A DNA stretch of 64,000 nt, taken from Planctomycetota bacterium. Its GTDB lineage: Bacteria; Planctomycetota; Phycisphaerae; WQYP01. Below are positions 1 to 64,000 of this stretch, one piece after another. The stretch covers positions 4,643 through 68,642 of the forward strand of contig JAJZJL010000002.1 of assembly GCA_021810145.1 (NCBI GenBank). The letters run 5' to 3'. The translations under genes were made by a program, and so were the position numbers. The first letter of the stretch is position 1, and each line of letters begins with the position of its first letter. The notes below the pieces were generated by a model. It did not search any database, had not been told where the DNA came from, and was given only the letters and a program-made list of their open reading frames with translations.

Positions 1-528
1 AAGCGGATGATCCGATCCGGGATCACCGACTTTTCTCCGATTGGCGCCAATGGATCGCCATAATGCCACAAGATTGGCCGCCCCCACCATCGAAAGTAAT
101 AACGCCGACACGATCCCGCCGAATATACCGCCGAATGCCATTAAGTGGCTTAGCGCGCTGCGCACCTGTTGCACGCTTAAAATAAGTAAAAGCGACAGCA
201 CCATGACCACCGTGGAATGCCCGAGAGAAAACATGAAACCCACGGAGACGCTCTGCCGGCCTTCGCTTAGAAGCCGGCGGGTAATACTGTCGATGGCGGC
301 GATATGGTCGGCATCCATCGCATGGCGCAGGCCGAAAGCGAAAGCCAGAATAGCCAGTGCCAGAAGCGATTGATTGTCGGCCAGGATCAGAACGCTTAAC
401 GTCCAGAGAAACAATCCCATCAGCAGCAGAGATGACAACAAGGCGATTGCCCGCTGCCTCAAGGCGTCAAGCGAATCGCCCTTAGTTCCAGCGCGCCGCA
501 GCAGGAATTCGGTGCGGCTGAATAACAT
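1..528 (-). CDS. NiCoT-family high-affinity nickel/cobalt permease (HoxN/NixA-like). Partial; the 3' end runs off the window start.
   Basis: Minus-strand translation from the ATG at 528 (GGAGAA RBS 6 nt upstream) reads MLFSRTEFLLRR...FGLRHAMDADHIAAIDSITR...FSLGHSTVVM. The HAxDADHIAAID segment is the NiCoT signature motif. The frame stays open to position 1, so the ORF track does not list it. An alternative in-frame ATG at 549 overlaps the hppA stop (TGATG). Confidence 0.75.
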   Translation of the reverse strand, partial: MLFSRTEFLLRRAGTKGDSLDALRQRAIALLSSLLLMGLFLWTLSVLILADNQSLLALAILAFAFGLRHAMDADHIAAIDSITRRLLSEGRQSVSVGFMFSLGHSTVVMVLSLLLILSVQQVRSALSHLMAFGGIFGGIVSALLLSMVGAANLVALWRSIGANRRKVGDPGSDHPL

Positions 529-548
529 TGACGTTCTCCATTGTTCCA

Positions 549-3173
549 TCACACCGATTCAAGCTGCTTTTCCATTTCCGCCATTTCCCGGGTTTCATGC
601 TTGGAGCGGTATACGGCCCAGGCGATCACCGCGATTGCCAATACGCCGATGGTTGCGGCAATCCAGGGAAATGGGCTTAATGGGTGGACGACGACGGAAT
701 TGTGCATGTTGCTTTCGGCTCTCCAAAGTGAAGCATCGAAGGGCAGCATCAGCGGCAATGCCAGCAGCGCCACCATGTTCATGACTTTTAACAGAGGATT
801 AATCGCAGGTCCGGCGGTATCCTTCAGCGGATCACCGACGGTGTCGCCGGTAACGGAGGCTTTGTGGCGTTCAGAACCTTTGCCGGTATTGGCTTTCAAA
901 TTCCGGGCTTCATCTTCAATGGTTTTCTTGGCGTTGTCCCAGGCACCGCCGGAATTGGTCATGAATACCGCCAGCAATTGTCCGGAAAGAATCGCTCCCG
1001 CAAGAAAGCCGGCCAGCGCAACCACGCCCAGAAGAAATCCCACGAGAATCGGCGAGAGAATGGCCAGGAATCCCGGTCCGATTAACTCACGCTGGGCCGT
1101 GGCTGTGCAGATATTGACCACTCGGGCATAATCAGGTTTGGTTTCACCGCTCCAGATTTTTTCATCCTGAAACTGCAATCGACATTCCTTGACAATTAAA
1201 AACGCCGCACGCCCCACGGCGCGAATGGTCATCGAACTGAAAAGGAACGGCACAGCGCCGCCCAGCAGCAATCCGACCAGCAATTTCGGACTGGCAACGG
1301 TCATAATACCGGAGATAACCTGATAAGCCTCACCGCTGATGCGCGCATGATCAGATACGCCTCCGGTAGCCACGAGCGTAATAAATGCCGCGTAAAGACT
1401 CACTGCCGCAATGACAGCCGAACCGATCGCCACGCCCTTGGTCAGTGCTTTGGTGGTATTGCCCGTGGCATCCAGATCCGCGAGTACCTGCCGGGCGGCA
1501 CTGTGCTGCTGCGCTCCCATTTCTTCCGCATCGTAACCCATTTCACCTATGCCGTTGGCATTATCCGCCACCGGGCCGAAGACATCCATACTCAGTGTGT
1601 TACCGGCAAGTGTCAGCATTCCGATACCGACCATGGCAACACCGTAAGCGACAAAAATTGGATTGGTCCCGTAAAATATCAGGCTGCTGGCGGTAAGACA
1701 GCAGGAAATGATAACAATGGCACTGACGCTGCTTTCCAGCCCCACCGCCAATCCGGCGATGATGTTGGTGGCATGTCCGGTGGAACAGGATTTAACCAGT
1801 GAATCCACCGGAGGCTCATGGGTTCCGGTGAAATATTCGGTCGATAAATTCAGCGTAAGAGCCAATATCACGCCAATGAACGTAGCCTCCGCCGGGCGCA
1901 TATCCAAACCCTGAATACCGAAATTAGCCCACCATGGCGCGGAACCCAGTACATGCTTCAAACTCGGATTGGCGGCAATTGCGGCGGCCCCAAAACGCAG
2001 ATAGAGAAATCCCACCAGCAGGAAGCCGACCGTGCTGATGACGGCACCAAGACGATAGCCGCGATTAATGGCGGCCATGGCATCTTTATCCGATCCCTTG
2101 TCCGCGGCCCGCACGCTGAACGTGGCAATCATATCCGAGCAAACCCCCACCGCCCGCACCAGCAACGGAAAAAGCATTCCGATGTGCCCGAAACTGGCCC
2201 AGCCCAGAATCATGGCCGCGACCATTGTCACTTCGTAACTTTCAAAAATATCGGCAGCCATACCCGCGCAATCACCGACATTATCGCCGACATTATCCGC
2301 TATTGTTGCGGCATTACGCGGATCGTCTTCCGGAATATCCTTTTCCACTTTTCCGACAAGGTCAGCACCGACATCGGCGGCTTTGGTATAAATTCCCCCG
2401 CCGACACGCATGAACAAAGCCAGGAGCGTTCCGCCAAAACCAAACCCCAGTAACGCTTCGGGAGCCCGATTACCGAAATACATAAAAATGGTCGTTGCCC
2501 CCAGAAGCCCCAGGCCGTCGTTCAGCATGCCCGTTACGGTTCCCGTGCGATAACCGAGTTGCAGCGCTTTTCCAAAACCCTGGCGGGCGGCGGCAGCCAC
2601 TACCACGTTGCCTTCCGTTGCCATCAGCATACCAATGGTTCCCACGGCCATGGAAAACAGGGATCCCATGAGAAAGGCAATACCGCGACCAATCGGTAGA
2701 CTGGCTCCCGCCGCCGTTGTCCAACTGGCGGTACCCACCAGGATAAAGGTGATCAGCACAATTAAAGGCAACAGGGTTCGGCGTTGCCGGCCAAGATATG
2801 CGATTGAGCCTTGCCGGATGGCATGGGCAACTTCCTTCATTTTTTCCGTTCCATGATCCGCCCGGCGGATAATCCGCATGAGCAGTACGGCATACGCCAA
2901 ACCGGCCAGCGCGATAAACAAAACAGCAAAGAGAGCATAACGTTCAAAAGCGGTAAACGTGGATGTGTATAGAAATCCAAAAGGATGAAATACGCCGGTG
3001 ACAGAGTTCTGCACATGGGCCGCCCCGGGCACCGAACCCTCGGGATAATGGCTGCGCGTTAACGTTATGTAGACAGCGAGAAACAGGATCAGAACGCCAG
3101 TCATGGCTGCACTTTTCGCATGGCCTGCGATAAAGGTTTTCAATTCACTCCAGGACATTGGCATAAAGAACAT
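549..3173 (-). CDS. hppA: Membrane-bound proton-translocating inorganic pyrophosphatase (H+-PPase).
   Basis: 874-aa polytopic protein with GGG(I)YTKAADVGADLVGKVE, DNVGDNVGDCAGMAADIFESY and DATGNTTKA motifs typical of V-type H+-PPases. The Lys in GNTTKA suggests a K+-independent type. It has a ~95-aa N-terminal extension with extra TM helices, so the true start may be a downstream Met. Confidence 0.92.
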   Translation of the reverse strand: MFFMPMSWSELKTFIAGHAKSAAMTGVLILFLAVYITLTRSHYPEGSVPGAAHVQNSVTGVFHPFGFLYTSTFTAFERYALFAVLFIALAGLAYAVLLMRIIRRADHGTEKMKEVAHAIRQGSIAYLGRQRRTLLPLIVLITFILVGTASWTTAAGASLPIGRGIAFLMGSLFSMAVGTIGMLMATEGNVVVAAAARQGFGKALQLGYRTGTVTGMLNDGLGLLGATTIFMYFGNRAPEALLGFGFGGTLLALFMRVGGGIYTKAADVGADLVGKVEKDIPEDDPRNAATIADNVGDNVGDCAGMAADIFESYEVTMVAAMILGWASFGHIGMLFPLLVRAVGVCSDMIATFSVRAADKGSDKDAMAAINRGYRLGAVISTVGFLLVGFLYLRFGAAAIAANPSLKHVLGSAPWWANFGIQGLDMRPAEATFIGVILALTLNLSTEYFTGTHEPPVDSLVKSCSTGHATNIIAGLAVGLESSVSAIVIISCCLTASSLIFYGTNPIFVAYGVAMVGIGMLTLAGNTLSMDVFGPVADNANGIGEMGYDAEEMGAQQHSAARQVLADLDATGNTTKALTKGVAIGSAVIAAVSLYAAFITLVATGGVSDHARISGEAYQVISGIMTVASPKLLVGLLLGGAVPFLFSSMTIRAVGRAAFLIVKECRLQFQDEKIWSGETKPDYARVVNICTATAQRELIGPGFLAILSPILVGFLLGVVALAGFLAGAILSGQLLAVFMTNSGGAWDNAKKTIEDEARNLKANTGKGSERHKASVTGDTVGDPLKDTAGPAINPLLKVMNMVALLALPLMLPFDASLWRAESNMHNSVVVHPLSPFPWIAATIGVLAIAVIAWAVYRSKHETREMAEMEKQLESV

Positions 3174-3751
3174 CCTTTCCGCGCACAGTCAGCGCGATCC
3201 TCAACCCGCGCCCCGCCTGCTTCCAATTCCGTCTGGCATCGCAAAGCGCAACATATTTCCGCAGCTTGATTGTTATTGTTAGATGCACGAATGCGAAACG
3301 CAAGCGATATTTTTTAGATTGTTTATCCACCCACATCCATGTAAGTTTCGGCTACCGCCCTGGAATTCCGTCGGGATGCGATGAGCTTTCAATGACCGCT
3401 CTACCGGATGTGACATACATTTTACCCTTGTCAATACTTGATAATTGTGCATATTTCAGTCTGTCATGCGGGGATCGACATGCTCTTCGCCATGCACAGA
3501 TTTCACGAACATTCTCATGAGTGATTAGGACCTTTACGGATATGCGGACACGGAGATTCACCTATCCCCATTACCGCGTTTTTCTGATTCTGATTTTCAA
3601 CCATACGACCGCGGTTACGGACCTAAGATTTTCACCGATGGCCTTTATGGTTAAACGACCTATATCCGGTAGAGGGATTGTCCTGATGATTTTAACGGCA
3701 TCAGCACATTACCATTGAATCGATGCAGAGCAGAGGCTCGCTTGGGTGGTG

Positions 3752-3767
3752 TGTGAATCGATTCACG
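3752..3767 (+). promoter_or_regulatory. CRP/FNR-family-like palindrome TGTGA-N6-TCACG. It is embedded in a 30-bp near-perfect inverted repeat (~3745-3774), ~40 nt upstream of the hypF start.
   Basis: Read directly: ggtggtgTGTGAatcgatTCACGcaccacc. The arms are 15 bp with one mismatch. The spacing and half-sites match the CRP/FNR consensus TGTGA-N6-TCACA. It sits in the divergent hppA/hypF intergenic region. Confidence 0.4.
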
Positions 3768-3806
3768 CACCACCGGAAGCCTGATGGCTCGGCCGAGGTG
3801 TGCAGC

Positions 3807-6191
3807 ATGAACACACGGTGGGACAACCCGGACGTACAACGCCGCCGCTGGATCATCCACGGTCAGGTGCAGGGCGTGGGCTTCCGACCTTACGTCTATC
3901 GTCTGGCAAACCATGCACAAATCAGCGGCTTTGTGGCCAACGACGCGAGCGGGGTCATCATTGAAGCACAAGGACCGTGCGGAAAGCTGGAGTATTTCAG
4001 TGAAACACTCCAGCGCAATGCACCACCGCTGGCCCGGATCGACGACATGACGCAGGTCATTATTGACCAGCAGGCAGACGAGCACGATTTTTACATCATG
4101 CCAAGTGACGGCCGCGGGCCGGTCCACACCGCCGTCACTCCCGATACCGCATTGTGCGACGAATGTCGGCAGGAAATGTTTGATCCATCCAATCTCCGAT
4201 TTCATCACGCGCTGATCACCTGTACCAATTGCGGCCCGCGCTACAGCATTATTCTTGACGTTCCATACGACCGCCCCGCCACGACCATGGCATCATTTAC
4301 GATGTGCAACCGGTGTTATAAGCAATACAACGCGCCGGCCGACCGACGATTCCACGCCCAGCCCATCTGCTGCCCGGATTGCGGACCTCATATTGAACTG
4401 GTCGACACCGGGGGCCAACCGCTGCCGGGCGATCCGATTGTACAGGCGGCGGAAATGCTGCTGAACGGCGCGATCATCGCCATTAAAGGCATCGGCGGCT
4501 TTCATTTGGCGGCGCGCGCCGATGATGAGTCGGCGATCATGCGATTGCGCGAACACAAACTGCGTGACAACAAACCATTTGCCATTATGTGCCGCAGCGT
4601 GTCTGACGCCCGGCAGTTTATAAAAATCAGCCCACAAGGCCAGAAAGCCATGGAATCCGCAATGGCACCGATTATTCTGGCCATGCGGCAACCTGATGCA
4701 CCCGTGGCGCGGGCAGTGGCGGGTGCCAACTGTCGGCTGGGAGTGATGCTTCCATACACGCCCATTCAACATCTGCTTTTTTCTCAAATGGCGAAGGCTT
4801 TGACGGCCCTGGTAATGACCAGCGGCAATATCACAGACGAACCTCTGGCGATCGGCAATTCCGAGGCAATAGAGCGGCTGGGCGGCATGTGCGATGCGTT
4901 TTTGTGGCATAACCGCCCGATCGCCCGCTGTATTGATGACTCGGTACTTTTGGATATGGGACCGGGACAACCACCTGTGCCGATCAGACGTTCGCGCGGC
5001 TATGTTCCATCAGCGATAGCGCTGCATACGGGAACAGGCGTAACCGGTTTATGCCTGGGTGGAGAGTTGAAAAACACCGTCGGCCTTGTAATGGATTCAC
5101 AGGTCATATTAAGCCAGCATCTGGGGGATCTCACCAACCAGTTGGCGCGAACGCAGTTCATCCGGAGCATTAATGATTTGTGCCGATTGTACAAAGCCAC
5201 GCCACAATTCATAGCCCATGACATGCATCCGCTCTATATCAGCGCCCGGCACGCCGCACAGTTGGCGGCGCAATTTAATGCACCGCTGATTGCCGTACAG
5301 CACCATCATGCGCATGCTGCGTCCGTAATGGCTGAACATGCTGTGCACGGTCCGGTTTTGGCGTTGATCTGTGATGGGACCGGATTGGGCCTCGATGACA
5401 CGGGCTGGGGTTGCGAACTGCTGTGCGCAAGTGCCACGGCCTTCCATCGCGTTGCATCGCTGAATCCGATTCTCCTGCCCGGCGGAGATGTGGCGGCAAA
5501 GGATATTACCCGCAGCGCCGTAGCGCTTCTCTATCAGAGCTTTGGAATGGAATTTGACCAGCATCCCGCCGCGCGGCGACTTGTTCCTGAGGATTCGGAT
5601 CGCAAGATGCTGAAACTCATGATGGCTCGAAAGCTGCAGTGTGTCAGTTCCAGCAGTGCCGGACGACTGTTTGACGGCGTGGCCGCGATGCTGGGACTTT
5701 GCACACGCAACTGCTTTGAAGCCCAGGCGCCCATGGCGCTGGAATCCGCAGCGGCCATGGCTCCGGCACGGGTTCAGACGGGGAAATTCTGGGAGATTAT
5801 GCACGATCAACAAGGCATCAAGAGACTGGACTTACGGCCTCTGATTCAATATCTGCTGCTGCAGCAGCAAAATGACATGCCGGTGGAATTACTGGCGGCG
5901 GTATTCCAAAGTCAGTTCGCGGCGGGATGGGAGGACATTATTTGCCGCGCGGCGGCTGATACACACATTGATACGGTGGCATTATCTGGCGGCGTATTTG
6001 CCAACCAGCTCTTCGCCAACGACCTGACGCATCGGCTGGAACATCACAACCTGAAGGTGCTGCGCCATCGCATCGTACCACCCAATGACGGTGGACTTGC
6101 GTTGGGTCAGGCGCTGGTGGCGGTAACCCGATGGATGAATGAATATGGCGGCTCGCAATCATCCGCTACGGAGTGTGGAACATGTGTTTAG
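3807..6191 (+). CDS. hypF: [NiFe]-hydrogenase maturation carbamoyltransferase HypF.
   Basis: N-terminal acylphosphatase domain (WIIHGQVQGVGFRPYVYRLA), tandem CxxC zinc fingers (CDECRQEMFDPSNLRFHHALITCTNCGPRYSII; CNRCYKQY...CCPDCGP), then YrdC and Kae1-like carbamoyltransferase regions. I chose the ATG at 3807 (GAGGTG RBS) rather than the ORF-track start at 3723. Confidence 0.92.
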   Translation: MNTRWDNPDVQRRRWIIHGQVQGVGFRPYVYRLANHAQISGFVANDASGVIIEAQGPCGKLEYFSETLQRNAPPLARIDDMTQVIIDQQADEHDFYIMPSDGRGPVHTAVTPDTALCDECRQEMFDPSNLRFHHALITCTNCGPRYSIILDVPYDRPATTMASFTMCNRCYKQYNAPADRRFHAQPICCPDCGPHIELVDTGGQPLPGDPIVQAAEMLLNGAIIAIKGIGGFHLAARADDESAIMRLREHKLRDNKPFAIMCRSVSDARQFIKISPQGQKAMESAMAPIILAMRQPDAPVARAVAGANCRLGVMLPYTPIQHLLFSQMAKALTALVMTSGNITDEPLAIGNSEAIERLGGMCDAFLWHNRPIARCIDDSVLLDMGPGQPPVPIRRSRGYVPSAIALHTGTGVTGLCLGGELKNTVGLVMDSQVILSQHLGDLTNQLARTQFIRSINDLCRLYKATPQFIAHDMHPLYISARHAAQLAAQFNAPLIAVQHHHAHAASVMAEHAVHGPVLALICDGTGLGLDDTGWGCELLCASATAFHRVASLNPILLPGGDVAAKDITRSAVALLYQSFGMEFDQHPAARRLVPEDSDRKMLKLMMARKLQCVSSSSAGRLFDGVAAMLGLCTRNCFEAQAPMALESAAAMAPARVQTGKFWEIMHDQQGIKRLDLRPLIQYLLLQQQNDMPVELLAAVFQSQFAAGWEDIICRAAADTHIDTVALSGGVFANQLFANDLTHRLEHHNLKVLRHRIVPPNDGGLALGQALVAVTRWMNEYGGSQSSATECGTCV

Positions 6192-6469
6192 CGGTACCGG
6201 CAAAACTGATTCGACAGGATGGCCAGCAGGGCATTGTCGACCTGCACGGCAATCGCCTGCCGGTTAATACGATGATGACTCCCGAGGCCAAACCCGGCGA
6301 CTGGATCTTAATTCATGCCGGATTCGCCATCGAGCGGCTTAATCCGGAGGCGGCCCGTGAAACCTTTGCACTGTTGGAAGAAGTTGACCGAACCAGCGGC
6401 AACAGCGATTACCGGCCCGATGCGCAACAAAACACCGCAACACCGGCTGTGCGAGGAGATATGTCATGA
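6182..6469 (+). CDS. hypC: Hydrogenase maturation factor HypC/HupF.
   Basis: Starts MCLAVPAKLI. The Met-Cys start is the HypC hallmark and the protein has an OB-fold-like sequence. GGAG sits 9 nt upstream. It overlaps the hypF stop. The C-terminal extension is longer than in canonical ~90-aa HypC. Confidence 0.85.
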   Translation: MCLAVPAKLIRQDGQQGIVDLHGNRLPVNTMMTPEAKPGDWILIHAGFAIERLNPEAARETFALLEEVDRTSGNSDYRPDAQQNTATPAVRGDMS

Positions 6470-7602
6470 GTTCGACACACGCCTTCACGGATAATCTGTT
6501 GCAGCGCCTGCGGGAAGCGGCAGCAGCCATTGGACAGAACGTGGCGTTCATGGAAGTATGCGGAACGCATACCACCAGCGCTTTTCGTTGCGGCTTGCCC
6601 AGCGTTCTGCCTCCCAATGTACGACTCATCAGCGGGCCGGGCTGTCCGGTGTGTGTCACGTCCCAGGGCGATATTGACAGGCTCATTGATCTCGGCGCGC
6701 GGCGGGATGTCATTTTATGCACCTACGGCGACATGCTGCGGGTTCCGGGACGGCATGGAAATCTTGAAAATGCCCGGGTACGTGGAGGCCGGATTGAGGT
6801 TGTCTACAGCAGCATGGACGCAGTAAAACTGGCGCAAAAGCAACCGGATCGTGAAGTGGTATTTGCCGCGGTAGGCTTTGAAACCACCGCTCCGGCCACG
6901 GCTGCGGCCATTTGCGAAGCGCAACGGCTCAATATTGGAAATTTCAGCGTCCTGGCAAGTCACAAACGCATCATTCCCGCGATGCGGGCACTTTTGACCG
7001 ATGGAGAAATTCCCAAAATCAAAGGATTTCTCTGTCCGGGGCATGTGTCGGTGATTATCGGCTCGGAAGTATATCAGAGCATTGTTGATCAGTTCGGGGT
7101 GTCATGTGTGGTCGGTGGTTTTGAACCACCGCAATTGCTTTCCGCCCTGGTATGTCTGATCGAACTGGTTGTAAATAACAAAACCGCCCTGGTGAATCAG
7201 TACCCCGAAGCGGTGCACGCCAGGGGAAATCGCTGGGCACTGACACTGCTTGAGAAGATTTTTGAACCCGGCGCGGCCCGCTGGCGCGGCATGGGTACCA
7301 TACCTGACAGCGGCCTGATACTGCGAAGCGATTATCAGAGCTTTGATGCAGCACGGCGATTCAATCTGCCTGAACCGCAGGAGCGTGAACCGGCAGGATG
7401 TATTTGCGGCAAGGTTATCAGTGGCGCGGCGCTTCCCGGACAATGCCGGCTCTTTGGACGAGCCTGTACGCCCATTTCACCGATCGGCCCCTGCATGGTC
7501 AGTTCCGAAGGTACATGCTCGGCATGGTTTAAGTATGGTAAAAGCAACCAACGGACAATTCCGCCTGCACACTTAAATGAATTGCTGGAGGTTTCGTCAT
7601 GA
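6466..7602 (+). CDS. hypD: Hydrogenase maturation factor HypD.
   Basis: FMEVCGTHT, GPGCPVCV and CPGHVSVI Fe-S motifs characteristic of HypD. ATGA overlap with hypC. Confidence 0.92.
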   Translation: MSSTHAFTDNLLQRLREAAAAIGQNVAFMEVCGTHTTSAFRCGLPSVLPPNVRLISGPGCPVCVTSQGDIDRLIDLGARRDVILCTYGDMLRVPGRHGNLENARVRGGRIEVVYSSMDAVKLAQKQPDREVVFAAVGFETTAPATAAAICEAQRLNIGNFSVLASHKRIIPAMRALLTDGEIPKIKGFLCPGHVSVIIGSEVYQSIVDQFGVSCVVGGFEPPQLLSALVCLIELVVNNKTALVNQYPEAVHARGNRWALTLLEKIFEPGAARWRGMGTIPDSGLILRSDYQSFDAARRFNLPEPQEREPAGCICGKVISGAALPGQCRLFGRACTPISPIGPCMVSSEGTCSAWFKYGKSNQRTIPPAHLNELLEVSS

Positions 7603-8654
7603 ACAGACCATCTGTCAATCATGCAACAGCGCAGCTTCACGCCACACCCGCGCCATTTACGCACATCGCCTTGGCACATGGCGGCGGTGGGCAATTAACC
7701 GATGCACTGCTGCGCGATATTGTCATGCCCCGACTGGGTAATCCGGCGTTATCCCAGCTTCTGGACTCCGGGATTATTCCAGGCGGAAAACTCGCCTTAA
7801 CCATTGACAGCTACGTTGTTCAACCGCTGTTTTTCCCCGGCGGCGATATTGGTCGCCTGGCCGTCAGCGGAACAGTCAATGATTTAGCCGTATGCGGCGC
7901 GCATCCGCGGGCTTTGGCGCTGTCGATGATTCTGGCGGAAGGTTTGGATCGCAAAGTGCTTGAGCGCGTGCTGGACTCGGTCGCGGCAACCGCCGGCGAA
8001 GCGGGCGTGAGGATTATTACCGGCGACACCAAAGTGGTGGGAAGCGGACAGGCGGACGGAATATATCTGACTTCGGCCGGGGTTGGTGAATTAATGGGCC
8101 ATCCGCTACCGCATCCGGATCATATCGAGCCTGGCGATGTGCTGATGATCAACGGCCCGATTGGAGAGCATGGCCTGGCAGTGATGCTGGCACGTGAAAT
8201 GCCCGAAGTGGAAAGTGCTTTACGCAGCGATGTATCGCCGCTCAATGGTCTTATCGAACACTTGCGATGCGCGGTTCCGGAGGTGGTTTTTATGCGTGAT
8301 CCGACGCGCGGTGGTCTGGCTGGCGTTGCCGCCGATCTGGCCGCACGCACGGGCTTGCGCATCAATCTCGAGGAAACGCACATTCCCATTCGCCCGGAGG
8401 CCAAACACGCCGCGGACATGCTGGGGCTGGACCCGCTGGACATTGCCAATGAAGGAAAAGTGTTTGTGGCGGTGCGGCCCGCCCAGGCCCAGGCCGCGCT
8501 TCATGCCATGCGACAACATCCGCAGGGACGTGAGTCGCAGATTATCGGCTATGTAACTTCTGAAAAAGACGGGGTCTGTACTCTGCATACGTCCATCGGC
8601 GGATGGAGAGTGCTGCAGAAGCCATATGGAGAACAATTGCCGCGCATCTGCTGA
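7599..8654 (+). CDS. hypE: Hydrogenase maturation factor HypE (AIR-synthase-related ATPase).
   Basis: PurM-like fold motifs (LAHGGGG, GDTKVVG) and the HypE-specific C-terminal ...PRIC with the terminal Cys. ATGA overlap with hypD. Confidence 0.92.
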   Translation: MNRPSVNHATAQLHATPAPFTHIALAHGGGGQLTDALLRDIVMPRLGNPALSQLLDSGIIPGGKLALTIDSYVVQPLFFPGGDIGRLAVSGTVNDLAVCGAHPRALALSMILAEGLDRKVLERVLDSVAATAGEAGVRIITGDTKVVGSGQADGIYLTSAGVGELMGHPLPHPDHIEPGDVLMINGPIGEHGLAVMLAREMPEVESALRSDVSPLNGLIEHLRCAVPEVVFMRDPTRGGLAGVAADLAARTGLRINLEETHIPIRPEAKHAADMLGLDPLDIANEGKVFVAVRPAQAQAALHAMRQHPQGRESQIIGYVTSEKDGVCTLHTSIGGWRVLQKPYGEQLPRIC

Positions 8655-8693
8655 AGTCAAGCGGGATGTTGCAGCTTTGAAGGAGGTTTTACC

Positions 8694-9206
8694 ATGCCAG
8701 TTAATACGGTTCTACCCAAGCCTCCCACCGAAGACAAACGGTGGAAAATTATTGAAACCACCATGCGGCGCAATGATTTCCAACCCGACGCCCTGATTGA
8801 AAGTCTGCACAGCGTGCAGCAGACGTTCGGCTTTCTGGATATTCCATCCATGCGTTGGGTGGCCGCAGCGCTGAAAGTGCCTCTGTCCAAGGTGTACGGC
8901 GTTGCAACATTTTATCATTTTTTCACACTTAAACCGCAGGGGAAGCATGTTTGTGTCGTCTGCATGGGAACGGCATGTTACATCAAAGGCGGCCGGCAGC
9001 TTCTGGATGAAATACAGCGGCATTATGCCATTGCGGAAGGACAGACCACCAAAGATGGCCAGCTTTCCCTGCTGGTGGCCCGATGCATTGGAGCATGCGG
9101 CTTGGCTCCGACGGTGGTGGTTGACGGAAATGTTCTTGGCAAACGGTCTGCCGCGGAACTTCTGGCGGCTCTGGATGAAACGGTGGAAAGGAAGCGGCAA
9201 TCATGA
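8694..9206 (+). CDS. hoxE: Bidirectional hydrogenase diaphorase subunit HoxE (NuoE-like 2Fe-2S thioredoxin-fold protein).
   Basis: CxxxxC...CIGACGLAP NuoE-type 2Fe-2S motif (VCVVCMGTACYIKGG...ARCIGACGLAPTVVVDG). Sits upstream of hoxF. Confidence 0.85.
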   Translation: MPVNTVLPKPPTEDKRWKIIETTMRRNDFQPDALIESLHSVQQTFGFLDIPSMRWVAAALKVPLSKVYGVATFYHFFTLKPQGKHVCVVCMGTACYIKGGRQLLDEIQRHYAIAEGQTTKDGQLSLLVARCIGACGLAPTVVVDGNVLGKRSAAELLAALDETVERKRQS

Positions 9207-10861
9207 AACCTGAAGAACTAATAAGCATGATGGAAAAGGCACGCGCGGATTCGTCCGCTTTCGAGCATGAAATCCGTGTCTGCACGGAATCAGGATGCAT
9301 GAGCCTGCAGAGCGATACCCTGCTCAAAGCCCTTGGAGATGAAGTCAAAACCCGCGGCATGACGGATAAAATCTGCGTCAAAGGCGTTGGCTGCATGGGG
9401 CTTTGCTGCAATGGACCGCTGGTTCAGGCCGACACGGCAATGTATCAATTTGCCAAGCCGGAACATGCCTCCGCTATTGTGCAAGGACTTTCAACACAGC
9501 CCGTTGCCGAGTTGCTCTGCAACACACAGCAGCCCTTCTTCACCCGCCAAAAACTTGTCGTGCGGGAGAATTCGGGGCACGTTGATCCGGAAAGCCTGGT
9601 CGACTGCATCGCCCACGGTGCCTATCAGGCCCTGCTTAAAGCCCTCACCACGATGACGCCCCATCAGGTCATACAGGAAATTTCTGATTCCGGCCTGCGC
9701 GGACGCGGCGGAGCGGGTTTCCCAACCGGACTGAAATGGGCCACCGTCTCAAAAGCCGGCGGCAGCGACAAATATGTGATCTGTAATGGTGATGAAGGCG
9801 ATCCGGGCGCATTCATGGATCGCAGTGTCATGGAAGGTGATCCGCATCGGGTGCTGGAAGGAATGGCCATCGCCGCATATGCGGTAGGTGCCGAAAACGG
9901 CGTTATTTATGTCCGGGCGGAGTACCCTCTGGCGGTCAAACGCCTGACGAAAGCCATCAATCTGGCGCGACGGCATGAGTTGATCGGCCATAATATTTTT
10001 GGAACCAAATTCAGCTTTAATGTCGAATTGCGGCTCGGTGCCGGAGCGTTTGTATGCGGCGAGGAAACCGCACTGATCGCAAGTGTGGAAGGCAAGCGCG
10101 GCGTTCCGCGGCCACGGCCGCCCTACCCGGCGAATTCCGGCCTCTTTGGCTGTCCCACGCTTATCAACAATGTGGAGACATATGCCAATGTCGCCCCGAT
10201 TATCAACAAGGGAGCGGCATGGTTTGCGCAGATCGGAACGGAAAAAAGCAAAGGCACAAAAATTTTCGCTCTGACCGGAACCGTCAAAAACTGCGGCCTG
10301 ATTGAAGTCGCCATGGGAATGCCGCTTCGCGAGATCATTTACGATATCGCCGGCGGCGTTCCGAATGGAAAAGCATTTAAAGCCGTGCAGACCGGCGGTC
10401 CATCGGGCGGGTGTATTCCCGCGGAACTTTTGGATATTACCGTGGATTATGAATCGCTGGCCAAAGCCGGATCCATCATGGGGTCCGGCGGCATGATTGT
10501 CATGGACGAAACCAGCAACATGGTGGATGTGGCCCGGTTCTTCATGGAATTCTGCATGACTGAAAGCTGCGGCAAGTGCGTTCCCTGCCGCGTGGGAACC
10601 TATGAAATGCATCAACTGTTGAATCGTATTTGTGAAAAGCGGGGCACGCCGGAAGACCTGCAATTACTGAAGGATTTATGCGGTATGGTCAAACAGACCA
10701 GCCTGTGCGGATTGGGTCAATCCGCACCAAATCCGGTACTCAGCACGTTGCGCTATTTTGAACATGAATACCTGGATCTTGTCAATCAAACTCAGGCCGC
10801 GCACGCAGACCAAAGCCCTGCCGCCACGGGTGAACATATTGAACTGGAGGTGCTCCCATGA
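9203..10861 (+). CDS. hoxF: Bidirectional hydrogenase diaphorase subunit HoxF (NuoF-like NAD(H)/FMN-binding).
   Basis: GRGGAGFPTGLKW FMN/NADH-binding motif, C-terminal ESCGKCVPCRVG 4Fe-4S motif and N-terminal 2Fe-2S thioredoxin-like domain. ATGA overlap with hoxE. Confidence 0.9.
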   Translation: MKPEELISMMEKARADSSAFEHEIRVCTESGCMSLQSDTLLKALGDEVKTRGMTDKICVKGVGCMGLCCNGPLVQADTAMYQFAKPEHASAIVQGLSTQPVAELLCNTQQPFFTRQKLVVRENSGHVDPESLVDCIAHGAYQALLKALTTMTPHQVIQEISDSGLRGRGGAGFPTGLKWATVSKAGGSDKYVICNGDEGDPGAFMDRSVMEGDPHRVLEGMAIAAYAVGAENGVIYVRAEYPLAVKRLTKAINLARRHELIGHNIFGTKFSFNVELRLGAGAFVCGEETALIASVEGKRGVPRPRPPYPANSGLFGCPTLINNVETYANVAPIINKGAAWFAQIGTEKSKGTKIFALTGTVKNCGLIEVAMGMPLREIIYDIAGGVPNGKAFKAVQTGGPSGGCIPAELLDITVDYESLAKAGSIMGSGGMIVMDETSNMVDVARFFMEFCMTESCGKCVPCRVGTYEMHQLLNRICEKRGTPEDLQLLKDLCGMVKQTSLCGLGQSAPNPVLSTLRYFEHEYLDLVNQTQAAHADQSPAATGEHIELEVLP

Positions 10862-11586
10862 GACCGGCTACATCAACCGTTGAATCTCTCACACTGCAAA
10901 TCGACGGCAAAGACATAAGCTGCCGAAGCGGTGAGACAATTCTTCAGGTTGCGCGTGATAACAATATTGATATTCCGACGCTGTGTTTTCTGGAGGGCCT
11001 TACGGTTTGGGGAGGTTGCCGGTTGTGCATGGTGGAGATTGCCGGATCACCCAAGCTTCATGCCGCCTGCGCCACAACCTGCGCCGAGGGGATGGTGGTC
11101 AGCACGGCGTCCCCGCGTCTGAAAGAATATCGCAAGATGATTGTGGAAATGCTCTTTGCGGAACGAAATCATGTGTGCGCGGTATGCGTCAGCAATGGGC
11201 ACTGTGAATTGCAGAATATGGCAGTGAAACTGGAAATTGACCATGTGCGGTTCCCGTATCGCTTCCCGCATCTGGAAGTTGATAATTCACACGATGCCAT
11301 GCGACTGGATCAAAACCGATGCATTTTATGCGTACGCTGCGTGCGCGTATGCGGAGAAATTGAAGGCGCTCATACCAAAGATGTAAAAGGCCGGGGCGTG
11401 CTGGCCGCCATTATTCACGATCTGGATCAGCCCTGGGGTGAAAGCGAGACGTGCACCGCCTGCGGAAAATGTGTTAACGTGTGCCCCACAGGCGCATTAA
11501 CCCACCGCGGCACGGCCGTTGGTGAAATGACCAAAAAAGCCCAGTTTTTACCGTATCTGACATTAATGCGGGAGGCCAAATCATGA
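10858..11586 (+). CDS. hoxU: Bidirectional hydrogenase diaphorase subunit HoxU (NuoG N-terminal-like Fe-S protein).
   Basis: 2Fe-2S ferredoxin N-terminus (CRSGETILQ...CFLEGLTVWGGCRLCMVEI) followed by CxxCxxCxxxCP 4Fe-4S motifs. Confidence 0.88.
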   Translation: MRPATSTVESLTLQIDGKDISCRSGETILQVARDNNIDIPTLCFLEGLTVWGGCRLCMVEIAGSPKLHAACATTCAEGMVVSTASPRLKEYRKMIVEMLFAERNHVCAVCVSNGHCELQNMAVKLEIDHVRFPYRFPHLEVDNSHDAMRLDQNRCILCVRCVRVCGEIEGAHTKDVKGRGVLAAIIHDLDQPWGESETCTACGKCVNVCPTGALTHRGTAVGEMTKKAQFLPYLTLMREAKS

Positions 11587-12149
11587 CCAGTTCCACAACC
11601 AGACCAACCGTGGCCACCGTGTGGCTTGATGGCTGCTCGGGGTGCCATATGAGCCTCATGGACCTTGATGAACGGCTTATTACGCTTGCCGGACTGGTGG
11701 ATATTTTACATTCGCCGGTGGTAGACCCGAAAGAATTCCCGCAAAGCGTGGATTTGACGCTCGTGGAAGGCGCGGTCAGCAGCGAAGAGGATCTGCATAA
11801 AGCCAGAACCATCCGCGCGCACAGCAAATATGTCATCGCCATGGGCGATTGTGCGGTTACAGGCAATGTTCCGGCCATGCGTAACTACTGGGATCGCTCT
11901 GAATTATTCGACCGCGCTTATGTGGAAAATGCCCAGGAACCCGCGTCGCCCGAAGAACGCAAAGCCTTGCTTCCGCTGGTGGTCGTACCGCCTCTACGCC
12001 CCCATGCCACACCGCTGCATGAGGTGATCAAAGTTGATGTTTTTCTGCCCGGTTGCCCGCCACCGGCTGATGCGATCTGGTTTGTGCTGACGGAATTACT
12101 GGCCGGACGCGTGCCCAACGCCATGAGCGTCTCGCGCTTTGGAAAATAG
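11583..12149 (+). CDS. hoxY: [NiFe]-hydrogenase small subunit HoxY.
   Basis: VWLDGCSGCHMSL proximal-cluster motif and GDCAVTG...PGCPP motifs of the NiFe small subunit. ATGA overlap with hoxU. Confidence 0.88.
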   Translation: MTSSTTRPTVATVWLDGCSGCHMSLMDLDERLITLAGLVDILHSPVVDPKEFPQSVDLTLVEGAVSSEEDLHKARTIRAHSKYVIAMGDCAVTGNVPAMRNYWDRSELFDRAYVENAQEPASPEERKALLPLVVVPPLRPHATPLHEVIKVDVFLPGCPPPADAIWFVLTELLAGRVPNAMSVSRFGK

Positions 12150-12190
12150 CCGGCGACCGGACGAACGGGCTTTGAAAAGAGGATGTTATC

Positions 12191-13621
12191 ATGACTCAAA
12201 CCATTACCATTGACGGCGTTACCCGCATTGAAGGACATGCGAAAATAACGATCCATCTGGATGATGCCGGAAAAGTCCGCGATGCGCAGTTTCATGTGAC
12301 TCAATTCCGCGGATTTGAGAAATTTGTGGAAGGCCGGCCGCTGACCGAGATGCCTGGCATTATGGCTCGAATCTGCGGAATCTGTCCTGTCAGTCATCTG
12401 ATGGCGGCGGCCAAGGCGTGCGATGATATTCTGGCGGTCCAAATACCTCCCACGGCGAATAAACTTCGCCGGATAATGAATTTAGCGCAATTGGTGCAGA
12501 GCCACGCGCTATCGTTTTTCCATCTCTCGAGTCCGGATCTGCTTTTTGGTATGGACGGCGATCCCATGCGGCGCAATATCTTCGGGCTGATTCGAGAACA
12601 TCCGGATTTTGCGCGTGATGGCATACTGCTGCGCAAATTCGGACAGGATGTTATCGCCTTGCTGGGGGGAAAAAAAATTCACCCGGCCTGGGTGGTACCG
12701 GGCGGAGTCAATTCACCTCTGACGGAAGAAACCCGCGACGCGATTTTGAAAGAAATTCCCGCCGCCATCGCCCGTGTGGATCGGGCCTTGAATTATTTTC
12801 ATGAAATTGAAGATCACTACCCCGCCGAAGTCGATGCGTTCGCTAACTTCCCGACGCTATTTGCCGGACTGGTAACGCCTGAAGGCCTCCTGGAACATTA
12901 TGACGGAGCCTTGAAATTTGTCGATCACAACGCCACGCCGGTGGCGGAACTCAGCTTGAGCGATAGCAGCCATTATGGAACGCTTATCAGCGAAGCAGTT
13001 GAGAATTATTCATACCTCAAGTTCCCGTATTTCAAGCCCCGTGGATACCCTGCCGGAATTTACCGCGTGGGCCCGCTGGCGAGGCTGGTTGTGGCTGAAC
13101 GATGCGGTACCATACGAGCGGACATGGAATTAGGTGTCTTTCGCACGCGTCTGGGCCGGGCGCCTCAGAGCAGTTTTCATTATCACTGGGCGCGGCTCAT
13201 TGAAATTCTCTTTGGCATAGAAATGATACAGCGACTGCTGCAGTATCCGGATATTCTCAACACCCATATCCGTTCGCGTGCCAGACCCAATCGGCTTGAG
13301 GGCGTGGGTATTTCCGAGGCTCCACGCGGCACCCTGATTCACCATTATAAAATCGATGAAAATGGCCTGATCCGATGGGCCAACCTGATCATCGCCACCG
13401 GGCATAACAACCTGGCGATGAATCTGGGCGTGCGACAGGTTGCCGAGAGATTTGTCGATGGCAACAAACTGCAGGAAGGCATGCTCAATCGCGTGGAGGC
13501 GGTGATTCGCTGCTTTGATCCGTGCCTGAGCTGCTCCACCCACGCGCTGGGGCAAATGCCGCTGCGAATTGAACTTTGTAGGTCAGATGGCGAGGTGTGC
13601 GATGTGCTGCAACGAAACTGA
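12191..13621 (+). CDS. hoxH: [NiFe]-hydrogenase large subunit HoxH.
   Basis: N-terminal RIEGHAKI...[10 protein letters not shown] and C-terminal [12 protein letters not shown] Ni-binding motifs, plus a C-terminal tail as expected for protease processing. Confidence 0.92.
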
Positions 13622-14174
13622 TTTCGCCGCCGCCCGGTATCACACATTGCTGATCGGCTATGGCAACACCTTACGCGCTGATGACGGAGCCGGGCCGGCG
13701 GTCATCAAAAAGCTCTCCGCGGTTCTGCCGGCGTATTGCGTTGAATTTGTGCGGCTCATCGCGTGCGGACAATTAACGCCGGAGTTGGCGCTGGACATCG
13801 CCGAGGTCCGTCGTGTTATTTTCGTGGATGCCAGCATGGCGCTTTCTCCCGGGCAATTGACTGTCAGGCCAATCCATCGGGAAGAATCCAACATCCTTAC
13901 CGGCCACCATTTCACGCCCGGAATACTGCTGAACATGACCCAACGCGCCTTCGGCGCATGTCCCATCGCGTGGGTGGCGGCGATCGGATGTCAGTCCACG
14001 GACATCGGTGACAAGCTTACTCCACAAATCGCCGCCGCGGTTGATCGGCTGGTATCGCATCTGCGTAACGGCATCTGCCAGTGGATTAACGGAAACAATT
14101 TTTTGCCGGAAGTGCTCACGGATGTGGTACCGGCTGCCATCATGCACAAACAAGCAGGAAAGGATTATTTATGA
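13602..14174 (+). CDS. hoxW: Hydrogenase maturation endopeptidase (HoxW/HybD family).
   Basis: LLIGYGNTLRADDGAGP motif typical of hydrogenase maturation proteases. It overlaps the hoxH 3' end. The start is uncertain; I chose the ATG at 13602 over 13569. Confidence 0.78.
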   Translation: MCCNETDFAAARYHTLLIGYGNTLRADDGAGPAVIKKLSAVLPAYCVEFVRLIACGQLTPELALDIAEVRRVIFVDASMALSPGQLTVRPIHREESNILTGHHFTPGILLNMTQRAFGACPIAWVAAIGCQSTDIGDKLTPQIAAAVDRLVSHLRNGICQWINGNNFLPEVLTDVVPAAIMHKQAGKDYL

Positions 14175-17100
14175 ATACTCAGGGACATACAACCATTGAC
14201 GGCAATGAGGCGGCAGCCAGCGTGGCCTACCGTACCAGCGAAGCGGCGGTGATTTACCCCATTACTCCCTCAAGCCCGATGGGGGAATTTTTTGATGAGT
14301 GGTCCACACGCGGGCAAGCCAATATCTGGGGTGATGTGCCGAAAATTGTGGAAATGCAGAGTGAAGGCGGCGCGATCGGCGCTGTGCATGGTGCCCTGCA
14401 GGCCGGATCGCTATGCACCACCGCCACCTCATCACAGGGATTGCTGCTGATGATTCCCAACCTATACAAAATCGCGGGCGAACTTACCAGTTTCGTCATT
14501 CAGGTGGCGGCGCGTTCTCTCTCGACCCATGCACTGTCCATTTTCGGCGATCACTCTGATGTGATGGCATGCCGGCAGACGGGTTTCGCCATGCTGGCTT
14601 CGATGAATGTACAGGAAGCACACGATCAGGCGGCTGTTGCATTGGCAGCCAGTTTGCGAAGCAGAGTTCCATTCATCCATTTCTTTGACGGGTTTCGCAC
14701 TTCGCATGAGCTTAACGGCGTTGCCATGCTTTCCGATGACCAGCTTCGCACCCTGATTCCCCAACAGTGGATTGCCGCGCATCGGAAGCGGGCGTTAACA
14801 CCTGACGCACCGGTGCTGCGCGGTACGGCGCAGAATCCAGATACGTTTTTCCAGGCGCGCGAAGCGGCCAACCCTTTTTACGATGCGCTGCCGGGCATCA
14901 TTGTTGAAGAAATGCGGCGGTTTGGACAACTTATCGGGCGGCCGTATGAACCTTATGAATACAGAGGCCATCCACAGGCGTCGCGCGTGATGATCATCAT
15001 GGGATCGGGAGCCGAAACCACCAGTGAAACGGTGCGGTATCTCCTGCAACAGGATCAGCGCGTCGGTTGCGTGATTGTGCGAATGTTTCGTCCGTTTGCG
15101 GGGGATTTGCTGGTCAGGGCCATTCCCGCAACGGCCCGGAAAATCGCAGTCATGGATCGCACGAAAGAGCCGGGATCCGCCGGCGAACCGCTGTATCAGG
15201 ATGTCGTGACCTCACTGGCTCGGGCGAAGATGACCGGTGCATTACCCATGGGTGAATTGCCGATGGTCATCGGTGGGCGATATGGCTTATCAAGCAAGGA
15301 ATTTACACCCGCGATGGTCAAAGCCGTATTCGACGAGCTGGATCAGGCCCATCCAAAGGCCCGGTTTACAGTCGGAATTAATGATGACGTTACACATCTG
15401 TCACTGAAAGTTGATGAGAGTTTTGATCTGCCTATGGGAGATGTGGTTCAGGCCGTATTTTATGGATTAGGCGCGGATGGTACCGTGGGAGCCAATAAGA
15501 ACTCCATAAAAATTATCGGCGATCAGACCGACTTACATGCCCAGGGTTATTTTGTTTACGATTCCAAAAAATCAGGTGCCATGACCATCTCGCATCTGCG
15601 ATTCGGAAAAGAGCCGATCCATGCCGCTTATCTGATTCGCAAGGCCAACTTCATTGCCTGCCACCAGTTTGAATTTCTCCAGCGCATGGACATTCTGGAG
15701 TTGGCCGCCCCCGGTTCGGTATTTCTGCTTAACGCACCGTTGGAGGCTCAACAACTATGGGATCATCTGCCGGTGGAAATCCAGCAGACCATTATCGAAA
15801 AGCGCCTGCGACTGTTTGCGATAGACGCAAACGCCGTAGCCCGCGACACCGGCATGGGCCGGCGAATCAATACCATTATGCAAACAGCTTTTTTTGCCAT
15901 ATCCGGGGTGTTACCGCGCGCTGCGGCGATCGAAGCCATTAAAAAGGCGATCAAAAAGTCCTATCAAAAGCGTGGCGAGGAAGTGGTTCAGCGGAATTAC
16001 AACGCGGTGGATCAGACGTTGGCCAATTTGCATGAAATCACCGTTCCTGCCACCGCCACTTCCGCCATTCGCCAGGAAAGCTTCACACAGCCGGCCATGC
16101 CGCCATTCACCCAACGGGTGCAGGCGGTCATGATGGCGGGAAAGGGCGATTTGTTGCCTGTCAGCGCATTTCCAGTTGACGGCACCTGGCCGACCGGCAC
16201 AACCAAATGGGAAAAGCGCAACATCGCGGTAGAAATTCCGGAATGGGATCAGCAATTCTGCATCCAATGCAACAAGTGCGCCTTTGTTTGTCCGCATGCG
16301 GCCATTCGGGCGAAACTTTATGACGCCGGCGAATTAGCCGGTGCGCCAAAACTCTTTAAGCACATGGCCTACAAAGCGCCCGATTTTAAGGGCATGTCCT
16401 ATACGCTGCAGGTGGCTCCCGAAGATTGCACGGGATGCGGATTGTGTGTGGAAGTCTGCCCGGCCAAGGATAAGGCAAATCCCAAGCACAAAGCCATTAA
16501 TATGGTTCCACAACGCCCCATCCGCGATCGTGAACGCGACAACTTCAATTTCTTTCTGAACATTCCGGAACTGGATCGCACACGCATTGCGCGATTGGAT
16601 GTGAAAGCCAGTCAATTCCTGCTGCCATTGTTTGAATTCAGCGGAGCCTGCGCCGGGTGCGGCGAAACGCCTTATATTAAATTACTGACCCAATTGTTTG
16701 GAGATCGATTGATTATCGCCAATGCCACAGGTTGTTCCTCAATCTATGGCGGCAATCTTCCCACCACCCCCTATACCACCAACCGCGATGGCCGCGGCCC
16801 GGCATGGAATAATTCCCTCTTTGAGGATAATGCCGAATTCGGTATGGGTATGCGGCTGAGCGTGGACCAGCACATCCGGCAAGCGCAACGTCTGCTGCGG
16901 GAACTTTCGGGTCATATCGGCGATAGCTTAACTTCCGCCATCCTTCAAGCGGATCAAACATCGGAAAAGGCAATAGCCGATCAGCGGCAACGGGTGGTGG
17001 AATTGCGCAAAGTCCTCCAGAACATCGATCAACCTCAAGCCGCGGCGCTGGCGCAAATAGCCGATTATCTGGTTCGCAAGAGCGTCTGGATCATCGGTGG

Positions 17101-17782
17101 CGATGGATGGGCATATGACATTGATTTTGGCGGACTGGATCATGTTTTGAGTCTGCCTTTTGATATCAATATTCTGGTTCTGGACACGGAAGTGTATTCC
17201 AATACCGGCGGCCAAAGTTCCAAGAGCACTCCCATTGGCGCAGTAGCCAAATTTGCCGCCGCCGGAAAAGCCACCCAGAAAAAGGACCTGGGACTTATGG
17301 CGATGAGTTATCGGCATGCCTATGTGGCAAGTGTCGCTTTTGGAGCCAATGATAATCACACCGTTCGCGTTTTCAGTGAAGCCGCAAGTTACCCCGGCCC
17401 ATCATTGATTATTGCATACAGCCACTGCATTGCGCATGGGTATGATCTCAAATTCGGGATCAATCAGCAGAAATTAGCCGTGGATAGCGGCGTGTGGCCG
17501 CTGTATCACTATGACCCGCGACTGCTGGCCCGCGGAAAACCGCCGCTGCAGATTGATTCGCCGAGCCAAAAGGCCAATGTGCGCGATTATCTTCGCAATG
17601 AGACACGCTTTTCCATGATTGAAAAAATGAATCCTGAAAGATTCCGCATGCTTTCGGAAGCATCCGTACGCAATACCGCCGAACGATTGGCACTGTACAG
17701 CCGGCTTGCGAGCTTTGCGTTTCCGGAACCCGAGGCCCCGGCTGAAGCAAGTCTAGCCGCCGATGAGGCGAAAGGAGAATAA
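14171..17782 (+). CDS. nifJ: Pyruvate:ferredoxin (flavodoxin) oxidoreductase, single-polypeptide PFOR.
   Basis: 1203 aa. The N-terminus MNTQGHTTIDGNEAAASVAYRTSEAAVIYPITPSS is canonical. It has two 4Fe-4S ferredoxin motifs (CIQCNKCAFVCPHAAI, CTGCGLCVEVCP) and TPP-binding GGDGWAYDIDFGG. ATGA overlap with hoxW. Confidence 0.93.
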   Translation: MNTQGHTTIDGNEAAASVAYRTSEAAVIYPITPSSPMGEFFDEWSTRGQANIWGDVPKIVEMQSEGGAIGAVHGALQAGSLCTTATSSQGLLLMIPNLYKIAGELTSFVIQVAARSLSTHALSIFGDHSDVMACRQTGFAMLASMNVQEAHDQAAVALAASLRSRVPFIHFFDGFRTSHELNGVAMLSDDQLRTLIPQQWIAAHRKRALTPDAPVLRGTAQNPDTFFQAREAANPFYDALPGIIVEEMRRFGQLIGRPYEPYEYRGHPQASRVMIIMGSGAETTSETVRYLLQQDQRVGCVIVRMFRPFAGDLLVRAIPATARKIAVMDRTKEPGSAGEPLYQDVVTSLARAKMTGALPMGELPMVIGGRYGLSSKEFTPAMVKAVFDELDQAHPKARFTVGINDDVTHLSLKVDESFDLPMGDVVQAVFYGLGADGTVGANKNSIKIIGDQTDLHAQGYFVYDSKKSGAMTISHLRFGKEPIHAAYLIRKANFIACHQFEFLQRMDILELAAPGSVFLLNAPLEAQQLWDHLPVEIQQTIIEKRLRLFAIDANAVARDTGMGRRINTIMQTAFFAISGVLPRAAAIEAIKKAIKKSYQKRGEEVVQRNYNAVDQTLANLHEITVPATATSAIRQESFTQPAMPPFTQRVQAVMMAGKGDLLPVSAFPVDGTWPTGTTKWEKRNIAVEIPEWDQQFCIQCNKCAFVCPHAAIRAKLYDAGELAGAPKLFKHMAYKAPDFKGMSYTLQVAPEDCTGCGLCVEVCPAKDKANPKHKAINMVPQRPIRDRERDNFNFFLNIPELDRTRIARLDVKASQFLLPLFEFSGACAGCGETPYIKLLTQLFGDRLIIANATGCSSIYGGNLPTTPYTTNRDGRGPAWNNSLFEDNAEFGMGMRLSVDQHIRQAQRLLRELSGHIGDSLTSAILQADQTSEKAIADQRQRVVELRKVLQNIDQPQAAALAQIADYLVRKSVWIIGGDGWAYDIDFGGLDHVLSLPFDINILVLDTEVYSNTGGQSSKSTPIGAVAKFAAAGKATQKKDLGLMAMSYRHAYVASVAFGANDNHTVRVFSEAASYPGPSLIIAYSHCIAHGYDLKFGINQQKLAVDSGVWPLYHYDPRLLARGKPPLQIDSPSQKANVRDYLRNETRFSMIEKMNPERFRMLSEASVRNTAERLALYSRLASFAFPEPEAPAEASLAADEAKGE

Positions 17783-17786
17783 GGTT

Positions 17787-18809
17787 ATGGATATGTCTAC
17801 AAACTATATGGGATTTGAACTTCCGCATCCGCTGATTCCCGGAGCATCTCCGATGGTCGGCGATATGGATACCGTTCGCCGCCTGGAAGATGCCGGCGCT
17901 CCAATGATTATCATGCACTCAATATTTGAGGAGCAACTGGTTAAAGAAGAGCTGTACGTGGACTGGACACTAACCCAGGGAGAGTACAACTCAAGCGAAG
18001 CATCCAGCTATCTTCCAACGCCGTACAATTTTCGTCTGGGACCGGATGCCTATCTTACGCAGTTGCAGAAAATAAAGGCTGCCGTGCATGTGCCGGTGAT
18101 TGCCTCGCTGAATGGGCGTACGCTTGGCGGCTGGACCGCCTACGCGAAGTTGCTGGAGGACGCCGGAGCCGACGGCATTGAATTGAATCTCTACGATCTG
18201 GCACTTTCAGCGTTTCGGGATTCGACGGATGTTGAACGCGAATCTCTGGCGATCATACAGGACGTGCGAAAGGCGGTTGAAGTTCCTTTGGCCGTGAAGC
18301 TGTCACCGTTTTATACTTCGCCGGTGCATTTTGTCGCTCAGGCAGTCAAATCCGGTGCGGGAAGCGTGGTGATCTTCAATCGCTTTTATCAAGCCGACAT
18401 TGATATTGAAAATCTCACGGTAACACGGGAACTCAAGCTCTCCACATCCGATGAACTTTTACCCCGCCTGCGATGGACCGCGGCGATCAGTGGACAGGTA
18501 GATTGCCAGGTGGCCATTACCGGTGGCGTTCAGAATGCCCGCGACGCCGTAAAGTGCCTGATGGTTGGGGCAGACGCCGTGCAAATCGTTTCAGCGCTTT
18601 TGGAATATGGTGCGGACCATCTGACGGTATTGCGCAATGCCCTGGCCGAATGGATGCAGTCCCATGAATATACATCCGTGAAACAGATGAAAGGCTCCAT
18701 GAGCATGGCGCGATCATCGGAGCCGGAACTCTTCGAGCGAGGCAATTATATTCAGATTCTTCAGGGGTGGAAAAAAGCGGAATCCGGCATGGAGTGTTTC
18801 TGGAGCTGA
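17787..18809 (+). CDS. Dihydroorotate-dehydrogenase-like FMN TIM-barrel protein lacking the catalytic Cys/Ser.
   Basis: Class-1 DHOD-like layout: PVIASLNG, VKLSP, IFNRF, ITGGV and VGADAVQIVSAL are all present. The active-site NISCPN is replaced by NLYDLA. Start 5 nt after the nifJ stop. Confidence 0.7.
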   Translation: MDMSTNYMGFELPHPLIPGASPMVGDMDTVRRLEDAGAPMIIMHSIFEEQLVKEELYVDWTLTQGEYNSSEASSYLPTPYNFRLGPDAYLTQLQKIKAAVHVPVIASLNGRTLGGWTAYAKLLEDAGADGIELNLYDLALSAFRDSTDVERESLAIIQDVRKAVEVPLAVKLSPFYTSPVHFVAQAVKSGAGSVVIFNRFYQADIDIENLTVTRELKLSTSDELLPRLRWTAAISGQVDCQVAITGGVQNARDAVKCLMVGADAVQIVSALLEYGADHLTVLRNALAEWMQSHEYTSVKQMKGSMSMARSSEPELFERGNYIQILQGWKKAESGMECFWS

Positions 18810-18812
18810 ATC

Positions 18813-19247
18813 ATGCATGAAGTTTCAATTGCGGAATCGTTGATTGCGTTAATCCGCCGTCACCTGCCGGCGCATCAGCGCCTTGTTCAGGCTACGGTGC
18901 GCATCGGACCGATGCACGGCATAGTACCGGAGGCCATGGAAATGGCATGGAATATCGCCAGTGCTGATGCGGGCTGGAAGGGATCACGGTTAATCGTCAT
19001 GACACCGCCCTGGCGATTGCGTTGTGTGGTGTGCGGGCGCTGCTGGGAACCGGTAACGGTTGACGAGCATTGCGTTTGTGGAGCCGCACACGTTGAGATT
19101 TTAGGCGGCGATGAGTTCCAATTGGATAGCATTGATGTTCATTCGGCGGCGAAACATCGCAGGCGGAACACCGCGCGACATGGCCGAGGCCGTCCGAGAA
19201 CTTTTACAAGGGGAGTCGCACATGAGCACCAAAGTTCCCATCGTTGA
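18813..19247 (+). CDS. hypA: Hydrogenase nickel-incorporation protein HypA, with a ~30-aa basic C-terminal extension.
   Basis: MHEVSIAESLIALIRRHLP N-terminus with the MHE Ni-binding motif, and a Zn site CVVCGRCW...HCVCG. The ORF continues ~30 aa past the usual HypA end and overlaps hypB. Confidence 0.85.
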   Translation: MHEVSIAESLIALIRRHLPAHQRLVQATVRIGPMHGIVPEAMEMAWNIASADAGWKGSRLIVMTPPWRLRCVVCGRCWEPVTVDEHCVCGAAHVEILGGDEFQLDSIDVHSAAKHRRRNTARHGRGRPRTFTRGVAHEHQSSHR

Positions 19248-19932
19248 AAATGTGCTCAAACTTAACGATGAATTGGCCCTGCAGAATCGGGAACTTTTTC
19301 AACGCTCCGGTGTGTTTGCCGTGGATTTAATCGGTGCCCCCGGTGCGGGAAAAACCGCTCTTCTGGAGTTCACGCTTCGGCAACTCAAGGACGTCATCAA
19401 CATCGGCGTGATTGTCGGTGATCCGGCAACCAGCCGCGACGGAGATCGTCTGGCCAAATACTCGCGGCATATTGTGCAGGTCAACACCGGAAGCGGGTGC
19501 CACCTCGATGCGAATCAGGTGCGCCATGCCATGGATAAACTCAAACTCGCCGATCTGGATGTACTGATTATTGAAAACGTGGGAAATCTCATCTGCCCGG
19601 TCTCCTTTAATTTGGGCCAGCACTGCAAGATCGGCATGTTCAGCGTCAGTGAAGGCGATGACAAAGCCGCCAAGCATCCGAATCTGGTTGTATCCGCTGA
19701 TCTGCTGATTCTGAATAAAATGGATCTGATTCCTTATATCCCATTTGATCTCGCACGCTTCCGGCAGGATGTTGAACATCTTAATCGCGCCGCCCCTTTG
19801 CTGGAAATTTCCGTTGTGCGCAATCAGGCCGCATCATGGCTGGACTGGTTGACGGCTCGCGCCGGGCAACAGAAGTCATTCCGAAAGGCCGGCAAGCATA
19901 AGGAAAAGGCCGTGGCAAGGAGTCAACGATGA
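19222..19932 (+). CDS. hypB: Hydrogenase nickel-incorporation GTPase HypB.
   Basis: GAPGAGKTALLE P-loop, ENVGNLICP and NKMDL G-motifs of the HypB/UreG family. I chose the ATG at 19222 with an AAGGGGAG RBS. It lacks an N-terminal His-stretch. Confidence 0.9.
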   Translation: MSTKVPIVENVLKLNDELALQNRELFQRSGVFAVDLIGAPGAGKTALLEFTLRQLKDVINIGVIVGDPATSRDGDRLAKYSRHIVQVNTGSGCHLDANQVRHAMDKLKLADLDVLIIENVGNLICPVSFNLGQHCKIGMFSVSEGDDKAAKHPNLVVSADLLILNKMDLIPYIPFDLARFRQDVEHLNRAAPLLEISVVRNQAASWLDWLTARAGQQKSFRKAGKHKEKAVARSQR

Positions 19933-20312
19933 AACTTGCGGTACCGGTATTGAATGGACAACTGTTCCCACACTTCGGCAGAAGTTCCGAGTTTGCGTTT
20001 TTTCAGTTCGATGCCACCACCGGAAACATTGTGTCAAAAGAGATTCTCGCCGCTCCCCCGCATGAACCGGGAATACTTCCCGCCTGGCTTCAATCGCACC
20101 GGATCAGTGTTTTGATAACCGGAGGAATCGGCGCACAGGCGGCCGAGCTGTGCCGCCGCAATGCAATACAGGTTCTGGCCGGCGCTCCTTCGGAGCCGGT
20201 TGAAAGGATCGTTACCGACTGGTTGCAGGGGCGTCTCGAACTTCATGCCAACGTGTGTACGCGGGATGAACATCATGAACATCGTCAGTGCGGAGAACAT
20301 CACCATGTCTGA
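19929..20312 (+). CDS. NifX/NafY/NifB-C-terminal-like (dinitrogenase FeMo-cofactor-binding family) small protein with a His-rich C-terminal tail.
   Basis: MKLAVPVLNGQLFPHFGRSSEFAFFQF...ISVLITGGIGAQAAELCRRNAIQVLAG matches the PF02579-type pattern (MKIAIP..HFG....GGIG..A...L...GI.V). The tail is HANVCTRDEHHEHRQCGEHHHV. ATGA overlap with hypB. Confidence 0.65.
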   Translation: MKLAVPVLNGQLFPHFGRSSEFAFFQFDATTGNIVSKEILAAPPHEPGILPAWLQSHRISVLITGGIGAQAAELCRRNAIQVLAGAPSEPVERIVTDWLQGRLELHANVCTRDEHHEHRQCGEHHHV

Positions 20313-20736
20313 TATGATTAAGCCACCAGCTCCCGGAGGTATTGCTTACGGTCCAAGTTGGCCGCACGCAATGAAAATACCGTTCGCCCTGAACATTCCA
20401 GGCATAGCACGGCAGGTCTCGGATTGCGACACGGTTTATGTGAAACATCCCGAGATCATGCATGAGGATATCTTTTCGTCCCCGCGTGGCCGCACGATGA
20501 CCAACGGCCTGTTGCGGCAGGGGCGAGCGGCAGCATCGCAATTAATCATCACGTTTCGCCAGCCGGCGGGGCTGAATATGCCCGCACCGTTGCAGGCCTG
20601 GATGATTACGAGAAAGCCTCAGGTGTTCCGCTTACCTGCCGCGATTATGCAGGATGGCGTGGCTAAGGCGGAAGCCCGCGCAAGCTTGATGTTGCCCAAG
20701 TGGAAAGACCTGGCAATACTGGACATACCGCAATGA
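20305..20736 (+). CDS. Hypothetical protein (144 aa) translationally coupled to the NifX-like gene.
   Basis: ATG at 20305 with GGAG 9 nt upstream. It overlaps the previous stop (ATGTCTGA). I recognised no family. The listed ORF 20161-20736 probably over-extends 5'. Confidence 0.35.
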   Translation: MSDMIKPPAPGGIAYGPSWPHAMKIPFALNIPGIARQVSDCDTVYVKHPEIMHEDIFSSPRGRTMTNGLLRQGRAAASQLIITFRQPAGLNMPAPLQAWMITRKPQVFRLPAAIMQDGVAKAEARASLMLPKWKDLAILDIPQ

Positions 20737-21086
20737 TATCGAACGTGGCCAATACGGTTTTGCTCGAAAACGCCGCACTTCAAGAGCTTTTTGCGGATCA
20801 GCGAGTTTCTGTGCTTTTGGCCAACATGGGTGCTCTGCTTAATGCAATTGATGATGCCGGAGAATGGCGGCGGATCAAACAATACCACACGCCGCGAGTT
20901 CCAGGTTGTTCCAGCAGGAATCAACTGCAACGAGTCGGTCTGGCTGTAACGCCGGGCCGGAAATTCTATTGGCAGGAACCACAACAAGTACTGAATTGCC
21001 CGCCGCATCGACCGTCGTTGCGACCTGGTGGTCTTCCCGCTTCCTCCGGAGAGCAGGACGATCAGACCACTGACCGGCAATCTTAA
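20733..21086 (+). CDS. Hypothetical protein. Low confidence; the C-terminal half is low-complexity.
   Basis: ATGA overlap with the preceding ORF. The N-terminal half looks helical and protein-like (MISNVANTVLLENAALQELFADQRVSVLLANMGALLNAIDDAGEWRRIK). The end is uncertain. Confidence 0.2.
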   Translation: MISNVANTVLLENAALQELFADQRVSVLLANMGALLNAIDDAGEWRRIKQYHTPRVPGCSSRNQLQRVGLAVTPGRKFYWQEPQQVLNCPPHRPSLRPGGLPASSGEQDDQTTDRQS

Positions 21087-21142
21087 GCCAATAGCAATAA
21101 GGGCCGTCAATACTTTTCACTGACTCCGGAAGAGAGGTTGCC

Positions 21143-21763
21143 ATGAAGCGAGTACTGGTCAATATTATCATCGACACCCTGGCAGCAATGGTGATGCTGG
21201 GATTGCTCGCCACCGGAATTATTTTGCGTTTTACGCTCCCTCCACGCAGCGGCCGCGTACGGACGCTGTGGAGTATGAGCCGGCACCAGTGGGGCGACCT
21301 GCACTTCTGGTTGGCACTGGCAGCTGTGGCAATTGTACTTCTACATCTGGCACTGCACTGGGATTGGGTAGTCTGCATCGTGCGCCGCTGGCTGGTCGGC
21401 GTTAATCAAGGTGGCCCCAGCAAGCGTTTACGAGTGTTTAGCGCCATAATTACGGCACTGATTGTCGCTTCGGCGATAACAAGTTTCTGGTGGATTTCCA
21501 CGCGGTCTGTAAAGCCCGCCGGTATGATTCAATCCGGGGGAAACGGATTTTCAAGCTCCGGATCCAACCTCCCCGGCAGCATGACTCTGGTTCGGACCGC
21601 CGCCACCTTGCATTGTTCCATCGCGGAGGTAAAGCATCGACTGGGATTGGCTTCCACCACTCCTGAAAGTGAACGGCTCGGCCAAATCGCCAGAGAACGG
21701 GGAGTAACCATGCGGGAAATTCGAAACCGCCTGGAATTGCAGAGCCGACACACCCAACCTTGA
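21143..21763 (+). CDS. DUF4405-like polytopic membrane protein with a ~90-aa cytoplasmic C-terminal extension.
   Basis: GAGAGG RBS. 3-4 TM helices with the conserved His/Trp pattern RHQWGDLHFWLALAAVAIVLLHLALHWDWVV reminiscent of DUF4405. The C-terminal part is HTH-like (LGQIARERGVTMREIRNRLE). Confidence 0.5.
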   Translation: MKRVLVNIIIDTLAAMVMLGLLATGIILRFTLPPRSGRVRTLWSMSRHQWGDLHFWLALAAVAIVLLHLALHWDWVVCIVRRWLVGVNQGGPSKRLRVFSAIITALIVASAITSFWWISTRSVKPAGMIQSGGNGFSSSGSNLPGSMTLVRTAATLHCSIAEVKHRLGLASTTPESERLGQIARERGVTMREIRNRLELQSRHTQP

Positions 21764-22258
21764 CGTGCACTGCAGTGAATCTCAATTTATTGCTGGAGGT
21801 GAAACAGGGACGCAATGACCTTTCCCGGCGACTGGCTCTGATTGTCCACTGCGTTCGCACCCCGCGGCGAGATACTCCGCGAACCCCGATGTCCCGCCAG
21901 CTTCACCTTCGCCGGCAATACGTTGCGTTCCATGCCCCTGCCCTTCGCCCGGCATGTGGAGCGACCGCAAAACGTCCGTGGTTATGGATTTAACATTAAC
22001 TGACGATCCGCAACAAAACCTGTGCGTGTGTCGCGCCGATAATCAGCCAATACGGCGCACTATTTCTGCCACCACAGGTGGAAGATACGCCCCGCCGCAT
22101 GATTCATAACGTGACATATACACACACATATGCCATGGCAGCGACGCTCTTTTCCTGCGATACCATTATTCCATCACAGATCCCCCCGGACGTTCATATC
22201 ATTGGCGTCCCCGTTCCGCGGTTTACAACCACATGATGCATGTCCCCTTTAAAATATC

Positions 22259-22300
22259 GTGGTACGGGCGATTCCGGCCCACTTTTTTTTATTTTTTTTG
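22259..22300 (+). terminator. Putative intrinsic terminator: bulged GC hairpin (GTGGtacGGGCgattccgGCCCAC) followed by a long T-tract.
   Basis: Hairpin plus ttttttttattttttttgcttttttttc, read directly. It may instead only be the UP-like T-rich region of the adjacent promoter. Confidence 0.35.
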
Positions 22301-22310
22301 CTTTTTTTTC

Positions 22311-22339
22311 TTGACATCGGCAGGTACAAAGTCTATGGT
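22311..22339 (+). promoter_or_regulatory. Strong sigma70-like promoter: TTGACA, 17-nt spacer, TATGGT, preceded by ~30 nt of T-tracts (UP-element-like).
   Basis: cTTGACAtcggcaggtacaaagtcTATGGTg. Unusually AT-rich for this genome. It would give a ~200-nt leader before the ORF at 22549. Confidence 0.45.
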
Positions 22340-22548
22340 GCCTTTTGTAGCTTGAGGATGGTCCTCTTGCGCGAAGACCGGTTCCAGCGGGCCGTAACAG
22401 TACAGACCGATGGAGAACGGGATCGAAGCGGGGCGTGTGCACGCGCCAGGCAACTCCAGCCTTTTCCTCTTCTCTCGTAATTTTTCACCACCACATGCTG
22501 ACGCGGCCAAGCGGAGCCAGAGTTTCCTTTTAAGGAAAGGGTAAAACC

Positions 22549-22881
22549 ATGCAAAGTCGAAGAAATCTTATTGGATGGGCTGCCGCCCTGCTCATGATGG
22601 CTGCCTTCTGGGCGATCACCCCGGTCGTTCATGCCCAACAGTGGCAAGGGGCGCAACAACCAGCCCAGGCGAAAAGCCAGACCTTTGTTGGCAGGGTTTT
22701 CAAGCTCCAGGGCGGAAAGTACGCCTTGATCACAGGCAAAACACCGCAGGGCCAGGTGGCTGGGCACTATCTGAAGAATCTCCACAGTCCCAAGAAATAT
22801 GTTGGCAAAACGGTGAAGGTCACTGGGACCTTGAACATGAAAACCAACACGATCCATGTAAAAAAAATCCGGACCGAATAA
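22549..22881 (+). CDS. Small secreted protein (110 aa) with a signal peptide, possibly OB-fold/BOF-like.
   Basis: AGGAAAGGG RBS. N-terminal signal peptide (LIGWAAALLMMAAFWAITPVVHA). Mature part is Q-rich then beta-rich (KYVGKTVKVTGTLNMKTNTIHVKKI). Bracketed by its own promoter and a perfect terminator. Confidence 0.55.
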   Translation: MQSRRNLIGWAAALLMMAAFWAITPVVHAQQWQGAQQPAQAKSQTFVGRVFKLQGGKYALITGKTPQGQVAGHYLKNLHSPKKYVGKTVKVTGTLNMKTNTIHVKKIRTE

Positions 22882-22914
22882 TCGGGGCCGGACCGTGATC
22901 GTATCTTGTGCAAT

Positions 22915-22953
22915 GACAGAGAGGCTGCGGCCGCAGCCTCTCTGTCAATTTTT
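22915..22953 (+). terminator. Rho-independent terminator.
   Basis: Perfect 16-bp inverted repeat GACAGAGAGGCTGCGG/CCGCAGCCTCTCTGTC followed by AATTTTT, 34 nt after the stop at 22881. Confidence 0.75.
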
Positions 22954-23120
22954 AGACGCGAACATACGCTGATGGCCGTGCACTGGTTGCCGTTGCCCTT
23001 ACTGTGAAGACCGCCCAGGGTGCGCGCATCGCCATCGCGGTCGGTAAGGCTTGCTCGGCATCAGTGTCGGTGCACCCATCTCGCCATTCCATTTGGACAG
23101 AGCCAAAGTTCCTGTGAATT

Positions 23121-23438
23121 TTGCGCAACGTTTCCGCCGAGCAATTTGAACTCTTGGCGATGTCCCATGCGGTCCGGCTCTTATTTGATCGGGCAGTATA
23201 TTTGAATTGTTACGGCACATTCCCCAGTCGCCTAATCAAGCTTTCGCCCACGTACCTTTCTACGATTCCACACGACCCATACACCGGAAAACCATTTGGC
23301 TACACTGCCAGCCCGAACGGCTGCACGGTTTACAGCCCCGGCAGATTTCCATCGCGATTGACAACTGGCATACACATTCTGCCCGGCCGCCCCATCCTGG
23401 CCTACCTGAGCTTGCCGGCGGGGAGATATCCCCTCTAA
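23121..23438 (+). pseudogene. Remnant of a type-II-secretion pseudopilin (GspG/PulG-like) gene lacking the N-terminal prepilin signal/TM helix.
   Basis: AVRLLFDRAVYLNCYGTFPSRL...IPHDPYTGKPFGYTASPNGCTVYSPG parallels the GspG C-terminal region (ALELYKLDNGRYPTTEQGL...DPWGNPYQYVSPG). I could not find a GFTLIELLVV-type N-terminus upstream in any frame. Confidence 0.35.
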
Positions 23439-23790
23439 GCATCCGCCGAGCGGGGGCCGCTTGTGCCACGAACCGCCGTTTTTTTCACCTCGCGTTTTTG
23501 GTAATCGGAGGCTGTTGTGTAGTGAAACACCAAGTTTCGCCGAGCACCGGCACATGAATGTGTCAACTGACATTGCTTTCAACCGAGTTGTGTTGGCCGG
23601 TGCATTTATTCATGGCCTGGCGGAATTCACCGTGGCGGAGTGCGATAGACTCGATGGCCCGTACTAGTGCAGATGGGGAGACGATAACGGGTGGCTGGTC
23701 AATATGTCAGATGGAATATTTCCGCCTTAGATTCAAAACTTCCGCCGGCGGCATTAGAATAGCTGGGAGTTTGCCGGCTGTACCAAGGAG

Positions 23791-25350
23791 TTGCCATTGA
23801 AATTGAATCCCCGTGATTTCGCCGTACCTTCCCTTGCTGATTTTAAAAAGCTCGCGGTGCCAGGAGCCATTATACCGGTATATGTTCCGGTTGCGGGGGA
23901 TTATCTCACGCCCGTATCCGCATATCAGCGCTTACGCGGCACCTCGGGGTATTCCTTTTTGCTGGAATCTGTGGTTGGGGGCGAACGCGTAGCGCGGTAT
24001 TCGTTCCTTGGTGCGGCTCCGACAATGGTGTTTGAAGCGCGTGATCAGGAAATGACAGTTTACAACCGCCCCGATCATGCCGATACCACGCGCAGCGTTT
24101 CGCAATCATCGGACCCGTTGGCCGAATTCGAAAAACTTCTTGGTCACGCCAAAGCGGTGCGATTGCCCGATCTCCCGGCGTTTACCGGCGGCGCAGTGGG
24201 CTACGCCGGGTATGATACCGTGCGATATCTGGAGCCGGAAAAGCTCGCATCCCCGCCGCGGGACACCCGTCATCTGCCGGATATTATTTTTGGCATTTAT
24301 GACGATCTGATCATCTTCGATCATGTTAAAAAGACTATTTTACTGGTAGCCAATATTCGGGTAAATGATTCTGACATCGACAAATTGTATGACGGCGCGG
24401 TGGATCGCATCGCCAGAATGATACAAACGCTCGGTACGCCGACGGCCATGCACCTGGACATGTTGAAACTCAATGTGGATGCAACACCGGCGTATGAAAG
24501 CAATTTTACCCGTGCGGGGTTTGAACATGCGGTGGATGCCGCCAAAGAATACATCAAGGCGGGAGATATATTCCAAGTTGTGTTATCGCAATGTCTCAAT
24601 ATGCGGACAAAAGCCGATCCCTTTGATATTTACCGTGCGTTGCGTGTGATTAATCCATCGCCGTTCATGTTCTATCTTAACAGCCCGGGTTGCACGCTCG
24701 TGGGATCCTCGCCGGAAATCATGTGCCGCGTTGAAGACGGCATAATTACCAACCGCCCGCTGGCGGGAACACGCCGGCGCGGCAAAACCCCGGAGGAGGA
24801 TTTCGCATTGGAAGCGGAACTGCTGGCTGATCCGAAGGAACGCGCCGAGCATGTGATGCTGGTGGATTTGGGCCGCAATGATGTGGGACGGGTATCCGTG
24901 CCGGGATCGGTAAAAATCAGCGATGCGATGACCGTGGAGCGTTACAGCCATGTGATGCACATAACCACCAATGTCACCGGCAAACTGGCGGAAGGCAAAA
25001 CCTGCTTTGATGCTTTGCGCAACACGCTGCCGGTGGGGACGGTCAGCGGGGCGCCAAAAATCCGAGCCATGCAGATTATCGATGAACTTGAGCCAACACG
25101 GCGCGGCCCCTATGCCGGGGCGGTAGGGTATATTGATTACGCCAAAAACATGGATACGTGCATCGCATTGCGCACCATGGTCATTACGCCGGAAGCCGAC
25201 AATTCCGGCGCACCTGCACACCGCGTATATGTGCAGGCCGGAGCCGGCCTGGTAGCTGATTCGGTGCCCGCCAGCGAATATCAGGAATCTTTAAATAAAG
25301 CCGCGGCACTGCTTAAAGCGGTGGCGATGGCTGAGGCGGGTTTGACTTAA
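23791..25350 (+). CDS. trpE: Anthranilate synthase component I (chorismate-binding enzyme).
   Basis: LESVVGGERVARYSFLGAAP, GAVGYAGYD, PFMFYL, LAGTRRRG, GGAVGYIDY motifs of TrpE. TTG-type start region with an AAGGAG RBS. No trpG follows. Confidence 0.9.
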   Translation: MPLKLNPRDFAVPSLADFKKLAVPGAIIPVYVPVAGDYLTPVSAYQRLRGTSGYSFLLESVVGGERVARYSFLGAAPTMVFEARDQEMTVYNRPDHADTTRSVSQSSDPLAEFEKLLGHAKAVRLPDLPAFTGGAVGYAGYDTVRYLEPEKLASPPRDTRHLPDIIFGIYDDLIIFDHVKKTILLVANIRVNDSDIDKLYDGAVDRIARMIQTLGTPTAMHLDMLKLNVDATPAYESNFTRAGFEHAVDAAKEYIKAGDIFQVVLSQCLNMRTKADPFDIYRALRVINPSPFMFYLNSPGCTLVGSSPEIMCRVEDGIITNRPLAGTRRRGKTPEEDFALEAELLADPKERAEHVMLVDLGRNDVGRVSVPGSVKISDAMTVERYSHVMHITTNVTGKLAEGKTCFDALRNTLPVGTVSGAPKIRAMQIIDELEPTRRGPYAGAVGYIDYAKNMDTCIALRTMVITPEADNSGAPAHRVYVQAGAGLVADSVPASEYQESLNKAAALLKAVAMAEAGLT

Positions 25351-25684
25351 TGGCCTCGCCGATCAATGCGATTGCGGCAGGCGGATCGGCGACCTCAATG
25401 ATCAGTTGCGCATAACGGTCATGCCGCAATTCAACCGTAATTGCCTTGGCGGGATTATGCACATCCCAGAATACTTTGTCCGCGTCGACATGAAACGTTC
25501 CGGCGGTAATCACACCGGGTATGTAGGTGCCGGGTGCCCGGATGCCGCGCACCGCCTCACGCGTGGCGTGCACGTCGGCAATATGTTCAAGCGGAATGGT
25601 CAGGCTGCTTTTAAGCGACCAGATCTTATCCCAGCCGATTACCTGGACAATCAGTTTGCCGTCTTCAATTCGCACTTCCGTCAT
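25313..25684 (-). CDS. Hypothetical small protein (123 aa), possibly a bacterial PH-like fold.
   Basis: Protein-like sequence MTEVRIEDGKLIVQVIGWDKIWSLKSSLTIPLEHIADVHATREAV... with an AGGTGA-like RBS. Convergent with trpE and overlaps its 3' end by ~38 nt. Confidence 0.45.
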   Translation of the reverse strand: MTEVRIEDGKLIVQVIGWDKIWSLKSSLTIPLEHIADVHATREAVRGIRAPGTYIPGVITAGTFHVDADKVFWDVHNPAKAITVELRHDRYAQLIIEVADPPAAIALIGEAIKSNPPQPSPPL

Positions 25685-26014
25685 AAGTCACCGCCCTTCA
25701 CCTTCGGTTTACTCCAATACTTATCTTATCCCGCAGGCATGAGGCATTGCAATTTCAATTCCCCCGCAAAACGCACGTCCGATTGCAGCGCCGCCGATGA
25801 AGCCGCAATCTCCGTCTCGTCGCTGGGCCGGTATTGCGGGGCGGTTCAAAATATTAAAATCCTGTATAATGTGCCTCCGATACCGCAAGGCATAAGCGTG
25901 TGCGGCATGGGCATACGGCGGAGGGTTGATCCCAATTTGAGGCATCCACCCGAAAACCGGGTGCCATAGAGAACACTGAAGTTTGGTTGAGTAATAAAAC
26001 CCGAAAGGAAATGT

Positions 26015-27817
26015 GTGAAGTTTAAGCGTACTGATTATTGTGGGAAACTCGGAAAAAATGATGTCTCGCGGCAGGTTGTGGTAACGGGATGGGTGCAATC
26101 CTACCGCGATCATGGTGGGGTGGTATTTGTGGATGTACGAGACCGCACAGGGATTGTACAAATTGTATTCCGCCCGGAAATGGCGGAGGTATATGCGCTG
26201 GGCCGGCAGTTGCGCCATGAAGATGTGATTCTGGTAAAAGGTCACGTGCTGGCACGCGCGGCGGAAGCGGTAAATCCGAAAATCCCCACCGGTGAAATTG
26301 AAGTCACCGTGGACGCCATTGAATTGGCGAACAAGGCGGATACCGCCCCGTTTTCACCCACGCAACATGATCCAGTAAATGAAGATACGCGTCTGAAGTA
26401 TCGCTATATTGATTTGCGCCGCGCCGATATGGCCCAGGCGATGATCACCCGGCACCGCGTAACCAAAATCATGCGCGATTATTGTGATGAGCATGGCTTT
26501 CTGGAAATTGAAACCCCCATGCTCTACAAAAGCACACCCGAAGGCGCCCGTGAATTTCTGGTGCCTTCCCGGCTGCACCCCGGCGAATTTTACGCCCTGC
26601 CGCAAAGCCCGCAGCTATTCAAACAGGTGCTGATGGTGGCCGGCATGGACCGCTACATGCAAATCGCCCGATGTTTCCGGGACGAGGATTTGCGAATGGA
26701 TCGACAACCGGAATTTACGCAGCTTGATCTGGAAATGAGCTTTGTTGATCGCGAAGATGTCATTGACCTGATCACCGGGTTGCTGGTGCGGCTTTGGAAA
26801 GAAGTCCTCAATGTGCAGTTGCCCGCAACATTTCCGCGCATGGGTTGGCGGGAAGCGATGGATCGTTTCGGCATCGATCGCCCGGACACGCGTTATGGAA
26901 TTGAATTAAAAGATATCAGCGATATTGTGCCGCAGACAGATTTTTCCGTATTCAAAGACGCCGTCAGCTCTGGCGGCTGTGTGAAGCTGATCGCGGTTCC
27001 CGGCGGAGCGGCGCTGACGCGCAAACAACTGGATCAACTTACGGAAGATGCAAAAAAACTGGGAGCCAAGGGGCTGGCCTGGATCAAGCTTGGCGGCGAA
27101 GCGGGTGCTGGAAATATGGGTGGCCCGATTGCCAAGTTCATTCCCGCAGCGCAGCAGCAGGCCATTCGCCGGCGCTGCGAAGCCAATGATGGCGATATCC
27201 TCCTCGGCGTTGCCGATAAACTTGAAACAGCCTGGAAAGTACTGGGCGAACTGCGTCAATCGCTGGCCAGACAACTTAAATTAATCCCGGAAAATCGTTT
27301 TGACTTTCTGTGGGTGGTGGATTTTCCAAGCTTTGAACATGACCCGGCGGCTGATCGCTTCATCGCGCGACATCATCCTTTTACCGCCCCGCTGGATGAA
27401 GATATACCACTGCTGGAAACGCGGCCGCTGGACGTTCGGGCCAAGGCGTATGACATTGTGCTTAACGGCATAGAAATTGGCGGAGGATCCATCCGTATTC
27501 ATCAGCGCGACGTGCAGTCCAAAATCTTTTCCCTGCTCGGCATTTCGCCGGAACAGGCGCAGAAAAAATTCGCCTTCCTTCTGGACGCTCTGCGGTTTGG
27601 CGCACCTCCGCATGGCGGCATAGCACTGGGCCTGGATCGACTTCTGATGCTGATGCTGAACCGTCAAAGCATCCGTGAGGTTATCGCCTTCCCGAAAACC
27701 CAGAGCGGCACGGACTTGATGACCGAAGCACCGTCCGCGGTGGATCCACGGCAGCTTCTGGAATTGTCCGTGGCCGTGGTGCATCCTGCCGCGGTCGGTA
27801 CCCATGTGAAAGCATAA
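26015..27817 (+). CDS. aspS: Aspartate--tRNA ligase.
   Basis: 600 aa. N-terminal OB anticodon-binding domain, class II motifs (FRDEDLR, GGGSIRIHQ, GLDRLLM) and the AspRS insertion domain. GTG start with an AGGAA RBS. Confidence 0.93.
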   Translation: MKFKRTDYCGKLGKNDVSRQVVVTGWVQSYRDHGGVVFVDVRDRTGIVQIVFRPEMAEVYALGRQLRHEDVILVKGHVLARAAEAVNPKIPTGEIEVTVDAIELANKADTAPFSPTQHDPVNEDTRLKYRYIDLRRADMAQAMITRHRVTKIMRDYCDEHGFLEIETPMLYKSTPEGAREFLVPSRLHPGEFYALPQSPQLFKQVLMVAGMDRYMQIARCFRDEDLRMDRQPEFTQLDLEMSFVDREDVIDLITGLLVRLWKEVLNVQLPATFPRMGWREAMDRFGIDRPDTRYGIELKDISDIVPQTDFSVFKDAVSSGGCVKLIAVPGGAALTRKQLDQLTEDAKKLGAKGLAWIKLGGEAGAGNMGGPIAKFIPAAQQQAIRRRCEANDGDILLGVADKLETAWKVLGELRQSLARQLKLIPENRFDFLWVVDFPSFEHDPAADRFIARHHPFTAPLDEDIPLLETRPLDVRAKAYDIVLNGIEIGGGSIRIHQRDVQSKIFSLLGISPEQAQKKFAFLLDALRFGAPPHGGIALGLDRLLMLMLNRQSIREVIAFPKTQSGTDLMTEAPSAVDPRQLLELSVAVVHPAAVGTHVKA

Positions 27818-28006
27818 GCGCATCAGGATGTTCGGCGTTGATCGTTACACTGAAATCGAAAACTCGAACTTCAATAATTACGGTCGAACCCTCGATAAGT
27901 TTACCGGCAGACTCTAAGATATGTGCAGGCTGCGGCGTTATGTGGTGGTACAAGCGAGGGCTTGATCAGGCTCTGACAAAGCCGAAACTGGAACGGATAT
28001 ATCAGT

Positions 28007-29461
28007 ATGATTGATCGTGTAAGAACCAAAACAGTCATTACCATGGGACCGGCCTGTGCCACGGCTGAAATATTCAGCCAACTGGTGCAAACCGGCGTGT
28101 CGGTGGTGCGGCTGAATTTTTCACATGGTGACCTGGCACAACGCGAGGCATTTTTGGCCGTGGCCCGCAGCGAATCACATCATCCGCCTCTGGCAATCAT
28201 GGGCGATTTGTGCGGGCCGAAAATACGCCTGGGCAAGGTCATGGACGGCGGAATGGCCGTGGCAAAAGGTGATGTGATTGCCATTCAGCGCGAGCCGATT
28301 CTGGGGCAAAACAATCTCCTGTCTTCCAATTATGCCTGTCTGGTCGATGATGTGCAGGTTGGACAATCCATTCTCATTGATGATGGTTGCATTCGCGCCA
28401 CGGTAATTGAAAAAGCTCCGGATATTGTCCGATGCCGCATTGATGTCGGCGGCAGAATTCAATCCAACAAAGGGATCAATCTGCCGCAGACCCGGCTTTC
28501 AATTCCCAGCGTAACGGATAAAGACTGGCGGGATATTGACTGGGCCATTGAACACCAGTTGGACTATCTGGCTCTGTCATTTGTGCGCAGCGCCGACGAC
28601 GTGCAAAGTGTTCGCCGGTATCTTGAGAGCCGAAAATCCGATATTGATCTGGTGGCAAAAATTGAAATGCCGCAGGCGATTGATGATCTTTCCGCCATTC
28701 TGGATTGTGCGGATGCGGTATTGGTGGCGCGCGGCGACATGGGTGTGGAAATGGAACTTACCGCCGTTCCGCTGTTGCAGAAAAAAATTGTCGATGCGGC
28801 CCACGAAGCCGGCAAACCGGTTATTGTCGCCACGCAGATGCTGCAATCCATGGTCGATAATCCCACGCCGACCCGCGCGGAGGTTTCGGATGTGGCCAAT
28901 GCCATTTTAGATGGTGCCGACGCCGTGATGCTTTCCGGCGAAACGGCCGTTGGAAAATATCCGCTTGAGGCCGTGCAGACCTTGCGCGATATCGCGGATA
29001 AAACCGAACGGTATATTGTCCAGAAGGGCATTCGCACGGAGCCGCCGCGGTTATTACAAATCAGTCACCACCGCACCGCCGCCATCGCGCACGGAGCCAT
29101 CGCCATTGCGCGTGATATTAACGCCCGGATGGTGGTAGTCTGGTCACAGGCCGGAGGGTCGGCTCGATATCTGTCAAAAAACCGCTTTCCAATCCCGATT
29201 GTCGCCCTGTCAACGGATCCGGCGGCGGTGCGCCGTATGGCAATGTATTATGGCGTCACGGCAGTTCATGCGGTACTTCCACAGCACTTTGACGATCTGC
29301 CCGCGATGGTCGATGATCTATTGCAGCGTGAGCACTGGGCGCATCAGGGAGATCGCGTTGTGATTGCCGCCGGAGCACCCATTGGAACCGCCGGTGCCAC
29401 CAATAGTTTAAGCGTCTATACGGTCGGCGACCATGCCCGCACCAGCGGTGAAAGGCAATGA
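28007..29461 (+). CDS. pyk: Pyruvate kinase.
   Basis: TKTVITMGPAC, VVRLNFSHGD, MVARGDMGVE, LSGETA and C-terminal regulatory domain motifs. Confidence 0.92.
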   Translation: MIDRVRTKTVITMGPACATAEIFSQLVQTGVSVVRLNFSHGDLAQREAFLAVARSESHHPPLAIMGDLCGPKIRLGKVMDGGMAVAKGDVIAIQREPILGQNNLLSSNYACLVDDVQVGQSILIDDGCIRATVIEKAPDIVRCRIDVGGRIQSNKGINLPQTRLSIPSVTDKDWRDIDWAIEHQLDYLALSFVRSADDVQSVRRYLESRKSDIDLVAKIEMPQAIDDLSAILDCADAVLVARGDMGVEMELTAVPLLQKKIVDAAHEAGKPVIVATQMLQSMVDNPTPTRAEVSDVANAILDGADAVMLSGETAVGKYPLEAVQTLRDIADKTERYIVQKGIRTEPPRLLQISHHRTAAIAHGAIAIARDINARMVVVWSQAGGSARYLSKNRFPIPIVALSTDPAAVRRMAMYYGVTAVHAVLPQHFDDLPAMVDDLLQREHWAHQGDRVVIAAGAPIGTAGATNSLSVYTVGDHARTSGERQ

Positions 29462-29934
29462 ACAAAAAGGCCATGATAACTTCCATGAATATCGGCAGTG
29501 CTTTGCAATATTCCACCCGGTCAGGTTGCCGGATACGGCGTCGGATCCAGATTGTGTCGCTTCTGGGGGCCTTGGCGCTGGCGCTGCCACTGCTTGCCGG
29601 ATGCGGGGTCATTCTGCATCATTATCCTGAACCCAATGTCGGCTGGCATTCTAAGAATTATTCGATTGTCTTTGGCGTCTTGACTCAGCATGACACCAAT
29701 CCGGTTTCCTGGACCATCCGCTATTCGTCCGTATATGCCGGCGATAAGTATGGCGGAAAATTCGCGTTGACGCCGAATTCCGCGCTGATTGGATATGTAC
29801 CCGGTAATACGGTGGAAATTCATGGCCATCCCGAACCAAAGCGGCTTAACAAAGCCGGCACGGGCACGCTTTATCACGTTACCAGTATCCGCCTGTGGCT
29901 CGGCAAGGGCCGCCCCAATTACCTGACGCGGTAA
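29458..29934 (+). CDS. Lipoprotein, hypothetical.
   Basis: ATGA overlap with pyk. Signal peptide with lipobox LPLLAGC. No recognisable domain. Confidence 0.55.
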   Translation: MNKKAMITSMNIGSALQYSTRSGCRIRRRIQIVSLLGALALALPLLAGCGVILHHYPEPNVGWHSKNYSIVFGVLTQHDTNPVSWTIRYSSVYAGDKYGGKFALTPNSALIGYVPGNTVEIHGHPEPKRLNKAGTGTLYHVTSIRLWLGKGRPNYLTR

Positions 29935-29938
29935 ACCG

Positions 29939-30187
29939 CTACAGCAGCGCCCGCAGGCCGGCCATCGCCATGATCACAATACTGATAATGAAACTGAACG
30001 CGGCGATGGCGATTACCAACGTCACCAGCCACAGGCCGATCAGGCACAAGCGGGGAATCCATTCGGTTTGTGGATCACGCAGTTCCTCCAGATCTGACCG
30101 CCAGCGGCCGAGCATCTCCTTGAGCCACCACAGTGCAAAGACCAACAGGATTGCAGCAAATAACATTCCGAATGATGGCATGTTCAA
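29939..30187 (-). CDS. Small hydrophobic membrane protein (82 aa), hypothetical.
   Basis: GGAG RBS ~9 nt upstream. Two predicted TM helices. Confidence 0.35.
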   Translation of the reverse strand: MNMPSFGMLFAAILLVFALWWLKEMLGRWRSDLEELRDPQTEWIPRLCLIGLWLVTLVIAIAAFSFIISIVIMAMAGLRALL

Positions 30188-30229
30188 GGCTCCTGTTTGC
30201 TATCGGAGCATCCGCAATTTGTGCGGCGT

Positions 30230-30949
30230 TCAGGACTGCTCTGATAATCCCAGCCATTGATCGAGTTGTGTCAGTGGCACCTGCTGGAGACTTTCAAAGG
30301 GAAAATCTGCCCATTTCCGCACTGATTCAGGTGTGCTGGTCGTTGCAATTCCCAGCACACGCAATTCCGCACCATGAGCCGCCGCCGCTCCACCCTCGGT
30401 GTCTTCAATGACCAGGCTTCGCTGCTTATCCAAAATGCCGTCGCATTGAATATTCAGGCGATCAAAAGCCAGCGTATACCCTTCCGGATCGGGTTTGGAG
30501 CGTCTGACATCTTCAATGGAGACAATCACAGGAAAATATCGATCAAGAAAGAAGGATTTCAGAAGCGTTTCAATTTCCTGACGCCGCGCACCACTGCAAA
30601 TGCCACAGACAACGTCGCGCGATGCCAGATGTTTAATTAATTCGGTAACTCCCGGCATGGCGACAGGTGCCTGGCCGATGCGGCCATCCATAATCTTGTC
30701 TTTTAAGGTGCAGAGTTTCTCAACCAGCGCCTTGGGCGGATTAATGCCGTGATCCTGGAGCATTAACCGGAATGCCTCAAAATTTCCAAATACGATATAA
30801 CGCGAATAATAGCGATCCGAAGATATTTGAATGACCCGCCCCACCGCTTTGCTTCCGGCAAGCAGAACCTGATTGTACGCCGCCAGATGCAATTCTTCCG
30901 TGTTGGCAATCACACCGTCGAAATCAAATATCACACAAGACTTGGCCAT
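30230..30949 (-). CDS. HAD-superfamily hydrolase (subfamily IA, beta-phosphoglucomutase-like).
   Basis: Motif I FDFDGVIANTE, motif II ICSGA, motif III/IV K...EDTEGG. Confidence 0.8.
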   Translation of the reverse strand: MAKSCVIFDFDGVIANTEELHLAAYNQVLLAGSKAVGRVIQISSDRYYSRYIVFGNFEAFRLMLQDHGINPPKALVEKLCTLKDKIMDGRIGQAPVAMPGVTELIKHLASRDVVCGICSGARRQEIETLLKSFFLDRYFPVIVSIEDVRRSKPDPEGYTLAFDRLNIQCDGILDKQRSLVIEDTEGGAAAAHGAELRVLGIATTSTPESVRKWADFPFESLQQVPLTQLDQWLGLSEQS

Positions 30950-30952
30950 AGA

Positions 30953-31690
30953 TTATCCGAATTCGTCGCCTTTGAAACTGTGGCCCAGATACGTCTGGCG
31001 AACCAGCGGATTATTGATCAGTTCCTTCGGCGTTCCCTGCGCCATGACCTGGCCCTCGGAAATAATCAGCGCCCGATCGCACACTTCCAACGTTCGCTGC
31101 ACATTATGATCGGTAATCAGAATGGCTTTGTCCATTTGTTCGCGCAACTGTCGAATTTCGCGCTGCAGATCTTCAACCGCAATGGGGTCCACCCCACTGA
31201 AGGGTTCATCCAGCAGAATCAGCGAAGGATTGGTAATCAGCGCCCGGGCTATTTCCAGCTTCCGGCGCTCACCGCCGGAAAGGGTATATGCTTTCTGCTT
31301 TCGTGTTTTGGTCAGGCCAAACTGTTCCAGCAACCGGTGCGCTTCTTCACGCCGCTGCGGGCCGCTGCGACGGGTCTGCTCCAGAATTGCCAGCAGGTTT
31401 TGTTCCACCGTCAGCCGGAGGAACACGGAGGGTTCCTGTGACAGATATCCCATCCCGCGCCGCGCGCGCTTGTACATAGGAAGATGAGTAATATCCACAC
31501 CGTCAAAAAGCACAGTCCCGGCGTCAGGCCGGATCATACCGATGGCCATGCGAAAGCTGGTGGTCTTCCCCGCACCGTTGCGGCCCAACAGACCGACCAC
31601 TTCCTTATGCCCTACCTCAAATGACACCCGGTTGACCACGGTGCGTGTGCCATAGCGCTTTACCAGATTTTGTGCCGATAAAAGATTCAA
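30953..31690 (-). CDS. lptB: LPS export ABC transporter ATP-binding protein LptB.
   Basis: 245 aa. Walker A GRNGAGKTT, signature LSGGERRKLEIARAL, Walker B ILLDEP. The size and sequence pattern are typical of LptB rather than a generic ABC ATPase. Confidence 0.8.
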   Translation of the reverse strand: MNLLSAQNLVKRYGTRTVVNRVSFEVGHKEVVGLLGRNGAGKTTSFRMAIGMIRPDAGTVLFDGVDITHLPMYKRARRGMGYLSQEPSVFLRLTVEQNLLAILEQTRRSGPQRREEAHRLLEQFGLTKTRKQKAYTLSGGERRKLEIARALITNPSLILLDEPFSGVDPIAVEDLQREIRQLREQMDKAILITDHNVQRTLEVCDRALIISEGQVMAQGTPKELINNPLVRQTYLGHSFKGDEFG

Positions 31691-31822
31691 CCAACACCAT
31701 ACCGCCGCAAATGCCGGTCTTGCGCCGCCAACATGGCTGTCGCAAAAATCGGCTGTGCAGCATTGTCACGATTGCCCGCCGGTATGGCAAGCGAATGACG
31801 GAGGAATAATATTCCGTGATGC

Positions 31823-32326
31823 CTATTGACCATTGGTCGCCGCGGATCCAACAGCCTGAACGGATGGCGGCGATTTGGCCTGAACTTTCAGCGGCATCAG
31901 TCGCATGGCACCGGCACACATGATAATAATAGCGCCGCAAATCAGGCTGGCGGTATACCATTTTTTTGCCTCAGCGCGGAACGGAGCGAACATCGCGGCC
32001 CGTCCGGCGAGAACGGAAAGCAGAAAAAAAAGCCCCAGTGCCGCCAGGAGCTTGATGGTCAGCAATAGTTGATACAGCGGCGGCTCCGCGGGTAGATCTA
32101 CCACCACAACAAGCCAGTAGACGCCCGAAATAATCTGCAACAGGATCACCATTCCCAGAAACATCCGCCAGGGCTTATTGATTTTCTCAATAATCGCCGC
32201 GCGACGCTCCGAGTCTTCTGCGGCCAATGCGGGCAGGAGAAACAAGCGAATAAAGAAAGGCGAGCCGATTAAAACAGTCGCCCCGCCAATATGCAGCCAA
32301 CGCATGAACAATGTTATTGAATTCAT
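31823..32326 (-). CDS. Hypothetical polytopic membrane protein.
   Basis: 4-5 hydrophobic helices. No family recognised. Confidence 0.45.
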   Translation of the reverse strand: MNSITLFMRWLHIGGATVLIGSPFFIRLFLLPALAAEDSERRAAIIEKINKPWRMFLGMVILLQIISGVYWLVVVVDLPAEPPLYQLLLTIKLLAALGLFFLLSVLAGRAAMFAPFRAEAKKWYTASLICGAIIIMCAGAMRLMPLKVQAKSPPSVQAVGSAATNGQ

Positions 32327-32853
32327 TGCGAATTACCTCTCAAAACCGGGTGCTTGATCACGGTTACCACCGGGAAATCAATACGCCATTGCCGGGGGAA
32401 TTTTGGCGTAGATCAGATCGGGGCATCTCGCCGCACACTTTGCGATATTCCGCCCCAATTACGCACCATTACCTCAGCCAGATACCCATACCAACGTAAT
32501 GTCCAGTAGTCTTTTCACGAATCTGTTCCCGGATGACCAAGTTCAAAAGCGTAAAATCCATCGCGGCCAACAACCTCAGCATACAACCGTCATCGCAATT
32601 CCTTTCGTTGCCTATCCTGCCGCAGTTAAAATAATACCGGCTTCAGCCGGTTCAAGAAAGCAGTCGCTGTCCACACGGTCCATACGCCGCTACAGCCAAG
32701 GATAATGTAAAAATGGCGCAACTGGATTAAAAGTAATGCGTACACCCTCAACGGGTACGCATCGGGTTTATAAAGTGCCGCGGCCAGCCCGCGCGGCCCG
32801 TTGCGGGCACTCGCTTCCAGGGCAGTCCGGCCGCCGATTCAGCATGCAGGGCG

Positions 32854-34152
32854 CTAGGTCTTGATTAAATCCAATGACTTAAACCCCTTGCCCAGAATTG
32901 CCCCGCTGTCCGCCTTGAGCCAGTTCGACAGGATACTTGCGTAAACGCTGCGAAAGTCAGTGGTGAATTTCAGGTCCCCCATTTGCAGATGTTCCTTGGC
33001 CAATGAGGGCTGTGTGCCGATCAATCCGGACTTTATACCGCCACCAAGAATGAACATCGGTGCCGCGGTGCCATGGTCGGTTCCCAGACTCGCATTTTCC
33101 GCCACGCGACGGCCAAATTCCGAAAATGTCACCACCATGGTTTTCTGATGCAACCCCTGCAATTTAAGATCCCGCATAAACGCCGATAGCCCGTCCGAGA
33201 TATCCGCCATCAGCGTATCATGCGCTTTTTGCTGCTGGGCATGGGTATCAAATCCGCCCATCGACACATAATAAACCCGGGTCGGTAAGTTTGATGCGAT
33301 CATCCTTGCCACAAGACTTAACGATTTCGCAAGTTGCGACGCCGGATAGCTGACATGATTCTGTGCTTTATCCACGGCCTGGCGTATATCACGGCCTGAA
33401 ATTTCCGCATCCAACGCCGTTCGCTGCAGAAAATCCAATTCCTGATTGGCACAAAGCGGACAGGGCGTATCATGTGGACCAATACCGTTGATGCTGCGGT
33501 ACACATCCCTCAACTGCTGATGCGCTTTATCCCCACCTCGTCCGGGCAACCATTGGAATTGATCGGGCGTCTGGAAGGATACCGGCTCAAATTTGCTTCC
33601 GCCCAGGGCCACCGGCGATAGCGGCCCGATACTGATGGCCGCATCCGGACCGACGGGATCGGTTCCAGAACACTGGGCGTCAAAGTATCTTCCCAACCAG
33701 CCGTGCTTACCGATTCTCGCAGGTTCGGCGGTCTCCCAGATTGCTGTTGATCTGAAATGCGACCGGTTCGGATTGGGGTAACCGACACCCAGAATCACTC
33801 CCAGTTCCCCGGCATCAAATAGCGCTTTCATACCCTTCATTGCCGGATGAAGCGCCAGTGAATTTCCCAGTGACAGCAGGTTGTTGGTAATGGCCAGATG
33901 TGGCCGAGCCCGGCGATAGTCGTCATTATCCACCGGTATGACTGTAGACAATCCATCGTTTCCACCACCCAGTTGCACGACCACCAGTACGCGCTCATCA
34001 CCGCGCCCCGCCGCCGTTTGTGTCAATGGATGATCCGCGGGATTATTCATTGCAAACGCCGTTCGCTGAAGAAAGGCCGGCAGCGTGGACGCTGCGGAAA
34101 GAATGGTCAATCCACGGGCGACAAAAACACGGCGCGTATGCAGCATATCCAT
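32854..34152 (-). CDS. DUF1501 (sulfatase-like) protein with a Tat signal.
   Basis: N-terminal RRVFVARGLTILSAAS twin-arginine signal, and the DUF1501 fold characteristic of the DUF1800/DUF1501 gene pairs abundant in Planctomycetes and Verrucomicrobia. Confidence 0.85.
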   Translation of the reverse strand: MDMLHTRRVFVARGLTILSAASTLPAFLQRTAFAMNNPADHPLTQTAAGRGDERVLVVVQLGGGNDGLSTVIPVDNDDYRRARPHLAITNNLLSLGNSLALHPAMKGMKALFDAGELGVILGVGYPNPNRSHFRSTAIWETAEPARIGKHGWLGRYFDAQCSGTDPVGPDAAISIGPLSPVALGGSKFEPVSFQTPDQFQWLPGRGGDKAHQQLRDVYRSINGIGPHDTPCPLCANQELDFLQRTALDAEISGRDIRQAVDKAQNHVSYPASQLAKSLSLVARMIASNLPTRVYYVSMGGFDTHAQQQKAHDTLMADISDGLSAFMRDLKLQGLHQKTMVVTFSEFGRRVAENASLGTDHGTAAPMFILGGGIKSGLIGTQPSLAKEHLQMGDLKFTTDFRSVYASILSNWLKADSGAILGKGFKSLDLIKT

Positions 34153-34265
34153 GATTCACCTCTTGCACATTTTCTGACGTTTGGTTGTCAGCATTATCCA
34201 TTCGCTTTCGCCATATAACCGCCGGTTCCGAGATACCATCCGCCGGGCACAGGTCGGATGGGCAG

Positions 34266-35792
34266 TTAACACAACTGGTACTCCGGCATAGCCATAATCA
34301 GTTCCACCAACTCCAGGAGCCGCCAATGTGTTGAACCATCGGCGGTATTCAACGGTCGGCTGTCGGTTGAGTCTGATCCATTGAGAACCCGTATCAAATC
34401 GGAGCGTTTGGCAGGCTCAATTTCATCCGCAATCAGTCGATTGAGAAAATAATCGACGGCACCATCGGTAGTGGCAATACCGGCACGCGCCAGGTCCAGT
34501 TCCGGTGAAAAGCCGGTCTGAAATTCTGTCAGTAAGGCGGAATGCGGTTGATTCCATGCGGAACTTCGGGCGTGGCTTGGACGACGCCCCGTTACCAGAG
34601 CCGCGGGCATATCGTAGCGGGCAAATAAGGTACTGGTGTTAATCCACGCCCTCCCGTGGGGCCAGCCGCCGACATTCGGCGCTTCAAATAATTCCTGCCC
34701 CATGGATTTCATACTGTAAAGCATGCCATTGGCATTGGGAGCGGGCACATTCAATGCCCGAAAACTCCCGGCCACGAGTTCCATCGGTGATTTAATTTTA
34801 CGCCGCATAACTGCGTCTGAAAAAAACCAGCGGCTGGAAAACAACTGCTCCAGCACCGGCGCCATGCGCCAATCAGATTCGCGTAATTTCTGCGCCAGTG
34901 CGTCGACAATTTCGGGGGGCGGATCATCCGAGGTAAAAAATGCCGAAAGTTTGAACGCGAAATGTTTCGCGGTTGCGGGCTGCTGGAAAATAATCCGGAC
35001 AATATCATCACCGTTGAAGTTGCCGGTATGACCAAGGAAGGTCTTTTCCCCGTCATCATGCTCAAACGGACGGAATACGAAATGATCACCCACAAATGTC
35101 CACCCGGTCCAGGCGCGAGCGGATTGCCGCACATCCTCCTCGGTATAGTTGCCGATTCCCATGGTAAAAAGTTCCATAAGTTCCCGCGCATAGTTTTCAT
35201 TCGCGTGACCCTTGCGGTTCTGATTGTTGTTCAAATACCGAAGCATGGCGGGATCTCTGCTGATGTTCAAGGTCAGCACCTTGGCGCTTCCGGTGGCAAA
35301 TTCCCGGAACAACTGATTCTGCATATACATGTGGTAAGCGTTATTCACGGAAGAAAACGCGCTGACAAATAAGCCATGCCAGAACAGCGTCATTTTCTCT
35401 TGCAATGGCCGTCTGGTTTTCACCATCCGGTTAATCCACCAGCAGCGCATCTCCTGCATCTTGGAAAAGCCAGCCTGAACTGTGAGTTGAAAATACTCCC
35501 GCCGTTGCGCTTTGGTCAGTGGTCTGAGGAACCGGCGGATTTCCCGAAAATTAGAAAATTCCCGGTGGGATAACGGCCCGAATTCCAGTGCGGGAAGATC
35601 ATCTGGAATGCTCTGATAATACACAATATGGTTAATCGCCTCATGGGGTCCCATGCGCACCAGAGCGGCAATATCCTCCGGCGTACCACCAAATCCGGCG
35701 CGGTTCAACAGATGGCTGGCAGTACGCCAATTCCATTTAAATGAATGATCCGACCAGATGGGGGTCAAAATGGATTCCGAAGCCGTGAGCAT
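34266..35792 (-). CDS. DUF1800 protein, partner of the DUF1501 protein.
   Basis: 508 aa. Conserved N-terminal ASHLLNRAGFGGTPEDI motif of DUF1800. Immediately upstream of the DUF1501 gene on the same strand. Confidence 0.85.
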   Translation of the reverse strand: MLTASESILTPIWSDHSFKWNWRTASHLLNRAGFGGTPEDIAALVRMGPHEAINHIVYYQSIPDDLPALEFGPLSHREFSNFREIRRFLRPLTKAQRREYFQLTVQAGFSKMQEMRCWWINRMVKTRRPLQEKMTLFWHGLFVSAFSSVNNAYHMYMQNQLFREFATGSAKVLTLNISRDPAMLRYLNNNQNRKGHANENYARELMELFTMGIGNYTEEDVRQSARAWTGWTFVGDHFVFRPFEHDDGEKTFLGHTGNFNGDDIVRIIFQQPATAKHFAFKLSAFFTSDDPPPEIVDALAQKLRESDWRMAPVLEQLFSSRWFFSDAVMRRKIKSPMELVAGSFRALNVPAPNANGMLYSMKSMGQELFEAPNVGGWPHGRAWINTSTLFARYDMPAALVTGRRPSHARSSAWNQPHSALLTEFQTGFSPELDLARAGIATTDGAVDYFLNRLIADEIEPAKRSDLIRVLNGSDSTDSRPLNTADGSTHWRLLELVELIMAMPEYQLC

Positions 35793-36236
35793 GGCAGATA
35801 CTCCCGAAATTCAGTTGCAATTGCGTCCGATACATCTTCAATTATCGGCATAGATTGAAATCCGGCATCAGAAGGCATCGCGGCAATGGAAAAATGCCGC
35901 GACAACCAGCGATGCAGGCTCAATTGAATCAAACGCCAGGATCGCTCCAAAGTTGCAACACTCTGTGCAAAGCTGTGACCGCCGCCGCAACAACGATGTG
36001 TCTTCACTTGGGCGGGCAGGCCTGCTTGAACGTGGCGCACCACGCAAGTTCGTGGTTAATATGTTTCTCGGCGCGCGCCTGGCAATAGGTTTTACCGCAC
36101 CGCAGCCAATTTCGACTTCCACGGATTGATCTATGTCTGGCGAACCCTTTGGCCTTGGGCCGAACCAGCATCGTTGCGTCGTCGCGTCCCTGGGCAGTTG
36201 GCCATCCGCAACTTTCCATGTCGCAGTTCGTGTGGC

Positions 36237-37316
36237 ATGATGATGACCATGAAGCTGCCACAATTGCTATTGTTAAATCACTGGATCGCCACCACTGTAA
36301 TGCTCGGCATGATCGGTTGGATTGGCATTACTCCGGCATATTCGGATTATCCTGCCGGACCGAGTCCTAAAATTATCATGATGCCCCAACCGGCCCGACC
36401 GACATGGAAACTCGGTAGCATGGCCCCGTCGTTGCATATAATGGAGTTGTCCGGCCAAAAGATCTCTTTATCGCAGTTTTTGGGCAAGCCGTTGGTTCTG
36501 GAATTCGGCAGCCTCACCGAGCCGGCATTTCGCCTGAGTGCCCCAAGCATGAACTGGCTGGCGCGCAAATGGAAAAACAAGGTGCAATTTCTGGTTGTTT
36601 ACCAAAGTGAATCGCATCCTGACGGAACCAGTCGGGAACTGCAAGTCAATCAAAAAGCCGGATTGTCAATTCCGCAGGCGAGAACTCAGCCTCAACGCGC
36701 TGCCGATGCCCGGCTGGCACAGCGAAAATTACACCTCCAGATTCCATTAATTGCCATTGACAACGCGGATAATCAAACGGCCAAGGCTTATGGATCGCTG
36801 CCCAATATGACCTTTCTTATTAACGCCCACGGACAATTGCTTGCAGCCTGGCCATGGATGACTCCATGGCAACTCAATGGTGCCATTCAGGCCCTGCTGG
36901 CGGGCAAAGCGATTCCATACGGTGATATGAGCGCTGGCTTTACGCCAAATACCATGCCACCGATGGAGTTTGATTATCGCGCCCTGCCACCGGCGTCACC
37001 GCAGATTCTCGCCGCCGCCATTGATCGCGCCGGCGTTACCCGGCATCAACTGGCAAACATTATTCCGGCCGTCACCGCTTTTTCATCCGCCTTGCTCAAA
37101 ACCCGGGAACACATTGCGCAGCTGCGTTCCGCGAAAGGGCAGTTTAACGGTGCCTTTCGTCGGTCTGTGCGTAAAGCTTTTGATTCACTTGGAAAATCAG
37201 CCGCGGAATTAAAGCGATCCCTGCGGCAGTTTCTGAACAATCAGCAATATCAGGAAATTTTATCCGCCATCGACCGCGGTCGGATGCGCCGCATATTTGA
37301 CCAACCAAGGCCGTGA
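36237..37316 (+). CDS. Secreted thioredoxin-fold protein of the iodothyronine-deiodinase-like family, with the redox Cys/Sec positions replaced, plus a ~150-aa C-terminal extension.
   Basis: Signal peptide MKLPQLLLLNHWIATTVMLGMIGWIGITPAYS. GKPLVLEFGSLTEPAF...VQFLVVYQSESHPDG aligns with the deiodinase core RPLVLNFGSCTUPPF...FLVIYIEEAHPSDGW, but with C to L and U/C to E. Confidence 0.6.
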   Translation: MMMTMKLPQLLLLNHWIATTVMLGMIGWIGITPAYSDYPAGPSPKIIMMPQPARPTWKLGSMAPSLHIMELSGQKISLSQFLGKPLVLEFGSLTEPAFRLSAPSMNWLARKWKNKVQFLVVYQSESHPDGTSRELQVNQKAGLSIPQARTQPQRAADARLAQRKLHLQIPLIAIDNADNQTAKAYGSLPNMTFLINAHGQLLAAWPWMTPWQLNGAIQALLAGKAIPYGDMSAGFTPNTMPPMEFDYRALPPASPQILAAAIDRAGVTRHQLANIIPAVTAFSSALLKTREHIAQLRSAKGQFNGAFRRSVRKAFDSLGKSAAELKRSLRQFLNNQQYQEILSAIDRGRMRRIFDQPRP

Positions 37317-37459
37317 TTCACACAAGCGTCAGGACAATCAACCGCTTAAGATGACCGGCACCGGCCCGCATAACACCCGTCGCACGCCATCCGGATTGCA
37401 ACCGGGATGGAAACCCGCGGCCGTTTTAACTTTGGCTTGACATCCATCATTTCCACGAT

Positions 37460-37487
37460 TTGAAATATTTGCCAACCGATGTATAAT
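37460..37487 (+). promoter_or_regulatory. Putative rpsA promoter: TTGAAA, 16-nt spacer, TG-TATAAT (extended -10).
   Basis: gatTTGAAAtatttgccaaccgaTGTATAATa, ~200 nt upstream of rpsA. It is preceded by the GGAAACCCGCGGCCGTTTTAACTTTGG-TTGACA motif. Confidence 0.45.
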
Positions 37488-37690
37488 ATTTGGCTTATTC
37501 ACGGTCTGATGAATTGTCTATGCCAGACATGCCCGAAGACTGCGATTAAACCCGGCAAGGCATCAGCCCGGGATTCGATTGGCATTGTAGCTGATTGAAT
37601 AATGTCTGGGCCGGTCTTTTTCGCCCGTCATTTCCGCTGCTTACACACTTTTTAACGGCGGTTGCAACGGGGAAAGGTTCCAAGTCGTTT

Positions 37691-39403
37691 ATGGTGAATT
37701 TCGCACTGCTCAAAGAATTAGGCCTTGATGATCAGGCCGCATCCGTTGAAATCCAGAACAAATTTGAGAATATTGACGATGCTCAAATTGGCGGACTGCT
37801 GGAAAAAAGCGGCAACAGCTTTACCAACGGATCCATGCTTAAGGGAAAAATCGTTAATATTCGCGGGGATGATGTTGTTCTTGAAATCGGCCTCAAGAGC
37901 GAAGGCGTTCTGTCACTAATGCGCGAATTTGATGATCCGGCATCCGTGGAAGTCGGTGATGAAATCACCGTCCTGCTGGAGCAGGTGGAATCCGAAAATG
38001 GACTGGTACAAATTTCCAAACGCAAGGCCGACCGCATTATCGGTTGGGAAACCATTGTTAACACCAAAAAAGAGGGAGACCCGGTCAGCGGCAAAGTTAC
38101 CCGCAAAATCAAAGGCGGCCTGCTGGTGGACATCGGCGTTCCGGTATTCCTGCCCGCTTCCCAGGTGGATATCCGCCGCCCGGCGGATATCGGCGAATTC
38201 ATCAACAAAACCATTGACGCCGAAATTCTTAAAATTGATCTTGAACGCCGCAACATTGTTATCAGCCGGCGCAAGCTTATGGAACGCCACCGCACCGAGG
38301 CCAAGCAGAAACTCTTTGATGAAATTGTCGTGGGACAGGTGCGGAAAGGTACCGTTAAAAATATTGCCGATTTCGGCGCATTTGTGGACCTTGGCGGGGT
38401 CGATGGCCTGCTGCACATTACCGATATGAGCTGGGGCCGCATCAATCATCCGTCCGATATGGTCAAGCTGGATGAGGAAATTGAAGTGGCGGTTCTGAAT
38501 GTGGACCGTGAAAAAGAAAAAATCGCCCTGGGCCTCAAGCAGAAACACGCTTCGCCATGGGAACACGTTGATGAGAAATATCCCATTGGCACCCGCATCA
38601 AGGGTCAGGTCACCAACATTATGAGCTATGGCGCATTTGTGAAGCTCGAAGAAGGTGTTGAAGGCCTTGTGCATATTTCAGAAATGAGCTGGACCAAACG
38701 CATCAATCATCCTGGCGAAATGCTCTCCGTGGGTGAAGAAGTTGATGTTGTGGTGCTGGAAGTCAATAAAGGCAAACAGGAAATCAGCCTCGGCGTTAAA
38801 CAGACCGAAGCCAATCCATGGACCGTTCTGGCTGAGAAATATCCTCCCGGAACCGTCGTCACCGGGAAGGTTCGCAACCTGGCCAACTACGGAGCCTTTA
38901 TCGAAATTGAAGAAGGCATTGACGGCCTGCTGCATGTCAGTGATATGAGCTGGACCAAGAAAATTGTCCATCCCAGCGAAATGATCAAGAAGGGCGATTC
39001 CATTCAATGCGTGGTTCTCAGCGTTGATCAGGAAAAGAACCGCGTGGCTCTGGGCGTCAAGCAACTGGCGGAAGATCCATGGCTGCACGCCATTCCGACC
39101 AACTACCACCCGGGCATGATCGTCAAGGGCAAAGTTACCAAGATCACCAACTTTGGCGTGTTTGTGGAACTTGAACCGGGTCTGGAAGGCCTGCTGCACA
39201 TCAGCGAACTTTCAGATAACAAAGTTGAAAATCCGCAGGACATGGTCAAACTCGATGACGAACTGGAAGTCAAGATTCTCCGTGTGGATATCGAAGATCG
39301 GAAGATCGGTCTTTCGCTCAAGCGAGCCCAATGGGGCGAAGAACGGGAATCTTCGGAATCGGAACGTCCGGCCAAGAAATACCGCGGTGGTCTGGAAGGC
39401 TGA
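37691..39403 (+). CDS. rpsA: 30S ribosomal protein S1.
   Basis: Six tandem S1 domains (repeated GxVxxIxxFGAFVxLxxGxxGLxHISE blocks). The N-terminus aligns with E. coli S1. ATG at 37691 chosen over the TTG at 37595. Confidence 0.92.
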   Translation: MVNFALLKELGLDDQAASVEIQNKFENIDDAQIGGLLEKSGNSFTNGSMLKGKIVNIRGDDVVLEIGLKSEGVLSLMREFDDPASVEVGDEITVLLEQVESENGLVQISKRKADRIIGWETIVNTKKEGDPVSGKVTRKIKGGLLVDIGVPVFLPASQVDIRRPADIGEFINKTIDAEILKIDLERRNIVISRRKLMERHRTEAKQKLFDEIVVGQVRKGTVKNIADFGAFVDLGGVDGLLHITDMSWGRINHPSDMVKLDEEIEVAVLNVDREKEKIALGLKQKHASPWEHVDEKYPIGTRIKGQVTNIMSYGAFVKLEEGVEGLVHISEMSWTKRINHPGEMLSVGEEVDVVVLEVNKGKQEISLGVKQTEANPWTVLAEKYPPGTVVTGKVRNLANYGAFIEIEEGIDGLLHVSDMSWTKKIVHPSEMIKKGDSIQCVVLSVDQEKNRVALGVKQLAEDPWLHAIPTNYHPGMIVKGKVTKITNFGVFVELEPGLEGLLHISELSDNKVENPQDMVKLDDELEVKILRVDIEDRKIGLSLKRAQWGEERESSESERPAKKYRGGLEG

Positions 39404-39433
39404 TTTCCAATCATCGCTTCGCATCCTTATTAA

Positions 39434-39468
39434 TCGGGCGCGGGTTGATCCCCGTGCCCGTTTTTTTT
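39434..39468 (+). terminator. Rho-independent terminator downstream of rpsA.
   Basis: CGGGCGCGGG-ttgatcc-CCGTGCCCG hairpin followed by T9. Confidence 0.65.
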
Positions 39469-39632
39469 TTAGCGCCTGTTTGAAAAGTCCGATGCGGGCT
39501 CATTGGCTTGGCAAATAGTTGGATGCAAGGACGCAGATCCGAAGGATATTCCGGAACATGTTGAGGATCGAGGACGCCGCAGACGGCCGTATGCCCCCCA
39601 AGGCGCTCCCGGTGGAGGTTCCAAACAGGCTA

Positions 39633-40835
39633 TTACAACCACCAGCGGAAGGAATAGGCCAATGTACTGACAAATCGCTGTTTGAGGGTGCGCTTTTCGC
39701 AGTCGGCAAAACGCACGCGGCGGCTGCGGCGCATTTCGTTGCGGGCAACACGAATGACCGCCTGGGCAAATGCCTGCGATCGAATCACAACCATAAATTC
39801 CAGATTAATGTACAAACTGCGCGGATCCATGTTGGCTGAACCGACTACCGTCCACTGACGGTCAATAACCATGGCCTTTGTATGCATAACACGGTTTTTC
39901 CGCTCATATAACCGTATCCTCAATTGCAGCAGTTTGCGATACAGATACCACGTTGCATACTGGGCGACGGGAACGTCCGTCAGGCTGGGAACCAGCACGT
40001 GCACGTGCACATTGCGGCGACGAGCCCGGATGATTTCCCGCATCACCCGGCCTACGGGAATAAAATAGGCCATCGCTATAACCACACTATGGTTGGCGGA
40101 TCGCAGCAATCGACGAAACACTCTTGGCGCGCGGCTGAATTTCAACCCGGGACCGGTATCAAAAAATTGAATCGACTCGTCCGACTGGCGAAGACTCACG
40201 CGCCGATAGTCGCGCGGCCGCCACGCCATTTTCTCCCCTTTAGCGTGCATCCATGACCGTTCAAAACTATCGGCCACTTCCACTTGTTGCGGGCCGGCCA
40301 GTCGAATATGCAAATCCCGCCAGGCCGCGCTCGGATCAACGGACGGATCCGTCGGTGATGCCCGGAACAGGCGACCATGATCATGAATATTCATGCCGCC
40401 AAAATAAGCGCAACATTCGTCAACAACCAGCAGCTTTCGATGATCGCGCCGATTAAGAATGATAAACGCGGCCACAGAGTGCAACGCCTCCTTAATCCGG
40501 TGATAGGCATGCACCTGCACGCCCGCCGCAGCCATTTTTCTGAATATTTCCGGATTGGTGTGCTGACTGCCCAATGCATCATACAGCAACCGCACATCAA
40601 GTCCCTCCTGAGCGCGGCGCTGCAGGGCATCGGCTATGGTATAGGAGGCCAGATCATCGGAATAAATATACGTTTCCAGCCAGACCCGGCTTTTTGCCGC
40701 AGCGATATCCAGAAGCATTGCTTCAAACAGCAGATGGGTTTGGGTAAACAATTCCAGCGTATGCCCCGCTGCCTCAACACGCGCCACGGCTCCGGGTGTT
40801 ACGGCGGCGGTGTCAGGTGAGGAGGACATATTCAT
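39633..40835 (-). CDS. cls: Phospholipase-D-family cardiolipin synthase (ClsB-like).
   Basis: Two HKD motifs (HRKLLVVD...GGMNI and HTKAMVIDRQWTVVGSANMD), ~400 aa. Confidence 0.85.
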   Translation of the reverse strand: MNMSSSPDTAAVTPGAVARVEAAGHTLELFTQTHLLFEAMLLDIAAAKSRVWLETYIYSDDLASYTIADALQRRAQEGLDVRLLYDALGSQHTNPEIFRKMAAAGVQVHAYHRIKEALHSVAAFIILNRRDHRKLLVVDECCAYFGGMNIHDHGRLFRASPTDPSVDPSAAWRDLHIRLAGPQQVEVADSFERSWMHAKGEKMAWRPRDYRRVSLRQSDESIQFFDTGPGLKFSRAPRVFRRLLRSANHSVVIAMAYFIPVGRVMREIIRARRRNVHVHVLVPSLTDVPVAQYATWYLYRKLLQLRIRLYERKNRVMHTKAMVIDRQWTVVGSANMDPRSLYINLEFMVVIRSQAFAQAVIRVARNEMRRSRRVRFADCEKRTLKQRFVSTLAYSFRWWL

Positions 40836-40859
40836 CAGGCTCGCTCCGGCGGCGCGATA

Positions 40860-41249
40860 TCAGCCCGCACACGGGGCATGGACCCGGGCGGGAACCAGGC
40901 AGATAAATTCAAAATTGTCCGCACCGGAATTACGGAACTGGTGCATCTCATTGGCAGGCACATAAACCACATCACCGGGTTTTAACGCCTTGGTGCCATC
41001 GGGAGTCAAGGCTTCACCTCGACCGGAGAGAATGAGCACTTCATGCTCATAATCGTGGTGGTGATGCGGTGTAAATCCGCCGGGTTCAACGGTAAATTTG
41101 CGCATGGCGAAATTCGGGCACTGTTCCAGCGGCCCCAGAAGCATACGCATGGTTACACGATTGGCTCCGGCCATGGTTACAGGCTTGGCCGGAACAGCAT
41201 CACTGCTTTTAATGATCATAGCACACTCCAGTTGCCCCGCGACGATCAT
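40860..41249 (-). CDS. Cupin-domain protein.
   Basis: Cupin motifs G(x)5HxH(x)3E (FTPHHHHDYEHEVLILSG) and PxGxxH (PANEMHQFRN). The true start may be an internal Met. Confidence 0.6.
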   Translation of the reverse strand: MIVAGQLECAMIIKSSDAVPAKPVTMAGANRVTMRMLLGPLEQCPNFAMRKFTVEPGGFTPHHHHDYEHEVLILSGRGEALTPDGTKALKPGDVVYVPANEMHQFRNSGADNFEFICLVPARVHAPCAG

Positions 41250-41258
41250 GCGCGGAAA

Positions 41259-41729
41259 TTACTGCGGATTCCCGCTGGATAGATCATAAATCCATGGTTC
41301 CATCGCCCGGTTAAAATCCAGTAATTCCTCGGGCTTGAAAAATCTGGCAACTTCCGCCCTGGCGGTTTCCGGAGAATCGCTGCCGTGAATCAAATTAAAC
41401 GCGCTGGATACGCCAAAGTCGCCGCGAATGGTGCCCGGTTCAGCTTTAAAACCGAACGTGGCACCCATCATTTTCCGGCTGACATCAATGATATTATTCC
41501 CCTCCAGCACCAGCAGCACCACGGGGCCGCTGGTCATAAATGCCACCAGCGAATCATAAAATGGTTTGCCCTTGTGCATGGCATAATGTTCGTGCGCCAC
41601 AGCCGGTGCAATGCGGGCAAGCTTCATGCCCGCAATTTTCAGCCCCTTTTGCTCGAAACGGGTGATAATGCTTCCAATGAGTCCGCGCTGCACGGAATCC
41701 GGCTTGAGAATAATTAAAGTGCGATCCAT
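41259..41729 (-). CDS. ndk: Nucleoside diphosphate kinase.
   Basis: MDRTLIILKPDSVQRGLIGSIITRFEQKGLKIAGMK and NLIHGSDS active-site His motif. Confidence 0.9.
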   Translation of the reverse strand: MDRTLIILKPDSVQRGLIGSIITRFEQKGLKIAGMKLARIAPAVAHEHYAMHKGKPFYDSLVAFMTSGPVVLLVLEGNNIIDVSRKMMGATFGFKAEPGTIRGDFGVSSAFNLIHGSDSPETARAEVARFFKPEELLDFNRAMEPWIYDLSSGNPQ

Positions 41730-41868
41730 AACCACGTTTGCTCCAACCCAATTAAATTCTGCACCGCCAAAACCTTTTCCGCGGTGCGTTCCATTGCGTA
41801 TATCCTAAGGTTTGGCATATTTCCGGCAAGTCTCGCCGGTTGGATCCGCCCGTTTCCGTTGGCCGTTG

Positions 41869-42579
41869 TCAATCAATAACCACCGCGCACAGATATTTCG
41901 GACCATGCACACCGGTAACCAGATTCATCTCAATATCCGCGGTTTTGCTCGGTCCGTTGATAATCACAACGTTCGACGCCATCCGCCCGCCGGTATCACG
42001 CAGCACATGCGGCAGCGCATCAATCATATCCGCCACAATGCGCACCGCCGGCACCAGAACAATATGCAGAGGAATGGTCAACGTGGTGGAGCGGCCAAAT
42101 CCGGGATCACTCCATACCATCAACGCTCCGCTGTCCGCCAGACCATAGCGGCAATCCGTAATGCCGGCATCACATTGAAATACCAGCTTTTCACAATCGG
42201 GATCGGTCCAGAGATGAATCTGATACCCTTGGGACTGCAGATGGCCGGCCACAGCGTCTTCCGGCAAATCCGCCAGATTGACCATAATGGATTTGACCGA
42301 TCGTCCGGCCAATAGTTCGTCAATGGCCGCATGAATCCCCTGCGGGTTGGTGCGCAGAACGGTCATGCCGTTGGCCCTGGCCTGCTGAATCCATCGGTCC
42401 ACACGTCGGGAATCGCCCGCGGGAACCTGCCGCACCAGTTTTTCCAGAATTTCCGGACGGGCGTCGGGGGCCGGCGGCGACCCTTGGGCGCTGTGGCCCA
42501 GGGCATGGCGCACGGAAGTGAGAAACTCCGCGCGACGCGCCTGATTGCTTTCGGAAATCTCTTGGGTACTCATCGCCAT
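41869..42579 (-). CDS. lutC: Lactate utilization protein C (LutC/YkgG, LUD domain).
   Basis: 236-aa LUD/DUF162-like protein, last gene of the three-gene lutA-lutB-lutC arrangement. Confidence 0.7.
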   Translation of the reverse strand: MAMSTQEISESNQARRAEFLTSVRHALGHSAQGSPPAPDARPEILEKLVRQVPAGDSRRVDRWIQQARANGMTVLRTNPQGIHAAIDELLAGRSVKSIMVNLADLPEDAVAGHLQSQGYQIHLWTDPDCEKLVFQCDAGITDCRYGLADSGALMVWSDPGFGRSTTLTIPLHIVLVPAVRIVADMIDALPHVLRDTGGRMASNVVIINGPSKTADIEMNLVTGVHGPKYLCAVVID

Positions 42580-42615
42580 GATGTTATCACTTTCTTTGAC
42601 CGCTAAAACCCGAAC

Positions 42616-44088
42616 TTACTTTCCACGCTGCTGGCTGGCGCGGTATTGTTTATAGGCGTATCGGAAATCATGTTGGGGCGGCATCGGAAAATCCCGATGC
42701 GCGGTCCACCCCTGAGCCGGAGGCGGCAATTTTCTAATCCAGCCATCCTTCTTTCCGATTGCGCGCATCATCAGGCGCTGGGCGATTTGCCCGAGGCGGT
42801 AGCTCCAGCCATGCCGCAAGCCCCAGGCCCACAGCTTGAAAACAATTCGTTCCGGAGCGCTGGTAATGCCCTTTTCCACCTGATCTCGTTTTAATTTGAT
42901 CAGAAACTCGGGAATATTAATTTTCACCGGGCAGGCCTCAAAACACGCGCCGCACAAACTCGACGCATGAGGCAAATGTTTGTGATTTTCCAGTCCGTTA
43001 AACAGCGGCGTTAATAATGCGCCAATCGGCCCCGGATACACGCTGCCATATGTCCGCCCCCCCACCTTGCGGTAAATCGGGCAGGCATTAAGACACGCAC
43101 CGCACCGGATACATCGCAGCGTATCGCGGTATTCACCGGCCAGTATCTTCGTGCGGCCATTATCCATAATAATGAGATGAAATTCCTCCGGTCCGTCGTG
43201 CTCGCCGGGCCGCCGGCAACCGGTGATGATATTCGTGTACTGCGTTAAAGCCTGCCCGGAAGCCGACCGCGCCAATAGTTTCAGAAACACCGGCAGATCA
43301 TCCAGGGACGGGATGATTTTTTCCATTCCCATCAGCGCAACATGAATCCGCGGCCGCGTGGTACACATGCGGCCATTGCCTTCATTGGTGCATAACACAA
43401 TCGAACCGGTTTCAGCAATGGCAAAGTTCACACCGCTGATACCCATATCCGCCTGGTTAAACCGATTGCGCAAATACACCCGGGCCATTTCCGCAAGTTC
43501 CTGCGGATTATCCGTAAACGGCGTTTTGAAATAGCGCTCAAATACCCGTCCGATCTCGGTGGCATTCTTGTGTATGACCGGCATGACAATATGCGTGGGA
43601 TGATCGTGATCCACCTGCAGAATAAATTCACCAAGGTCCGTTTCCAGCGGTTCAATGCCGGCGGCGACCAGGGCTTCATTAAGCTCCGTTTCCTCACTGA
43701 CCATGCTTTTGCTTTTCACCACCAGCTTGCTGCCGGTTCGCCGGGCGATATCCACAATCAGCTCATTGGCCTGTTCCCGGGTGCTCGCGAAATAGACCCC
43801 GCCGCCATGTTTGATAACATTGCGTTCCAGAAGTTCCAGATAGTAATCCAGATGATCCAGCGTGTGGCGCTTAATCGTTCCGGCCAATTGCCGCAGGCCG
43901 TCGGCATCGGGCAGTTCCGCGAGACTGCCGCGGCGGCCATAATCCTTTTTGGTTACGGAATTATCCAGCGCCGCATGCAAAGCCGCATCCGCTGATGCGC
44001 TGTGGGCCTCACTGAGAAAATCGGGGTGAAATACCGGCAGAGACATGCGACGTTTGGGTGATTTCGGGGATTCAAGCTCGCTGATCAT
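42616..44088 (-). CDS. lutB: Lactate utilization protein B (LutB/YkgF), iron-sulfur protein.
   Basis: 490 aa with two 4Fe-4S motifs (CIRCGACLNACPIYRKVGG; CGACFEACP) and a LUD domain. Confidence 0.85.
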   Translation of the reverse strand: MISELESPKSPKRRMSLPVFHPDFLSEAHSASADAALHAALDNSVTKKDYGRRGSLAELPDADGLRQLAGTIKRHTLDHLDYYLELLERNVIKHGGGVYFASTREQANELIVDIARRTGSKLVVKSKSMVSEETELNEALVAAGIEPLETDLGEFILQVDHDHPTHIVMPVIHKNATEIGRVFERYFKTPFTDNPQELAEMARVYLRNRFNQADMGISGVNFAIAETGSIVLCTNEGNGRMCTTRPRIHVALMGMEKIIPSLDDLPVFLKLLARSASGQALTQYTNIITGCRRPGEHDGPEEFHLIIMDNGRTKILAGEYRDTLRCIRCGACLNACPIYRKVGGRTYGSVYPGPIGALLTPLFNGLENHKHLPHASSLCGACFEACPVKINIPEFLIKLKRDQVEKGITSAPERIVFKLWAWGLRHGWSYRLGQIAQRLMMRAIGKKDGWIRKLPPPAQGWTAHRDFPMPPQHDFRYAYKQYRASQQRGK

Positions 44089-44840
44089 GAAACGTTTGCC
44101 CCCGCAGTATGTTCAATGGCCGCAGCGATAACCTGCGCAATATGCCGCACCTGAAAGGGCGCTTCCATCCGATGGCCGGCACCGCCGATATTCATGGCAC
44201 AGCCTCCGTCATTAACGATCATGGTTTGCGCACCGGTTTTTATGCCGCATTGCACCTTATCACGGACCATGGCACCACTGATATCGGAATATTTAACGGC
44301 AAATGTGCCGCCAAATCCGCAGCACTGCTCCGATTTTTCCAGTTCTGTAAACTGCACCCCGCCGATCTGCTTGAGCAAACGTATTGCCGGTTCACCGGTA
44401 GCGCCAAGGCCGCGCAGGTGGCAGGTAAAATGATAGGTGAGCTTTTCGTCTTTCGGCAGCGTCAGTCCGGTCAAATCCACCTTGAGTATCTTGGTCAGAA
44501 ATTCAACATACTCGTAGCACCGGGCGACAAAATCCTCCGCGAGCTTCCGCTGATCCGGATCGTCATGAAATAATTCAACGTAATGATCCCGTATCATGGC
44601 GCAGCATGACCCGGACGGCGTGACGATGTAATCCGCATCATGAAACACATCAATCATCTTCACGGCCAAAGCACGGGCTTCCGCGGGAAATCCGTTATTA
44701 AACGCGGGCTGCCCGCAGCACGTCTGGGCCGTGGGAAAATCAACGCTGCAACCAAAATGTTCCAGCGTTTTAACCACCGCCATACCCACATCAGGTGCGA
44801 ATAGATCGGTAAGGCATGTAACAAACAGGCAGACTTTCAT
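44085..44840 (-). CDS. lutA: Lactate utilization protein A (LutA/YkgE), CCG-domain Fe-S oxidoreductase.
   Basis: MKVCLFVTCLTDLF...AQTCCGQP and the second CCG motif (FTCHLRGLG...CCGFGG). ATGA overlap with lutB. Confidence 0.85.
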   Translation of the reverse strand: MKVCLFVTCLTDLFAPDVGMAVVKTLEHFGCSVDFPTAQTCCGQPAFNNGFPAEARALAVKMIDVFHDADYIVTPSGSCCAMIRDHYVELFHDDPDQRKLAEDFVARCYEYVEFLTKILKVDLTGLTLPKDEKLTYHFTCHLRGLGATGEPAIRLLKQIGGVQFTELEKSEQCCGFGGTFAVKYSDISGAMVRDKVQCGIKTGAQTMIVNDGGCAMNIGGAGHRMEAPFQVRHIAQVIAAAIEHTAGANVS

Positions 44841-44892
44841 GCGTTCATTATATAGCCAGCCAGAGAATCTGGCGAGAACCGACTATTTCATG

Positions 44893-44950
44893 CCAGGCCA
44901 AAGTTAAATTATCCATTACCTGACCAAAGTTAAATTGTCCTGCTTGGCGG
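44893..44950 (-). promoter_or_regulatory. Two direct repeats of AATTTAACTTTGG, 26 nt apart, in the lutA upstream region. The first is preceded by GGACAA.
   Basis: Reverse complement of 44893-44950 reads GGACAATTTAACTTTGGtcaggtaatggatAATTTAACTTTGGcc. The same motif family recurs at ~37420, ~50270, ~50901 and ~59990. Confidence 0.4.
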
Positions 44951-45150
44951 ACGCGTGCACGAGGCTTGTCGGGCCACCATGGCAAAACGCCTGCCATGCC
45001 GCGCGAAATAACGCAGGCGGCCGAGAATCCCAACCCGCGCCACTCCGCGCATAACTAACCGTGCATCTTTCGCAAGCCAGGCAACCTGAACCGGCTGATC
45101 CGCACCTTCAGTCCTTGCGTTTCCATCGCAAAACAAGTCCGCCGTAATAT

Positions 45151-46155
45151 TCATGCCTGCCGGAACTCGGGCAGTCCGGCTCGGCGTGCAATTTCTACGG
45201 CAAGATTCTTGAAATCTTCCCGCACGTTGCCAACCGCTTGCGTATGCGCGCCCAACGCTCCGTCAGCGGGCGTCAAATGGAACATCGGCTTCCGCGCCTC
45301 CTGTGCCAATGGCATAAGACTGCGGTAATCCTTTAGCTTGGCGATGCAGTTAGGATCATCCTCAATACCAACCACCCCCGCCCCCGTCTTCCCGAGCACG
45401 CTGTTTTCATAGGTGGCGGGAATCTTGGCGATCCAACGATCAAATGCCTGCACCGGCCGGTCCAGCCGGATAGAATGACGTATGACCATATATCCGATGG
45501 TTTTAATGAGCCCCTGTGGCAGTTCAACCGCGTTGTGCGGCTGCTTTGCCAATCGGTCCTGCCACTGCTGCCGCCATTCGCGAAGGGCCGGGCCGAGATT
45601 TTCCAGCCCCTGCAGAGAAAAAAGATCTGGCCCCAGGGGAATGACCACAAAGTCACAGCCTATCAGCGCCGCGCGATTGATTGCGCCCAGGTTAGGCCCA
45701 ACGTCCACAACAATGGATTTGGCCCCGAATCGCCGTGCGGCATTCTGCGTGATGCGCCAGAGCGCTGACACCACACGAAATGATCTTTCTCTACCATCCA
45801 GACATTTCGGCCAATCCTGCGCCAGTTCATCTTCGAAGCGCGAGAGCCTCATATCACCCGGAACAAGCGCCAGATTATCCGTAATGATTTCGTAATCGGG
45901 ATCCGCTATATCGCCGACCCCGTTGATCAGCGGTTCCAGACATTGGTAAACAGTGGATGCCCTTTCACTGTGCCAAAGCGTGGTCGCCAGGGTCTCTTCA
46001 TCAATGAACGCCGCGGTCAGATTACTCTGCGGATCAAGGTCCGCCGCCAGGACTTTCATCCCTGAATCGGAGAACATCCATGACAAATGATAAACCAGGG
46101 ATGTTTTACCGACCCCGCCCTTGTTGTTAAAAAAACCAATAACGGGAATACTCAT
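45151..46155 (-). CDS. ParA/MinD-family P-loop ATPase with a ~80-aa C-terminal extension.
   Basis: Deviant Walker A FNNKGGVGKTS, LDPQSNLT, and a hydrophobic Walker B (SIVVDVGPN). 334 aa. ATGA overlap with the upstream COG2865 gene. Confidence 0.75.
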   Translation of the reverse strand: MSIPVIGFFNNKGGVGKTSLVYHLSWMFSDSGMKVLAADLDPQSNLTAAFIDEETLATTLWHSERASTVYQCLEPLINGVGDIADPDYEIITDNLALVPGDMRLSRFEDELAQDWPKCLDGRERSFRVVSALWRITQNAARRFGAKSIVVDVGPNLGAINRAALIGCDFVVIPLGPDLFSLQGLENLGPALREWRQQWQDRLAKQPHNAVELPQGLIKTIGYMVIRHSIRLDRPVQAFDRWIAKIPATYENSVLGKTGAGVVGIEDDPNCIAKLKDYRSLMPLAQEARKPMFHLTPADGALGAHTQAVGNVREDFKNLAVEIARRAGLPEFRQA

Positions 46156-47348
46156 GAACGCTTCCTCAACACCACCGCAATGTGGAATTCTTCAACCTGA
46201 AAATCCGGTGAAGGATTGCCATTCCGTTCCATTTCCTGTCGGGCCTGCGCAATGCCGAACCCGAAGCGCTGCACATAACCCAGGTGCTTCATGGCCTCGG
46301 CGAGATAGCTGTTTCGGTAATCATTCGCCCCCGGACGACCAAAATTCTCCCGTGTGACGCGCCCAAATGGTCCGCCGGGGTTTTGAATCTCCACCCGGTC
46401 GGCAAACCACGTAATCCGGATCGGGGCGTTGGTCCCTTCATAACTGCGGTGCATGACCGCGTTTCTGGCAATTTGCTGCAATGCCACAAGCGGATAATCA
46501 GGCCGGCGGATCTCACGGTCGGCGGAAGTAAAGTCAATCGCGGTTTGAATGTTGATTTTCAGGAGTTCGTCGAGACTGTTCAGCAAGATCGGCAATGGAC
46601 CGCGGATTTCCCGGGAGTCAGAAATTGGATCGCCGATTTGTCCGCCGGCAATTCGAACAAACTGAATGTATGCACCTGGAATAAAGTCAGCAGGTTCGGT
46701 ACCGAGCACCAAAATCCCACAGTTAGTAGGGCGAACCGGCACTGGGGCGGCAGCAAGCCGAAGGGCCACGAGTTGCTCCTCCAGTGTCCGATGATTTTCA
46801 GCAAGCGTCTCCGGTGATATCGCCCGGGGCAGATAGACATCTCTGAACAGTTGTTTATCCAGATTCTCAAGCGTTGCCCTGTTTGCAGTTTGCAGATCGA
46901 ATGGCGTGTCCTTGAAGCGGCGCTTCTCCACCAGCAGGTGTTCCTGCTGCTGCGACGCGATGGCCAGGCGCGGACCGATGCGGACCCACGCTGTTCCACG
47001 ATAGCGCACCGGCGGAGCCTCCGCAGGCTCCACGACGATGACAGCCACATCCCGGCCGCCGAGCACTTTTTTCTGAACCGTTATGTGCGGCAGCGGCAGG
47101 ATATTGCCATCCGTGGCTGTATCGGCAAGTGTCAGCAGCAAACGTTCCGTTATCTCCAGTCCGGCCGATTGGCCATCATCCTCAACACCGATAAAGATCG
47201 CGCCGGGCTTTCTATGGTCGGGCAGGTCGTTGGCAAACGCGCAAAGTGTTTTGCGAATTCCATCCATGTTGGAAATATCCCGCTTCCGCTCCGCGCGGTC
47301 TGATTCCGTTTCAGCAAGCAGATTTTCAAGCTCGGCATCACTTAGCAT
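46152..47348 (-). CDS. COG2865-type protein: N-terminal AlbA_2 (Schlafen-like) domain plus C-terminal HATPase_c_4 domain.
   Basis: ERKRDISNMDGIRKTLCAFANDLPDH...GAIFIGVEDDG (AlbA_2), and REIRRPDYPLVALQQIARNAVMHRSYEG...IRITWFADRVEIQNPGGPFG (HATPase_c_4). Start at Met36 (47348) with an AAAGGTG RBS. The listed ORF over-extends to 47453. Confidence 0.75.
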   Translation of the reverse strand: MLSDAELENLLAETESDRAERKRDISNMDGIRKTLCAFANDLPDHRKPGAIFIGVEDDGQSAGLEITERLLLTLADTATDGNILPLPHITVQKKVLGGRDVAVIVVEPAEAPPVRYRGTAWVRIGPRLAIASQQQEHLLVEKRRFKDTPFDLQTANRATLENLDKQLFRDVYLPRAISPETLAENHRTLEEQLVALRLAAAPVPVRPTNCGILVLGTEPADFIPGAYIQFVRIAGGQIGDPISDSREIRGPLPILLNSLDELLKINIQTAIDFTSADREIRRPDYPLVALQQIARNAVMHRSYEGTNAPIRITWFADRVEIQNPGGPFGRVTRENFGRPGANDYRNSYLAEAMKHLGYVQRFGFGIAQARQEMERNGNPSPDFQVEEFHIAVVLRKRS

Positions 47349-47805
47349 TACAAACACCTTTGTGTTTTCCCGGTCCGTTCCTTTGGACCAGACCGGATTA
47401 TTGTGGCATTCTACAGGATAATGGCCCAACCGGCAGCAGGGCGACGCGTGCAACGGAGGAATGGTAATGTTTCCGCAAGTTCGCAGTCCCGATGCCTAAC
47501 GGGAGGAGGCATCCTATGGCCGTTCGTCGCGGACGCGAAGCCAATGTGACCGACGATTCCGTTCTTGATATCGGCCAATGCGTAAGGCGTCAGCCCCCCG
47601 CCGTTTGCCCGCCGCGTTAGTTGCCCCGTCCCCATTGCGACAATAATGTAAATGCCCAACCCGGCGATTGCGTGGCGCATCACACCGCGCTTCCCCAAAA
47701 AATCGCGCAAGCCTCGATAGCACCAAAGCGCAATTCCCGCAACTGGATGGCCGGAACAAGCACTTGTCCAATGACTGAAGACCGGGCCGGTGGAAATGTG
47801 CGGGT

Positions 47806-48816
47806 TTAAAATTGCTTAAGAAATCGGACGTCGTTTTCAAATAACAGGCGAATGTCTTCAATGCCATGCTTGCGCATGGCTATGCGTTCCACTCCCAGGC
47901 CGAAGGCAAATCCGGTGTATTTTTCCGGATCGATTTTCACGGTTTCAAGCACATTGGGATCAACCATGCCGCAGCCGCCAAGTTCCACCCATTTGGAACT
48001 TCCGTCCGCATAATGAAATCGCACATCAAATTCCGCACTCGGTTCGGTAAATGGAAAGAAACTCGGACGAAAGCGGGTTTCCACATCGGCACCAAAAAAG
48101 GCTTTGGCAAACTGATCAATGCACGTTTTCAGATCCACCATGGTAATATCTTCATCCACCACCAGGCCTTCAATCTGATGGAACATGAAACTATGCGTGG
48201 CGTCAACGGTATCCGGACGGTACACCCGTCCCGGGGCGATAATGCGTACCGGCGGCTTGTGCGTTTCCAGCACCCGTATCTGCACGGAACTGGTTTGCGA
48301 CCGGAGCATAAACGGAGCCGCGCCGGATGGTCGCTGCAGATAGAAATTATCCAGCGGATCGCGCGCCGGGTGGTGCCGCGGAACATTCAATGCCTCAAAA
48401 TTATGAAATTCATCTTCGAGTTCCGGGCCTTGCGCGATGGAGAAGCCCATGCGGCCGAATAATTCCGTCAGCGCATCAATGGTTTGATGAACAATATGCA
48501 AAGATCCGGGATGATAATCGCCAAATGTGATCCGCCCCGGTTCGGTAATATCAACCAGCACCTCGGCGGAACCGGCGCTTGAGCCCAGCCGGTCCTTGGC
48601 TGCATCATAACCGCTTTGAACGGCCTGTTTGACTGAATTTAATTTGGCACCGTAAGCGCGTTTCTGATCATTGGGAAGGCTTTTGAGTTGATCGCTGGCC
48701 ACCTTCAACAGGCCTTTGCTGCCAAGATATTTAATCCGGAAGGCCTCAATCTGATCAGCGCTGCTTAAGGAGGAAAGCTCCTGCTGTGCCTGGGCCAGTA
48801 ATTCATCAAGATTCAC
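47806..48816 (-). CDS. pheS: Phenylalanine--tRNA ligase alpha subunit.
   Basis: MNLDELLAQAQQEL...FRIKYLGSKG N-terminus, class II motifs (FRPSFFPFTEPSAEFDV, GCGMVDPNVL). Confidence 0.92.
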   Translation of the reverse strand: MNLDELLAQAQQELSSLSSADQIEAFRIKYLGSKGLLKVASDQLKSLPNDQKRAYGAKLNSVKQAVQSGYDAAKDRLGSSAGSAEVLVDITEPGRITFGDYHPGSLHIVHQTIDALTELFGRMGFSIAQGPELEDEFHNFEALNVPRHHPARDPLDNFYLQRPSGAAPFMLRSQTSSVQIRVLETHKPPVRIIAPGRVYRPDTVDATHSFMFHQIEGLVVDEDITMVDLKTCIDQFAKAFFGADVETRFRPSFFPFTEPSAEFDVRFHYADGSSKWVELGGCGMVDPNVLETVKIDPEKYTGFAFGLGVERIAMRKHGIEDIRLLFENDVRFLKQF

Positions 48817-49071
48817 GTTGAATTACTCCCGGAAAAAGGCACGTCTGTCCATTTTCAACACACCCGGCCGAACACCCTGCCGCTCAACCGTTCAGATGCC
48901 CCGTGTGTGTCTCCCCATCATAATCGCTTTACCGCCCCCGGTCCGGCGAATACCGCCCATTATCGCGCCTCCCTGACTGCGTTGATCGGATAACCCATCC
49001 GATCACCCCAGATCAGAAGCGCCACCCATACCGCATGCCGCCTGGAGAGATCACCCGCTGGTTAATTCGTT

Positions 49072-49440
49072 TCAGGCCGCCTTCAAACCCAGTGCATCGC
49101 GTACCTTGGCCACAATGGCGTCAAACGCGGCTGGATCGGCGATGGCAATTTCACTGAGGCTCTTGCGGTTAAGTTGAATATTGGCTTTGGCAAGTCCGGA
49201 AATAAGTTGGCTGTAACGCAAACCTCGGCTGCGCGCCGCGGCGGTCAGACGGGTAATCCAAAGAGCGCGATAATCGCGCTTCTTTTCCTTGCGGCCGCTG
49301 AACCGGTTGGCACCGGCCCGCAGCAGCGTTTCGTGCGCTGTTTTATACAGCTTGCTGCGTCCACCGACAAACCCCTTGGCGCGTTTCAGCAAACGTTTGT
49401 GCCGTTGTTTCCGGGCGGCACCGACTCTTACTCGTGGCAT
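49072..49440 (-). CDS. rplT: 50S ribosomal protein L20.
   Basis: MPRVRVGAARKQRHKRLLKRAKGFVGGRSKLYKTAHETLLRAG... matches L20. Confidence 0.92.
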   Translation of the reverse strand: MPRVRVGAARKQRHKRLLKRAKGFVGGRSKLYKTAHETLLRAGANRFSGRKEKKRDYRALWITRLTAAARSRGLRYSQLISGLAKANIQLNRKSLSEIAIADPAAFDAIVAKVRDALGLKAA

Positions 49441-49535
49441 GGTAAATTCCTCAACAAATTCTTCAGGTCTTCAATGTTCTATCACGTTGTCGCCCCGCCG
49501 CCGGAAAACAAACCACCGGCTGACGCGACCGATTC

Positions 49536-49739
49536 TTACCGACCCGCCGGGCCAAGCAACGTGATCATCTTATCCGCAAACGGGCCGCTGAGACTGGTCG
49601 TACCGCGCAAACGCCGCCGCCGATTACCGGACTTGGCACTCTGCAAATGCCCCTTATTGTGCTTATGGAATTTGACTTTTCCAGTCGCGGTCACTTTAAC
49701 CCGCTTTTTAATTCCCTTGTGTGTTTTATGCTTGGCCAC
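49536..49739 (-). CDS. rpmI: 50S ribosomal protein L35.
   Basis: (M)AKHKTHKGIKKRVKVTATGKVKFHKHNKGHLQSAKS... GTG start at 49739 with AGGAG 7 nt upstream. The listed ORF over-extends to 49769. Confidence 0.75.
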   Translation of the reverse strand: MAKHKTHKGIKKRVKVTATGKVKFHKHNKGHLQSAKSGNRRRRLRGTTSLSGPFADKMITLLGPAGR

Positions 49740-49970
49740 GCCAAAACTCCTAACCAAATCAACGCTCAAAGCTCCAATATTCGCCCGGCCTCACGACAAG
49801 CTGCGCCCATGACCCAAGCAAATCGAGCCACGTAGTATATTCGCTTGCCCCCTCGCCGTCCACTGCTTGATCTCCCCGGCTCATTTTCCAGCCACATAAC
49901 ACATTTTTCACCAATTCCAACCGCCAACTGGCGCCCGCCCGCGCCTGTCAACAGCGCTCCGTTGAGGCGC

Positions 49971-50098
49971 TACCCGCATTCCCGATCGTCATCGGGGCCG
50001 GAAACCCGTGGCCGTTTTCGGGAATCGCGCCATCAAAAACCTTCACGTCACGCCCGCGGCCAAGGGCCATGGGATTCCCTCCCGATAGCCATCGGGGC
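49971..50098 (+). repeat. Copy A of a ~127-bp structured direct repeat (paired with 51205-51329, ~80% identity).
   Basis: tacccgcattcccgatcgtcatcgggg..ggaaacccgtggccgttttcgggaat..ccatc..aac.ttcacgtcacgcccgc.gccaa.gg.catgggattcc.tcccgatagccatcggg. Contains internal hairpins (cccgat-N4-atcggg twice). Confidence 0.7.
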
Positions 50099-50428
50099 TG
50101 CATGGTGGCGCGATTGGACGAATAACAACAATCCACCATGGCAGGCGTCGCACGCTACCGCGCGACGGCCGCGCCCGGCATCCGCAACTGCGGGTGCAAA
50201 TCCCCGTCCGTTCTCGCGAATACAGCCTCGACGACGTTCACGACACCTCCGCGTCCTGGCAAGGAGAACCTTTTAACTTGGGTTAAACAGCGGACAACTT
50301 AACTTTGGCATGCCACTACCCGTTGACTTTGCGGACTCTTCGAGATATACAGCGATCATCTGATCTGCGAAATTGCTCGCCATGCGGCGTGGCTGGCCTT
50401 TGGATCGTCATGGGCATTGAGTCACTTT

Positions 50429-50848
50429 ATGAACAGCAACAGCAAAGTCGTTAAGGATTTCATCGATACAGTCCTCAATCGTGGGGACATCGATTCCTCA
50501 GGTCAGTTCTTTTGCGATGATATGGTCGAGCAGGTTCCACTACCCGGTCAGGGTCCCGGCCTGGAGGGGCTGAAGGATGTATTGCGCGGAATGCGCGCTG
50601 CGTTTCCGGACATGCACTGGACTATCGAGGAACAAATCTGTGAGGGCGATAAGGTGGTGACCCGCTTTGAGTGGACCGGCACCCACCGGGCGGAGTTTCT
50701 TGGCGTGCCCGCCACAGGTCGCCCCGTGAAGGCGTGGGGCATGGTCATTGACCGACTGGAGGATGGAAAAATCAAGGACACCCGGATTCTGATGGATGCG
50801 CTCGGATTGATGATGCAGCTTGGTGCCTTGCCGCGCCCGCAGTCCTGA
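50429..50848 (+). CDS. SnoaL-like / predicted ester cyclase (NTF2-like fold), 140 aa.
   Basis: KDFIDTVLNRGDIDSSGQFFCDDMVE...MRAAFPDMHWTIEEQICEGDKVVTRFEWTGTH...GRPVKAWGMVIDRLEDGKIKD fits the SnoaL/COG5485 pattern. ATG at 50429 (track start 50417 is TTG). Confidence 0.72.
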   Translation: MNSNSKVVKDFIDTVLNRGDIDSSGQFFCDDMVEQVPLPGQGPGLEGLKDVLRGMRAAFPDMHWTIEEQICEGDKVVTRFEWTGTHRAEFLGVPATGRPVKAWGMVIDRLEDGKIKDTRILMDALGLMMQLGALPRPQS

Positions 50849-51204
50849 GTGTGACGCCGCCCGACCGCTTGAGCCAACGGCGATTGCCCCTTGAGTTGAT
50901 GGACAATTCGCGTTATCAGGCGGCGACCTGATCTGCGGAACTGCTCGCCGGTCGGCGTGGCTCAGTTCCGCATCATTTGGCAGCATGCATATAACGGCGT
51001 CCATCCGCCAAGACATTCTCATTGAAGCCAGTCCGGCGCGAGCATTGGCCGTGGATTGGCAGGTTGCTCGTCTGCCGGAACCGATGGGCCGAATTTCCTA
51101 AAAGCCACACAGCTGCGTTTGAGTGCAAAAGCCGTCTCATGTCCGCTACTGAATCCAGAGCTATCCCCATCCCGTAACCATCAACAATCCGCCGTGGCAC
51201 GCAT

Positions 51205-51329
51205 TACCCGCATTCCCAATCTCAATCCGGGGGGGAAACCGTGGCCGTTTTCGCGAATGGGGCCATCGATAACATTCACGTCACGCCCGCTGCCAACGGT
51301 CATGGGATTCCTTCCCGATAGCCATCGGG
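51205..51329 (+). repeat. Copy B of the ~127-bp direct repeat.
   Basis: Column-by-column alignment with 49971-50098, offset ~1233 bp, same orientation. Both copies are intergenic. Confidence 0.7.
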
Positions 51330-51371
51330 AAGGAATGACGGCGTAAAGCTTCGATGAATTGTTTTCCGGCT

Positions 51372-53315
51372 TTACCCCGGCTGGCTGACGGGGCGATGGC
51401 GGCCTGATACGTAGACGGTCAGAACCATCAGATCGGCGGGGGTTATTCCTTCCAGGCGGGAAGCCTGCCCCATGGTGCGCGGACGAAATTTTTCCAGAGC
51501 TTGCCGGGCTTCAGCGCGCAGTTCCGCAATTGCCCGAAAATTCATATTCGGTGAAATGATCTTATCCTCCAATTCCGCCATGCGTTCGGCGGCATGTTTC
51601 TCACGGAGAATATATCCGGCGTATCGCGCTTCAATTTGAATCTGTTGCATCAGTATCTGCCGCGCCGGATCGGCCAGCAGTGCGGTCAATTGCGGTCCAT
51701 CAGGGCCGAGCATGGCCGGCAGAGCCGTCAGTTCCAGATCCGGGCGTCGCAGCAAATCCATGGCCGTACCACCCCCCGGCACACGCAAGGCTCTCATCTG
51801 TTGCGTCAACTGGCGCATGGCGGCGAGTTTATTTTCCAGGCGTTGAACGCGCGCCGGTTCCGCCAGGCCGAGTTCGGCGGCCAGCGGCGTAAGACGCTGG
51901 TCGGTGTTGTCGCTGCGCAACGTGAGCCGATATTCCGCGCGGCTGGTAAACATGCGATAGGGTTCGGTGGGGGTTTTGGTAATCAGGTCATCTATCATCA
52001 CGCCGATATAAGCCTGATCCCGCCGCAGCACAAACGGCCCCTGGGCGCGAATTTTCAGCGCGGCATTGATGCCTGCCATCAATCCCTGTCCCGCCGCTTC
52101 TTCATACCCGCTGGTGCCGTTGAGCTGTCCGGCAAAGAACAATCCATCGGCGCGATGGGTTTCCAGCGTGGCCCCGATTTGATGCGTGGGGGAAAAGTCA
52201 TATTCCACGGCATAACCGTGCCGCAGAATTACCGCTTTTTCCAGCCCCGCAACGCTGTGGACCATCCGCTCCTGCACATCCACGGGCAGAGACGTGGATA
52301 TGCCATTGCAGTAAATTTCATTGGTGTCCAGGCCTTCGGGTTCCAGAAAAATCTGGTGCTGGGTTTTGTCCGCAAAGCGCACCACTTTATCCTCAATGCT
52401 CGGGCAGTAGCGCGGGCCGCGACTGATAATCTGCCCGCTGTACATCGGTGCCCGGTGCAGATTGGCCCGGATCAGATCGTGAATGGCGGCATTGGTGTAG
52501 GTGATATGACACGGCACTTGCGCAAGGCCGGGAAACCGCGAGCCTAACGGCGCAGCGACGGTACCGGATAAATCACTGAACGGTATTGGCGGAACATCTC
52601 CATGCTGCGGTTCCAGCGATGAAAAATCCACCGTTTCCCGGGCCACGCGCGGCGGCGTGCCGGTTTTCAGCCGTTGCAATTCAAAGCCGAGCTTAATAAG
52701 CGCGCCGGATAATCCGACGGCGGCCTGTTCTCCCACCCGGCCACCTTCGGTTTTCTTTTCCCCGGTGTGCATGAGTCCGCGCAAAAATGTGCCGGTGGTA
52801 AGAATGGCGCAGCGGCAAGTCAATTTTCGACCGGATTTCAGTTCAATGCCGGTCACCCGCCATGCCGGCGCTTCATGATGGCCTGATGGGTCAACAAGTA
52901 TATCATCCGCAATGTCCGCGATGATTTGCAGATTGGGGCAGTGTTCCGTCAGCAGCCGCTGCACCGCCTGCGCGTAGCGGTATTTATCCGCTTGCGCACG
53001 CGGAGATTGCACCGCCGGACCTTTGGAACGATTCAGCAGACGAAACTGAATACCCGTGGCATCAATGGCATGAGCCATCAAGCCGCCAAGAGCGTCAATT
53101 TCGCGTACGATCTGGCCCTTGGCCAATCCGCCAATGGCGGGATTACAGCTCATGCGGCCAATGGCGGCGGGGTCCATGGTAATCATCGCCACGGTGCCAC
53201 GATCACCCAGCAGGCGCGATGCGGCCCACGCGGCTTCCGCACCGGCGTGGCCGCCGCCGACGACAACAATATCAAAATATGCAGCTTGATCGGTCATGCT
53301 TTGAAAATATTCCAT
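51372..53315 (-). CDS. mnmG: tRNA uridine-5-carboxymethylaminomethyl modification enzyme MnmG (GidA).
   Basis: FDIVVVGGGHAGAEAA FAD motif, conserved MnmG core and C-terminal helical domain. Start taken at MEYFQSM (53315). The track ORF extends to 53375. Confidence 0.92.
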   Translation of the reverse strand: MEYFQSMTDQAAYFDIVVVGGGHAGAEAAWAASRLLGDRGTVAMITMDPAAIGRMSCNPAIGGLAKGQIVREIDALGGLMAHAIDATGIQFRLLNRSKGPAVQSPRAQADKYRYAQAVQRLLTEHCPNLQIIADIADDILVDPSGHHEAPAWRVTGIELKSGRKLTCRCAILTTGTFLRGLMHTGEKKTEGGRVGEQAAVGLSGALIKLGFELQRLKTGTPPRVARETVDFSSLEPQHGDVPPIPFSDLSGTVAAPLGSRFPGLAQVPCHITYTNAAIHDLIRANLHRAPMYSGQIISRGPRYCPSIEDKVVRFADKTQHQIFLEPEGLDTNEIYCNGISTSLPVDVQERMVHSVAGLEKAVILRHGYAVEYDFSPTHQIGATLETHRADGLFFAGQLNGTSGYEEAAGQGLMAGINAALKIRAQGPFVLRRDQAYIGVMIDDLITKTPTEPYRMFTSRAEYRLTLRSDNTDQRLTPLAAELGLAEPARVQRLENKLAAMRQLTQQMRALRVPGGGTAMDLLRRPDLELTALPAMLGPDGPQLTALLADPARQILMQQIQIEARYAGYILREKHAAERMAELEDKIISPNMNFRAIAELRAEARQALEKFRPRTMGQASRLEGITPADLMVLTVYVSGRHRPVSQPG

Positions 53316-53404
53316 CCTGTCAAAACGGGACACCGTACCGGGCCATTTGGATTCCAATGCATGCACCGCACACACAACGGTTCAGCCTGGCCATTTGGCC
53401 CGCG

Positions 53405-54457
53405 TCAGCGTTGCGAAATCAAATCCGCTTCGCGCTGGCGTTGCGTGGCGCGATGCAAAATCCGCTTTTCCCTCCGTGTTAAACTGTGCATTCCCTTTTC
53501 GCTGACTTTTTCAAGAATTTTGTCCACCATCTGCTGCTCCTTCATGGCCCGATGATCGCGCCGGCTGATCCAATGCAGCCAGCGCTGCAGCAGCCGCTTG
53601 CGCTTGGGCGCCGGCAAATCGCTGATGTTGGCACTGGAGGAAATCAGTTGATCAATGATGCCGGGGCCATCCACCTGCAGTGCCCGGCGGCGCTGCAGCG
53701 AATCAAAAAACAGCAGGGCGAAAACCAGCATACCCATCAGATTCAGGCCGTAGGCGGACAGCGCAAACAGCGGCACCGCCACAACCATACCGGTAAGACA
53801 GGTAATGTCGACGGACTTGTAGGCACCGGTCATAGGCCAGAGAGTCGCCTGCAGCAGATAAGCGCCGTCAAACCAGTAAAACGGGAGCAGATTGATGGCA
53901 ACAAGAAAAATATTGGCCATGCAGAACATGTACAGCGCGGAGGCCAGAAAATTGGGTGCCAGGGACATGGCAATAAAATCGGGCTGCAACGGGCCGAACG
54001 CCGCTTCAAGAATCCGCGGTGTAACATGCCAACTGATATTGACGATGGTACCGACAAACATCGCGGCGATGGCGTTGGCCAGAATACCGCCGCCTTGCGC
54101 GGCAAACATGGGCCAGGCCGCCGGCGGGTGCATGGGCGGAATCATATTTCCCGCGGGCCACATAAGAAAATCGTCGTGCCGGCCGCCCACAAGCTGCGCG
54201 GTAATCCGGTGGCCGAATTCATGCACCAGAAGCGCCGCCAAAATACCCGCAATAGCCAGCACCGCCAGCACCAGCGCTCCGGTATGCAGCACATTAAGCA
54301 GCGTCAATGCCGCCAGCAGTATCAGCCAGAAATTCGCCTGTATGCGAATACCGAAGCAGGTCCCCAGCGGCAACGACCAGGTGAGAAGCGACCGCACACC
54401 GCCTCCGCCCCAGTTGTTCCCAAACCCACGGTTATAATCACGATCACGCCAACTCAT
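53405..54457 (-). CDS. M50-family (site-2-protease-like) membrane zinc metalloprotease with a charged C-terminal cytoplasmic extension.
   Basis: HEFGH zinc motif within a TM helix, multiple TM segments, C-terminal Arg/Lys/Glu-rich ~100-aa tail. Confidence 0.72.
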   Translation of the reverse strand: MSWRDRDYNRGFGNNWGGGGVRSLLTWSLPLGTCFGIRIQANFWLILLAALTLLNVLHTGALVLAVLAIAGILAALLVHEFGHRITAQLVGGRHDDFLMWPAGNMIPPMHPPAAWPMFAAQGGGILANAIAAMFVGTIVNISWHVTPRILEAAFGPLQPDFIAMSLAPNFLASALYMFCMANIFLVAINLLPFYWFDGAYLLQATLWPMTGAYKSVDITCLTGMVVAVPLFALSAYGLNLMGMLVFALLFFDSLQRRRALQVDGPGIIDQLISSSANISDLPAPKRKRLLQRWLHWISRRDHRAMKEQQMVDKILEKVSEKGMHSLTRREKRILHRATQRQREADLISQR

Positions 54458-54498
54458 ACACGCTACACGCTTTCATTCTGGCACATTCAGGCCGGCTC

Positions 54499-55068
54499 TT
54501 ATACGCCGGACCCGTTCCTTATTAAGTATTTTAACACAACGGCAATCGTTTTTCCGTCCACAATTTCGTTCGATGCGATCATCTGAAGGATTTTGTCCGG
54601 GGCGATGGGTTCCACGGTGATGGTTTCGTTTTCTTCCAGGGCCTGCGGGCCGGGGGTTAAACCGGCGGCGATAAAGGCATACATTTTTTCCGTCAGAATG
54701 CCCGGTGAGGTATAAAACCAGCCAAAAGGCTGAATATCGCCAGCCTGATAGCCGGTTTCCTCAATAAGTTCACGGCCGGCGCAAAGTTCGGGCGGTTCGG
54801 GTGGTTCAAGCGTACCGGCGGGCAGTTCCCAAAGCCATTGGCCCACGGTATGCCGCAGGTTGCGGATCATGACAATTCTGCCATCTTTCAGCACGGGCAA
54901 AATAATCACAGCGCCGGGATGCACCACCACTTCCCGCACCAGATGCTTGCCGGAGGCGGTGGTAACATTTCGCAGAGCCATATCCACCCGCGTGCCTTTG
55001 TAAACAATCTGGTCATTGGAACTTCCGGGCGATTGCACATTCATGATATTGATCCTTTCGTGATACAT
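54499..55068 (-). CDS. NUDIX hydrolase (ADP-ribose pyrophosphatase-like).
   Basis: Nudix box GTLEPPEPPELCAGRELIEETGY (GX5EX7REUXEEXGU). The start may be the internal Met at 55044. Confidence 0.75.
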   Translation of the reverse strand: MYHERINIMNVQSPGSSNDQIVYKGTRVDMALRNVTTASGKHLVREVVVHPGAVIILPVLKDGRIVMIRNLRHTVGQWLWELPAGTLEPPEPPELCAGRELIEETGYQAGDIQPFGWFYTSPGILTEKMYAFIAAGLTPGPQALEENETITVEPIAPDKILQMIASNEIVDGKTIAVVLKYLIRNGSGV

Positions 55069-55109
55069 TTCATGACACTTCCATTGCGGCGATCATATAA
55101 TAGCAGAGT

Positions 55110-56711
55110 ATGGTACCAATTTCCGACAACCATGAACCGGAATTGCCGCCGCCAGATACGGACTTTGACGAACAAATTGTCGAGGAAGTGCCGACCGGCG
55201 AAGTTACGCTTCCCCTGCCGACCGAGCCAACCGAAGCGCGGTTAAGCCGCCTGCACAGCAAAGCGCGGGCGCTGGATCAGATTCCGGGCGTTTATCTGCT
55301 TAAAGATACCCGGGATGTGGTCATTTATGTTGGCAAATCGCGCTCTCTGCGGGATCGCGTCAGCAGTTATTTTCTCGCCAGTACGGACCTGGGGCCTGTT
55401 AAACAGCGATTGCTGGATTATGTGGTCGATTTTGACACACTGACCTGCGATTCAGAAGTCGAAGCGCTGCTGATGGAAAGCCGATTGATTAAAGATCTGC
55501 ATCCGCGATTCAACGCCCGGCTTTCCGATGGCAAAAGCTATCCGTATCTGGAAATTACCACGCGTGAAGATTTCCCCGGTGTATATGTCACACGCAAGCC
55601 GCAAACCAGCGGCACCAAACTGTATGGCCCGTTTATCAGCGGGTATGCCCTCAAACAGGCACTGATTTACATGCAGCGCGCGTTTAAATTTCGCACCTGT
55701 CATCTGGAAATTTATGCCGACGATCAAAAGCGCCGCCACTTTCGCCCATGCCTGCTGTATGCCATCAAACAGTGTACGGCACCATGCGCGGACAAAATCA
55801 GCCGGGAGCAATATGCCCGTGATATGGATCGATTTAAGCATTTTCTGGAGTCCCGCCGGGGTGACGCGTTAAAGCAGATGACCGCGGAAATGGAAGCGGC
55901 TTCAGCGGCGCTGGAATTTGAAACCGCGGCACAGTTACGGGATCAGATCAAGGCGTTAAGATCTCTGTCGCATCGCGGAAAAAGTGCCAAGGTGATGCAG
56001 CCGGAATTGTTCTTCCCGGATCATCAGGCCGGTTCGCGGCAACTGCAGGAAGTGCTGGAACTCGACGAACCGGTGCGTTCCATGGAGGCCATCGACATCG
56101 CCCATTTTCAGGGTGAAGCAACGGTCGGGTCGCTGGTGTGTTTTATGGATGGCCGGCCATTTAAGGATGGCTACAAACGCTTTCGCATTAAAACGGTAAC
56201 CGGTATTGATGATTTCCGGTGCATCGCGGAGGTGGTTTCCCGGCGCTACCGGGAGGCGGGGCAGGGCAACGAGTTGTTCCCGGATGTGATACTCATTGAC
56301 GGCGGCCTGGGCCAGCTTCATGCCGCGCAGGGGGCCTTTGCGCAAATGGATGTCAAACCGCCGATGGTCATCAGTCTGGCCAAGCGTGAAGAAGAAATAT
56401 ATATGCAGGGTCGCCCGATGCCCTTTAAGCTTTCCCGCACCAGCGCCGCACTGAAGCTTTTACAATTTGCCCGGGATGAAGCCCACCGCTTTGCCCAGAG
56501 TTATCATCACCTGTTAATTGCCCGGCGGCAATTTCAGGATACTCTGCGCGGCAGCAAGGGCAAAATAAAAGCCAAACGCCGAACCAAATCGAAAGCGGCT
56601 TCCGCCGGTTCATCCGGAGAACCCGCGGAAACTGCATCGAATGAATTCAAAGTGATCCAAGCGCAAGACATCGCCGCCTTGCCCCCCAAACCCGGCATGA
56701 AGACACCCTGA
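55110..56711 (+). CDS. uvrC: Excinuclease ABC subunit C-like protein: GIY-YIG, UvrBC-interaction and RNase-H-like endonuclease domains. Apparently lacks the C-terminal (HhH)2 domain.
   Basis: GIY-YIG (IPGVYLLKDTRDVVIYVGKSRSLRDRVSSYF), UvrB-interacting helix (LEFETAAQLRDQIKALR) and a downstream UvrC endonuclease region. 533 aa versus ~600 aa in canonical UvrC. The tail is Lys/Ser-rich and low-complexity. Confidence 0.78.
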   Translation: MVPISDNHEPELPPPDTDFDEQIVEEVPTGEVTLPLPTEPTEARLSRLHSKARALDQIPGVYLLKDTRDVVIYVGKSRSLRDRVSSYFLASTDLGPVKQRLLDYVVDFDTLTCDSEVEALLMESRLIKDLHPRFNARLSDGKSYPYLEITTREDFPGVYVTRKPQTSGTKLYGPFISGYALKQALIYMQRAFKFRTCHLEIYADDQKRRHFRPCLLYAIKQCTAPCADKISREQYARDMDRFKHFLESRRGDALKQMTAEMEAASAALEFETAAQLRDQIKALRSLSHRGKSAKVMQPELFFPDHQAGSRQLQEVLELDEPVRSMEAIDIAHFQGEATVGSLVCFMDGRPFKDGYKRFRIKTVTGIDDFRCIAEVVSRRYREAGQGNELFPDVILIDGGLGQLHAAQGAFAQMDVKPPMVISLAKREEEIYMQGRPMPFKLSRTSAALKLLQFARDEAHRFAQSYHHLLIARRQFQDTLRGSKGKIKAKRRTKSKAASAGSSGEPAETASNEFKVIQAQDIAALPPKPGMKTP

Positions 56712-56763
56712 GCCTGAAGCGATGCGCGGATGGTTCTTGGCGTGAAGCGGCATCGCGGCTATC

Positions 56764-59733
56764 ATGCGACGGGTGATGACTGAACGACACATTGCACTAC
56801 CGGTTATGGTGGATGCCACATTGGACGCCGCGGATATGGCTGCGGCGCTGCGGCAACTGGATGTCGGCGAATTGCGATTATCCGGCCATGACCGTCTTTT
56901 ATATGCGACCGACGCCTCGCTGTATCAGGTTATGCCGCTGGGCGTGGTGATTCCCGATTCCGCCACGCACATTGCAACACTGCTGGAATTTTGCCGCAGA
57001 CAACGCATTGCCGTGTTGCCGCGGGGCGGCGGCACGAGCCTGGCGGGCCAATGTACCAACCGGGCATTGGTGCTGGATTTATCACCCCGATTCCGCGGCG
57101 TGGAACAAGTCGATATTCCCGGACGAACATGTGTGGCCCAGGCTGGAATAACCATTGACCAGATCAACAGCCATCTGGCGGCAAGCGGACTATTTTTCGC
57201 TCCGGATCCGGCCACCGTGGCGCAGGCCGCGCTGGGAGGGTGCATTGGCAATAATGCCGCCGGGGCACGGTCGATCCGGTATGGCCGCACCAGCGAAAAT
57301 CTTGACGCTCTGCACGTGGTGCTCACCGACGGGCAGGAGCTTTGGCTGGAAGCCGGCGCGGGGCGGCGCAATGCCGTTGCACTGAAACTCGCACAGCGGG
57401 TGGCGGATGTGGTCCGGAAATATGCCGCTGAAATCCGCGATCGATACCCGAAACTCATTCGCCGCAACGCCGGATATTCGCTGGATCTGATCCTGCGGCA
57501 ATTGGATGCCGGCACAACGCCGGAGGATTTGAATCTTACTGGTCTGCTGTGCGGCAGTGAAGGCTCGCTGGCGGTGATCACAGCGGCACGGTTGAAACTC
57601 CAGCCGATTCCCGCGGCGCGGGGTCTGGCTATTCTGGCGTTTGACAGTCTGGAGCAGGCGCTGGATCGGCTGCTGCCAATTTTAGATACGCAACCCAGTG
57701 CCGTGGAACTGCTGGACGCGGTGGTACTGCAGGCGGCGCAGGGAAATGCCGAAGCGCGGCGGCAGTTGGAAGTTATGCCGCTGATCAACGGGCAACTGCC
57801 GGCGGCGGTGCTGTATGTTGAATATCAGGCGGAACATTCCGATCGGGAACTTGACACATCTCTGGCGCATCCGGCGCTACAGGCTCCGGCGGCGCGGATA
57901 TTCCGGCAACCAACGGAAATGCTGCGCGCCTGGGCACTGCGCAAGAGTACCGAAGCGCTTCTGCACGCGGTATCAACCACCCGCAAACCCATTACCTTCG
58001 TGGAAGATAATGCCATTCCGGTGGCGCGCCTGGCGGAATTTATCGGCCGGTTTAAGGCGATTATCGAAGCACGCGGCACCACCGCCGCCTATTACGCCCA
58101 CGCTTCGGTGGGCGTATTGCATCTGCGTCCGATGCTTAATCTGCATGATCCCGCTGATCAGCAGGCCATGCGGGAAATTGCTCTGGAAACCGCCCGACTG
58201 GCACGCGACTGCGGCGGCGTGATGTCGGGGGAACATGGTGACGGGCGGGTACGCGGGCCGCTGCTGGAGGAATATTTCGGACCGGAAATCATGCGAGCCT
58301 TTGCCGAAATCAAGGCGATATTCGATCCCGCGGGAATCTTGAATCCCGGCATGATTGTCAACACCGGTCCGGTGGAATCCATCACCTCGCATCTGCGCCA
58401 GGAAGCGCAACGGAAAACACTTCACATAGACACTGCAACATATTTTGATTACTCAGATCAGGAATCTTTCACCGGCGCGGTGGAAATGTGCAATGGCTCG
58501 GGCTTTTGCCGTAAAACATCCGGGGGAACCATGTGCCCGTCCTATCGGGCCACCCTGGATGAACGACATTCACCCCGGGGAAGAGCCAACGCCTTGCGCG
58601 CCAGCATTCTGGCCACGTCGGATCATCCCAACTGGACCGATGCCGCAACGCTGGAAACCCTTGATTTATGCCTGTCCTGCAAGGCCTGTAAAACCGAATG
58701 CCCCAGCAGCGTGGATATTGCCCGGCTCAAAGCGGAATACATGGCCCAGCGCTACCGAGAAATCGGTCCGTCGCTGGCCAGCCGCATGTTCGGCCATGTG
58801 CGGACGCTTAACAAATTTGGCGCACTGATGCCGACGTTGGCCAATCGGGTGCAGTCGATCTCACCCGTGCGAGCCATGATGAACCGGCTGTTGAACCTGG
58901 CACCACAACGCCAGTTGCCCGAGTTTTCCACAGCGTTGACCACGTTGTTTGACAAGGGCCTGATGCAAGCCAACCCCGCCACTGGCCCCAGAGTGGTACT
59001 GTTTGCGGACTGCTTTACGAATTACAATGAATCGCATATTGGCGTGTCCGCCACGCGGGTGTTGCAGCGGCTTGGCTATCGGGTGGAAATCTCTGGCCGC
59101 GGGTGCTGCGGAAGAGCGATGATTTCCAACGGATTGCTGCGCAGCGGCCGGGATACAATCCGCGATACGCTGTCTCTGCTGACACCCGCCATTATGGATC
59201 AGCAGGTTCTCGCGATTGTTGTCTGCGAGCCATCCTGCCTCAGTGCCATGGTCGATGATTGGCAGCATTTCAACGACATTGGCCCGTCTGACGTACTGAA
59301 ACAATTGGCCCGGAAAGCCATTTCGCCAACCGATTTTGTGCAGCAGCGGTGGAGCGATCATCCTGTGCCACCCGCGTTAAAACCGCAAACAGCCGGACCG
59401 GTATTGTTTCATGGCCATTGCCATGCCAAAGCCCTCTGGGGAACCGGAAAGGATGCCGATTTATTACAGCGCCTGACCGATGGCAAAGCGACAATCCTGC
59501 CCACCGGCTGTTGCGGCATGGCCGGGGGATTTGGCTATATGCGCAATCATTATGAATTATCCATGAGGATTTTTGGCCAGAAAGAATTTGATCCCATTCG
59601 CGAGGCGTCAGATCAAACGGTCATTCTTGCCCCCGGCACGTCGTGCCGGCATCAGATTCAACATGCCACTGATCACCCGGCTCTGCACCCCGTGCAATGG
59701 CTGGCGGAATTATTAGACGACGGTTCACATTAG
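56764..59733 (+). CDS. YdiJ-like FAD-binding and Fe-S cluster-binding 2-hydroxyacid (D-lactate/D-2-hydroxyglutarate) dehydrogenase (GlcD-GlcF fusion architecture).
   Basis: 989 aa. N-terminal FAD-linked oxidase domain (VLPRGGGTSLAGQ), central 4Fe-4S motifs (CNGSGFCRKTSGGTMCP; CLSCKACKTECP), C-terminal tandem CCG domains (CCGRA...; GCCGMAGGFG). Confidence 0.85.
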   Translation: MRRVMTERHIALPVMVDATLDAADMAAALRQLDVGELRLSGHDRLLYATDASLYQVMPLGVVIPDSATHIATLLEFCRRQRIAVLPRGGGTSLAGQCTNRALVLDLSPRFRGVEQVDIPGRTCVAQAGITIDQINSHLAASGLFFAPDPATVAQAALGGCIGNNAAGARSIRYGRTSENLDALHVVLTDGQELWLEAGAGRRNAVALKLAQRVADVVRKYAAEIRDRYPKLIRRNAGYSLDLILRQLDAGTTPEDLNLTGLLCGSEGSLAVITAARLKLQPIPAARGLAILAFDSLEQALDRLLPILDTQPSAVELLDAVVLQAAQGNAEARRQLEVMPLINGQLPAAVLYVEYQAEHSDRELDTSLAHPALQAPAARIFRQPTEMLRAWALRKSTEALLHAVSTTRKPITFVEDNAIPVARLAEFIGRFKAIIEARGTTAAYYAHASVGVLHLRPMLNLHDPADQQAMREIALETARLARDCGGVMSGEHGDGRVRGPLLEEYFGPEIMRAFAEIKAIFDPAGILNPGMIVNTGPVESITSHLRQEAQRKTLHIDTATYFDYSDQESFTGAVEMCNGSGFCRKTSGGTMCPSYRATLDERHSPRGRANALRASILATSDHPNWTDAATLETLDLCLSCKACKTECPSSVDIARLKAEYMAQRYREIGPSLASRMFGHVRTLNKFGALMPTLANRVQSISPVRAMMNRLLNLAPQRQLPEFSTALTTLFDKGLMQANPATGPRVVLFADCFTNYNESHIGVSATRVLQRLGYRVEISGRGCCGRAMISNGLLRSGRDTIRDTLSLLTPAIMDQQVLAIVVCEPSCLSAMVDDWQHFNDIGPSDVLKQLARKAISPTDFVQQRWSDHPVPPALKPQTAGPVLFHGHCHAKALWGTGKDADLLQRLTDGKATILPTGCCGMAGGFGYMRNHYELSMRIFGQKEFDPIREASDQTVILAPGTSCRHQIQHATDHPALHPVQWLAELLDDGSH

Positions 59734-60113
59734 ACATATGCTCAAATACCGGGTAATTGCATTCGTCCGGCGCGGGAAATAGTCCAATTGCGAATTCACT
59801 TTCCTCAGACGGGCGACCGATGTAAATCCCCGGACGGTCCGGTTATTTAAGCAGCCCTGCCTGGCATAACTGCAAATGAAATGTGGCAGATCGACCGCTG
59901 CTCTTTCCATGGGTCGCGGTCCAGCGGAATGGCCGGCTGGCAGCATAACCCCGCAAGCCCGCCACGCCCCGTCGCGTCAGGCGGGACGCTTTAACTTGGG
60001 TTAAGTGACGGACAATTTCGCTTTCGCCTGACACAGCTTTTGCACAACTTGTAATTTTACGGGGGTTTTATATACTAGCGGGTCTGGAATGAACCTGAAT
60101 TGGAGTTTGGATT

Positions 60114-60389
60114 ATGCCTCATATTTGTCATTATACCGGTCGCAAGACACGCATTGGCCGGCAGTGTACCTATCGCGGTAAGGCCAAATACCTCGGTGGC
60201 GTTGGTATCAAGATTACCGGTCGATCCGCACGGAAATTCAAGCCAAATCTGCAAAAAGTACGCGTGCTTATTGATGGCAAACCGGCCCGCGTCTGGGCGT
60301 CGGCCAAGGCGCTGAAAAGCGGCCTGGTGACCAAGCGCGTGGCGCGGCGGTTCGTCTATCGCAAACCCGCTGAAAATGCGGCAGCCTGA
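60114..60389 (+). CDS. rpmB: 50S ribosomal protein L28.
   Basis: [17 protein letters not shown]...[31 protein letters not shown] matches the L28 pattern (CxVTGK...RRFxPNLQ...V). GGAG RBS. Confidence 0.85.
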
Positions 60390-60480
60390 CGTGGTTCCGA
60401 CCGCAAGTGTGCGGGCAAGCCGCCCGGCAAACCGCATTGCAGGTTGAAAAGCCCCATAAAGTGAATATTATTCTTATAAT

Positions 60481-60512
60481 ACGAGGCCTGTACAGGGCCT
60501 CGTATTTGTTTT
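60481..60512 (+). terminator. Rho-independent terminator after rpmB.
   Basis: ACGAGGCC-tgtacag-GGCCTCGT hairpin followed by ATTTGTTTT. Confidence 0.65.
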
Positions 60513-60525
60513 GAATGGTGCATCT

Positions 60526-60837
60526 ATGGCTGATACCCTTAATGAAACGCAGGTTCGCCACGTCGCGAGACTCTCCCGATTGAAACTTTCTGACAACGAC
60601 GTGCCGCGGCTGAGCAAGCAGATCTCCTCGATTCTCGATTATGTGGCACAACTGCAGGAAGCCAATGTGGATGGCTTGGAGCCAATGGCTCACCCGTTGC
60701 CGCTGCATTCCGTGATGCGTGAAGATGCGATAAGCGAATCGCTGACCGTTCAACAGGTTCTGGCGAACGCGCCGGGCAAGGCGGGGGCGTTTTTTACGGT
60801 ACCCAAGGTTCTGGATGCCGGCATGGGCGGCGGCTAG
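60526..60837 (+). CDS. gatC: Glu-tRNA(Gln)/Asp-tRNA(Asn) amidotransferase subunit C.
   Basis: MADTLNETQVRHVARLSRLKLSDNDVPRLSKQISSILDYVAQLQEANVDGLEPMAHP matches GatC. Confidence 0.85.
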   Translation: MADTLNETQVRHVARLSRLKLSDNDVPRLSKQISSILDYVAQLQEANVDGLEPMAHPLPLHSVMREDAISESLTVQQVLANAPGKAGAFFTVPKVLDAGMGGG

Positions 60838-60965
60838 GCTGCATATCGATTTTTTCCGGCGGCGGCCAGCCAGCCACGGCCCAGTGCCCGATTGACAACA
60901 TTCCGGCGCTGGCGAGGTTGCAAGCAGCCGGGCGTGTCGTAAGATAAATGAATGTGCTCGGGGAT

Positions 60966-61586
60966 ATGAATATGTACTTGGTTCGTTATGCGGCAACACT
61001 TCCGGCGGCTTTAGCCCTGCTTTTACTGGCGGGTTGTGCGGGATACAATCCACTGGCACACCCGCAGAACAGCTACCGGGCCAATTTGACCAATCATGTT
61101 ATTTCAATGCGGGAACTCGCACCGCCGGCGCAGCAATCCGGCATTTCGTCCGGATCGGTAATGCCCGGACAACTTGAGCCGGCCGCTCCAGCCGGCACCT
61201 ATAGCTTTACCGTTCCCTACACGGTCACAAGTTTTAAAAAATCAACCGCAACCTACCGGCAGTATCTGCTTTATAATGGCCGGCCAACACCGAATCAAAA
61301 GCCGTTCTGCGTATTAACCGTAGCGGCAAAAGTGGCCAGAAATTGCAGCAACAGCCTGAAATTTAATGTCCATTCGACACGCACCTTTATTCTTAATGGC
61401 CTGGCGGCCCGCGAATGGAGCGGTTATACCACTGCCGGCAACCCGTTTGCGGAACTTATTGTGTCACACCTTGGCGGAGGGGACAAACTGGACGCACTGG
61501 CGATTGCCCCCAATGATCAGATCCGGGAAATGGCACTTAAGATTTTAAGCTCAATCCACTGGACGCCCGACACCAGTGGAGAATAA
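60966..61586 (+). CDS. Lipoprotein, hypothetical, inserted between gatC and gatA.
   Basis: Signal peptide with lipobox LLLAGCAG. No recognisable domain. Start is either 60948, 60966 or 60972. Confidence 0.5.
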   Translation: MNMYLVRYAATLPAALALLLLAGCAGYNPLAHPQNSYRANLTNHVISMRELAPPAQQSGISSGSVMPGQLEPAAPAGTYSFTVPYTVTSFKKSTATYRQYLLYNGRPTPNQKPFCVLTVAAKVARNCSNSLKFNVHSTRTFILNGLAAREWSGYTTAGNPFAELIVSHLGGGDKLDALAIAPNDQIREMALKILSSIHWTPDTSGE

Positions 61587-61693
61587 CACCGCATGACCAA
61601 CGGACATGGACCGGTGCCAGCATGGGGTACGACCGGCGAGTCGCCGAAATATTTTCAGGGATTTACCGATCCCTCTAGACTTGGATACATTCA

Positions 61694-63160
61694 ATGATCA
61701 ATGAGTTAAGCGCACTGGAAGTTCGTAATAAAATTGCATCGGGCGAACTTACCGCTCAAGCCGCCGCACAGGCAAGTCTGTCCGCCATTACGCAATCGGA
61801 TCAACATTTGCACGCCTATAACGCGGTATTTGCGGATCGGGCGATGGAAAAAGCTCAGACCATTGATCAGTCCAAAGCCGCCGGCAAACCGCAGGGACTT
61901 TTAGCCGGCGTTCCCATTGCGATAAAAGACAATTTATGTACAACATTTGGCGCTACAACCTGTTCGTCAAAAATGCTTCAGAATTTTCACAGTCCGTATG
62001 ACGCGACGGTTGTCAAAAAACTCGAGCAGGCCGGCGCGGTCATATTGGGCAAAACCAATCTTGATGAATTTGCCATGGGCAGTTCCACTGAAAATTCCGC
62101 TTTTGGCCCGACACGAAATCCGTGGAATACCCGGTGTGTTCCCGGCGGATCGTCCGGCGGATCTGCCGCCGCCACCGCGGCGAGACTGTGTGCGGCCTCG
62201 CTGGGATCGGACACCGGCGGATCAATCCGGCAGCCCGCATCGTTGTGTGGCATTGTCGGCTTGAAACCAACGTATGGTCTGGTATCGCGCTATGGTCTGG
62301 TGGCGTTTGCCAGTTCGCTTGATCAGATCGGCCCGATGACCCGCACCGTGGAAGATGCGGCCCTGCTGCTGCAGGTTATTGCGGGTCATGATCCATTGGA
62401 CAGCACAAGCTGGCCGGAACCGGTACCGGATTACCTTTCTGATCTGGACAAGCCGCTGCAGGGCGTGCGGATCGGTCTGCCCGCTGAATTCAGCGGCGCG
62501 GGTATTGAACCGGAAGTCAGCGGGGCTGTGGCCAAAGCGGTGGAGTTTTATCGCAGCCAGGGAGCCACGGTGGTACCGGTCAATCTGCCGCACACAAAAT
62601 ACGGCATTGCCGCCTATTACGTCATTGCGCCGGCGGAAGCGTCCAGCAATCTCTCCCGTTATGACGGCGTACATTACGGCCACCGCACCGCCCGGCCGGA
62701 AAATTTATTTGATCTTTACGCCGCCAGCCGGGCCGAAGGCTTCGGTCCGGAAGTGCAGCGGCGCATCATGCTGGGCACCTACGCTTTGTCCTCCGGATAT
62801 TACGACGCTTATTACCTGCGGGCTTTGCGGGTGCGGCAATTGATCAAGCAGGATTTTGACCGGGCGTTTGAAAAATGCGATTTTATCGCGTGCCCCACCT
62901 CCCCCACCGTGGCCTTTGAACTCGGAGCCAAAAGCGGCGATCCGTTGCAGATGTATCTGTGCGATGTATTTACGGTAACATGCAACATTGCCGGCATTCC
63001 GGGAATGAATATTCCGTGCGGATTTTCCCAGGCGGGCCTGCCCATCGGCCTGCAGATATTAGGCCCGACATTCAGCGAACAGCGCATGTTGCGACTGGCG
63101 CGGATGTATGAAAAAAATCACGATTGGCACACACGGAAACCCTCACCGCCACAGGCATAA
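61694..63160 (+). CDS. gatA: Glu-tRNA(Gln) amidotransferase subunit A (amidase-signature enzyme).
   Basis: GVPIAIKDNLCT, GGSSGGSAAAVAA amidase-signature motifs, 488 aa. N-terminus typical of GatA (LSALEVRNKIASGELTA). Confidence 0.92.
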   Translation: MINELSALEVRNKIASGELTAQAAAQASLSAITQSDQHLHAYNAVFADRAMEKAQTIDQSKAAGKPQGLLAGVPIAIKDNLCTTFGATTCSSKMLQNFHSPYDATVVKKLEQAGAVILGKTNLDEFAMGSSTENSAFGPTRNPWNTRCVPGGSSGGSAAATAARLCAASLGSDTGGSIRQPASLCGIVGLKPTYGLVSRYGLVAFASSLDQIGPMTRTVEDAALLLQVIAGHDPLDSTSWPEPVPDYLSDLDKPLQGVRIGLPAEFSGAGIEPEVSGAVAKAVEFYRSQGATVVPVNLPHTKYGIAAYYVIAPAEASSNLSRYDGVHYGHRTARPENLFDLYAASRAEGFGPEVQRRIMLGTYALSSGYYDAYYLRALRVRQLIKQDFDRAFEKCDFIACPTSPTVAFELGAKSGDPLQMYLCDVFTVTCNIAGIPGMNIPCGFSQAGLPIGLQILGPTFSEQRMLRLARMYEKNHDWHTRKPSPPQA

Positions 63161-63337
63161 CCGGGCGGCCACCGCCCTCGAGGCATGGTGAAGCCGCCAC
63201 CCGTAAGAATCCGTGTGGCATCCGCGGTACGCAACAACATGTGTATGCGTCCGACCATGAAATCAGGGCCGTTCCGGCCCCGCTGCCCCGCAGCCCGGTC
63301 TTGGAAGATCGGTGCAGCGCCATCATGAGGTGGACAC

Positions 63338-64000
63338 ATGATTACTCGACGGCATCTTGGTGCAATTTGCTGCTTTCTTCTTCTTGGACTCGCTGCGCCT
63401 TGCAGCGCTCAAGCCACAGAGCCCGAGTCCGCCGGTTCTCTCTACCTGAGTAAAGCGAAGTTCCACAAACTTGCCGCGGCCGCGTTGGCTTGGGCCGGCA
63501 AGCATCCACATTCGCCGGACAGTCCGCGCCTGCTGCTGCGGGTTATCATGGCTGCGAAGGTACGAGGCGACGATCCCACCGATCTGGGTACGGCGGAACG
63601 GCAAATGCTGCTGGACTTTCCGGATAGTACCGAAGCACGCTATTTCCTTGCCGGCATATCGGATACTACAACACCCGGCGGCAAGCGGTATCGTCAGCTT
63701 GTCACCGCACTTTTACAGTGGTTCACCTACCACCCGAATATGAAGAATTGCAAGGCCTTAGATGGTGTCATCCGCAATGGCCTGCGGAGGTTCGGCATAA
63801 AAGCGGTATACAATAACAACTATCAGGACGCCCTGTTGTGCTACCTCGTCGCGCATCGCGCCGGCGACAACCCCGTGGCCAACGAGATGCTCGGTGCCAC
63901 TGAACCGTCAAGCTCAGATTGGAAATCTCCCAAGGCGGTTGCCAGCGCGGAGGTTCGGGAAGTGGTGATCGAAAGAGGCGCAACGGCGATACAGAGACTC
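63338..64000 (+). CDS. Secreted hypothetical protein. Partial; it continues past the window end.
   Basis: ATG at 63338 preceded by GAGGTGGA. Signal peptide MITRRHLGAICCFLLLGLAAPCSAQA. The frame is open for 221 codons to the window end, so it is absent from the ORF track, which lists only closed ORFs. Confidence 0.45.
   Translation, partial: MITRRHLGAICCFLLLGLAAPCSAQATEPESAGSLYLSKAKFHKLAAAALAWAGKHPHSPDSPRLLLRVIMAAKVRGDDPTDLGTAERQMLLDFPDSTEARYFLAGISDTTTPGGKRYRQLVTALLQWFTYHPNMKNCKALDGVIRNGLRRFGIKAVYNNNYQDALLCYLVAHRAGDNPVANEMLGATEPSSSDWKSPKAVASAEVREVVIERGATAIQRL

What the first reader, a model, noticed from the sequence alone, without database searches (positions are those of the whole stretch)
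1..21763. A single 21-kb Ni/hydrogenase supercluster: NiCoT permease, H+-PPase, hypFCDE, hoxEFUYHW, PFOR, DHOD-like, hypAB, NifX-like and unknown genes
All maturation (hypA-F), structural (hoxEFUYH), protease (hoxW) and nickel-uptake (NiCoT) functions for a bidirectional NAD-linked [NiFe]-hydrogenase are co-located. Most are translationally coupled through ATGA overlaps. A PFOR is fused directly into the operon (ATGA overlap with hoxW). This implies a dedicated pyruvate to ferredoxin to Hox(EFU) to H2 fermentative module. An H+-pyrophosphatase sits immediately upstream of, and co-oriented with, the nickel permease (TGATG overlap), which is not a usual hydrogenase-cluster member.
Basis: partly seen in the sequence, partly recalled or inferred. 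Interest (0 to 1): 0.5.

Follow-up and report, generated by a model that had tools for sequence, protein, structure and literature searches.

The report
Hydrogenase operon with built-in pyruvate oxidoreductase
This is an intact gene cluster from an uncultured planctomycete (class Phycisphaerae) for a Hox-type nickel-iron hydrogenase, all its assembly factors and a pyruvate-oxidising enzyme; it is a well-known kind of fermentative hydrogen module seen in a new lineage, with two poorly understood conserved companion gene pairs.

Summary
Every hox and hyp assignment passes curated HMM thresholds or carries its signature residues, and the stated overlaps are in the sequence. The region is two divergent units. 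On the minus strand lies a membrane pyrophosphatase followed by a NiCoT nickel permease. On the plus strand lies hypFCDE-hoxEFUYHW-PFOR-(DHOD-like)-hypAB, followed by four species-specific genes.

The exact plus-strand order recurs in seven related Phycisphaerae species. Other planctomycetes, Verrucomicrobiota and Acidobacteriota place PFOR-(DHOD-like) upstream of hox instead. PFOR next to hox or hyp genes, and the pyruvate-to-hydrogen idea, were already published for cyanobacteria, so this is a new member of a known kind.

A 2026 preprint shows that the cyanobacterial enzyme needs both NADH and reduced ferredoxin.

Three things are less expected:
- The DHOD-like FMN protein is a partner of PFOR, not of the hydrogenase. 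PFOR lies directly upstream in 58 of 65 independent loci.
- The pyrophosphatase-permease pair is conserved on its own in all four relatives examined with at least 49% permease identity.
- A Rex/CRP-like palindrome lies upstream of hypF.

Transcription and enzyme activity were not tested.

The parts
1..549 (-). 5' part of a NiCoT (HoxN/NixA family) nickel/cobalt permease gene. The first ATG is at 549-547 and overlaps the pyrophosphatase stop codon. The more likely start is the ATG at 528-526, preceded by GGAGA. The gene runs off the window start.
   Evidence: TIGR00802 and NF052500 give partial matches. The HAMDADH signature is present. The full 359-aa gene with PF03824 is seen in L087. The start context is shown.
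549..3173 (-). Membrane-bound proton-pumping pyrophosphatase, long form of 871-874 aa. The conserved start is probably the ATG at 3164.
   Evidence: PF03030 scores 746 bits and NF001952 scores 915 against a cut-off of 912. The GNTTKALTKG motif has Lys at the position that marks the K+-independent type. The start MPMSW is conserved in L007 and L170.
3174..3806 (.). Divergent intergenic control region. It holds conserved non-coding blocks at about 3515-3690.
   Evidence: The blocks are shared with L007 and L170, and partly with L171 and L172. There is no Rfam match and no RNA-fold signal.
3745..3774 (.). A 30-nt palindrome, GGTGGTGTGTGAATC|GATTCACGCACCACC. Its core, TGTGAATCGATTCACG, resembles a Rex or CRP box and lies 48 nt upstream of the hypF ATG.
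   Evidence: The same box occurs upstream of hypF in 4 of 24 loci, against 0.008 expected per region.
3807..6191 (+). hypF, carbamoyltransferase (794 aa from the ATG at 3807)
   Evidence: TIGR00143 scores 712 bits. All HypF domains are present. Gene callers chose the same start.
6182..6469 (+). hypC, chaperone; the protein starts MC
   Evidence: PF01455 and TIGR00074
6466..7602 (+). hypD
   Evidence: TIGR00075 scores 415 bits. The CGTH, GPGCPVC, GFETT and PGHVS motifs are present.
7599..8654 (+). hypE; the protein ends PRIC
   Evidence: TIGR02124 scores 382 bits
8694..9206 (+). hoxE, [2Fe-2S] diaphorase subunit
   Evidence: NF005747 equivalog scores 233 against a cut-off of 224
9203..10861 (+). 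hoxF, the NAD(H)/FMN subunit. It has an N-terminal [2Fe-2S] domain and the AFM, GAGAF and GGPSG motifs.
   Evidence: The best solved relative is HydB of PDB entry 7t2r at 635 bits. That entry is, from my own knowledge, the electron-bifurcating NiFe hydrogenase HydABCSL of Acetomicrobium mobile.
10858..11586 (+). hoxU, iron-sulfur subunit
   Evidence: NF005745 equivalog scores 378 against a cut-off of 333
11583..12149 (+). hoxY, hydrogenase small subunit
   Evidence: PF01058 scores 106 bits
12191..13621 (+). hoxH, [NiFe] large subunit with a 25-residue C-terminal extension
   Evidence: PF00374 and PF27537. Both CxxC pairs are present. The best solved relatives are 7t2r_D at 506 bits and 5xf9_D at 421 bits.
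13602..14174 (+). hoxW, maturation endopeptidase. It overlaps hoxH by 20 nt.
   Evidence: TIGR00072 scores 76 against a cut-off of 47. The GNxxRADDGAG, FVDAS and GHHF motifs are present. Population SNPs fall 2/1/13 by codon position.
14171..17782 (+). NifJ-type pyruvate:ferredoxin/flavodoxin oxidoreductase. It has an ATGA overlap with hoxW.
   Evidence: TIGR02176 scores 1717 bits. The junction is shown. The position is conserved in L007-L014.
17787..18809 (+). DHOD-like FMN barrel protein (NF005741 family). It is a partner of PFOR and lacks the dihydroorotate dehydrogenase catalytic cysteine.
18813..19247 (+). hypA. It has the MHE nickel site, a CxxC...CxC zinc site and a 30-residue basic tail.
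   Evidence: PF01155 scores 77 bits. TIGR00100 is below its cut-off.
19222..19932 (+). hypB, GTPase. It has no N-terminal histidine-rich stretch.
   Evidence: TIGR00073 scores 230 bits
19929..20312 (+). NifX/NifB-C-like protein (PF02579) with a histidine-rich tail, DEHHEHRQCGEHHHV. It is species-specific.
   Evidence: It is absent from all other species loci.
20305..20736 (+). Unknown ORF (unk1). Species-specific, with no family match.
   Evidence: There are too few SNPs to judge selection.
20733..21086 (+). Unknown ORF (unk2). It has an ATGA overlap with unk1.
21143..21763 (+). DUF4405 membrane protein with a weak resemblance to hydrogenase cytochrome b. Species-specific.
   Evidence: PF14358 scores 57 bits. 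PF01292 scores 20.5 bits, below its cut-off of 30.1.

Best explanation
Overall reading. The region encodes a self-contained module for cytoplasmic hydrogen metabolism in a Phycisphaerae bacterium.

Plus-strand genes. They are packed like one operon, with 12 of 17 junctions overlapping. They encode:
- the six Hyp maturases;
- the five-subunit Hox hydrogenase (HoxEFU diaphorase plus the HoxYH catalytic dimer);
- its C-terminal endopeptidase HoxW;
- a NifJ-type PFOR;
- the usual companion of PFOR, a DHOD-like FMN protein.

Most likely mechanism (inferred by homology, not shown). During anaerobic sugar or lactate breakdown, PFOR oxidises pyruvate to acetyl-CoA and reduces a ferredoxin or flavodoxin encoded elsewhere in the genome. 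Glycolysis supplies NADH. HoxEFU merges both electron streams at its flavin (confurcation), and HoxYH releases H2. This allows acetate-linked ATP formation.

Regulation (inferred). A Rex/CRP-like palindrome just upstream of hypF suggests redox-responsive control of the whole unit.

Minus-strand pair (inferred). It supplies nickel through a NiCoT secondary permease. It also encodes a K+-independent proton-pumping pyrophosphatase. The pair is conserved as a unit in this lineage. This suggests that a proton gradient driven by pyrophosphate supports nickel uptake, or energy conservation more generally, when respiration is off.

Shown versus inferred. Shown: gene identities, signature residues, overlaps, synteny and purifying selection. 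Inferred: co-transcription, the direction of catalysis, the donor pair, and any coupling between the pyrophosphatase and the permease.
For: HMM thresholds and catalytic motifs are met for all Hox and Hyp proteins, PFOR, the pyrophosphatase and NiCoT.

The overlaps were verified in the sequence.

The order is identical in six independent assemblies. The order hypFCDE-hoxEFUYHW-PFOR-DHODl-hypAB is also found in the Phycisphaerae relatives L007, L008, L009, L011, L012 and L014, with L010 partial.

PFOR lies within 10 kb of hoxH in 16 of 80 species-level loci, including Verrucomicrobiota and Acidobacteriota.

SNPs are biased to the third codon position in hoxH (0/0/7), PFOR (4/1/30), hoxW (2/1/13) and DHODl (2/1/7).

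HoxH and HoxF are closest to the subunits of PDB entry 7t2r (506 and 635 bits). They are closer to these than to the NAD-reducing hydrogenase 5xf9 (421 bits). That 7t2r is the electron-bifurcating HydABCSL enzyme of Acetomicrobium mobile is my own knowledge, not a tool result.

HoxF carries AFM, GGPSG, GAGAF and the N-terminal [2Fe-2S] domain. The preprint 10.64898/2026.06.25.734504 names AFM and GGPSG, together with a single-phenylalanine motif, as features of confurcating Hox.

In Synechocystis, nifJ and hox are induced together under low oxygen (PMC11368403).

The pyrophosphatase-NiCoT pair is seen in L170, L171, L172 and L173.

The palindrome is enriched upstream of hypF, in 4 of 24 loci against about 0.2 expected.
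Against: There are no expression or activity data.

The promoter and terminator scans were uninformative: 17 sites against 15.8 expected, and 22 against 22.4.

No ferredoxin or flavodoxin gene lies in the cluster or was noticed in the window.

Both Hox and PFOR are reversible, so the direction cannot be read from sequence.

HoxF lacks the C-terminal ferredoxin-like domain of HydB (552 aa against 597 aa).

Confurcation rests on one preprint about a cyanobacterial enzyme. I did not measure its identity to this one.

The pyrophosphatase is absent next to the cluster in L008, L009, L011 and L014. It sits in another position, without NiCoT, in L012.

The palindrome is missing or degenerate in L007, L008, L011 and L014.
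Confidence: 0.6

Rival explanations
1. Uptake direction. Hox oxidises H2 and bifurcates the electrons to NAD+ and ferredoxin. PFOR runs backwards as a pyruvate synthase, fixing CO2 onto acetyl-CoA. The operon would then serve H2-supported mixotrophy rather than fermentation.
For: The Synechocystis enzyme works in both directions. NifJ-type PFORs are reversible (established knowledge). Placing a source of low-potential ferredoxin next to a consumer of it would make sense either way.
Against: The window also carries genes that generate pyruvate: pyruvate kinase, LutABC and an FAD/FeS lactate-dehydrogenase-like protein. No carbon-fixation genes were seen nearby. Known Phycisphaerae are heterotrophs (my own knowledge, not tested here).
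Confidence: 0.15
2. Co-location without dedicated coupling. Hox acts as a general NAD(H)-linked redox valve. PFOR-DHODl is an independent, mobile two-gene module that happened to insert between hoxW and hypA in one lineage.
For: PFOR-DHODl occurs without hox or hyp genes nearby in most loci chosen by DHODl similarity; only 5 of 80 have them. Its position relative to hox varies among lineages: upstream, downstream, divergent or absent. Sister planctomycetes have hoxW followed directly by hypAB.
Against: The linkage recurs independently in at least three phyla. The ATGA overlap with hoxW is retained across seven species. Cyanobacteria show co-regulation and reduced fermentative H2 production in a strain lacking PFOR.
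Confidence: 0.15
3. The DHOD-like flavoprotein, rather than a soluble ferredoxin, is the physiological acceptor or relay for PFOR electrons in this module.
For: PFOR lies directly upstream of DHODl in 58 of 65 evaluable metagenome loci and 13 of 13 genome loci. No ferredoxin gene lies in the operon. The predicted fold is the FMN domain of dihydropyrimidine dehydrogenase; in that enzyme the FMN is fed by iron-sulfur clusters (established knowledge). The catalytic cysteine of dihydroorotate dehydrogenase is absent.
Against: FMN barrels of this fold normally carry out two-electron substrate chemistry at moderate potential. There are no iron-sulfur motifs and no evidence of interaction. The family mostly occurs without hydrogenase genes.
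Confidence: 0.1

Closest known systems
Cyanobacterial bidirectional hydrogenase HoxEFUYH with the nifJ (PFOR) operon of Synechocystis sp. PCC 6803
   Same: It has the same five subunits. The HoxE and HoxU equivalog models are passed. The HoxF bifurcation motifs and the N-terminal [2Fe-2S] domain are present. PFOR acts as the ferredoxin source. According to PMC11368403, the Synechocystis nifJ transcription unit also holds a gene annotated 'dihydroorotate dehydrogenase (fumarate)' (sll0744). JGI gives the same automatic name to relatives of the DHOD-like protein here.
   Different: In Synechocystis the hox, nifJ, hyp and hoxW genes are scattered. Here they form one packed unit. The host is a non-photosynthetic planctomycete. 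I did not verify by sequence that sll0744 is the orthologue of the protein here.
Cyanobacterial hox and hyp clusters with an adjacent PFOR gene (Lyngbya aestuarii and L. majuscula, Arthrospira maxima, Synechococcus WH 5701)
   Same: PFOR is physically linked to hox or hyp genes, and the same fermentative interpretation has been published (PMC2974642, PMC3858816).
   Different: In Lyngbya, PFOR lies before hoxE. Here it lies between hoxW and hypA with an ATGA overlap, and all six hyp genes are included.
Electron-bifurcating [NiFe]-hydrogenase HydABCSL of Acetomicrobium mobile (PDB 7t2r, 7t30). The organism and the bifurcating function are from my own knowledge; the PDB table names the chains only 'NiFe hydrogenase'.
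   Same: It is the best solved relative of both HoxH (506 bits) and HoxF (635 bits). The flavin-site motifs are shared.
   Different: HoxF here is 552 aa and lacks the C-terminal extra domain of the 597-aa HydB. The subunits here pass the cyanobacterial HoxE and HoxU models.
NAD+-reducing soluble hydrogenase HoxFUYH (Hydrogenophilus thermoluteolus, PDB 5xf9)
   Same: It belongs to the same broad group of NAD-linked [NiFe] hydrogenases and has the same large-subunit architecture.
   Different: It is a more distant relative (421 bits). It has no HoxE subunit, and it is an aerobic H2-oxidising enzyme (my own knowledge).
Class 1 dihydroorotate dehydrogenases and the FMN domain of dihydropyrimidine dehydrogenase
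   Same: They share the FMN-binding barrel fold (TM-score about 0.65-0.68). The VKLSP lysine, an FNR asparagine and the GGV phosphate-binding motif are conserved.
   Different: Identity is only 17-20%. ELNxYD stands where ELNISCPN lies in the aligned L. lactis enzyme (PDB 1ep1); I take the Cys of that segment to be the catalytic base from my own knowledge. The family has its own invariant motifs (SLNG, GGW, FNRFYQxDID) and a fixed position downstream of PFOR.

Membership tests
Hox-type (group 3d) NAD-linked [NiFe]-hydrogenase | Large subunit with N- and C-terminal CxxC nickel-iron ligands and a cleavable C-terminal extension | tested here: met
   RIEGH, CGIC at residue 62, and DPCLSCSTH at residue 443 followed by 25 residues. 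PF00374 and PF27537.
Hox-type (group 3d) NAD-linked [NiFe]-hydrogenase | HoxE, HoxF and HoxU diaphorase subunits encoded together with HoxY and HoxH | tested here: met
   NF005747 (233 against 224), NF010120 (394 against 389) and NF005745 (378 against 333). The genes are contiguous.
Hox-type (group 3d) NAD-linked [NiFe]-hydrogenase | Reversible H2/NAD(H) activity | not testable with these tools
   This needs purified enzyme or cell assays.
Flavin-based electron-bifurcating/confurcating hydrogenases (HydABC, HydABCSL, Hox) | AFM, single-Phe and GGPSG motifs around the FMN, plus an N-terminal [2Fe-2S] domain in the NuoF-like subunit | tested here: met
   AFM at residue 203, GAGAF at residue 279 and GGPSG at residue 398. 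PF01257 covers residues 21-96 of HoxF. That the Phe of GAGAF is the 'single-Phe motif' is my inference.
Flavin-based electron-bifurcating/confurcating hydrogenases (HydABC, HydABCSL, Hox) | Obligate simultaneous use of NADH and reduced ferredoxin | not testable with these tools
   This is a biochemical property.
NifJ-type pyruvate:ferredoxin/flavodoxin oxidoreductase | A single polypeptide of about 1200 aa with the POR_N, PFOR_II, POR, EKR, 2x[4Fe-4S] and TPP domains | tested here: met
   TIGR02176 scores 1717 against a cut-off of 911 and matches end to end. The Pfam domains are in the expected order.
Dihydroorotate dehydrogenase (class 1) | Catalytic Cys or Ser base in the N-x-S-C-P-N loop | tested here: not met
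   The aligned segment is ELNLYDLAL against ELNISCPNV of PDB 1ep1. The Asn and Tyr of the N-x-Y segment are invariant in 29 family members. All DHOD equivalog models score far below their cut-offs.
NF005741 'dihydroorotate dehydrogenase-like protein' | Score above the curated cut-off over the full length | tested here: met
   392 bits against a cut-off of 303, covering residues 9-337.
[NiFe]-hydrogenase maturation endopeptidase (HoxW, HybD, HycI) | Family model plus the three metal-binding acidic/His positions | tested here: met
   TIGR00072 scores 76 against a cut-off of 47. The RADDGAG, FVDAS and GHHF motifs are present. There was no Pfam hit at 1e-3. The metal-binding positions were assigned by eye from the motifs.
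HypA nickel metallochaperone | N-terminal MHE nickel site and a CxxC...CxxC zinc site | tested here: inconclusive
   MHE and CVVC are present, but the second motif is CVC (CxC). Pfam scores 77 against 29, while TIGR00100 scores 52 against 88.
NiCoT (HoxN/NixA) permease | HX4DH signature in transmembrane helix 2 | tested here: met
   GLRHAMDADHIAAID. PF03824 matches the full-length copy.
K+-independent H+-translocating membrane pyrophosphatase | Lys, not Ala, in the GNTT(K/A)A motif | tested here: met
   GNTTKALTKG at residue 571. The rule itself is from my own knowledge. NCBIfam labels the family 'sodium-translocating' as a generic name. Ion specificity was not tested.

The most novel reading that the evidence does not exclude
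The DHOD-like FMN protein is an obligate, still uncharacterised redox partner of NifJ-type PFOR across many phyla. It may accept PFOR electrons or divert them to an unknown acceptor. In this lineage the PFOR-flavoprotein pair has been wired directly into a confurcating hydrogenase operon. Separately, a conserved operon of a pyrophosphatase and a nickel permease would point to metal uptake energised by pyrophosphate.
Probability: 0.2. Interest if true: 0.6.

Novelty: new member of a known kind. Interest (0 to 1): 0.3.

Why it matters
The cluster shows that Hox hydrogenase genes linked to PFOR, long discussed for cyanobacteria, also occur as a single compact unit in uncultured Phycisphaerae. It shows too that the linkage recurs in Verrucomicrobiota and Acidobacteriota. 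This supports a general fermentative role for the enzyme, fed by NADH plus ferredoxin, in environmental heterotrophs.

Its practical value is as a compact set of 16 conserved genes for heterologous expression. It also points to two large gaps in annotation. One is the PFOR-associated DHOD-like flavoprotein family, with thousands of members and almost no literature. The other is a lineage-specific pairing of a pyrophosphatase with a nickel permease.

Nothing here overturns current understanding.

Tried and rejected
- Promoter and terminator consensus scans over 3000-22900 gave counts equal to shuffled sequence, so they say nothing about transcript boundaries.
- An Rfam search of 1-24000 at E up to 1 found nothing.
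- I tested whether the long, conserved leader of the pyrophosphatase gene is a structured RNA. The single-sequence fold has a z-score of -0.57. The four-sequence consensus fold is -3.5 kcal/mol with essentially no covariation. I rejected the idea; the conserved blocks are more likely DNA-level sites.
- Pfam at E up to 5 and NCBIfam gave nothing for unk1 and unk2. The C-terminal half of the DUF4405 protein gave only sub-threshold hits to helix-turn-helix domains.
- Population SNPs were too few to decide whether the nifX-like gene, unk1 and unk2 are under selection.
The AlphaFold-database fold library was unavailable, so I could not confirm by structure that the protein is the orthologue of Synechocystis sll0744.
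- Literature searches for a link between a pyrophosphatase and nickel or hydrogenase, and for group 3d hydrogenases in Phycisphaerae, returned nothing relevant.
- I considered horizontal acquisition of the cluster as an island. GC content is uniform (0.53-0.57) and the nearest HoxH relatives are all Planctomycetota, so nothing supports it. A strain-level breakpoint does exist at about 23212.

Full report
**What is there.**

ORF listing and HMM scans give a clean gene map.

- Minus strand:
  - An 871-874 aa membrane pyrophosphatase at 549-3173 (PF03030, 746 bits).
  - It is followed by the first 176-183 codons of a NiCoT nickel permease at 1-549, which carries the HAMDADH signature.
  - The permease is 359 aa in full on a metagenome contig that extends past the window. 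Beyond it lies a convergent PhoD gene.
- Plus strand:
  - After a 633-nt intergenic region come hypF, hypC, hypD, hypE, hoxE, hoxF, hoxU, hoxY, hoxH, hoxW, a 1203-aa NifJ-type PFOR, a 340-aa DHOD-like protein, hypA and hypB.
  - Then come a NifX-like PF02579 protein, two ORFs with no family match, and a DUF4405 membrane protein. The last gene ends at 21763.
- Thresholds:
  - All Hox and Hyp proteins pass curated thresholds, with two exceptions.
  - HypA passes Pfam but not the TIGR00100 equivalog cut-off.
  - HoxW has no Pfam hit but passes TIGR00072 (76 against 47 bits).
- Signature residues are intact:
  - HoxH has RIEGH, two CxxC pairs and a 25-residue tail after DPCLSCSTH.
  - HypC starts MC, and HypE ends PRIC.
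  - HypD has its four motifs.
  - HypB has GAPGAGKT and the CH motif.
  - HoxW has the acidic and His positions.

**The junctions.**

The sequence shows eight ATGA overlaps: hypC/D, hypD/E, hoxE/F, hoxF/U, hoxU/Y, hoxW/PFOR, hypB/nifX-like and unk1/unk2. There are four other overlaps: hypF/C (10 nt), hoxH/W (20 nt), hypA/B (26 nt) and nifX-like/unk1 (8 nt).

The five gaps are 3 to 56 nt. Good ribosome-binding sites precede hoxE, hoxH and the DHOD-like gene.

The TGATG overlap between the pyrophosphatase stop codon and the first ATG of the permease is real. The next ATG, 21 nt downstream, is preceded by GGAGA and is the start that gene callers chose. The genes are therefore either overlapping or 20 nt apart.

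These are two divergent units, not one co-oriented cluster.

**Source and reality of the arrangement.**

An identical HoxH is indexed in 32 blocks of the contig collection. The six loci fetched have the same gene order at 97-100% protein identity. The window also matches an NCBI MAG contig at 99.9%.

The nearest species-level genomes are Planctomycetota/Phycisphaerae MAGs, with HoxH identity up to 90%.

Among the strain variants, SNPs concentrate at third codon positions: hoxH 0/0/7, PFOR 4/1/30, hoxW 2/1/13 and the DHOD-like gene 2/1/7. These genes are therefore under purifying selection.

**Synteny.**

I mapped the window's proteins by tblastn onto 80 species-representative hoxH loci with 10-kb flanks.

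- The full order hypFCDE-hoxEFUYHW-PFOR-DHODl-hypAB occurs only in the closest Phycisphaerae clade (L007-L014, HoxH at least 77% identical).
- More distant planctomycetes have hoxW followed directly by hypAB, or carry PFOR-DHODl upstream of hypC (L017, L066).
- PFOR-DHODl upstream of hox also occurs in Verrucomicrobiota (L031, L052, L055), an Acidobacteriota MAG (L082) and L035.
- PFOR lies within 10 kb of hoxH in 16 of the 80 loci.
- The nifX-like gene, unk1, unk2 and the DUF4405 gene were found in no other species. They are a species-specific appendage of uncertain relevance.

**What is known already.**

- Barz et al. 2010 (PMC2974642):
  - Every completely sequenced cyanobacterium that has hox genes also has nifJ.
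  - In Synechococcus WH 5701 and Arthrospira, nifJ sits in or near the hyp or hox genes.
  - From this they inferred that the enzyme disposes of fermentative electrons through PFOR.
- Kothari et al. 2013 (PMC3858816) describe PFOR directly before hoxE in Lyngbya.
- In Synechocystis, the hox and nifJ operons are induced together under low oxygen (PMC11368403).
- A June 2026 preprint reports that purified Synechocystis HoxEFUYH makes H2 only with NADH plus reduced ferredoxin.
  - It names AFM, a single Phe and GGPSG as the flavin-site motifs shared with bifurcating hydrogenases.

The HoxF here has AFM (residue 203), GAGAF (residue 279), GGPSG (residue 398) and the N-terminal [2Fe-2S] domain. That the Phe of GAGAF corresponds to the single-Phe motif is my inference.

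The best solved relatives of HoxH and HoxF are the subunits of PDB entry 7t2r, ahead of the NAD-reducing enzyme 5xf9. Entry 7t2r is, from my own knowledge, the bifurcating NiFe hydrogenase of Acetomicrobium mobile.

For this organism all of it is inference by homology.

**The DHOD-like protein.**

- It passes NF005741 (392 against 303 bits) but fails every true dihydroorotate dehydrogenase model.
- Where the aligned Lactococcus enzyme has ELNISCPN, with the Cys that I take to be the catalytic base, this protein has ELNLYD.
- The Asn and Tyr of that N-x-Y segment, together with SLNG, GGW and FNRFYQxDID, are conserved in the family.
- An AlphaFold model (pLDDT 82.6) matches the FMN domain of dihydropyrimidine dehydrogenase and class 1 enzymes at TM-score about 0.65-0.68 and 17-20% identity.
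- In the hoxH loci it follows PFOR in 13 of 13 cases where the PFOR 3' end is present.
- Among 80 metagenome loci fetched by similarity to this protein alone, PFOR lies directly upstream on the same strand in 58 of 65 evaluable cases. Hox or hyp genes are nearby in only 5.
- It is therefore a partner of PFOR, not of the hydrogenase.
- The family is large, with at least 7967 hits below 1e-20.
- The only literature I found is two mentions:
  - A gene annotated the same way lies in the Synechocystis nifJ transcription unit.
  - Another flanks a Propionibacterium PFOR.
- Its function is unknown.

**The pyrophosphatase-permease pair.**

- Next to the hydrogenase cluster, the pyrophosphatase is seen only in three places:
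  - the window species;
  - L007, where it is divergent as here and 92% identical;
  - L012, where it is downstream of hypB and has no permease.
- I looked up permease homologues at 73, 67, 58 and 49% identity. Each has an 856-872 aa pyrophosphatase immediately upstream on the same strand.
- Two of these pairs lie next to hypFCD and two do not.
- A 42% homologue sits in a urease cluster without a pyrophosphatase.
- The pair is thus a conserved unit in this lineage and is only sometimes parked beside the hydrogenase genes.
- The GNTTKALTKG motif marks the K+-independent type, whose characterised members pump protons (my own knowledge).
- A functional link is plausible but unshown. One possibility is a proton gradient made from pyrophosphate that drives a secondary nickel permease during fermentation.

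**Regulatory features.**

- The intergenic region holds blocks conserved with L007 and L170, and partly with loci that lack hypF.
- They match no Rfam family and show no RNA-structure signal.
- A 30-nt palindrome at 3745-3774 has the core TGTGAATCGATTCACG, which resembles the Rex and CRP consensus. It lies 48 nt before hypF.
- One match in the window is not significant by itself, since 2.2 are expected at up to two mismatches.
- Across loci, however, the box occurs within 260 nt upstream of hypF in 4 of 24 cases, against 0.008 expected per region. Two of the four are perfect TTGTGAA-N4-TTCACAG sites, in L012 and in the cultured strain ZRK34.
- This suggests redox-responsive or CRP-family control. 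The regulator was not identified.

**Verdict.**

This is a real, intact and well-conserved hydrogenase-plus-PFOR operon.

It is a new member of a known kind. The less expected elements are the PFOR-linked flavoprotein, the pyrophosphatase-permease pair and the candidate operator.

Noticed in passing
window 23121-23438, breakpoint near 23212: Another strain's contig (L088) matches the window from 44152 down to 23212 and then diverges into a 735-aa gene with sigma-70 domains. The window keeps only the 3' remnant of that gene. The 2 kb between the cluster and trpE is therefore a point of strain-level rearrangement.
   Followed up: partly
window 3515-3690: Non-coding blocks are conserved with L007 and L170, for example AATCAGAAAAACGCGGTAATGGGGATAGGTGAATCTCCGTGTCCGCATATCCGTAAAGGTCCTA in pyrophosphatase sense, with a repeated ATAGGT motif. 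The region upstream of the pyrophosphatase gene is 630-920 nt long in every locus, even where no divergent gene is present. There is no Rfam hit and no fold signal.
   Followed up: partly
L007 17762-20956 (minus strand): In the closest species, the pntAB transhydrogenase genes (PF02233, PF12769, PF01262/PF05222) lie convergent directly after hypB. In Synechocystis, pntAB is co-regulated with hox and nifJ under low oxygen (PMC11368403).
   Followed up: partly
window 19929-20312: The NifX-like PF02579 protein ends in a histidine-rich tail, DEHHEHRQCGEHHHV. HypB here has no histidine-rich N-terminus. The tail might store or deliver nickel. The gene is absent from related species.
   Followed up: no
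window 18813-19247: HypA has a CxC motif (HCVCG) instead of the second CxxC zinc motif. It also has a 30-residue Arg/His-rich tail that overlaps the hypB start. The tail length is kept in L007 and L009.
   Followed up: no
window 21143-21763: The DUF4405 membrane protein has a sub-threshold resemblance to the cytochrome b subunit of hydrogenases (PF01292, 20.5 bits against a cut-off of 30.1). Its C-terminal half has weak hits to helix-turn-helix domains.
   Followed up: partly
window 28007-29461, 41869-44840 and 56764-59733: The same 64-kb window holds pyruvate kinase, LutABC lactate-utilisation genes and a 989-aa FAD/FeS/CCG protein resembling D-lactate dehydrogenase. All of these feed pyruvate, which fits a pyruvate-centred fermentative metabolism. 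The proximity could also be coincidence.
   Followed up: partly
L020 and L022, between hoxW and hypA: Two Phycisphaerae loci, one of them the cultured strain ZRK34, carry a second, distant HoxY/HoxH-like pair (25-32% identity) between hoxW and hypAB. This is the position where the window clade has PFOR-DHODl.
   Followed up: no
window 549-3173: The pyrophosphatase is unusually long, with extensions of about 80 residues at the N-terminus and 65 at the C-terminus beyond the Pfam domain. The C-terminal extension contains an extra hydrophobic stretch. The length (856-872 aa) is conserved in all copies paired with NiCoT.
   Followed up: no

Follow-up and report, generated by a model that had tools for sequence, protein, structure and literature searches.

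Pyruvate:ferredoxin oxidoreductase (PFOR) is central to anaerobic and microaerobic carbon metabolism, to cyanobacterial fermentation and to H2 production. In Euglena and Cryptosporidium PNO and in the PFOR-flavodoxin-FqrB chain of H. pylori, PFOR passes electrons to a dedicated flavoprotein module and not to free ferredoxin. The PNO module is a fused FMN/FAD/NADPH unit of the cytochrome-P450-reductase type, and H. pylori uses flavodoxin. Neither involves a TIM barrel of the dihydroorotate dehydrogenase (DHOD) fold, and their likeness to the protein described here is one of analogy only.

Genes for DHOD-like proteins have been mentioned next to PFOR genes in a few bacteria. In Chloroflexus, porA (Caur_2080) adjoins the DHOD-like gene Caur_2081, and further DHOD genes are listed for Chloroflexus in addition to Caur_2081; a DHOD-like gene of Microcystis is strongly induced at night. 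The Synechocystis genes nifJ-sll0743-sll0744 form a single transcription unit that is induced alongside hox in dark microoxic conditions (PMC11368403). In Propionibacterium, the DHOD-like gene shares a transcript with PFOR, the two are regulated together at the RNA and protein level, a complex of the two products was postulated, and a GltD-like neighbour gene, which is lineage-specific, was reported as well (PMC7650540). We tentatively place sll0744 and Caur_2081 in NCBIfam family NF005741 by their annotation and position, and count the PFOR-flanking gene of Propionibacterium as another example of the family. Apart from expression and annotation mentions and one hypothesis paper, our literature search returned no functional study of this DHOD-like family. 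The preliminary description of the present locus, which knew of no such accessory role in hydrogenase loci, was broadly correct: NCBIfam has a name for the family, and transcription together with PFOR is on record, but we found no functional characterisation.

The member considered here lies in a window of 64,000 nucleotides (the whole stretch of DNA that was analysed) from a Planctomycetota bacterium.

The gene and its operon

Upstream of the DHOD-like gene the order is hoxEFUYH, hoxW and nifJ, and downstream follow hypA and hypB (Table 1). The true start of hypB is probably later than the listed one. Four Phycisphaerae relatives (L081-L084) have an identical gene order, with nifJ and the DHOD-like gene kept together between hoxW and hypA. 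The NifJ protein of the window matches the PFOR structures 6cin and 1b0p over its full length.

The DHOD-like gene is real and intact, a single unbroken frame of 340 codons. Its position in the operon had been described correctly, while the spacings given at the time, 5 nt after nifJ and 4 nt before hypA, have to be corrected to 4 nt (nifJ stop at 17780-17782) and 3 nt. The Shine-Dalgarno sequence is found inside the 3' end of nifJ, an arrangement which, from the sequence and from the gap distribution in homologous loci, is typical of translational coupling. The N-terminus MDMSTNYMGF agrees with that of homologs, which make no use of the in-frame ATG at 17763. It had also been considered that a sequencing frameshift might conceal a canonical SCPN active-site loop. 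Both other frames around the loop contain stops, so that no canonical loop is masked in this way, and the loop seen here is conserved in homologs. A true pyrD is not present elsewhere in the window, as the motif N[ILV]S[CS]PN is absent from every frame.

Table 1. Positions of genes and sequence elements in and around the DHOD-like gene (window coordinates)
Feature	Position	Strand	Remarks
hoxE, hoxF, hoxU, hoxY, hoxH and hoxW-type maturation protease (bidirectional NAD-linked [NiFe] hydrogenase)	8694-14174	+	
nifJ, single-chain pyruvate:ferredoxin/flavodoxin oxidoreductase, conserved upstream partner	14171-17782	+	1203 aa; TIGR02176, 1717 bits
AGGAG Shine-Dalgarno of DHOD-like gene	17773-17777	+	within last nifJ codons, 9 nt 5' of ATG
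DHOD-like FMN TIM-barrel gene, NF005741 / PRK07565 member	17787-18809	+	340 aa plus stop
Family-specific motif S45-I-F-E-E-Q50	17919-17936	+	after strand beta-2, at DHOD T-K-S Lys43 segment; S45, F47, E49 at least 95% conserved
Loop E132-L-N-L-Y-D-L-A-L-S-A142	18180-18212	+	in place of DHOD/DPD/Dus catalytic N-I-S-C-P-N; 1ep1 alignment, column counts
Lys171 (VKLSP)	18297-18299	+	equivalent of FMN-binding Lys164/170 of class-1 DHODs; 335/336
Asn198-Arg199 (FNRFYQ)	18378-18383	+	Asn198 = DHOD FMN/substrate Asn193; Arg199 family-invariant, replaces Ser/Thr
Predicted FMN-phosphate strands beta-7/beta-8, T-G246-G247-V...D253 and V-Q-I-V-S269-A	18522-18593	+	aligned to MGGV...VAVGTA of 1ep1
C-terminal family motif E317-R318-G-N-Y321	18735-18749	+	without DHOD counterpart; R318, Y321 at least 95% conserved
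hypA and hypB	18813-19932	+	hypA 18813-19247; hypB ORF listed from 19111

Family membership and the former substrate pocket

The gene encodes a standalone predicted FMN-binding TIM barrel of NF005741 (PRK07565), neither a dihydroorotate nor a dihydropyrimidine dehydrogenase. The NF005741 model, 'dihydroorotate dehydrogenase-like protein', is matched with 391.3 bits (cut-off 303, E=3.4e-117), residues 1-329 covering profile positions 2-330 of 335. The protein shares with the family its length (~330-340 aa), the ELN-x-Y loop, the FEEQ, FNRFYQ and ERxNY motifs and a place directly after nifJ; it differs in that the pair lies inside a hox/hyp operon, an arrangement shared with close relatives in the Phycisphaerae and rare in the family. 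NF005741 is a large family, named but without assigned function, and our search found no solved structure for it.

The DHO_dh TIM-barrel fold with a predicted FMN-binding core, as in class-1 DHODs, is present, and the match to Pfam DHO_dh exceeds the gathering threshold. All PyrD equivalogs remain far below their cut-offs (NF005574, 78.9 versus 269 bits; TIGR01037, 72.4 versus 270; NF002702, 52.1 versus 301), as does the PreA equivalog NF006183 (70.4 versus 335). Likewise, a full-length tRNA dihydrouridine synthase (Dus) domain, with its catalytic Cys and a C-terminal part that binds tRNA, was not seen, and the profile searches gave no match to a Hyp or Hox family.

In fold the protein comes nearest to the PyrD subunit of DHODB and to dihydropyrimidine dehydrogenase (DPD), namely its FMN domain, and both of these are wired to Fe-S clusters. 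In contrast to domain IV of DPD and to PreA, the window protein has no equivalent of the catalytic Cys671 and no Fer4 or C-terminal 2x[4Fe-4S] domain, as it ends at 340 aa, and its family has no conserved adjacent GltD/PreT-like partner. The PyrD subunit of L. lactis DHODB (1ep1) is ~20% identical to the window protein; relative to it the window protein adds a ~30-residue helical insert (~51-84) and the conserved C-terminal motif, and its gene adjoins PFOR and no pyr operon, whereas the neighbour of the DHODB gene is PyrK.

The active-site loop was compared by phmmer alignment to 1ep1, which pairs IELNLYDLALSAF of the window protein with IELNISCPNVKHG. IELNLYDLA thus stands opposite IELNISCPN, with Ser replaced by Tyr136, the catalytic Cys by Asp137, Pro by Leu138 and Asn by Ala139. 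The NLYDLA loop without the catalytic Cys or Ser, noticed in the preliminary description, is confirmed, and it is a family trait. Among 336 homologs that are 31-99% identical to the window protein, Asn134 is invariant and Tyr136 is kept in ~92%, while position 137 varies (D/Y/E/F/H/S) and neither Cys nor Ser is conserved there; the family pattern at the SCPN loop is Y-x-[LVI]-[PA]. No Cys is conserved anywhere in the family, so it has no Fe-S cluster of its own.

The statement that almost all class-1 FMN and substrate motifs are kept stands for one half only. The predicted FMN-core equivalents Asn134, Lys171, Asn198, Gly247 and Ser269 are retained and at least 95% conserved. The substrate side is lost: the DHOD motif N-x-x-G-[LFM]-x-N occurs in 0/336 members, H, P, R or Y stands in the place of Lys43, Asn132 is replaced by Ala or Pro and Ser194 by the invariant Arg199. 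The HMM alignment to DHODs covers only residues ~84-306; correspondences nearer the N-terminus, including the Lys43 site, are presumed ones from a positional comparison with the L. lactis DHODA sequence, whose numbering is used. Of the orotate-ligand equivalents only Asn127 and Asn193, which serve both FMN and substrate, remain.

That the protein could be a genuine dihydroorotate dehydrogenase with a non-canonical base is scarcely credible. The Pfam domain match speaks for it, and so does the name 'dihydroorotate dehydrogenase (fumarate)', which automated annotation widely gives to homologs. However, the best PyrD equivalog reaches 79 bits where 269 are required, the base position is unconserved, the NxxGLxN, Lys43 and Asn132 equivalents are absent, none of the sampled loci has a pyr gene context, and Chloroflexus lists additional DHOD genes. 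The earlier judgement that the protein is unlikely to oxidise dihydroorotate is thus borne out.

It is a different question whether any chemistry is left. The whole family has lost the catalytic Cys/Ser and the substrate motifs, and this, together with strict PFOR synteny, would suit a non-catalytic pseudoenzyme, a structural or regulatory PFOR subunit derived from a DHOD ancestor. We regard this as decidedly improbable, since strong purifying selection has preserved the FMN-binding core (Lys171 335/336, Gly247 332/336, Asn198 326/336) and new invariant polar residues in the pocket argue for retained cofactor chemistry. Sixteen signature residues (S45, F47, E49, N109, W116, N134, Y136, E150, K171, N198, R199, S219, G247, W289, R318 and Y321), each at least 92% conserved among the 336 homologs, are all present in the window protein. 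The pocket that once held the substrate is now rich in polar invariants, which suggests a specific small-molecule substrate and counts against the PFOR-fed mechanism proposed below.

Association with nifJ

We sampled 80 GTDB loci (at least 15 phyla) and 84 loci from a metagenome scan, 164 in total, and found nifJ adjacent upstream in 74/80 and 28/84, respectively. The 74 GTDB cases all have nifJ directly upstream on the same strand; in 3 further loci it lies within 2.7 kb, 2 do not contain the upstream sequence needed to judge, and 1 is a true exception. Two loci taken initially as exceptions (L052 and L073) were rejected as such, nifJ being present there in frameshift-fragmented form. Linkage depends on identity to the window protein. 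At 40% identity or more, nifJ is directly upstream on the same strand in 98/106 informative loci from more than 15 phyla, nearby in 4 and absent in 4. Members at ~43% identity are also found in Nostocales and Bacteroidetes contexts that have no nifJ. Below ~40% the linkage decays, and of these loci, largely a Bacteroidota-like branch, 4 have nifJ adjacent, 8 have it nearby in other orientations and 22 lack it. We saw no third conserved neighbour (GltD/PreT-like, PyrK-like, ferredoxin or flavodoxin): clustering of flanking ORFs from 80 and then 53 loci returned nifJ only.

The DHOD-like gene and the nifJ-type PFOR gene are thus a two-gene cassette, and in the window the whole cassette has been placed between hoxW and hypA. 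Its consistent location directly behind nifJ across many phyla marks the family as a partner of PFOR and not as a hydrogenase accessory. We hold family membership, non-DHOD status and PFOR linkage, taken jointly, with high confidence.

This bears directly on the role proposed earlier, in which the protein would serve the Hox hydrogenase, or Hyp maturation, as a redox or flavin-carrier accessory. The gene does sit between hoxW/nifJ and hypA in the window and in relatives at 69-89% identity, and a second, independent case, nifJ-DHODL-hoxEFUYH, exists in a Trueperaceae MAG (L060). Yet hox-like genes are near in just 2/164 sampled loci outside the clade of the window, against near-universal nifJ at 40% identity or more; two Akkermansiaceae loci (L018, L021) have nifJ and no hox in 10-kb flanks; and nifJ accompanies the protein in each of the two hox-associated settings. 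By synteny this reading is largely refuted, and an accessory role of this kind is very improbable.

Co-expression with PFOR might also reflect nothing more than a shared pathway. An independent FMN enzyme of pyruvate-linked metabolism could act on a small carboxylate or enoate, with ene-reductase or alpha-hydroxy-acid type chemistry at Tyr136, Arg199 and His44, and would receive no electrons from PFOR directly. We consider this unlikely. A standalone FMN barrel needs an electron donor or acceptor, yet next to the gene there is neither a reductase nor an NAD(P)H-binding domain nor any further conserved neighbour, and in fold the protein is nearest to the Fe-S-coupled PyrD(B) and DPD and not to the oxidases. 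The nifJ junctions are moreover very tight (median gap from nifJ stop to start 11 nt; 18 nt or less in 41/69; overlapping or abutting in 14/69, with many overlaps of -4 or -8), which points to stoichiometric co-production.

Possible electron transfer from PFOR

The best overall explanation appears to be that of an NF005741 FMN barrel which is the cassette partner of nifJ and takes electrons from PFOR; we give it a probability of roughly 45%. The mechanism itself, FMN fed by the PFOR [4Fe-4S] chain, is suggested by synteny and fold and is, if tentative, quite possible. The protein would be made in step with PFOR and dock on it, and its FMN would accept electrons carried from the TPP site by the three [4Fe-4S] clusters of PFOR. 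Similar wiring is known, by analogy, from DPD, where an Fe-S chain leads to an FMN barrel, and from DHODB, where it runs from the Fe-S cluster of PyrK to the FMN of PyrD. Reduced FMN might then pass electrons to an acceptor in the remodelled pocket formed by the family invariants Asn134, Tyr136, Asn198 and Arg199 and by the FEEQ motif. In the operon of the window the protein may stand on the path by which electrons from pyruvate oxidation reach the NAD(H) pool or the Hox hydrogenase, with its primary allegiance to PFOR.

Stable complexes often yield fusion proteins somewhere, and this counts against a complex of PFOR with the DHOD-like protein: among the best 150 of 780 family cluster representatives there is no fusion to PFOR or to any other domain, all being standalone proteins of ~300-420 aa. 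Two further points weigh against it: the PFOR of the window looks canonical, with no obvious docking insert relative to M. thermoacetica PFOR (6cin) over the first ~960 residues, and nifJ linkage is loose below 40% identity, with some members at ~43% identity lacking it as well.

The electrons could alternatively be drained for the protection of PFOR. Class-1A DHODs react with O2. The FMN barrel might act as a sink that hands PFOR electrons to O2 or to some other oxidant, or it might repair damaged PFOR by re-reducing it; either way, aerobes and microaerobes could keep this oxygen-sensitive enzyme working. The cassette is indeed frequent in lineages that are mostly aerobic or facultative (Acidobacteriota, Verrucomicrobiota, Myxococcota, Cyanobacteria, Methylococcales, Trueperaceae, Gemmatimonadota), and cyanobacterial homologs are induced with nifJ at night or under microoxia. 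However, it is also found in anaerobe-type lineages (Sedimentisphaerales, Thermodesulfobacteriota, Anaerolineae, Ignavibacteria), and a simple oxidase does not require an invariant charged pocket, so that we find a sink distinctly unlikely.

Transfer of PFOR electrons to the barrel, our preferred reading, can be carried further, into more doubtful ground. NifJ-type PFOR of most non-clostridial bacteria might be a two-protein enzyme in which the DHOD-like barrel is the FMN terminus of the [4Fe-4S] wire. This split DPD-like layout, TPP to three clusters to FMN, would amount to a ferredoxin-independent pyruvate:X oxidoreductase, X being NAD(P)+, quinone, enoate or O2. If true, some of the electron flow now ascribed to transfer from PFOR to ferredoxin would have to be re-routed in cyanobacteria, Acidobacteriota, Verrucomicrobiota (including the Akkermansia type), Planctomycetota and others, and in the operon of the window the protein would link pyruvate oxidation to the NAD-linked Hox hydrogenase. 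With a ~335-aa flavoprotein-like gene behind PFOR in near-obligate synteny across more than 15 phyla, the remaining question is the role of this conserved partner: does it give electrons from pyruvate a way out that bypasses ferredoxin? Synechocystis sll0744 and Propionibacterium offer tractable models.

For annotation, the gene and its relatives should not be tallied among pyrimidine-biosynthesis genes in metabolic reconstructions, and there is no longer reason to invoke a new accessory factor for the hydrogenase. One published paper equates PRK07565 with the membrane PyrD of class 2, which is wrong.

Family membership and the rebuilt active site

The DHOD-like gene is a single open ORF of 340 codons with no interruption. 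Automatic ORF listing puts its start at an in-frame ATG at 17763; homolog N-termini start at MD(M/L)STxYxGF, encoded in the window from 17787, and a Shine-Dalgarno AGGAG for this gene lies at 17773–17777. Among PyrD, PreA and DHOD-like models its product passes only NF005741 (PRK07565, 'dihydroorotate dehydrogenase-like protein'; 391 bits, E=3.4e-117, cut-off 303 bits). It scores below cut-off on every model of a true DHOD or PreA: NF005574 (PyrD equivalog; 79 bits versus 269), TIGR01037 (72 versus 270), NF002702 (52 versus 301) and NF006183 (PreA; 70 versus 335). Clustered at 90% identity, the family has at least 7968 clusters with E<=1e-10; at 50% identity it has 780 cluster representatives with E<=1e-30, and the best 150 of these 780 are all standalone proteins of ~300–420 aa, none fused to PFOR. 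The nearest homologs among the matches listed (82% and 70% identity) carry annotations that place them in Phycisphaerae MAGs. Phmmer and HMM searches of the PDB found no solved structure of any member, and no functional characterisation was found in the literature searched. The window gene adds a new member to this already named family.

The best phmmer match in the PDB is L. lactis DHODB PyrD (1ep1, E=5e-8), where IELNLYDLALSAF stands opposite IELNISCPNVKHG, which therefore places Asp137 at the catalytic Cys, Tyr136 at the preceding Ser and Leu-Ala at the following Pro-Asn. The preliminary description was right that the catalytic Cys is missing and that the protein is not a DHOD; a frameshift hiding a canonical loop, which it considered, is ruled out, since both other frames carry stop codons over the loop. 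In an alignment of 336 homologs, which share 31–99% identity with the window protein, the loop has the consensus E-L-N-[VIL]-Y-x-[LVI]-[PA]-T-D-P, with Asn134 in 328 and Tyr136 in 309, and the Cys-equivalent column holds D/Y/E/F/H/S with neither Cys nor Ser favoured; the missing catalytic residue thus characterises the entire family and is not peculiar to this gene.

It was also proposed that almost all DHOD motifs are kept, and this holds for the FMN-binding core but not for the substrate side. Lys171 (in VKLSP; 335/336), Asn134, Asn198, Gly246-Gly247 with Asp253, and Ser269 in the last strand are retained and align to FMN ligands of 1ep1 and 1dor. The DHOD hallmark N-x-x-G-[LFM]-x-N, which holds Asn67 of L. 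lactis DHODA, occurs in 0/336 homologs. The Lys43-equivalent position varies (H 174, P 52, R 37, Y 36), the Asn132 equivalent is Ala or Pro, and that of Ser194 is the invariant Arg199. It should be noted that the HMM-HMM comparison with DHODA covers residues 84–306 only; the N-terminal correspondences are putative, based on strand position and on a DHODA sequence whose part beyond the N-terminus agrees with aligned DHODA fragments. The family has invariants of its own: S45-x-F47-E48-E49-Q50, Y89, S107, N109, W116, E150, R199, S219, W289 and R318-x-x-Y321. A true DHOD is hardly credible given the model scores and the lost substrate side.

AlphaFold2 with a 117-sequence alignment confidently predicts a (beta/alpha)8 barrel (mean pLDDT 86.7, pTM 0.85), better than the prior model from 13 sequences, with confidence reduced only in a family-specific helical insert (~51–84) and at the extreme C-terminus. 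The top two Foldseek matches are unchanged, the DHODB PyrD subunit and the FMN domain of dihydropyrimidine dehydrogenase (DPD), both DHOD-fold barrels. In both, electrons pass between the FMN and Fe-S clusters of a partner domain, in one direction or the other. By its predicted fold, the nearest structural relatives of the protein are Fe-S-coupled FMN barrels.

PRK07565/NF005741 proteins are routinely mislabelled (the IMG label is 'dihydroorotate dehydrogenase (fumarate)'), which can distort metabolic reconstructions. One phylogenomic paper treats PRK07565 as membrane PyrD class 2 (PMC3224940), which our data contradict. No canonical pyrD motif was found in the whole 64-kb window.

Linkage to nifJ

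From a GTDB scan with one genome per species we took the best 80 loci (41–55% identity), which include Acidobacteriota, Verrucomicrobiota, Planctomycetota, Gemmatimonadota, Myxococcota, Nitrospirota, Ignavibacteriota, Chloroflexota, several Proteobacteria orders, Propionibacteriaceae, Bacteroidota, Cyanobacteria, Deinococcota, NC10 and others, and detected neighbours by tblastn with the window's proteins. In 74/80 a same-strand nifJ ends <400 nt upstream; it lies <=2.7 kb away in 3 more, upstream sequence is too short to judge in 2, and a single locus (L055) is a true exception. Two apparently nifJ-less loci, L052 (5958–9966) and L073 (6434–9944), were dismissed as such: nifJ is upstream, fragmented into several frames, probably by assembly frameshifts rather than as a pseudogene. 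The median distance from nifJ stop to DHOD-like start is 11 nt; the genes overlap or abut in 14/69 loci and the gap is <=18 nt in 41/69, a spacing usual for operon partners with coupled translation. When all flanking ORFs of the 80 loci were clustered, no other neighbour recurred.

The far end of the family was reached by a search with a distant-member profile and a scan of metagenome contigs. At >=40% identity to the window protein nifJ is adjacent upstream in 98 cases, nearby but otherwise arranged in 4 and absent in 4; at <40% (mostly low-GC, Bacteroidota-like; in general L089–L133) the figures are 4, 8 and 22, the 8 having nifJ divergent or downstream. In this branch as well nifJ is the sole recurrent neighbour. 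Because of these synteny counts the conserved unit is nifJ plus the DHOD-like gene, co-inherited with tight junctions. We put the probability that the protein belongs to a non-DHOD, PFOR-linked NF005741 family at about 0.95. The near-obligate partnership with PFOR over many phyla is what remains of interest, and it is easy to test.

Single exceptions stand in different surroundings. A Halotia wernerae (Nostocales) member at ~43% identity (L085, 4637–7978) has no nifJ nearby and is flanked by a GCS2-like carboxylate-amine ligase (PF04107) and a Fer4_12/radical-SAM activase-like gene; it may represent a subfamily with another function. On a Bacteroidetes contig (L086, 3–6072) a 1683-aa PAS/GAF hybrid histidine kinase precedes a member.

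The hydrogenase cluster

Features of the window (genes around the DHOD-like gene, from hypF to the PF02579 protein, named by NCBIfam and Pfam scans)
Feature	Position	Strand	Remark
H+-translocating pyrophosphatase	549-3173	-	upstream of hyp/hox cluster
hypF, hypD, hypE	3723-8654		
hoxE, hoxF, hoxU, hoxY, hoxH, hoxW-type protease	8694-14174		
nifJ, single-chain PFOR	14171-17782		TIGR02176, 1717 bits
DHOD-like gene	17787-18809	+	between nifJ and hypA
hypA, then hypB	18813-19932		
PF02579 (Nitro_FeMo-Co) protein	19929-20312	+	small
Pyruvate kinase	28007-29461	+	~9 kb downstream of nifJ

nifJ ends with a stop codon at 17780–17782 and the hypA ATG is at 18813, therefore the gaps are 4 and 3 nt, each one less than first described. 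As mechanically listed, hypB (from 19111) shares 137 nt with hypA, and hoxW (13569–14174, TTG start) shares 53 nt with hoxH; the real starts of hypB and hoxW are probably further downstream, and the corresponding overlaps in relatives are about 20–26 nt. The 127-aa PF02579 (NifX-NifB-type) protein immediately 3' of hypB is similar to the C-terminal domain of MrpORP, an Fe-S carrier (97.6 bits, under the 450 cut-off), and is kept at the equivalent place in a related locus (L081, 12161–12574).

A hydrogenase accessory role, as initially suggested, would suit relatives at 89% and 69% identity, where hypE, hoxEFUYH, hoxW, nifJ, DHOD-like, hypA and hypB follow the window's exact order. Hox genes occur in only 1/80 GTDB loci and nifJ is the conserved partner, so such a role is not supported and is very improbable. 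The hydrogenase link is secondary and confined to the window's lineage, a lineage-specific variant of the widespread nifJ-DHOD-like cassette. The one hox-bearing locus, L060 (6415–16606, a Trueperaceae MAG, Deinococcota), has a different order (nifJ, DHOD-like, hoxE-F-U-Y-H, hoxW); this second, independent meeting of cassette and hox operon suggests recurrent selection for PFOR-Hox co-expression.

A possible role beside PFOR

The protein has a conserved FMN-binding core and no NAD(P)H-binding domain, and no cysteine is conserved across the 336 homologs, so it lacks an Fe-S cluster of its own. Our tentative preference is for an electron acceptor: it would bind FMN, dock to PFOR, take electrons from the distal [4Fe-4S] cluster and hand them on to an acceptor bound in a pocket perhaps rebuilt around Asn134, Tyr136, Asn198, Arg199 and the FEEQ segment, where Tyr136 could donate a proton as in OYE-type ene-reductases and Arg199 would likely bind an anion. 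The whole would amount to a split, DPD-like wire (TPP, three clusters, FMN). A separate enzyme that acts on a small molecule in pyruvate-linked metabolism would share the rebuilt pocket and leave the tight nifJ junctions less accounted for; we consider it unlikely. A pseudoenzyme subunit without catalysis would fit the lost Cys, less so the near-invariant FMN ligands, and is quite improbable.

In Propionibacterium, GltD-like and DHOD-like genes are co-transcribed and co-regulated with PFOR at transcript and protein level; a complex was postulated, and its authors explicitly requested confirmation (PMC7650540). In Synechocystis nifJ (sll0741) shares one transcription unit with sll0743 and sll0744 ('dihydroorotate dehydrogenase (fumarate)'); as cells enter dark microoxic conditions, this unit and the hox operon are transiently induced at the same time (PMC11368403). 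A sink protecting against oxygen could be read into this timing; it is improbable, slightly less so than the pseudoenzyme. If the protein is an electron acceptor, the cassette in the window would link the oxidation of pyruvate with the NAD-linked Hox hydrogenase, either directly or via a shared pool. In Chloroflexus aurantiacus Caur_2081 adjoins porA (Caur_2080) and was tallied as an aerobic 'dihydroorotate oxidase' (PMC3150298). Judged by annotation and position, sll0744 and Caur_2081 are probably NF005741 members; Cyanobacteria and Chloroflexota members in our sample (L054, L080, L044, L078) have matching nifJ synteny. In Microcystis, the genes with the strongest night induction include one for a 'dihydroorotate dehydrogenase-like protein' (bioRxiv 10.1101/2024.07.07.602159).

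Follow-up and report, generated by a model that had tools for sequence, protein, structure and literature searches.

Do the four open reading frames (ORFs) that follow hypA and hypB at the end of this hox/hyp operon (Table 1) form a system for hydrogenase maturation? In the preliminary description, a His-tailed NifX-like protein, two translationally coupled ORFs and a DUF4405-like membrane protein were together read as an add-on to the HypAB nickel-insertion step. Comparison of the window (the whole 64-kb stretch of DNA analysed) with loci from related bacteria, numbered here with the prefix L, leads us to a different answer, namely that the tail of the operon is quite probably a decayed piece of an Mrp/ORP-type metal-cluster module.

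Table 1. Genes and gene remnants from hypA to the DUF4405 gene, in window coordinates.
Feature	Length	Position	Strand	Evidence
hypA, nickel metallochaperone		18813..19247	+	Pfam HypA 76.8 bits, E 1.7e-21, residues 1-109
hypB, GTPase		19222..19932	+	TIGR00073 230 bits vs 121.2 cut-off
NifX-like gene (Nitro_FeMo-Co / Di-Nase domain)	127 aa	19929..20312	+	PF02579 match
ORF143, degenerate HxxCxxC-type hotdog (4HBT/PaaI-like) thioesterase ortholog	143 aa	20305..20736	+	tblastn, family HMM, synteny
ORF117, chimeric ORF	117 aa	20733-21086	+	DNA alignment with L011
ORF117 5' part, MBL-fold hydrolase gene remnant		20733..20979	+	blastn vs L011
DUF89/ARMT1 phosphatase gene 3' remnant, frame 2		20990..21073	+	blastn vs L011, frame-2 peptide
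DUF4405 membrane protein	206 aa	21143..21763	+	PF14358

Gene order, overlaps and coding signal

Both members of the HypA/HypB nickel insertion pair are matched by their models. Read from the sequence, HypA has the MHE motif at its N-terminus and a CxxC...CxC zinc site, and it ends in a basic, His-containing extension of 35 aa that overlaps the hypB start. HypB retains the Cys-His and Cys residues of the G domain and carries neither an N-terminal His-rich stretch nor a CxxCGC nickel site; its dN/dS is 0.15 between the window and L010. The adjacent hydrogenase consists of the HoxEFUYH subunit set.

Downstream of hypB, the ORFs are chained just as had been described: ATGA overlaps join hypB to the NifX-like gene and ORF143 to ORF117, and the ORF143 start falls inside ATGTCTGA, overlapping the 3' end of the NifX-like gene, with a 57-nt gap between ORF117 and the membrane ORF. 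The sizes first given to the two small ORFs were right for the one of 117 aa, while the other has 143 aa rather than 144. Codon-usage scores prefer the annotated frame in all four ORFs, weakly so in ORF117 (0.044 against -0.02 for the antisense frame). Antisense ORFs at 20619-21110 and 20875-21378 were dropped on account of their poor coding scores and the lack of any Pfam match. Base composition stays flat throughout the region, which led us to reject horizontal insertion, and an Rfam search of the window detected no RNA family.

The overlaps recur in L011, where an identical ATGNCTGA overlap joins the NifX-like gene to a thioesterase gene, and ATGA overlaps lie at the thioesterase/MBL and MBL/ARMT1 junctions. 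The start/stop overlaps in the window are not due to chance; the ATGA and ATGNCTGA overlaps would have been passed down from an intact ancestral operon, and as an inheritance they do not demonstrate present function.

Relatives of ORF143 and ORF117

Annotators at present label both small ORFs hypothetical proteins, and in word-indexed searches their close homologs were confined to the species and one sister. Such searches, which returned two matches for ORF143, gave a first hint of an orphan gene; this was overturned by an exhaustive HMMER search, which recovered 22 thioesterase relatives. The thioesterase of L011 matches ORF143 by tblastn with E 2e-39 and 47% identity, and the thioesterase family HMM detects ORF143 at E 3.6e-13. 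Pfam 4HBT (PF03061) matches 21 of 23 relatives (31.6 bits for the L011 ortholog, 33.9 bits for that of L067) and gives no match to ORF143 at E <= 10. The predicted structure of ORF143 (pLDDT 70) has a hotdog fold nearest to THEM2 and PaaI, and superposes on 2h4u, 1j1y and 1q4u with TM scores of 0.6-0.77. ORF143 thus resembles the PaaI, THEM2 and Arthrobacter 4HBT-type thioesterases in its modelled fold and through its intact orthologs, but differs from them in retaining no more than 9 of the 33 residues that are near-invariant in the family: the N-terminal HxxCxxC motif is gone, HED stands where the family has HGG, and PRG where it has LLD. In hotdog thioesterases of this kind catalysis is carried by HGG, at the helix start, and LLD, which includes the mid-helix acidic residue, and ORF143 is probably inactive.

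The rate of change in ORF143 points to a gene that has lost part, though not all, of its constraint. Measured against L011, its dN is 0.40, as opposed to 0.13 between two intact thioesterase copies at similar dS. Between the window and L009, dN/dS is 0.37 in its own frame (0.29 in the well-conserved C-terminal half); of the five other frames, four give about 1.0-1.4 and one gives 0.52. Both copies are 143 codons long. The frame is under some constraint and is not neutral, so that a non-catalytic protein product may persist. However, the motif residues lost differ between the window and L009 (HGG has become HED in one and H has become Y in the other), a pattern better explained by relaxed constraint than by fixation of a new function. 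The thioesterase gene of L010 carries a frameshift. No frame-breaking variants of ORF143 or ORF117 were present in roughly 12-20 population contigs. Within-species SNPs (two in ORF143, one in ORF117) are too few for a selection test. ORF143 is most likely a protein without activity or else a pseudogene of recent origin.

At the position of ORF117, L011 holds two genes, one for an MBL-fold hydrolase and one for a DUF89/ARMT1 phosphatase. Window positions 20266-20775 align by blastn with L011 459-971, continuously across the ATGA junction, so that orthology of ORF117 to the MBL gene covers the start codon and roughly the initial 14 codons. The middle of the ORF aligns weakly (20824-20979 with L011 1146-1301, E 0.011) and shows weak in-frame similarity to MBL residues 74-128; no shuffled control (0/500) did as well as the ORF117/MBL amino-acid alignments. 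Further on, 20999-21171 matches L011 2638-2811 (68% identity, E 1e-21), a segment anchored to the ARMT1 end, the spacer and the start of the next gene. The frame-2 peptide ...PAASTVVA...RRAG here corresponds to the L011 ARMT1 C-terminus, ...PDASTVAA...RRAG, and the final ~35 codons of ORF117 cross this remnant out of frame. Some 1.77 kb of L011 corresponds to 354 nt in the window. ORF117 would thus be the product of a deletion of ~1.3 kb together with a probable in-frame deletion of 126 nt; the latter, a loss of 42 codons, probably took the HxHxDH motif, which is absent from the 117 aa of ORF117 and present as SHGHYDH in the MBL protein of L011. The deletion is fixed across eight contigs from different samples.

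Profiles do not recover these remnants: Lactamase_B (PF00753) has no match to ORF117 at E <= 10, an MBL family HMM made from 23 orthologs gives -0.4 bits (not significant), and an ARMT1 HMM from related loci did not significantly detect the ARMT1 remnant, so the assignment of ORF117 rests on DNA alignment to a close relative and on synteny. A word-indexed protein search with ORF117 returned only itself, with no homolog outside the species. ORF117 probably has no function of its own, and the comparisons indicate that neither ORF is a new family. As remnants of genes that are intact in related bacteria, ORF143 and ORF117 are instances of ordinary operon decay.

The NifX-like and DUF4405 proteins

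The two remaining genes are intact by domain criteria. The proposed assignment of the first to PF02579 is borne out by a score of 60.6 bits (cut-off 26.3; E 1.9e-16) over residues 9-99 and model positions 2-93 of 94. Its best NCBIfam match is to the C-terminal domain of MrpORP (NF041136), at 97.6 bits against a cut-off of 450 and over model positions 265-365 only, which does not make it an MrpORP, a protein that pairs a P-loop NTPase with a Di-Nase domain. MrpORP belongs to the orange-protein (ORP) cluster of Desulfovibrio vulgaris, and its Di-Nase domain binds Fe-S in vitro (PMC6345978); because this domain is homologous, the NifX-like protein, co-transcribed with hypAB, would most likely carry a small metal cluster. 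Its relatives are often fused to Mrp/MinD ATPases or adjoin them, but the window protein lacks a P-loop domain, no Mrp/MinD homolog was found within the 64 kb, and the gene is placed after hypB and encodes a His/Cys tail that is missing from most relatives. The Pfam domain is shared with the NifX/NafY carriers of FeMo-cofactor as well. Here, however, the relatives sit in ORP-type clusters, a survey of ORFs and Pfam domains along the operon, hypF through DUF4405, turned up no nif genes such as nifB, nifEN or nifDK, and association with nitrogenase thus gives no ground for placing the protein among those carriers. The closest solved structures, which are also its sequence relatives in the PDB, are the structural-genomics targets TM1816 (1t3v, 1o13) and PH0822 (2yx6), of no assigned function.

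The tail, residues 106-127, ends in ...HANVCTRDEHHEHRQCGEHHHV. It is real, as the preliminary description had it, and its motif ECG(E)HHH is common to the window and to the two relatives that share the hypB/NifX-like junction, L011 and L010, in the latter past a stop codon; most other family members end at ...C.DH without a tail. Histidine-rich nickel stores and chaperone tails include the His stretch of HypB, the SlyD C-terminus, Hpn, UreE and CooJ. As in such proteins (for a review, see PMC7055735), the tail is a short C-terminal His/Cys run, beside nickel chaperone genes, but it is borne on a NifX-like fold, and nickel is a candidate ligand only. A literature search found no description of this fold in nickel handling. 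By family resemblance, a metal-binding role may be suggested for the protein, a nickel or cluster-carrier role is possible where it is intact, and the tail could supply a site for Ni or Zn buffering.

The DUF4405 assignment of the membrane protein was likewise upheld, with 56.8 bits to PF14358 (cut-off 26.7) over residues 9-73 and the full model. Hydropathy and a single-sequence structure model (pLDDT 63, weak) predict three TM helices, a linker that is disordered and, at the C-terminus, a small helical domain (~60 aa) without a family match; His54, His68 and His72 lie in predicted TM2. In L011 the gene after ARMT1 starts MKRLLVNII, compared with MKRVLVNIII in the window. Identification as a cytochrome b subunit of the hydrogenase (Ni_hydr_CYTB, PF01292) was rejected, because the score of 20.5 bits is below the 30.1 cut-off and the hydrogenase is of the HoxEFUYH subunit set. 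Heme b binding has been reported for DUF4405 and FezC proteins, and for FezC a dimer has been proposed to provide the heme sites (PMC11334425). The window protein is similarly a small three-helix form with His in one TM helix, but differs in its extra C-terminal domain and in the lack of nearby apbE, flavinylation or ferrosome genes. It is probably a small, dimeric membrane protein carrying heme b.

Distribution and competing readings

If the four ORFs served HypAB, they might be expected to co-occur with hypAB across genomes; they do not. Of 48 loci with enough upstream sequence, only two, both in one narrow clade, have hypB immediately before the NifX-like gene; no DUF4405 gene was found in other NifX-like loci. 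The two are L010, in which hox-PFOR-hypAB synteny is complete, and L011, whose short contig includes only the 3' end of hypB; in both, a thioesterase gene and a 285-aa MBL gene follow the NifX-like gene, joined in L011 by ARMT1. In 32 of 50 informative loci, the NifX-like gene is immediately followed by a thioesterase gene, an MBL gene or both. In the parent module, the NifX-like gene is accompanied by genes for an HxxCxxC-type hotdog thioesterase and an MBL hydrolase, and in some cases for a DUF89 phosphatase; the module sits mostly in Mrp/ORP-type clusters without hyp genes. Typically found nearby are genes for Mrp/MinD ATPases, for a radical SAM enzyme and for a sigma-54 regulator; across 66 loci, the NifX-like relatives are often fused to or adjoin the ATPases. 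In this clade the ancestral order would have been hypA, hypB, NifX-like, thioesterase, MBL-fold hydrolase, DUF89/ARMT1 phosphatase and DUF4405, with the thioesterase later losing its motifs and the MBL and DUF89 genes shrinking by deletion to a 117-codon chimera.

That all four ORFs nonetheless work together as co-translated accessories, helping HypAB to insert nickel into the Hox hydrogenase, seems to us very improbable. The overlaps and single-strand layout are real, the hypB/NifX-like junction is conserved in L010 and L011, ORF143 is under some purifying selection, and a HypB devoid of an N-terminal nickel site is found beside a protein with a His/Cys-rich tail. Yet intact enzymes occupy the ORF143 and ORF117 positions in relatives, where the window has lost the invariant motifs of the one and retains a deletion chimera of the other, and the NifX-like gene itself is broken in two sisters, being truncated by a TAG stop in L010 and shortened in L009 by a 165-nt in-frame deletion that removes residues ~51-105. 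Remnant ORFs, a mostly hyp-free distribution and damage within the clade together leave a general HypAB add-on unsupported. Repurposing of ORF143 and ORF117 after catalytic loss, as small non-enzymatic proteins such as adaptors for the NifX-like or DUF4405 protein, is distinctly unlikely. The frame-specific dN/dS of ORF143, its retained hotdog fold and the intactness of both ORFs in all sampled contigs would suit it, and non-catalytic hotdog proteins are known, one of which, FapR, is among the fold matches of the ORF143 model; against it stand the out-of-frame end of ORF117, a coding score barely above that of the antisense frame, the lack of any homolog beyond the species, and the different motif residues lost from ORF143 in the window and L009.

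There is a small but appreciable chance that the His-tailed NifX-like protein alone matters, as a nickel store or donor peculiar to this clade and serving HypAB, or as a carrier of clusters for the Fe-S-rich Hox/PFOR enzymes, the rest being decaying cargo. Its domain is intact, its tail is missing from most of the family and shared, as ECG(E)HHH, with L011 and L010, its dN/dS is 0.13-0.28, and three lineages (~65% protein identity, dS near 1) have retained its ATGA overlap with hypB, identity to the L010 and L011 copies in the same post-hypB position being 64-66%. But a stop sits between domain and tail in L010 and L014, L009 is without residues ~51-105, the gene has more amino-acid polymorphism than any other of the five (0.055 per site, hypB having 0.008), and the relatives with a His tail in L013 and L052 are not near hyp genes. 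The more specific proposal that an ECG(E)HHH-tailed protein was recruited behind hypB to store or donate nickel in a new way, or to carry Fe-S for Hox/PFOR, is rather unlikely; if true, it would newly link the Di-Nase fold to [NiFe]-hydrogenase maturation, in a narrow uncultured clade whose HypB has no N-terminal nickel site.

Operon decay remains the preferred account, and its main value is as a correction. Open frames and overlaps mimicked two new coupled maturation proteins, and comparison with relatives recasts ORF143 and ORF117 as leftovers of known enzyme genes, with the hypB-linked, His-tailed NifX-like protein as the remaining, smaller lead. The parent module of NifX-like, thioesterase and MBL genes, for which we found no described function, is widespread in Mrp/ORP-type clusters, and may therefore merit more study than the decayed copy in the window.

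The hydrogenase operon and its tail

Hydrogenase genes form one long forward-strand run in the window from hypF to hypB, and behind hypB stand four ORFs that the preliminary description took for a co-translated metal-handling or maturation add-on to nickel insertion by HypAB. The ORF chain and its start/stop overlaps are laid out exactly as described there, and both domain calls held in Pfam, the NifX-like ORF matching PF02579 (60.6 bits, cut-off 26.3) and the last ORF matching DUF4405 (56.8 bits, cut-off 26.7). ORF143 and ORF117 have no match in Pfam or NCBIfam. The codon-usage score of ORF143 (0.17) clearly favours its annotated frame; that of ORF117 hardly does (0.044 vs -0.02 antisense).

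Genes of the hydrogenase operon and its tail, in window positions
Gene	Position	Strand	Remark
hypF	3723-6191	+	
hypC	6173-6469	+	
hypD	6466-7602	+	
hypE	7599-8654	+	
hoxE, F, U, Y, H	8694-13621	+	HoxEFUYH-type [NiFe] hydrogenase
HoxW-like protease or other	13602-14174	+	weak HycI match, 17.9 bits
PFOR	14171-17782	+	
DHODH-like (PRK07565)	17763-18809	+	392 bits
hypA	18813-19247	+	
hypB	19222-19932	+	
NifX-like ORF, 127 aa	19929-20312	+	ATGA overlap with hypB stop
ORF143, 143 aa	20305-20736	+	start inside ATGTCTGA
ORF117, 117 aa	20733-21086	+	start in ATGA overlap
DUF4405 ORF, 206 aa	21143-21763	+	57-nt gap upstream

Between hoxH and PFOR, and overlapping each of them, lies an ORF that, because its HycI match is weak (cut-off 23), may encode a divergent HoxW-like protease or something else. 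PFOR and the dihydroorotate-dehydrogenase-like (DHODH-like) gene lie after the hox structural genes and ahead of hypAB, an arrangement that suggests a pyruvate-to-H2 unit expressed from a single operon; purifying selection on these two genes is strong (dN/dS about 0.05-0.06). HypA carries a basic, His-containing extension of 35 aa past its Pfam domain (19150-19247), overlapping the hypB start by 26 nt, and an in-frame ATG upstream at 19111 gives an alternative, longer hypB; a hypB of 265 aa is used in JGI gene calls.

Origin of the two small ORFs

In word-indexed searches, ORF143 matches only the same species and one relative (L009, 80% identity), and ORF117 the same species only; eight contigs from different samples share the gene order at 99.5-100% nucleotide identity. 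Searching with the NifX-like protein gave two more distant relatives, 64-66% identical. One, L010, has the gene order of the window (hoxFUYH - PFOR - DHODH-like - hypA - hypB - NifX-like) and was independently assembled as L014; the other, L011, is a 2.8-kb contig that opens with the last 35 codons of hypB. Unlike in the window, the NifX-like gene is followed in both by a 4HBT hotdog thioesterase and then a 285-aa metallo-beta-lactamase-fold (MBL) hydrolase, and in L011 the MBL gene precedes a 306-aa ARMT1/DUF89 damage-control phosphatase.

The L011 thioesterase aligns with window 20266-20724 (E 2e-39, 47% identity), and an exhaustive HMMER search found 22 further thioesterase relatives of ORF143. 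The tail His codons (CAT/CAC) of the NifX-like ORF make ATGs in the next frame (20266-20305), so gene callers start ORF143 at 20266 or 20275 (156 or 153 aa); the start that is also kept in L011 is the one in the ATGNCTGA overlap, at 20305. Pfam 4HBT is passed by 21 of the 23 aligned relatives; ORF143 obtains no score against it, and its sister copy P0002 has no precomputed Pfam domain. Across thirteen intact orthologs at related loci, 33 columns are near-invariant (H..C..C, then Y.G.LHGG.I..LLD.AMT.CLF), nine of which are kept in ORF143 and 13 in the L009 copy. The residues lost differ between the two: ORF143 reads HED for the family HGG and PRG for LLD, and the L009 copy has YGG in place of HGG and keeps the Asp. 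Catalysis in PaaI/THEM2-type hotdog enzymes is carried by a helix-start glycine and a mid-helix carboxylate, and because these residues are replaced ORF143 is most likely inactive. Modelling with the family alignment gives a hotdog fold (pLDDT 70) that most resembles those of THEM2, PaaI and an Arthrobacter 4HBT protein, but that alignment steers the model, which is thus no proof that ORF143 folds.

Is ORF143 then still a gene? Against the L011 thioesterase its dN is 0.40 and its dN/dS 0.47; the corresponding values are 0.13 and 0.10 for the L010 and L011 thioesterases (first 100 codons, upstream of a frameshift in L010), and, between the window and L010, 0.094 and 0.15 for hypB and 0.062 and 0.06 for PFOR. 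Between the window and L009, dN/dS is 0.37 in the ORF143 frame, about 1.0-1.4 in four of the five other frames and 0.52 in the fifth. Since this value is frame-specific and both copies have 143 codons, selection on ORF143 is relaxed yet not neutral, as would be expected either of a recently disabled gene or of a non-catalytic protein.

For ORF117, sensitive blastn of the window against L011 returned three collinear pieces. Window 20266-20775 matches L011 459-971 (66%), covering the thioesterase and, across the ATGA junction, 14 codons at the start of MBL/ORF117; 20824-20979 matches 1146-1301 (56%, E 0.011), within the MBL gene and in the same reading frame; and 20999-21171 matches 2638-2811 (68%, E 1e-21), comprising the last 65 nt of ARMT1, a spacer and the beginning of the gene that follows (MKRLLVNII in L011, MKRVLVNIII of the DUF4405 protein in the window). 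Thus 354 nt in the window corresponds to about 1.77 kb in L011. By its placement the second piece implies that 126 nt were lost in frame, the SHGHYDH metal motif with them. Frame 2 contains an ARMT1 remnant (...PAASTVVA...RRAG) at about 20990-21073, which ORF117 crosses in another frame, hence the low-complexity C-terminus of ORF117. The alignment of ORF117 with the L011 MBL protein beats all 500 shuffles, and ORF117 goes undetected by a family HMM made from 23 orthologs of the MBL protein; the middle piece being weakly supported, the remnant reading rests on the two well-aligned flanks and synteny. On these grounds ORF117 is a deletion chimera, left over from the MBL gene and ARMT1. In L011 the same overlaps stand at the junctions NifX-like/thioesterase, thioesterase/MBL and MBL/ARMT1, so those of the window are inherited and tell nothing about present function. 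The proposal of four cooperating new ORFs thus gives way to a degenerate thioesterase, a deletion chimera and inherited coupling signals.

Decay across the hypB-linked clade

Everything is intact in the L011 contig only. In L010 and L014 the NifX-like gene has TAG for TGG directly before the His tail (L010 10293-10295), the frame beyond still being open with HHECGHHH kept, and a 4-nt GTGC-repeat insertion (L010 about 10695-10705) shifts the thioesterase frame; the two independent assemblies agree on both lesions. In L009, the closest other species, a 165-nt in-frame deletion at about position 246, with 5-nt microhomology (ACTTC), removes NifX-like residues ~51-105, the domain core (window 20080-20244), and leaves the His tail, though on a contig of 778 nt this may be an assembly error. 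The window species has a degenerate ORF143 and has lost most of both the MBL and the ARMT1 gene to deletion. Counted within that species as variable amino-acid sites per residue, a crude measure not normalised for synonymous change, variation is 0.008 for HypB, 0.017 for ORF117, 0.033 for ORF143, 0.039 for DUF4405 and 0.055 for the NifX-like protein. Decay of the module runs through the hypB-linked clade, and the locus is best read as ordinary operon-tail decay.

Downstream, two long stretches without a convincing ORF (21764-22548 and 22882-23790) flank a small gene for a secreted, DUF5818-like protein (22549-22881), with a near-consensus promoter after a long T-run (22311-22339) and a strong terminator (22914-22947). 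As the adjoining genes have decayed, these stretches may be further gene remnants.

The intact proteins and the parent module

Scans with the NifX-like alignment gave 68 metagenome and two genome loci, 66 loci being non-redundant with L010 and L011 counted. In 32 of 50 informative loci the NifX-like gene is followed immediately, on the same strand, by a thioesterase and/or MBL gene; ARMT1 is present in seven loci. The module of NifX-like protein, HxxCxxC hotdog thioesterase and MBL hydrolase, sometimes with a DUF89 phosphatase, recurs in Mrp/ORP-type clusters among loci L015-L081 (e.g. L067 7910-11603, L059 10001-11587, L039 2768-4353); no description of its function came up in the literature searched. 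In about one third of the matches the NifX-like sequence forms the C-terminal domain of an Mrp-type ATPase of ~410-440 aa (MrpORP architecture), and Mrp/MinD ATPases, a radical SAM enzyme, a sigma-54 regulator and small Zn-ribbon and Gly-rich proteins are recurrent neighbours. This neighbourhood is of the orange-protein (ORP) type; the Di-Nase domain of MrpORP binds Fe-S in vitro (PMC6345978). The window, in contrast to such clusters, has no Mrp/MinD gene.

The expected co-occurrence with hypAB across genomes did not materialise: hypB is directly upstream in two of 48 loci, L010 and L011, and no other locus has a DUF4405 homolog. On this evidence the hypAB link is confined to one narrow clade, and DUF4405 is no general partner. 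The DUF4405 protein is predicted to have three TM helices, the second of which (TM2) contains His54, His68 and His72; behind them come a disordered linker and a C-terminal domain that is small, helical and without family match. Against the hydrogenase cytochrome b family the protein does not reach the cut-off. Heme b is bound by DUF4405 and by FezC, a related ferrosome protein for which binding as a dimer is proposed (PMC11334425).

The NifX-like protein keeps the subfamily-invariant His15, His45 and Cys75. Its His/Cys-rich tail, HANVCTRDEHHEHRQCGEHHHV, is present as first described, and the core ECG(E)HHH recurs in L011 and, after the stop codon, in L010. Most family members lack a tail and end ...C.DH; tails also occur in L013 and L052, with no hyp genes nearby. 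The HypB of the window lacks a His/Cys nickel site at its N-terminus, so the tail might reasonably serve as a nickel buffer; in the literature searched, no paper ties the NifX-like fold to hydrogenase maturation. Intact copies of the parent module are common, and one modest lead is the NifX-like protein with its His tail and its link to hypB.
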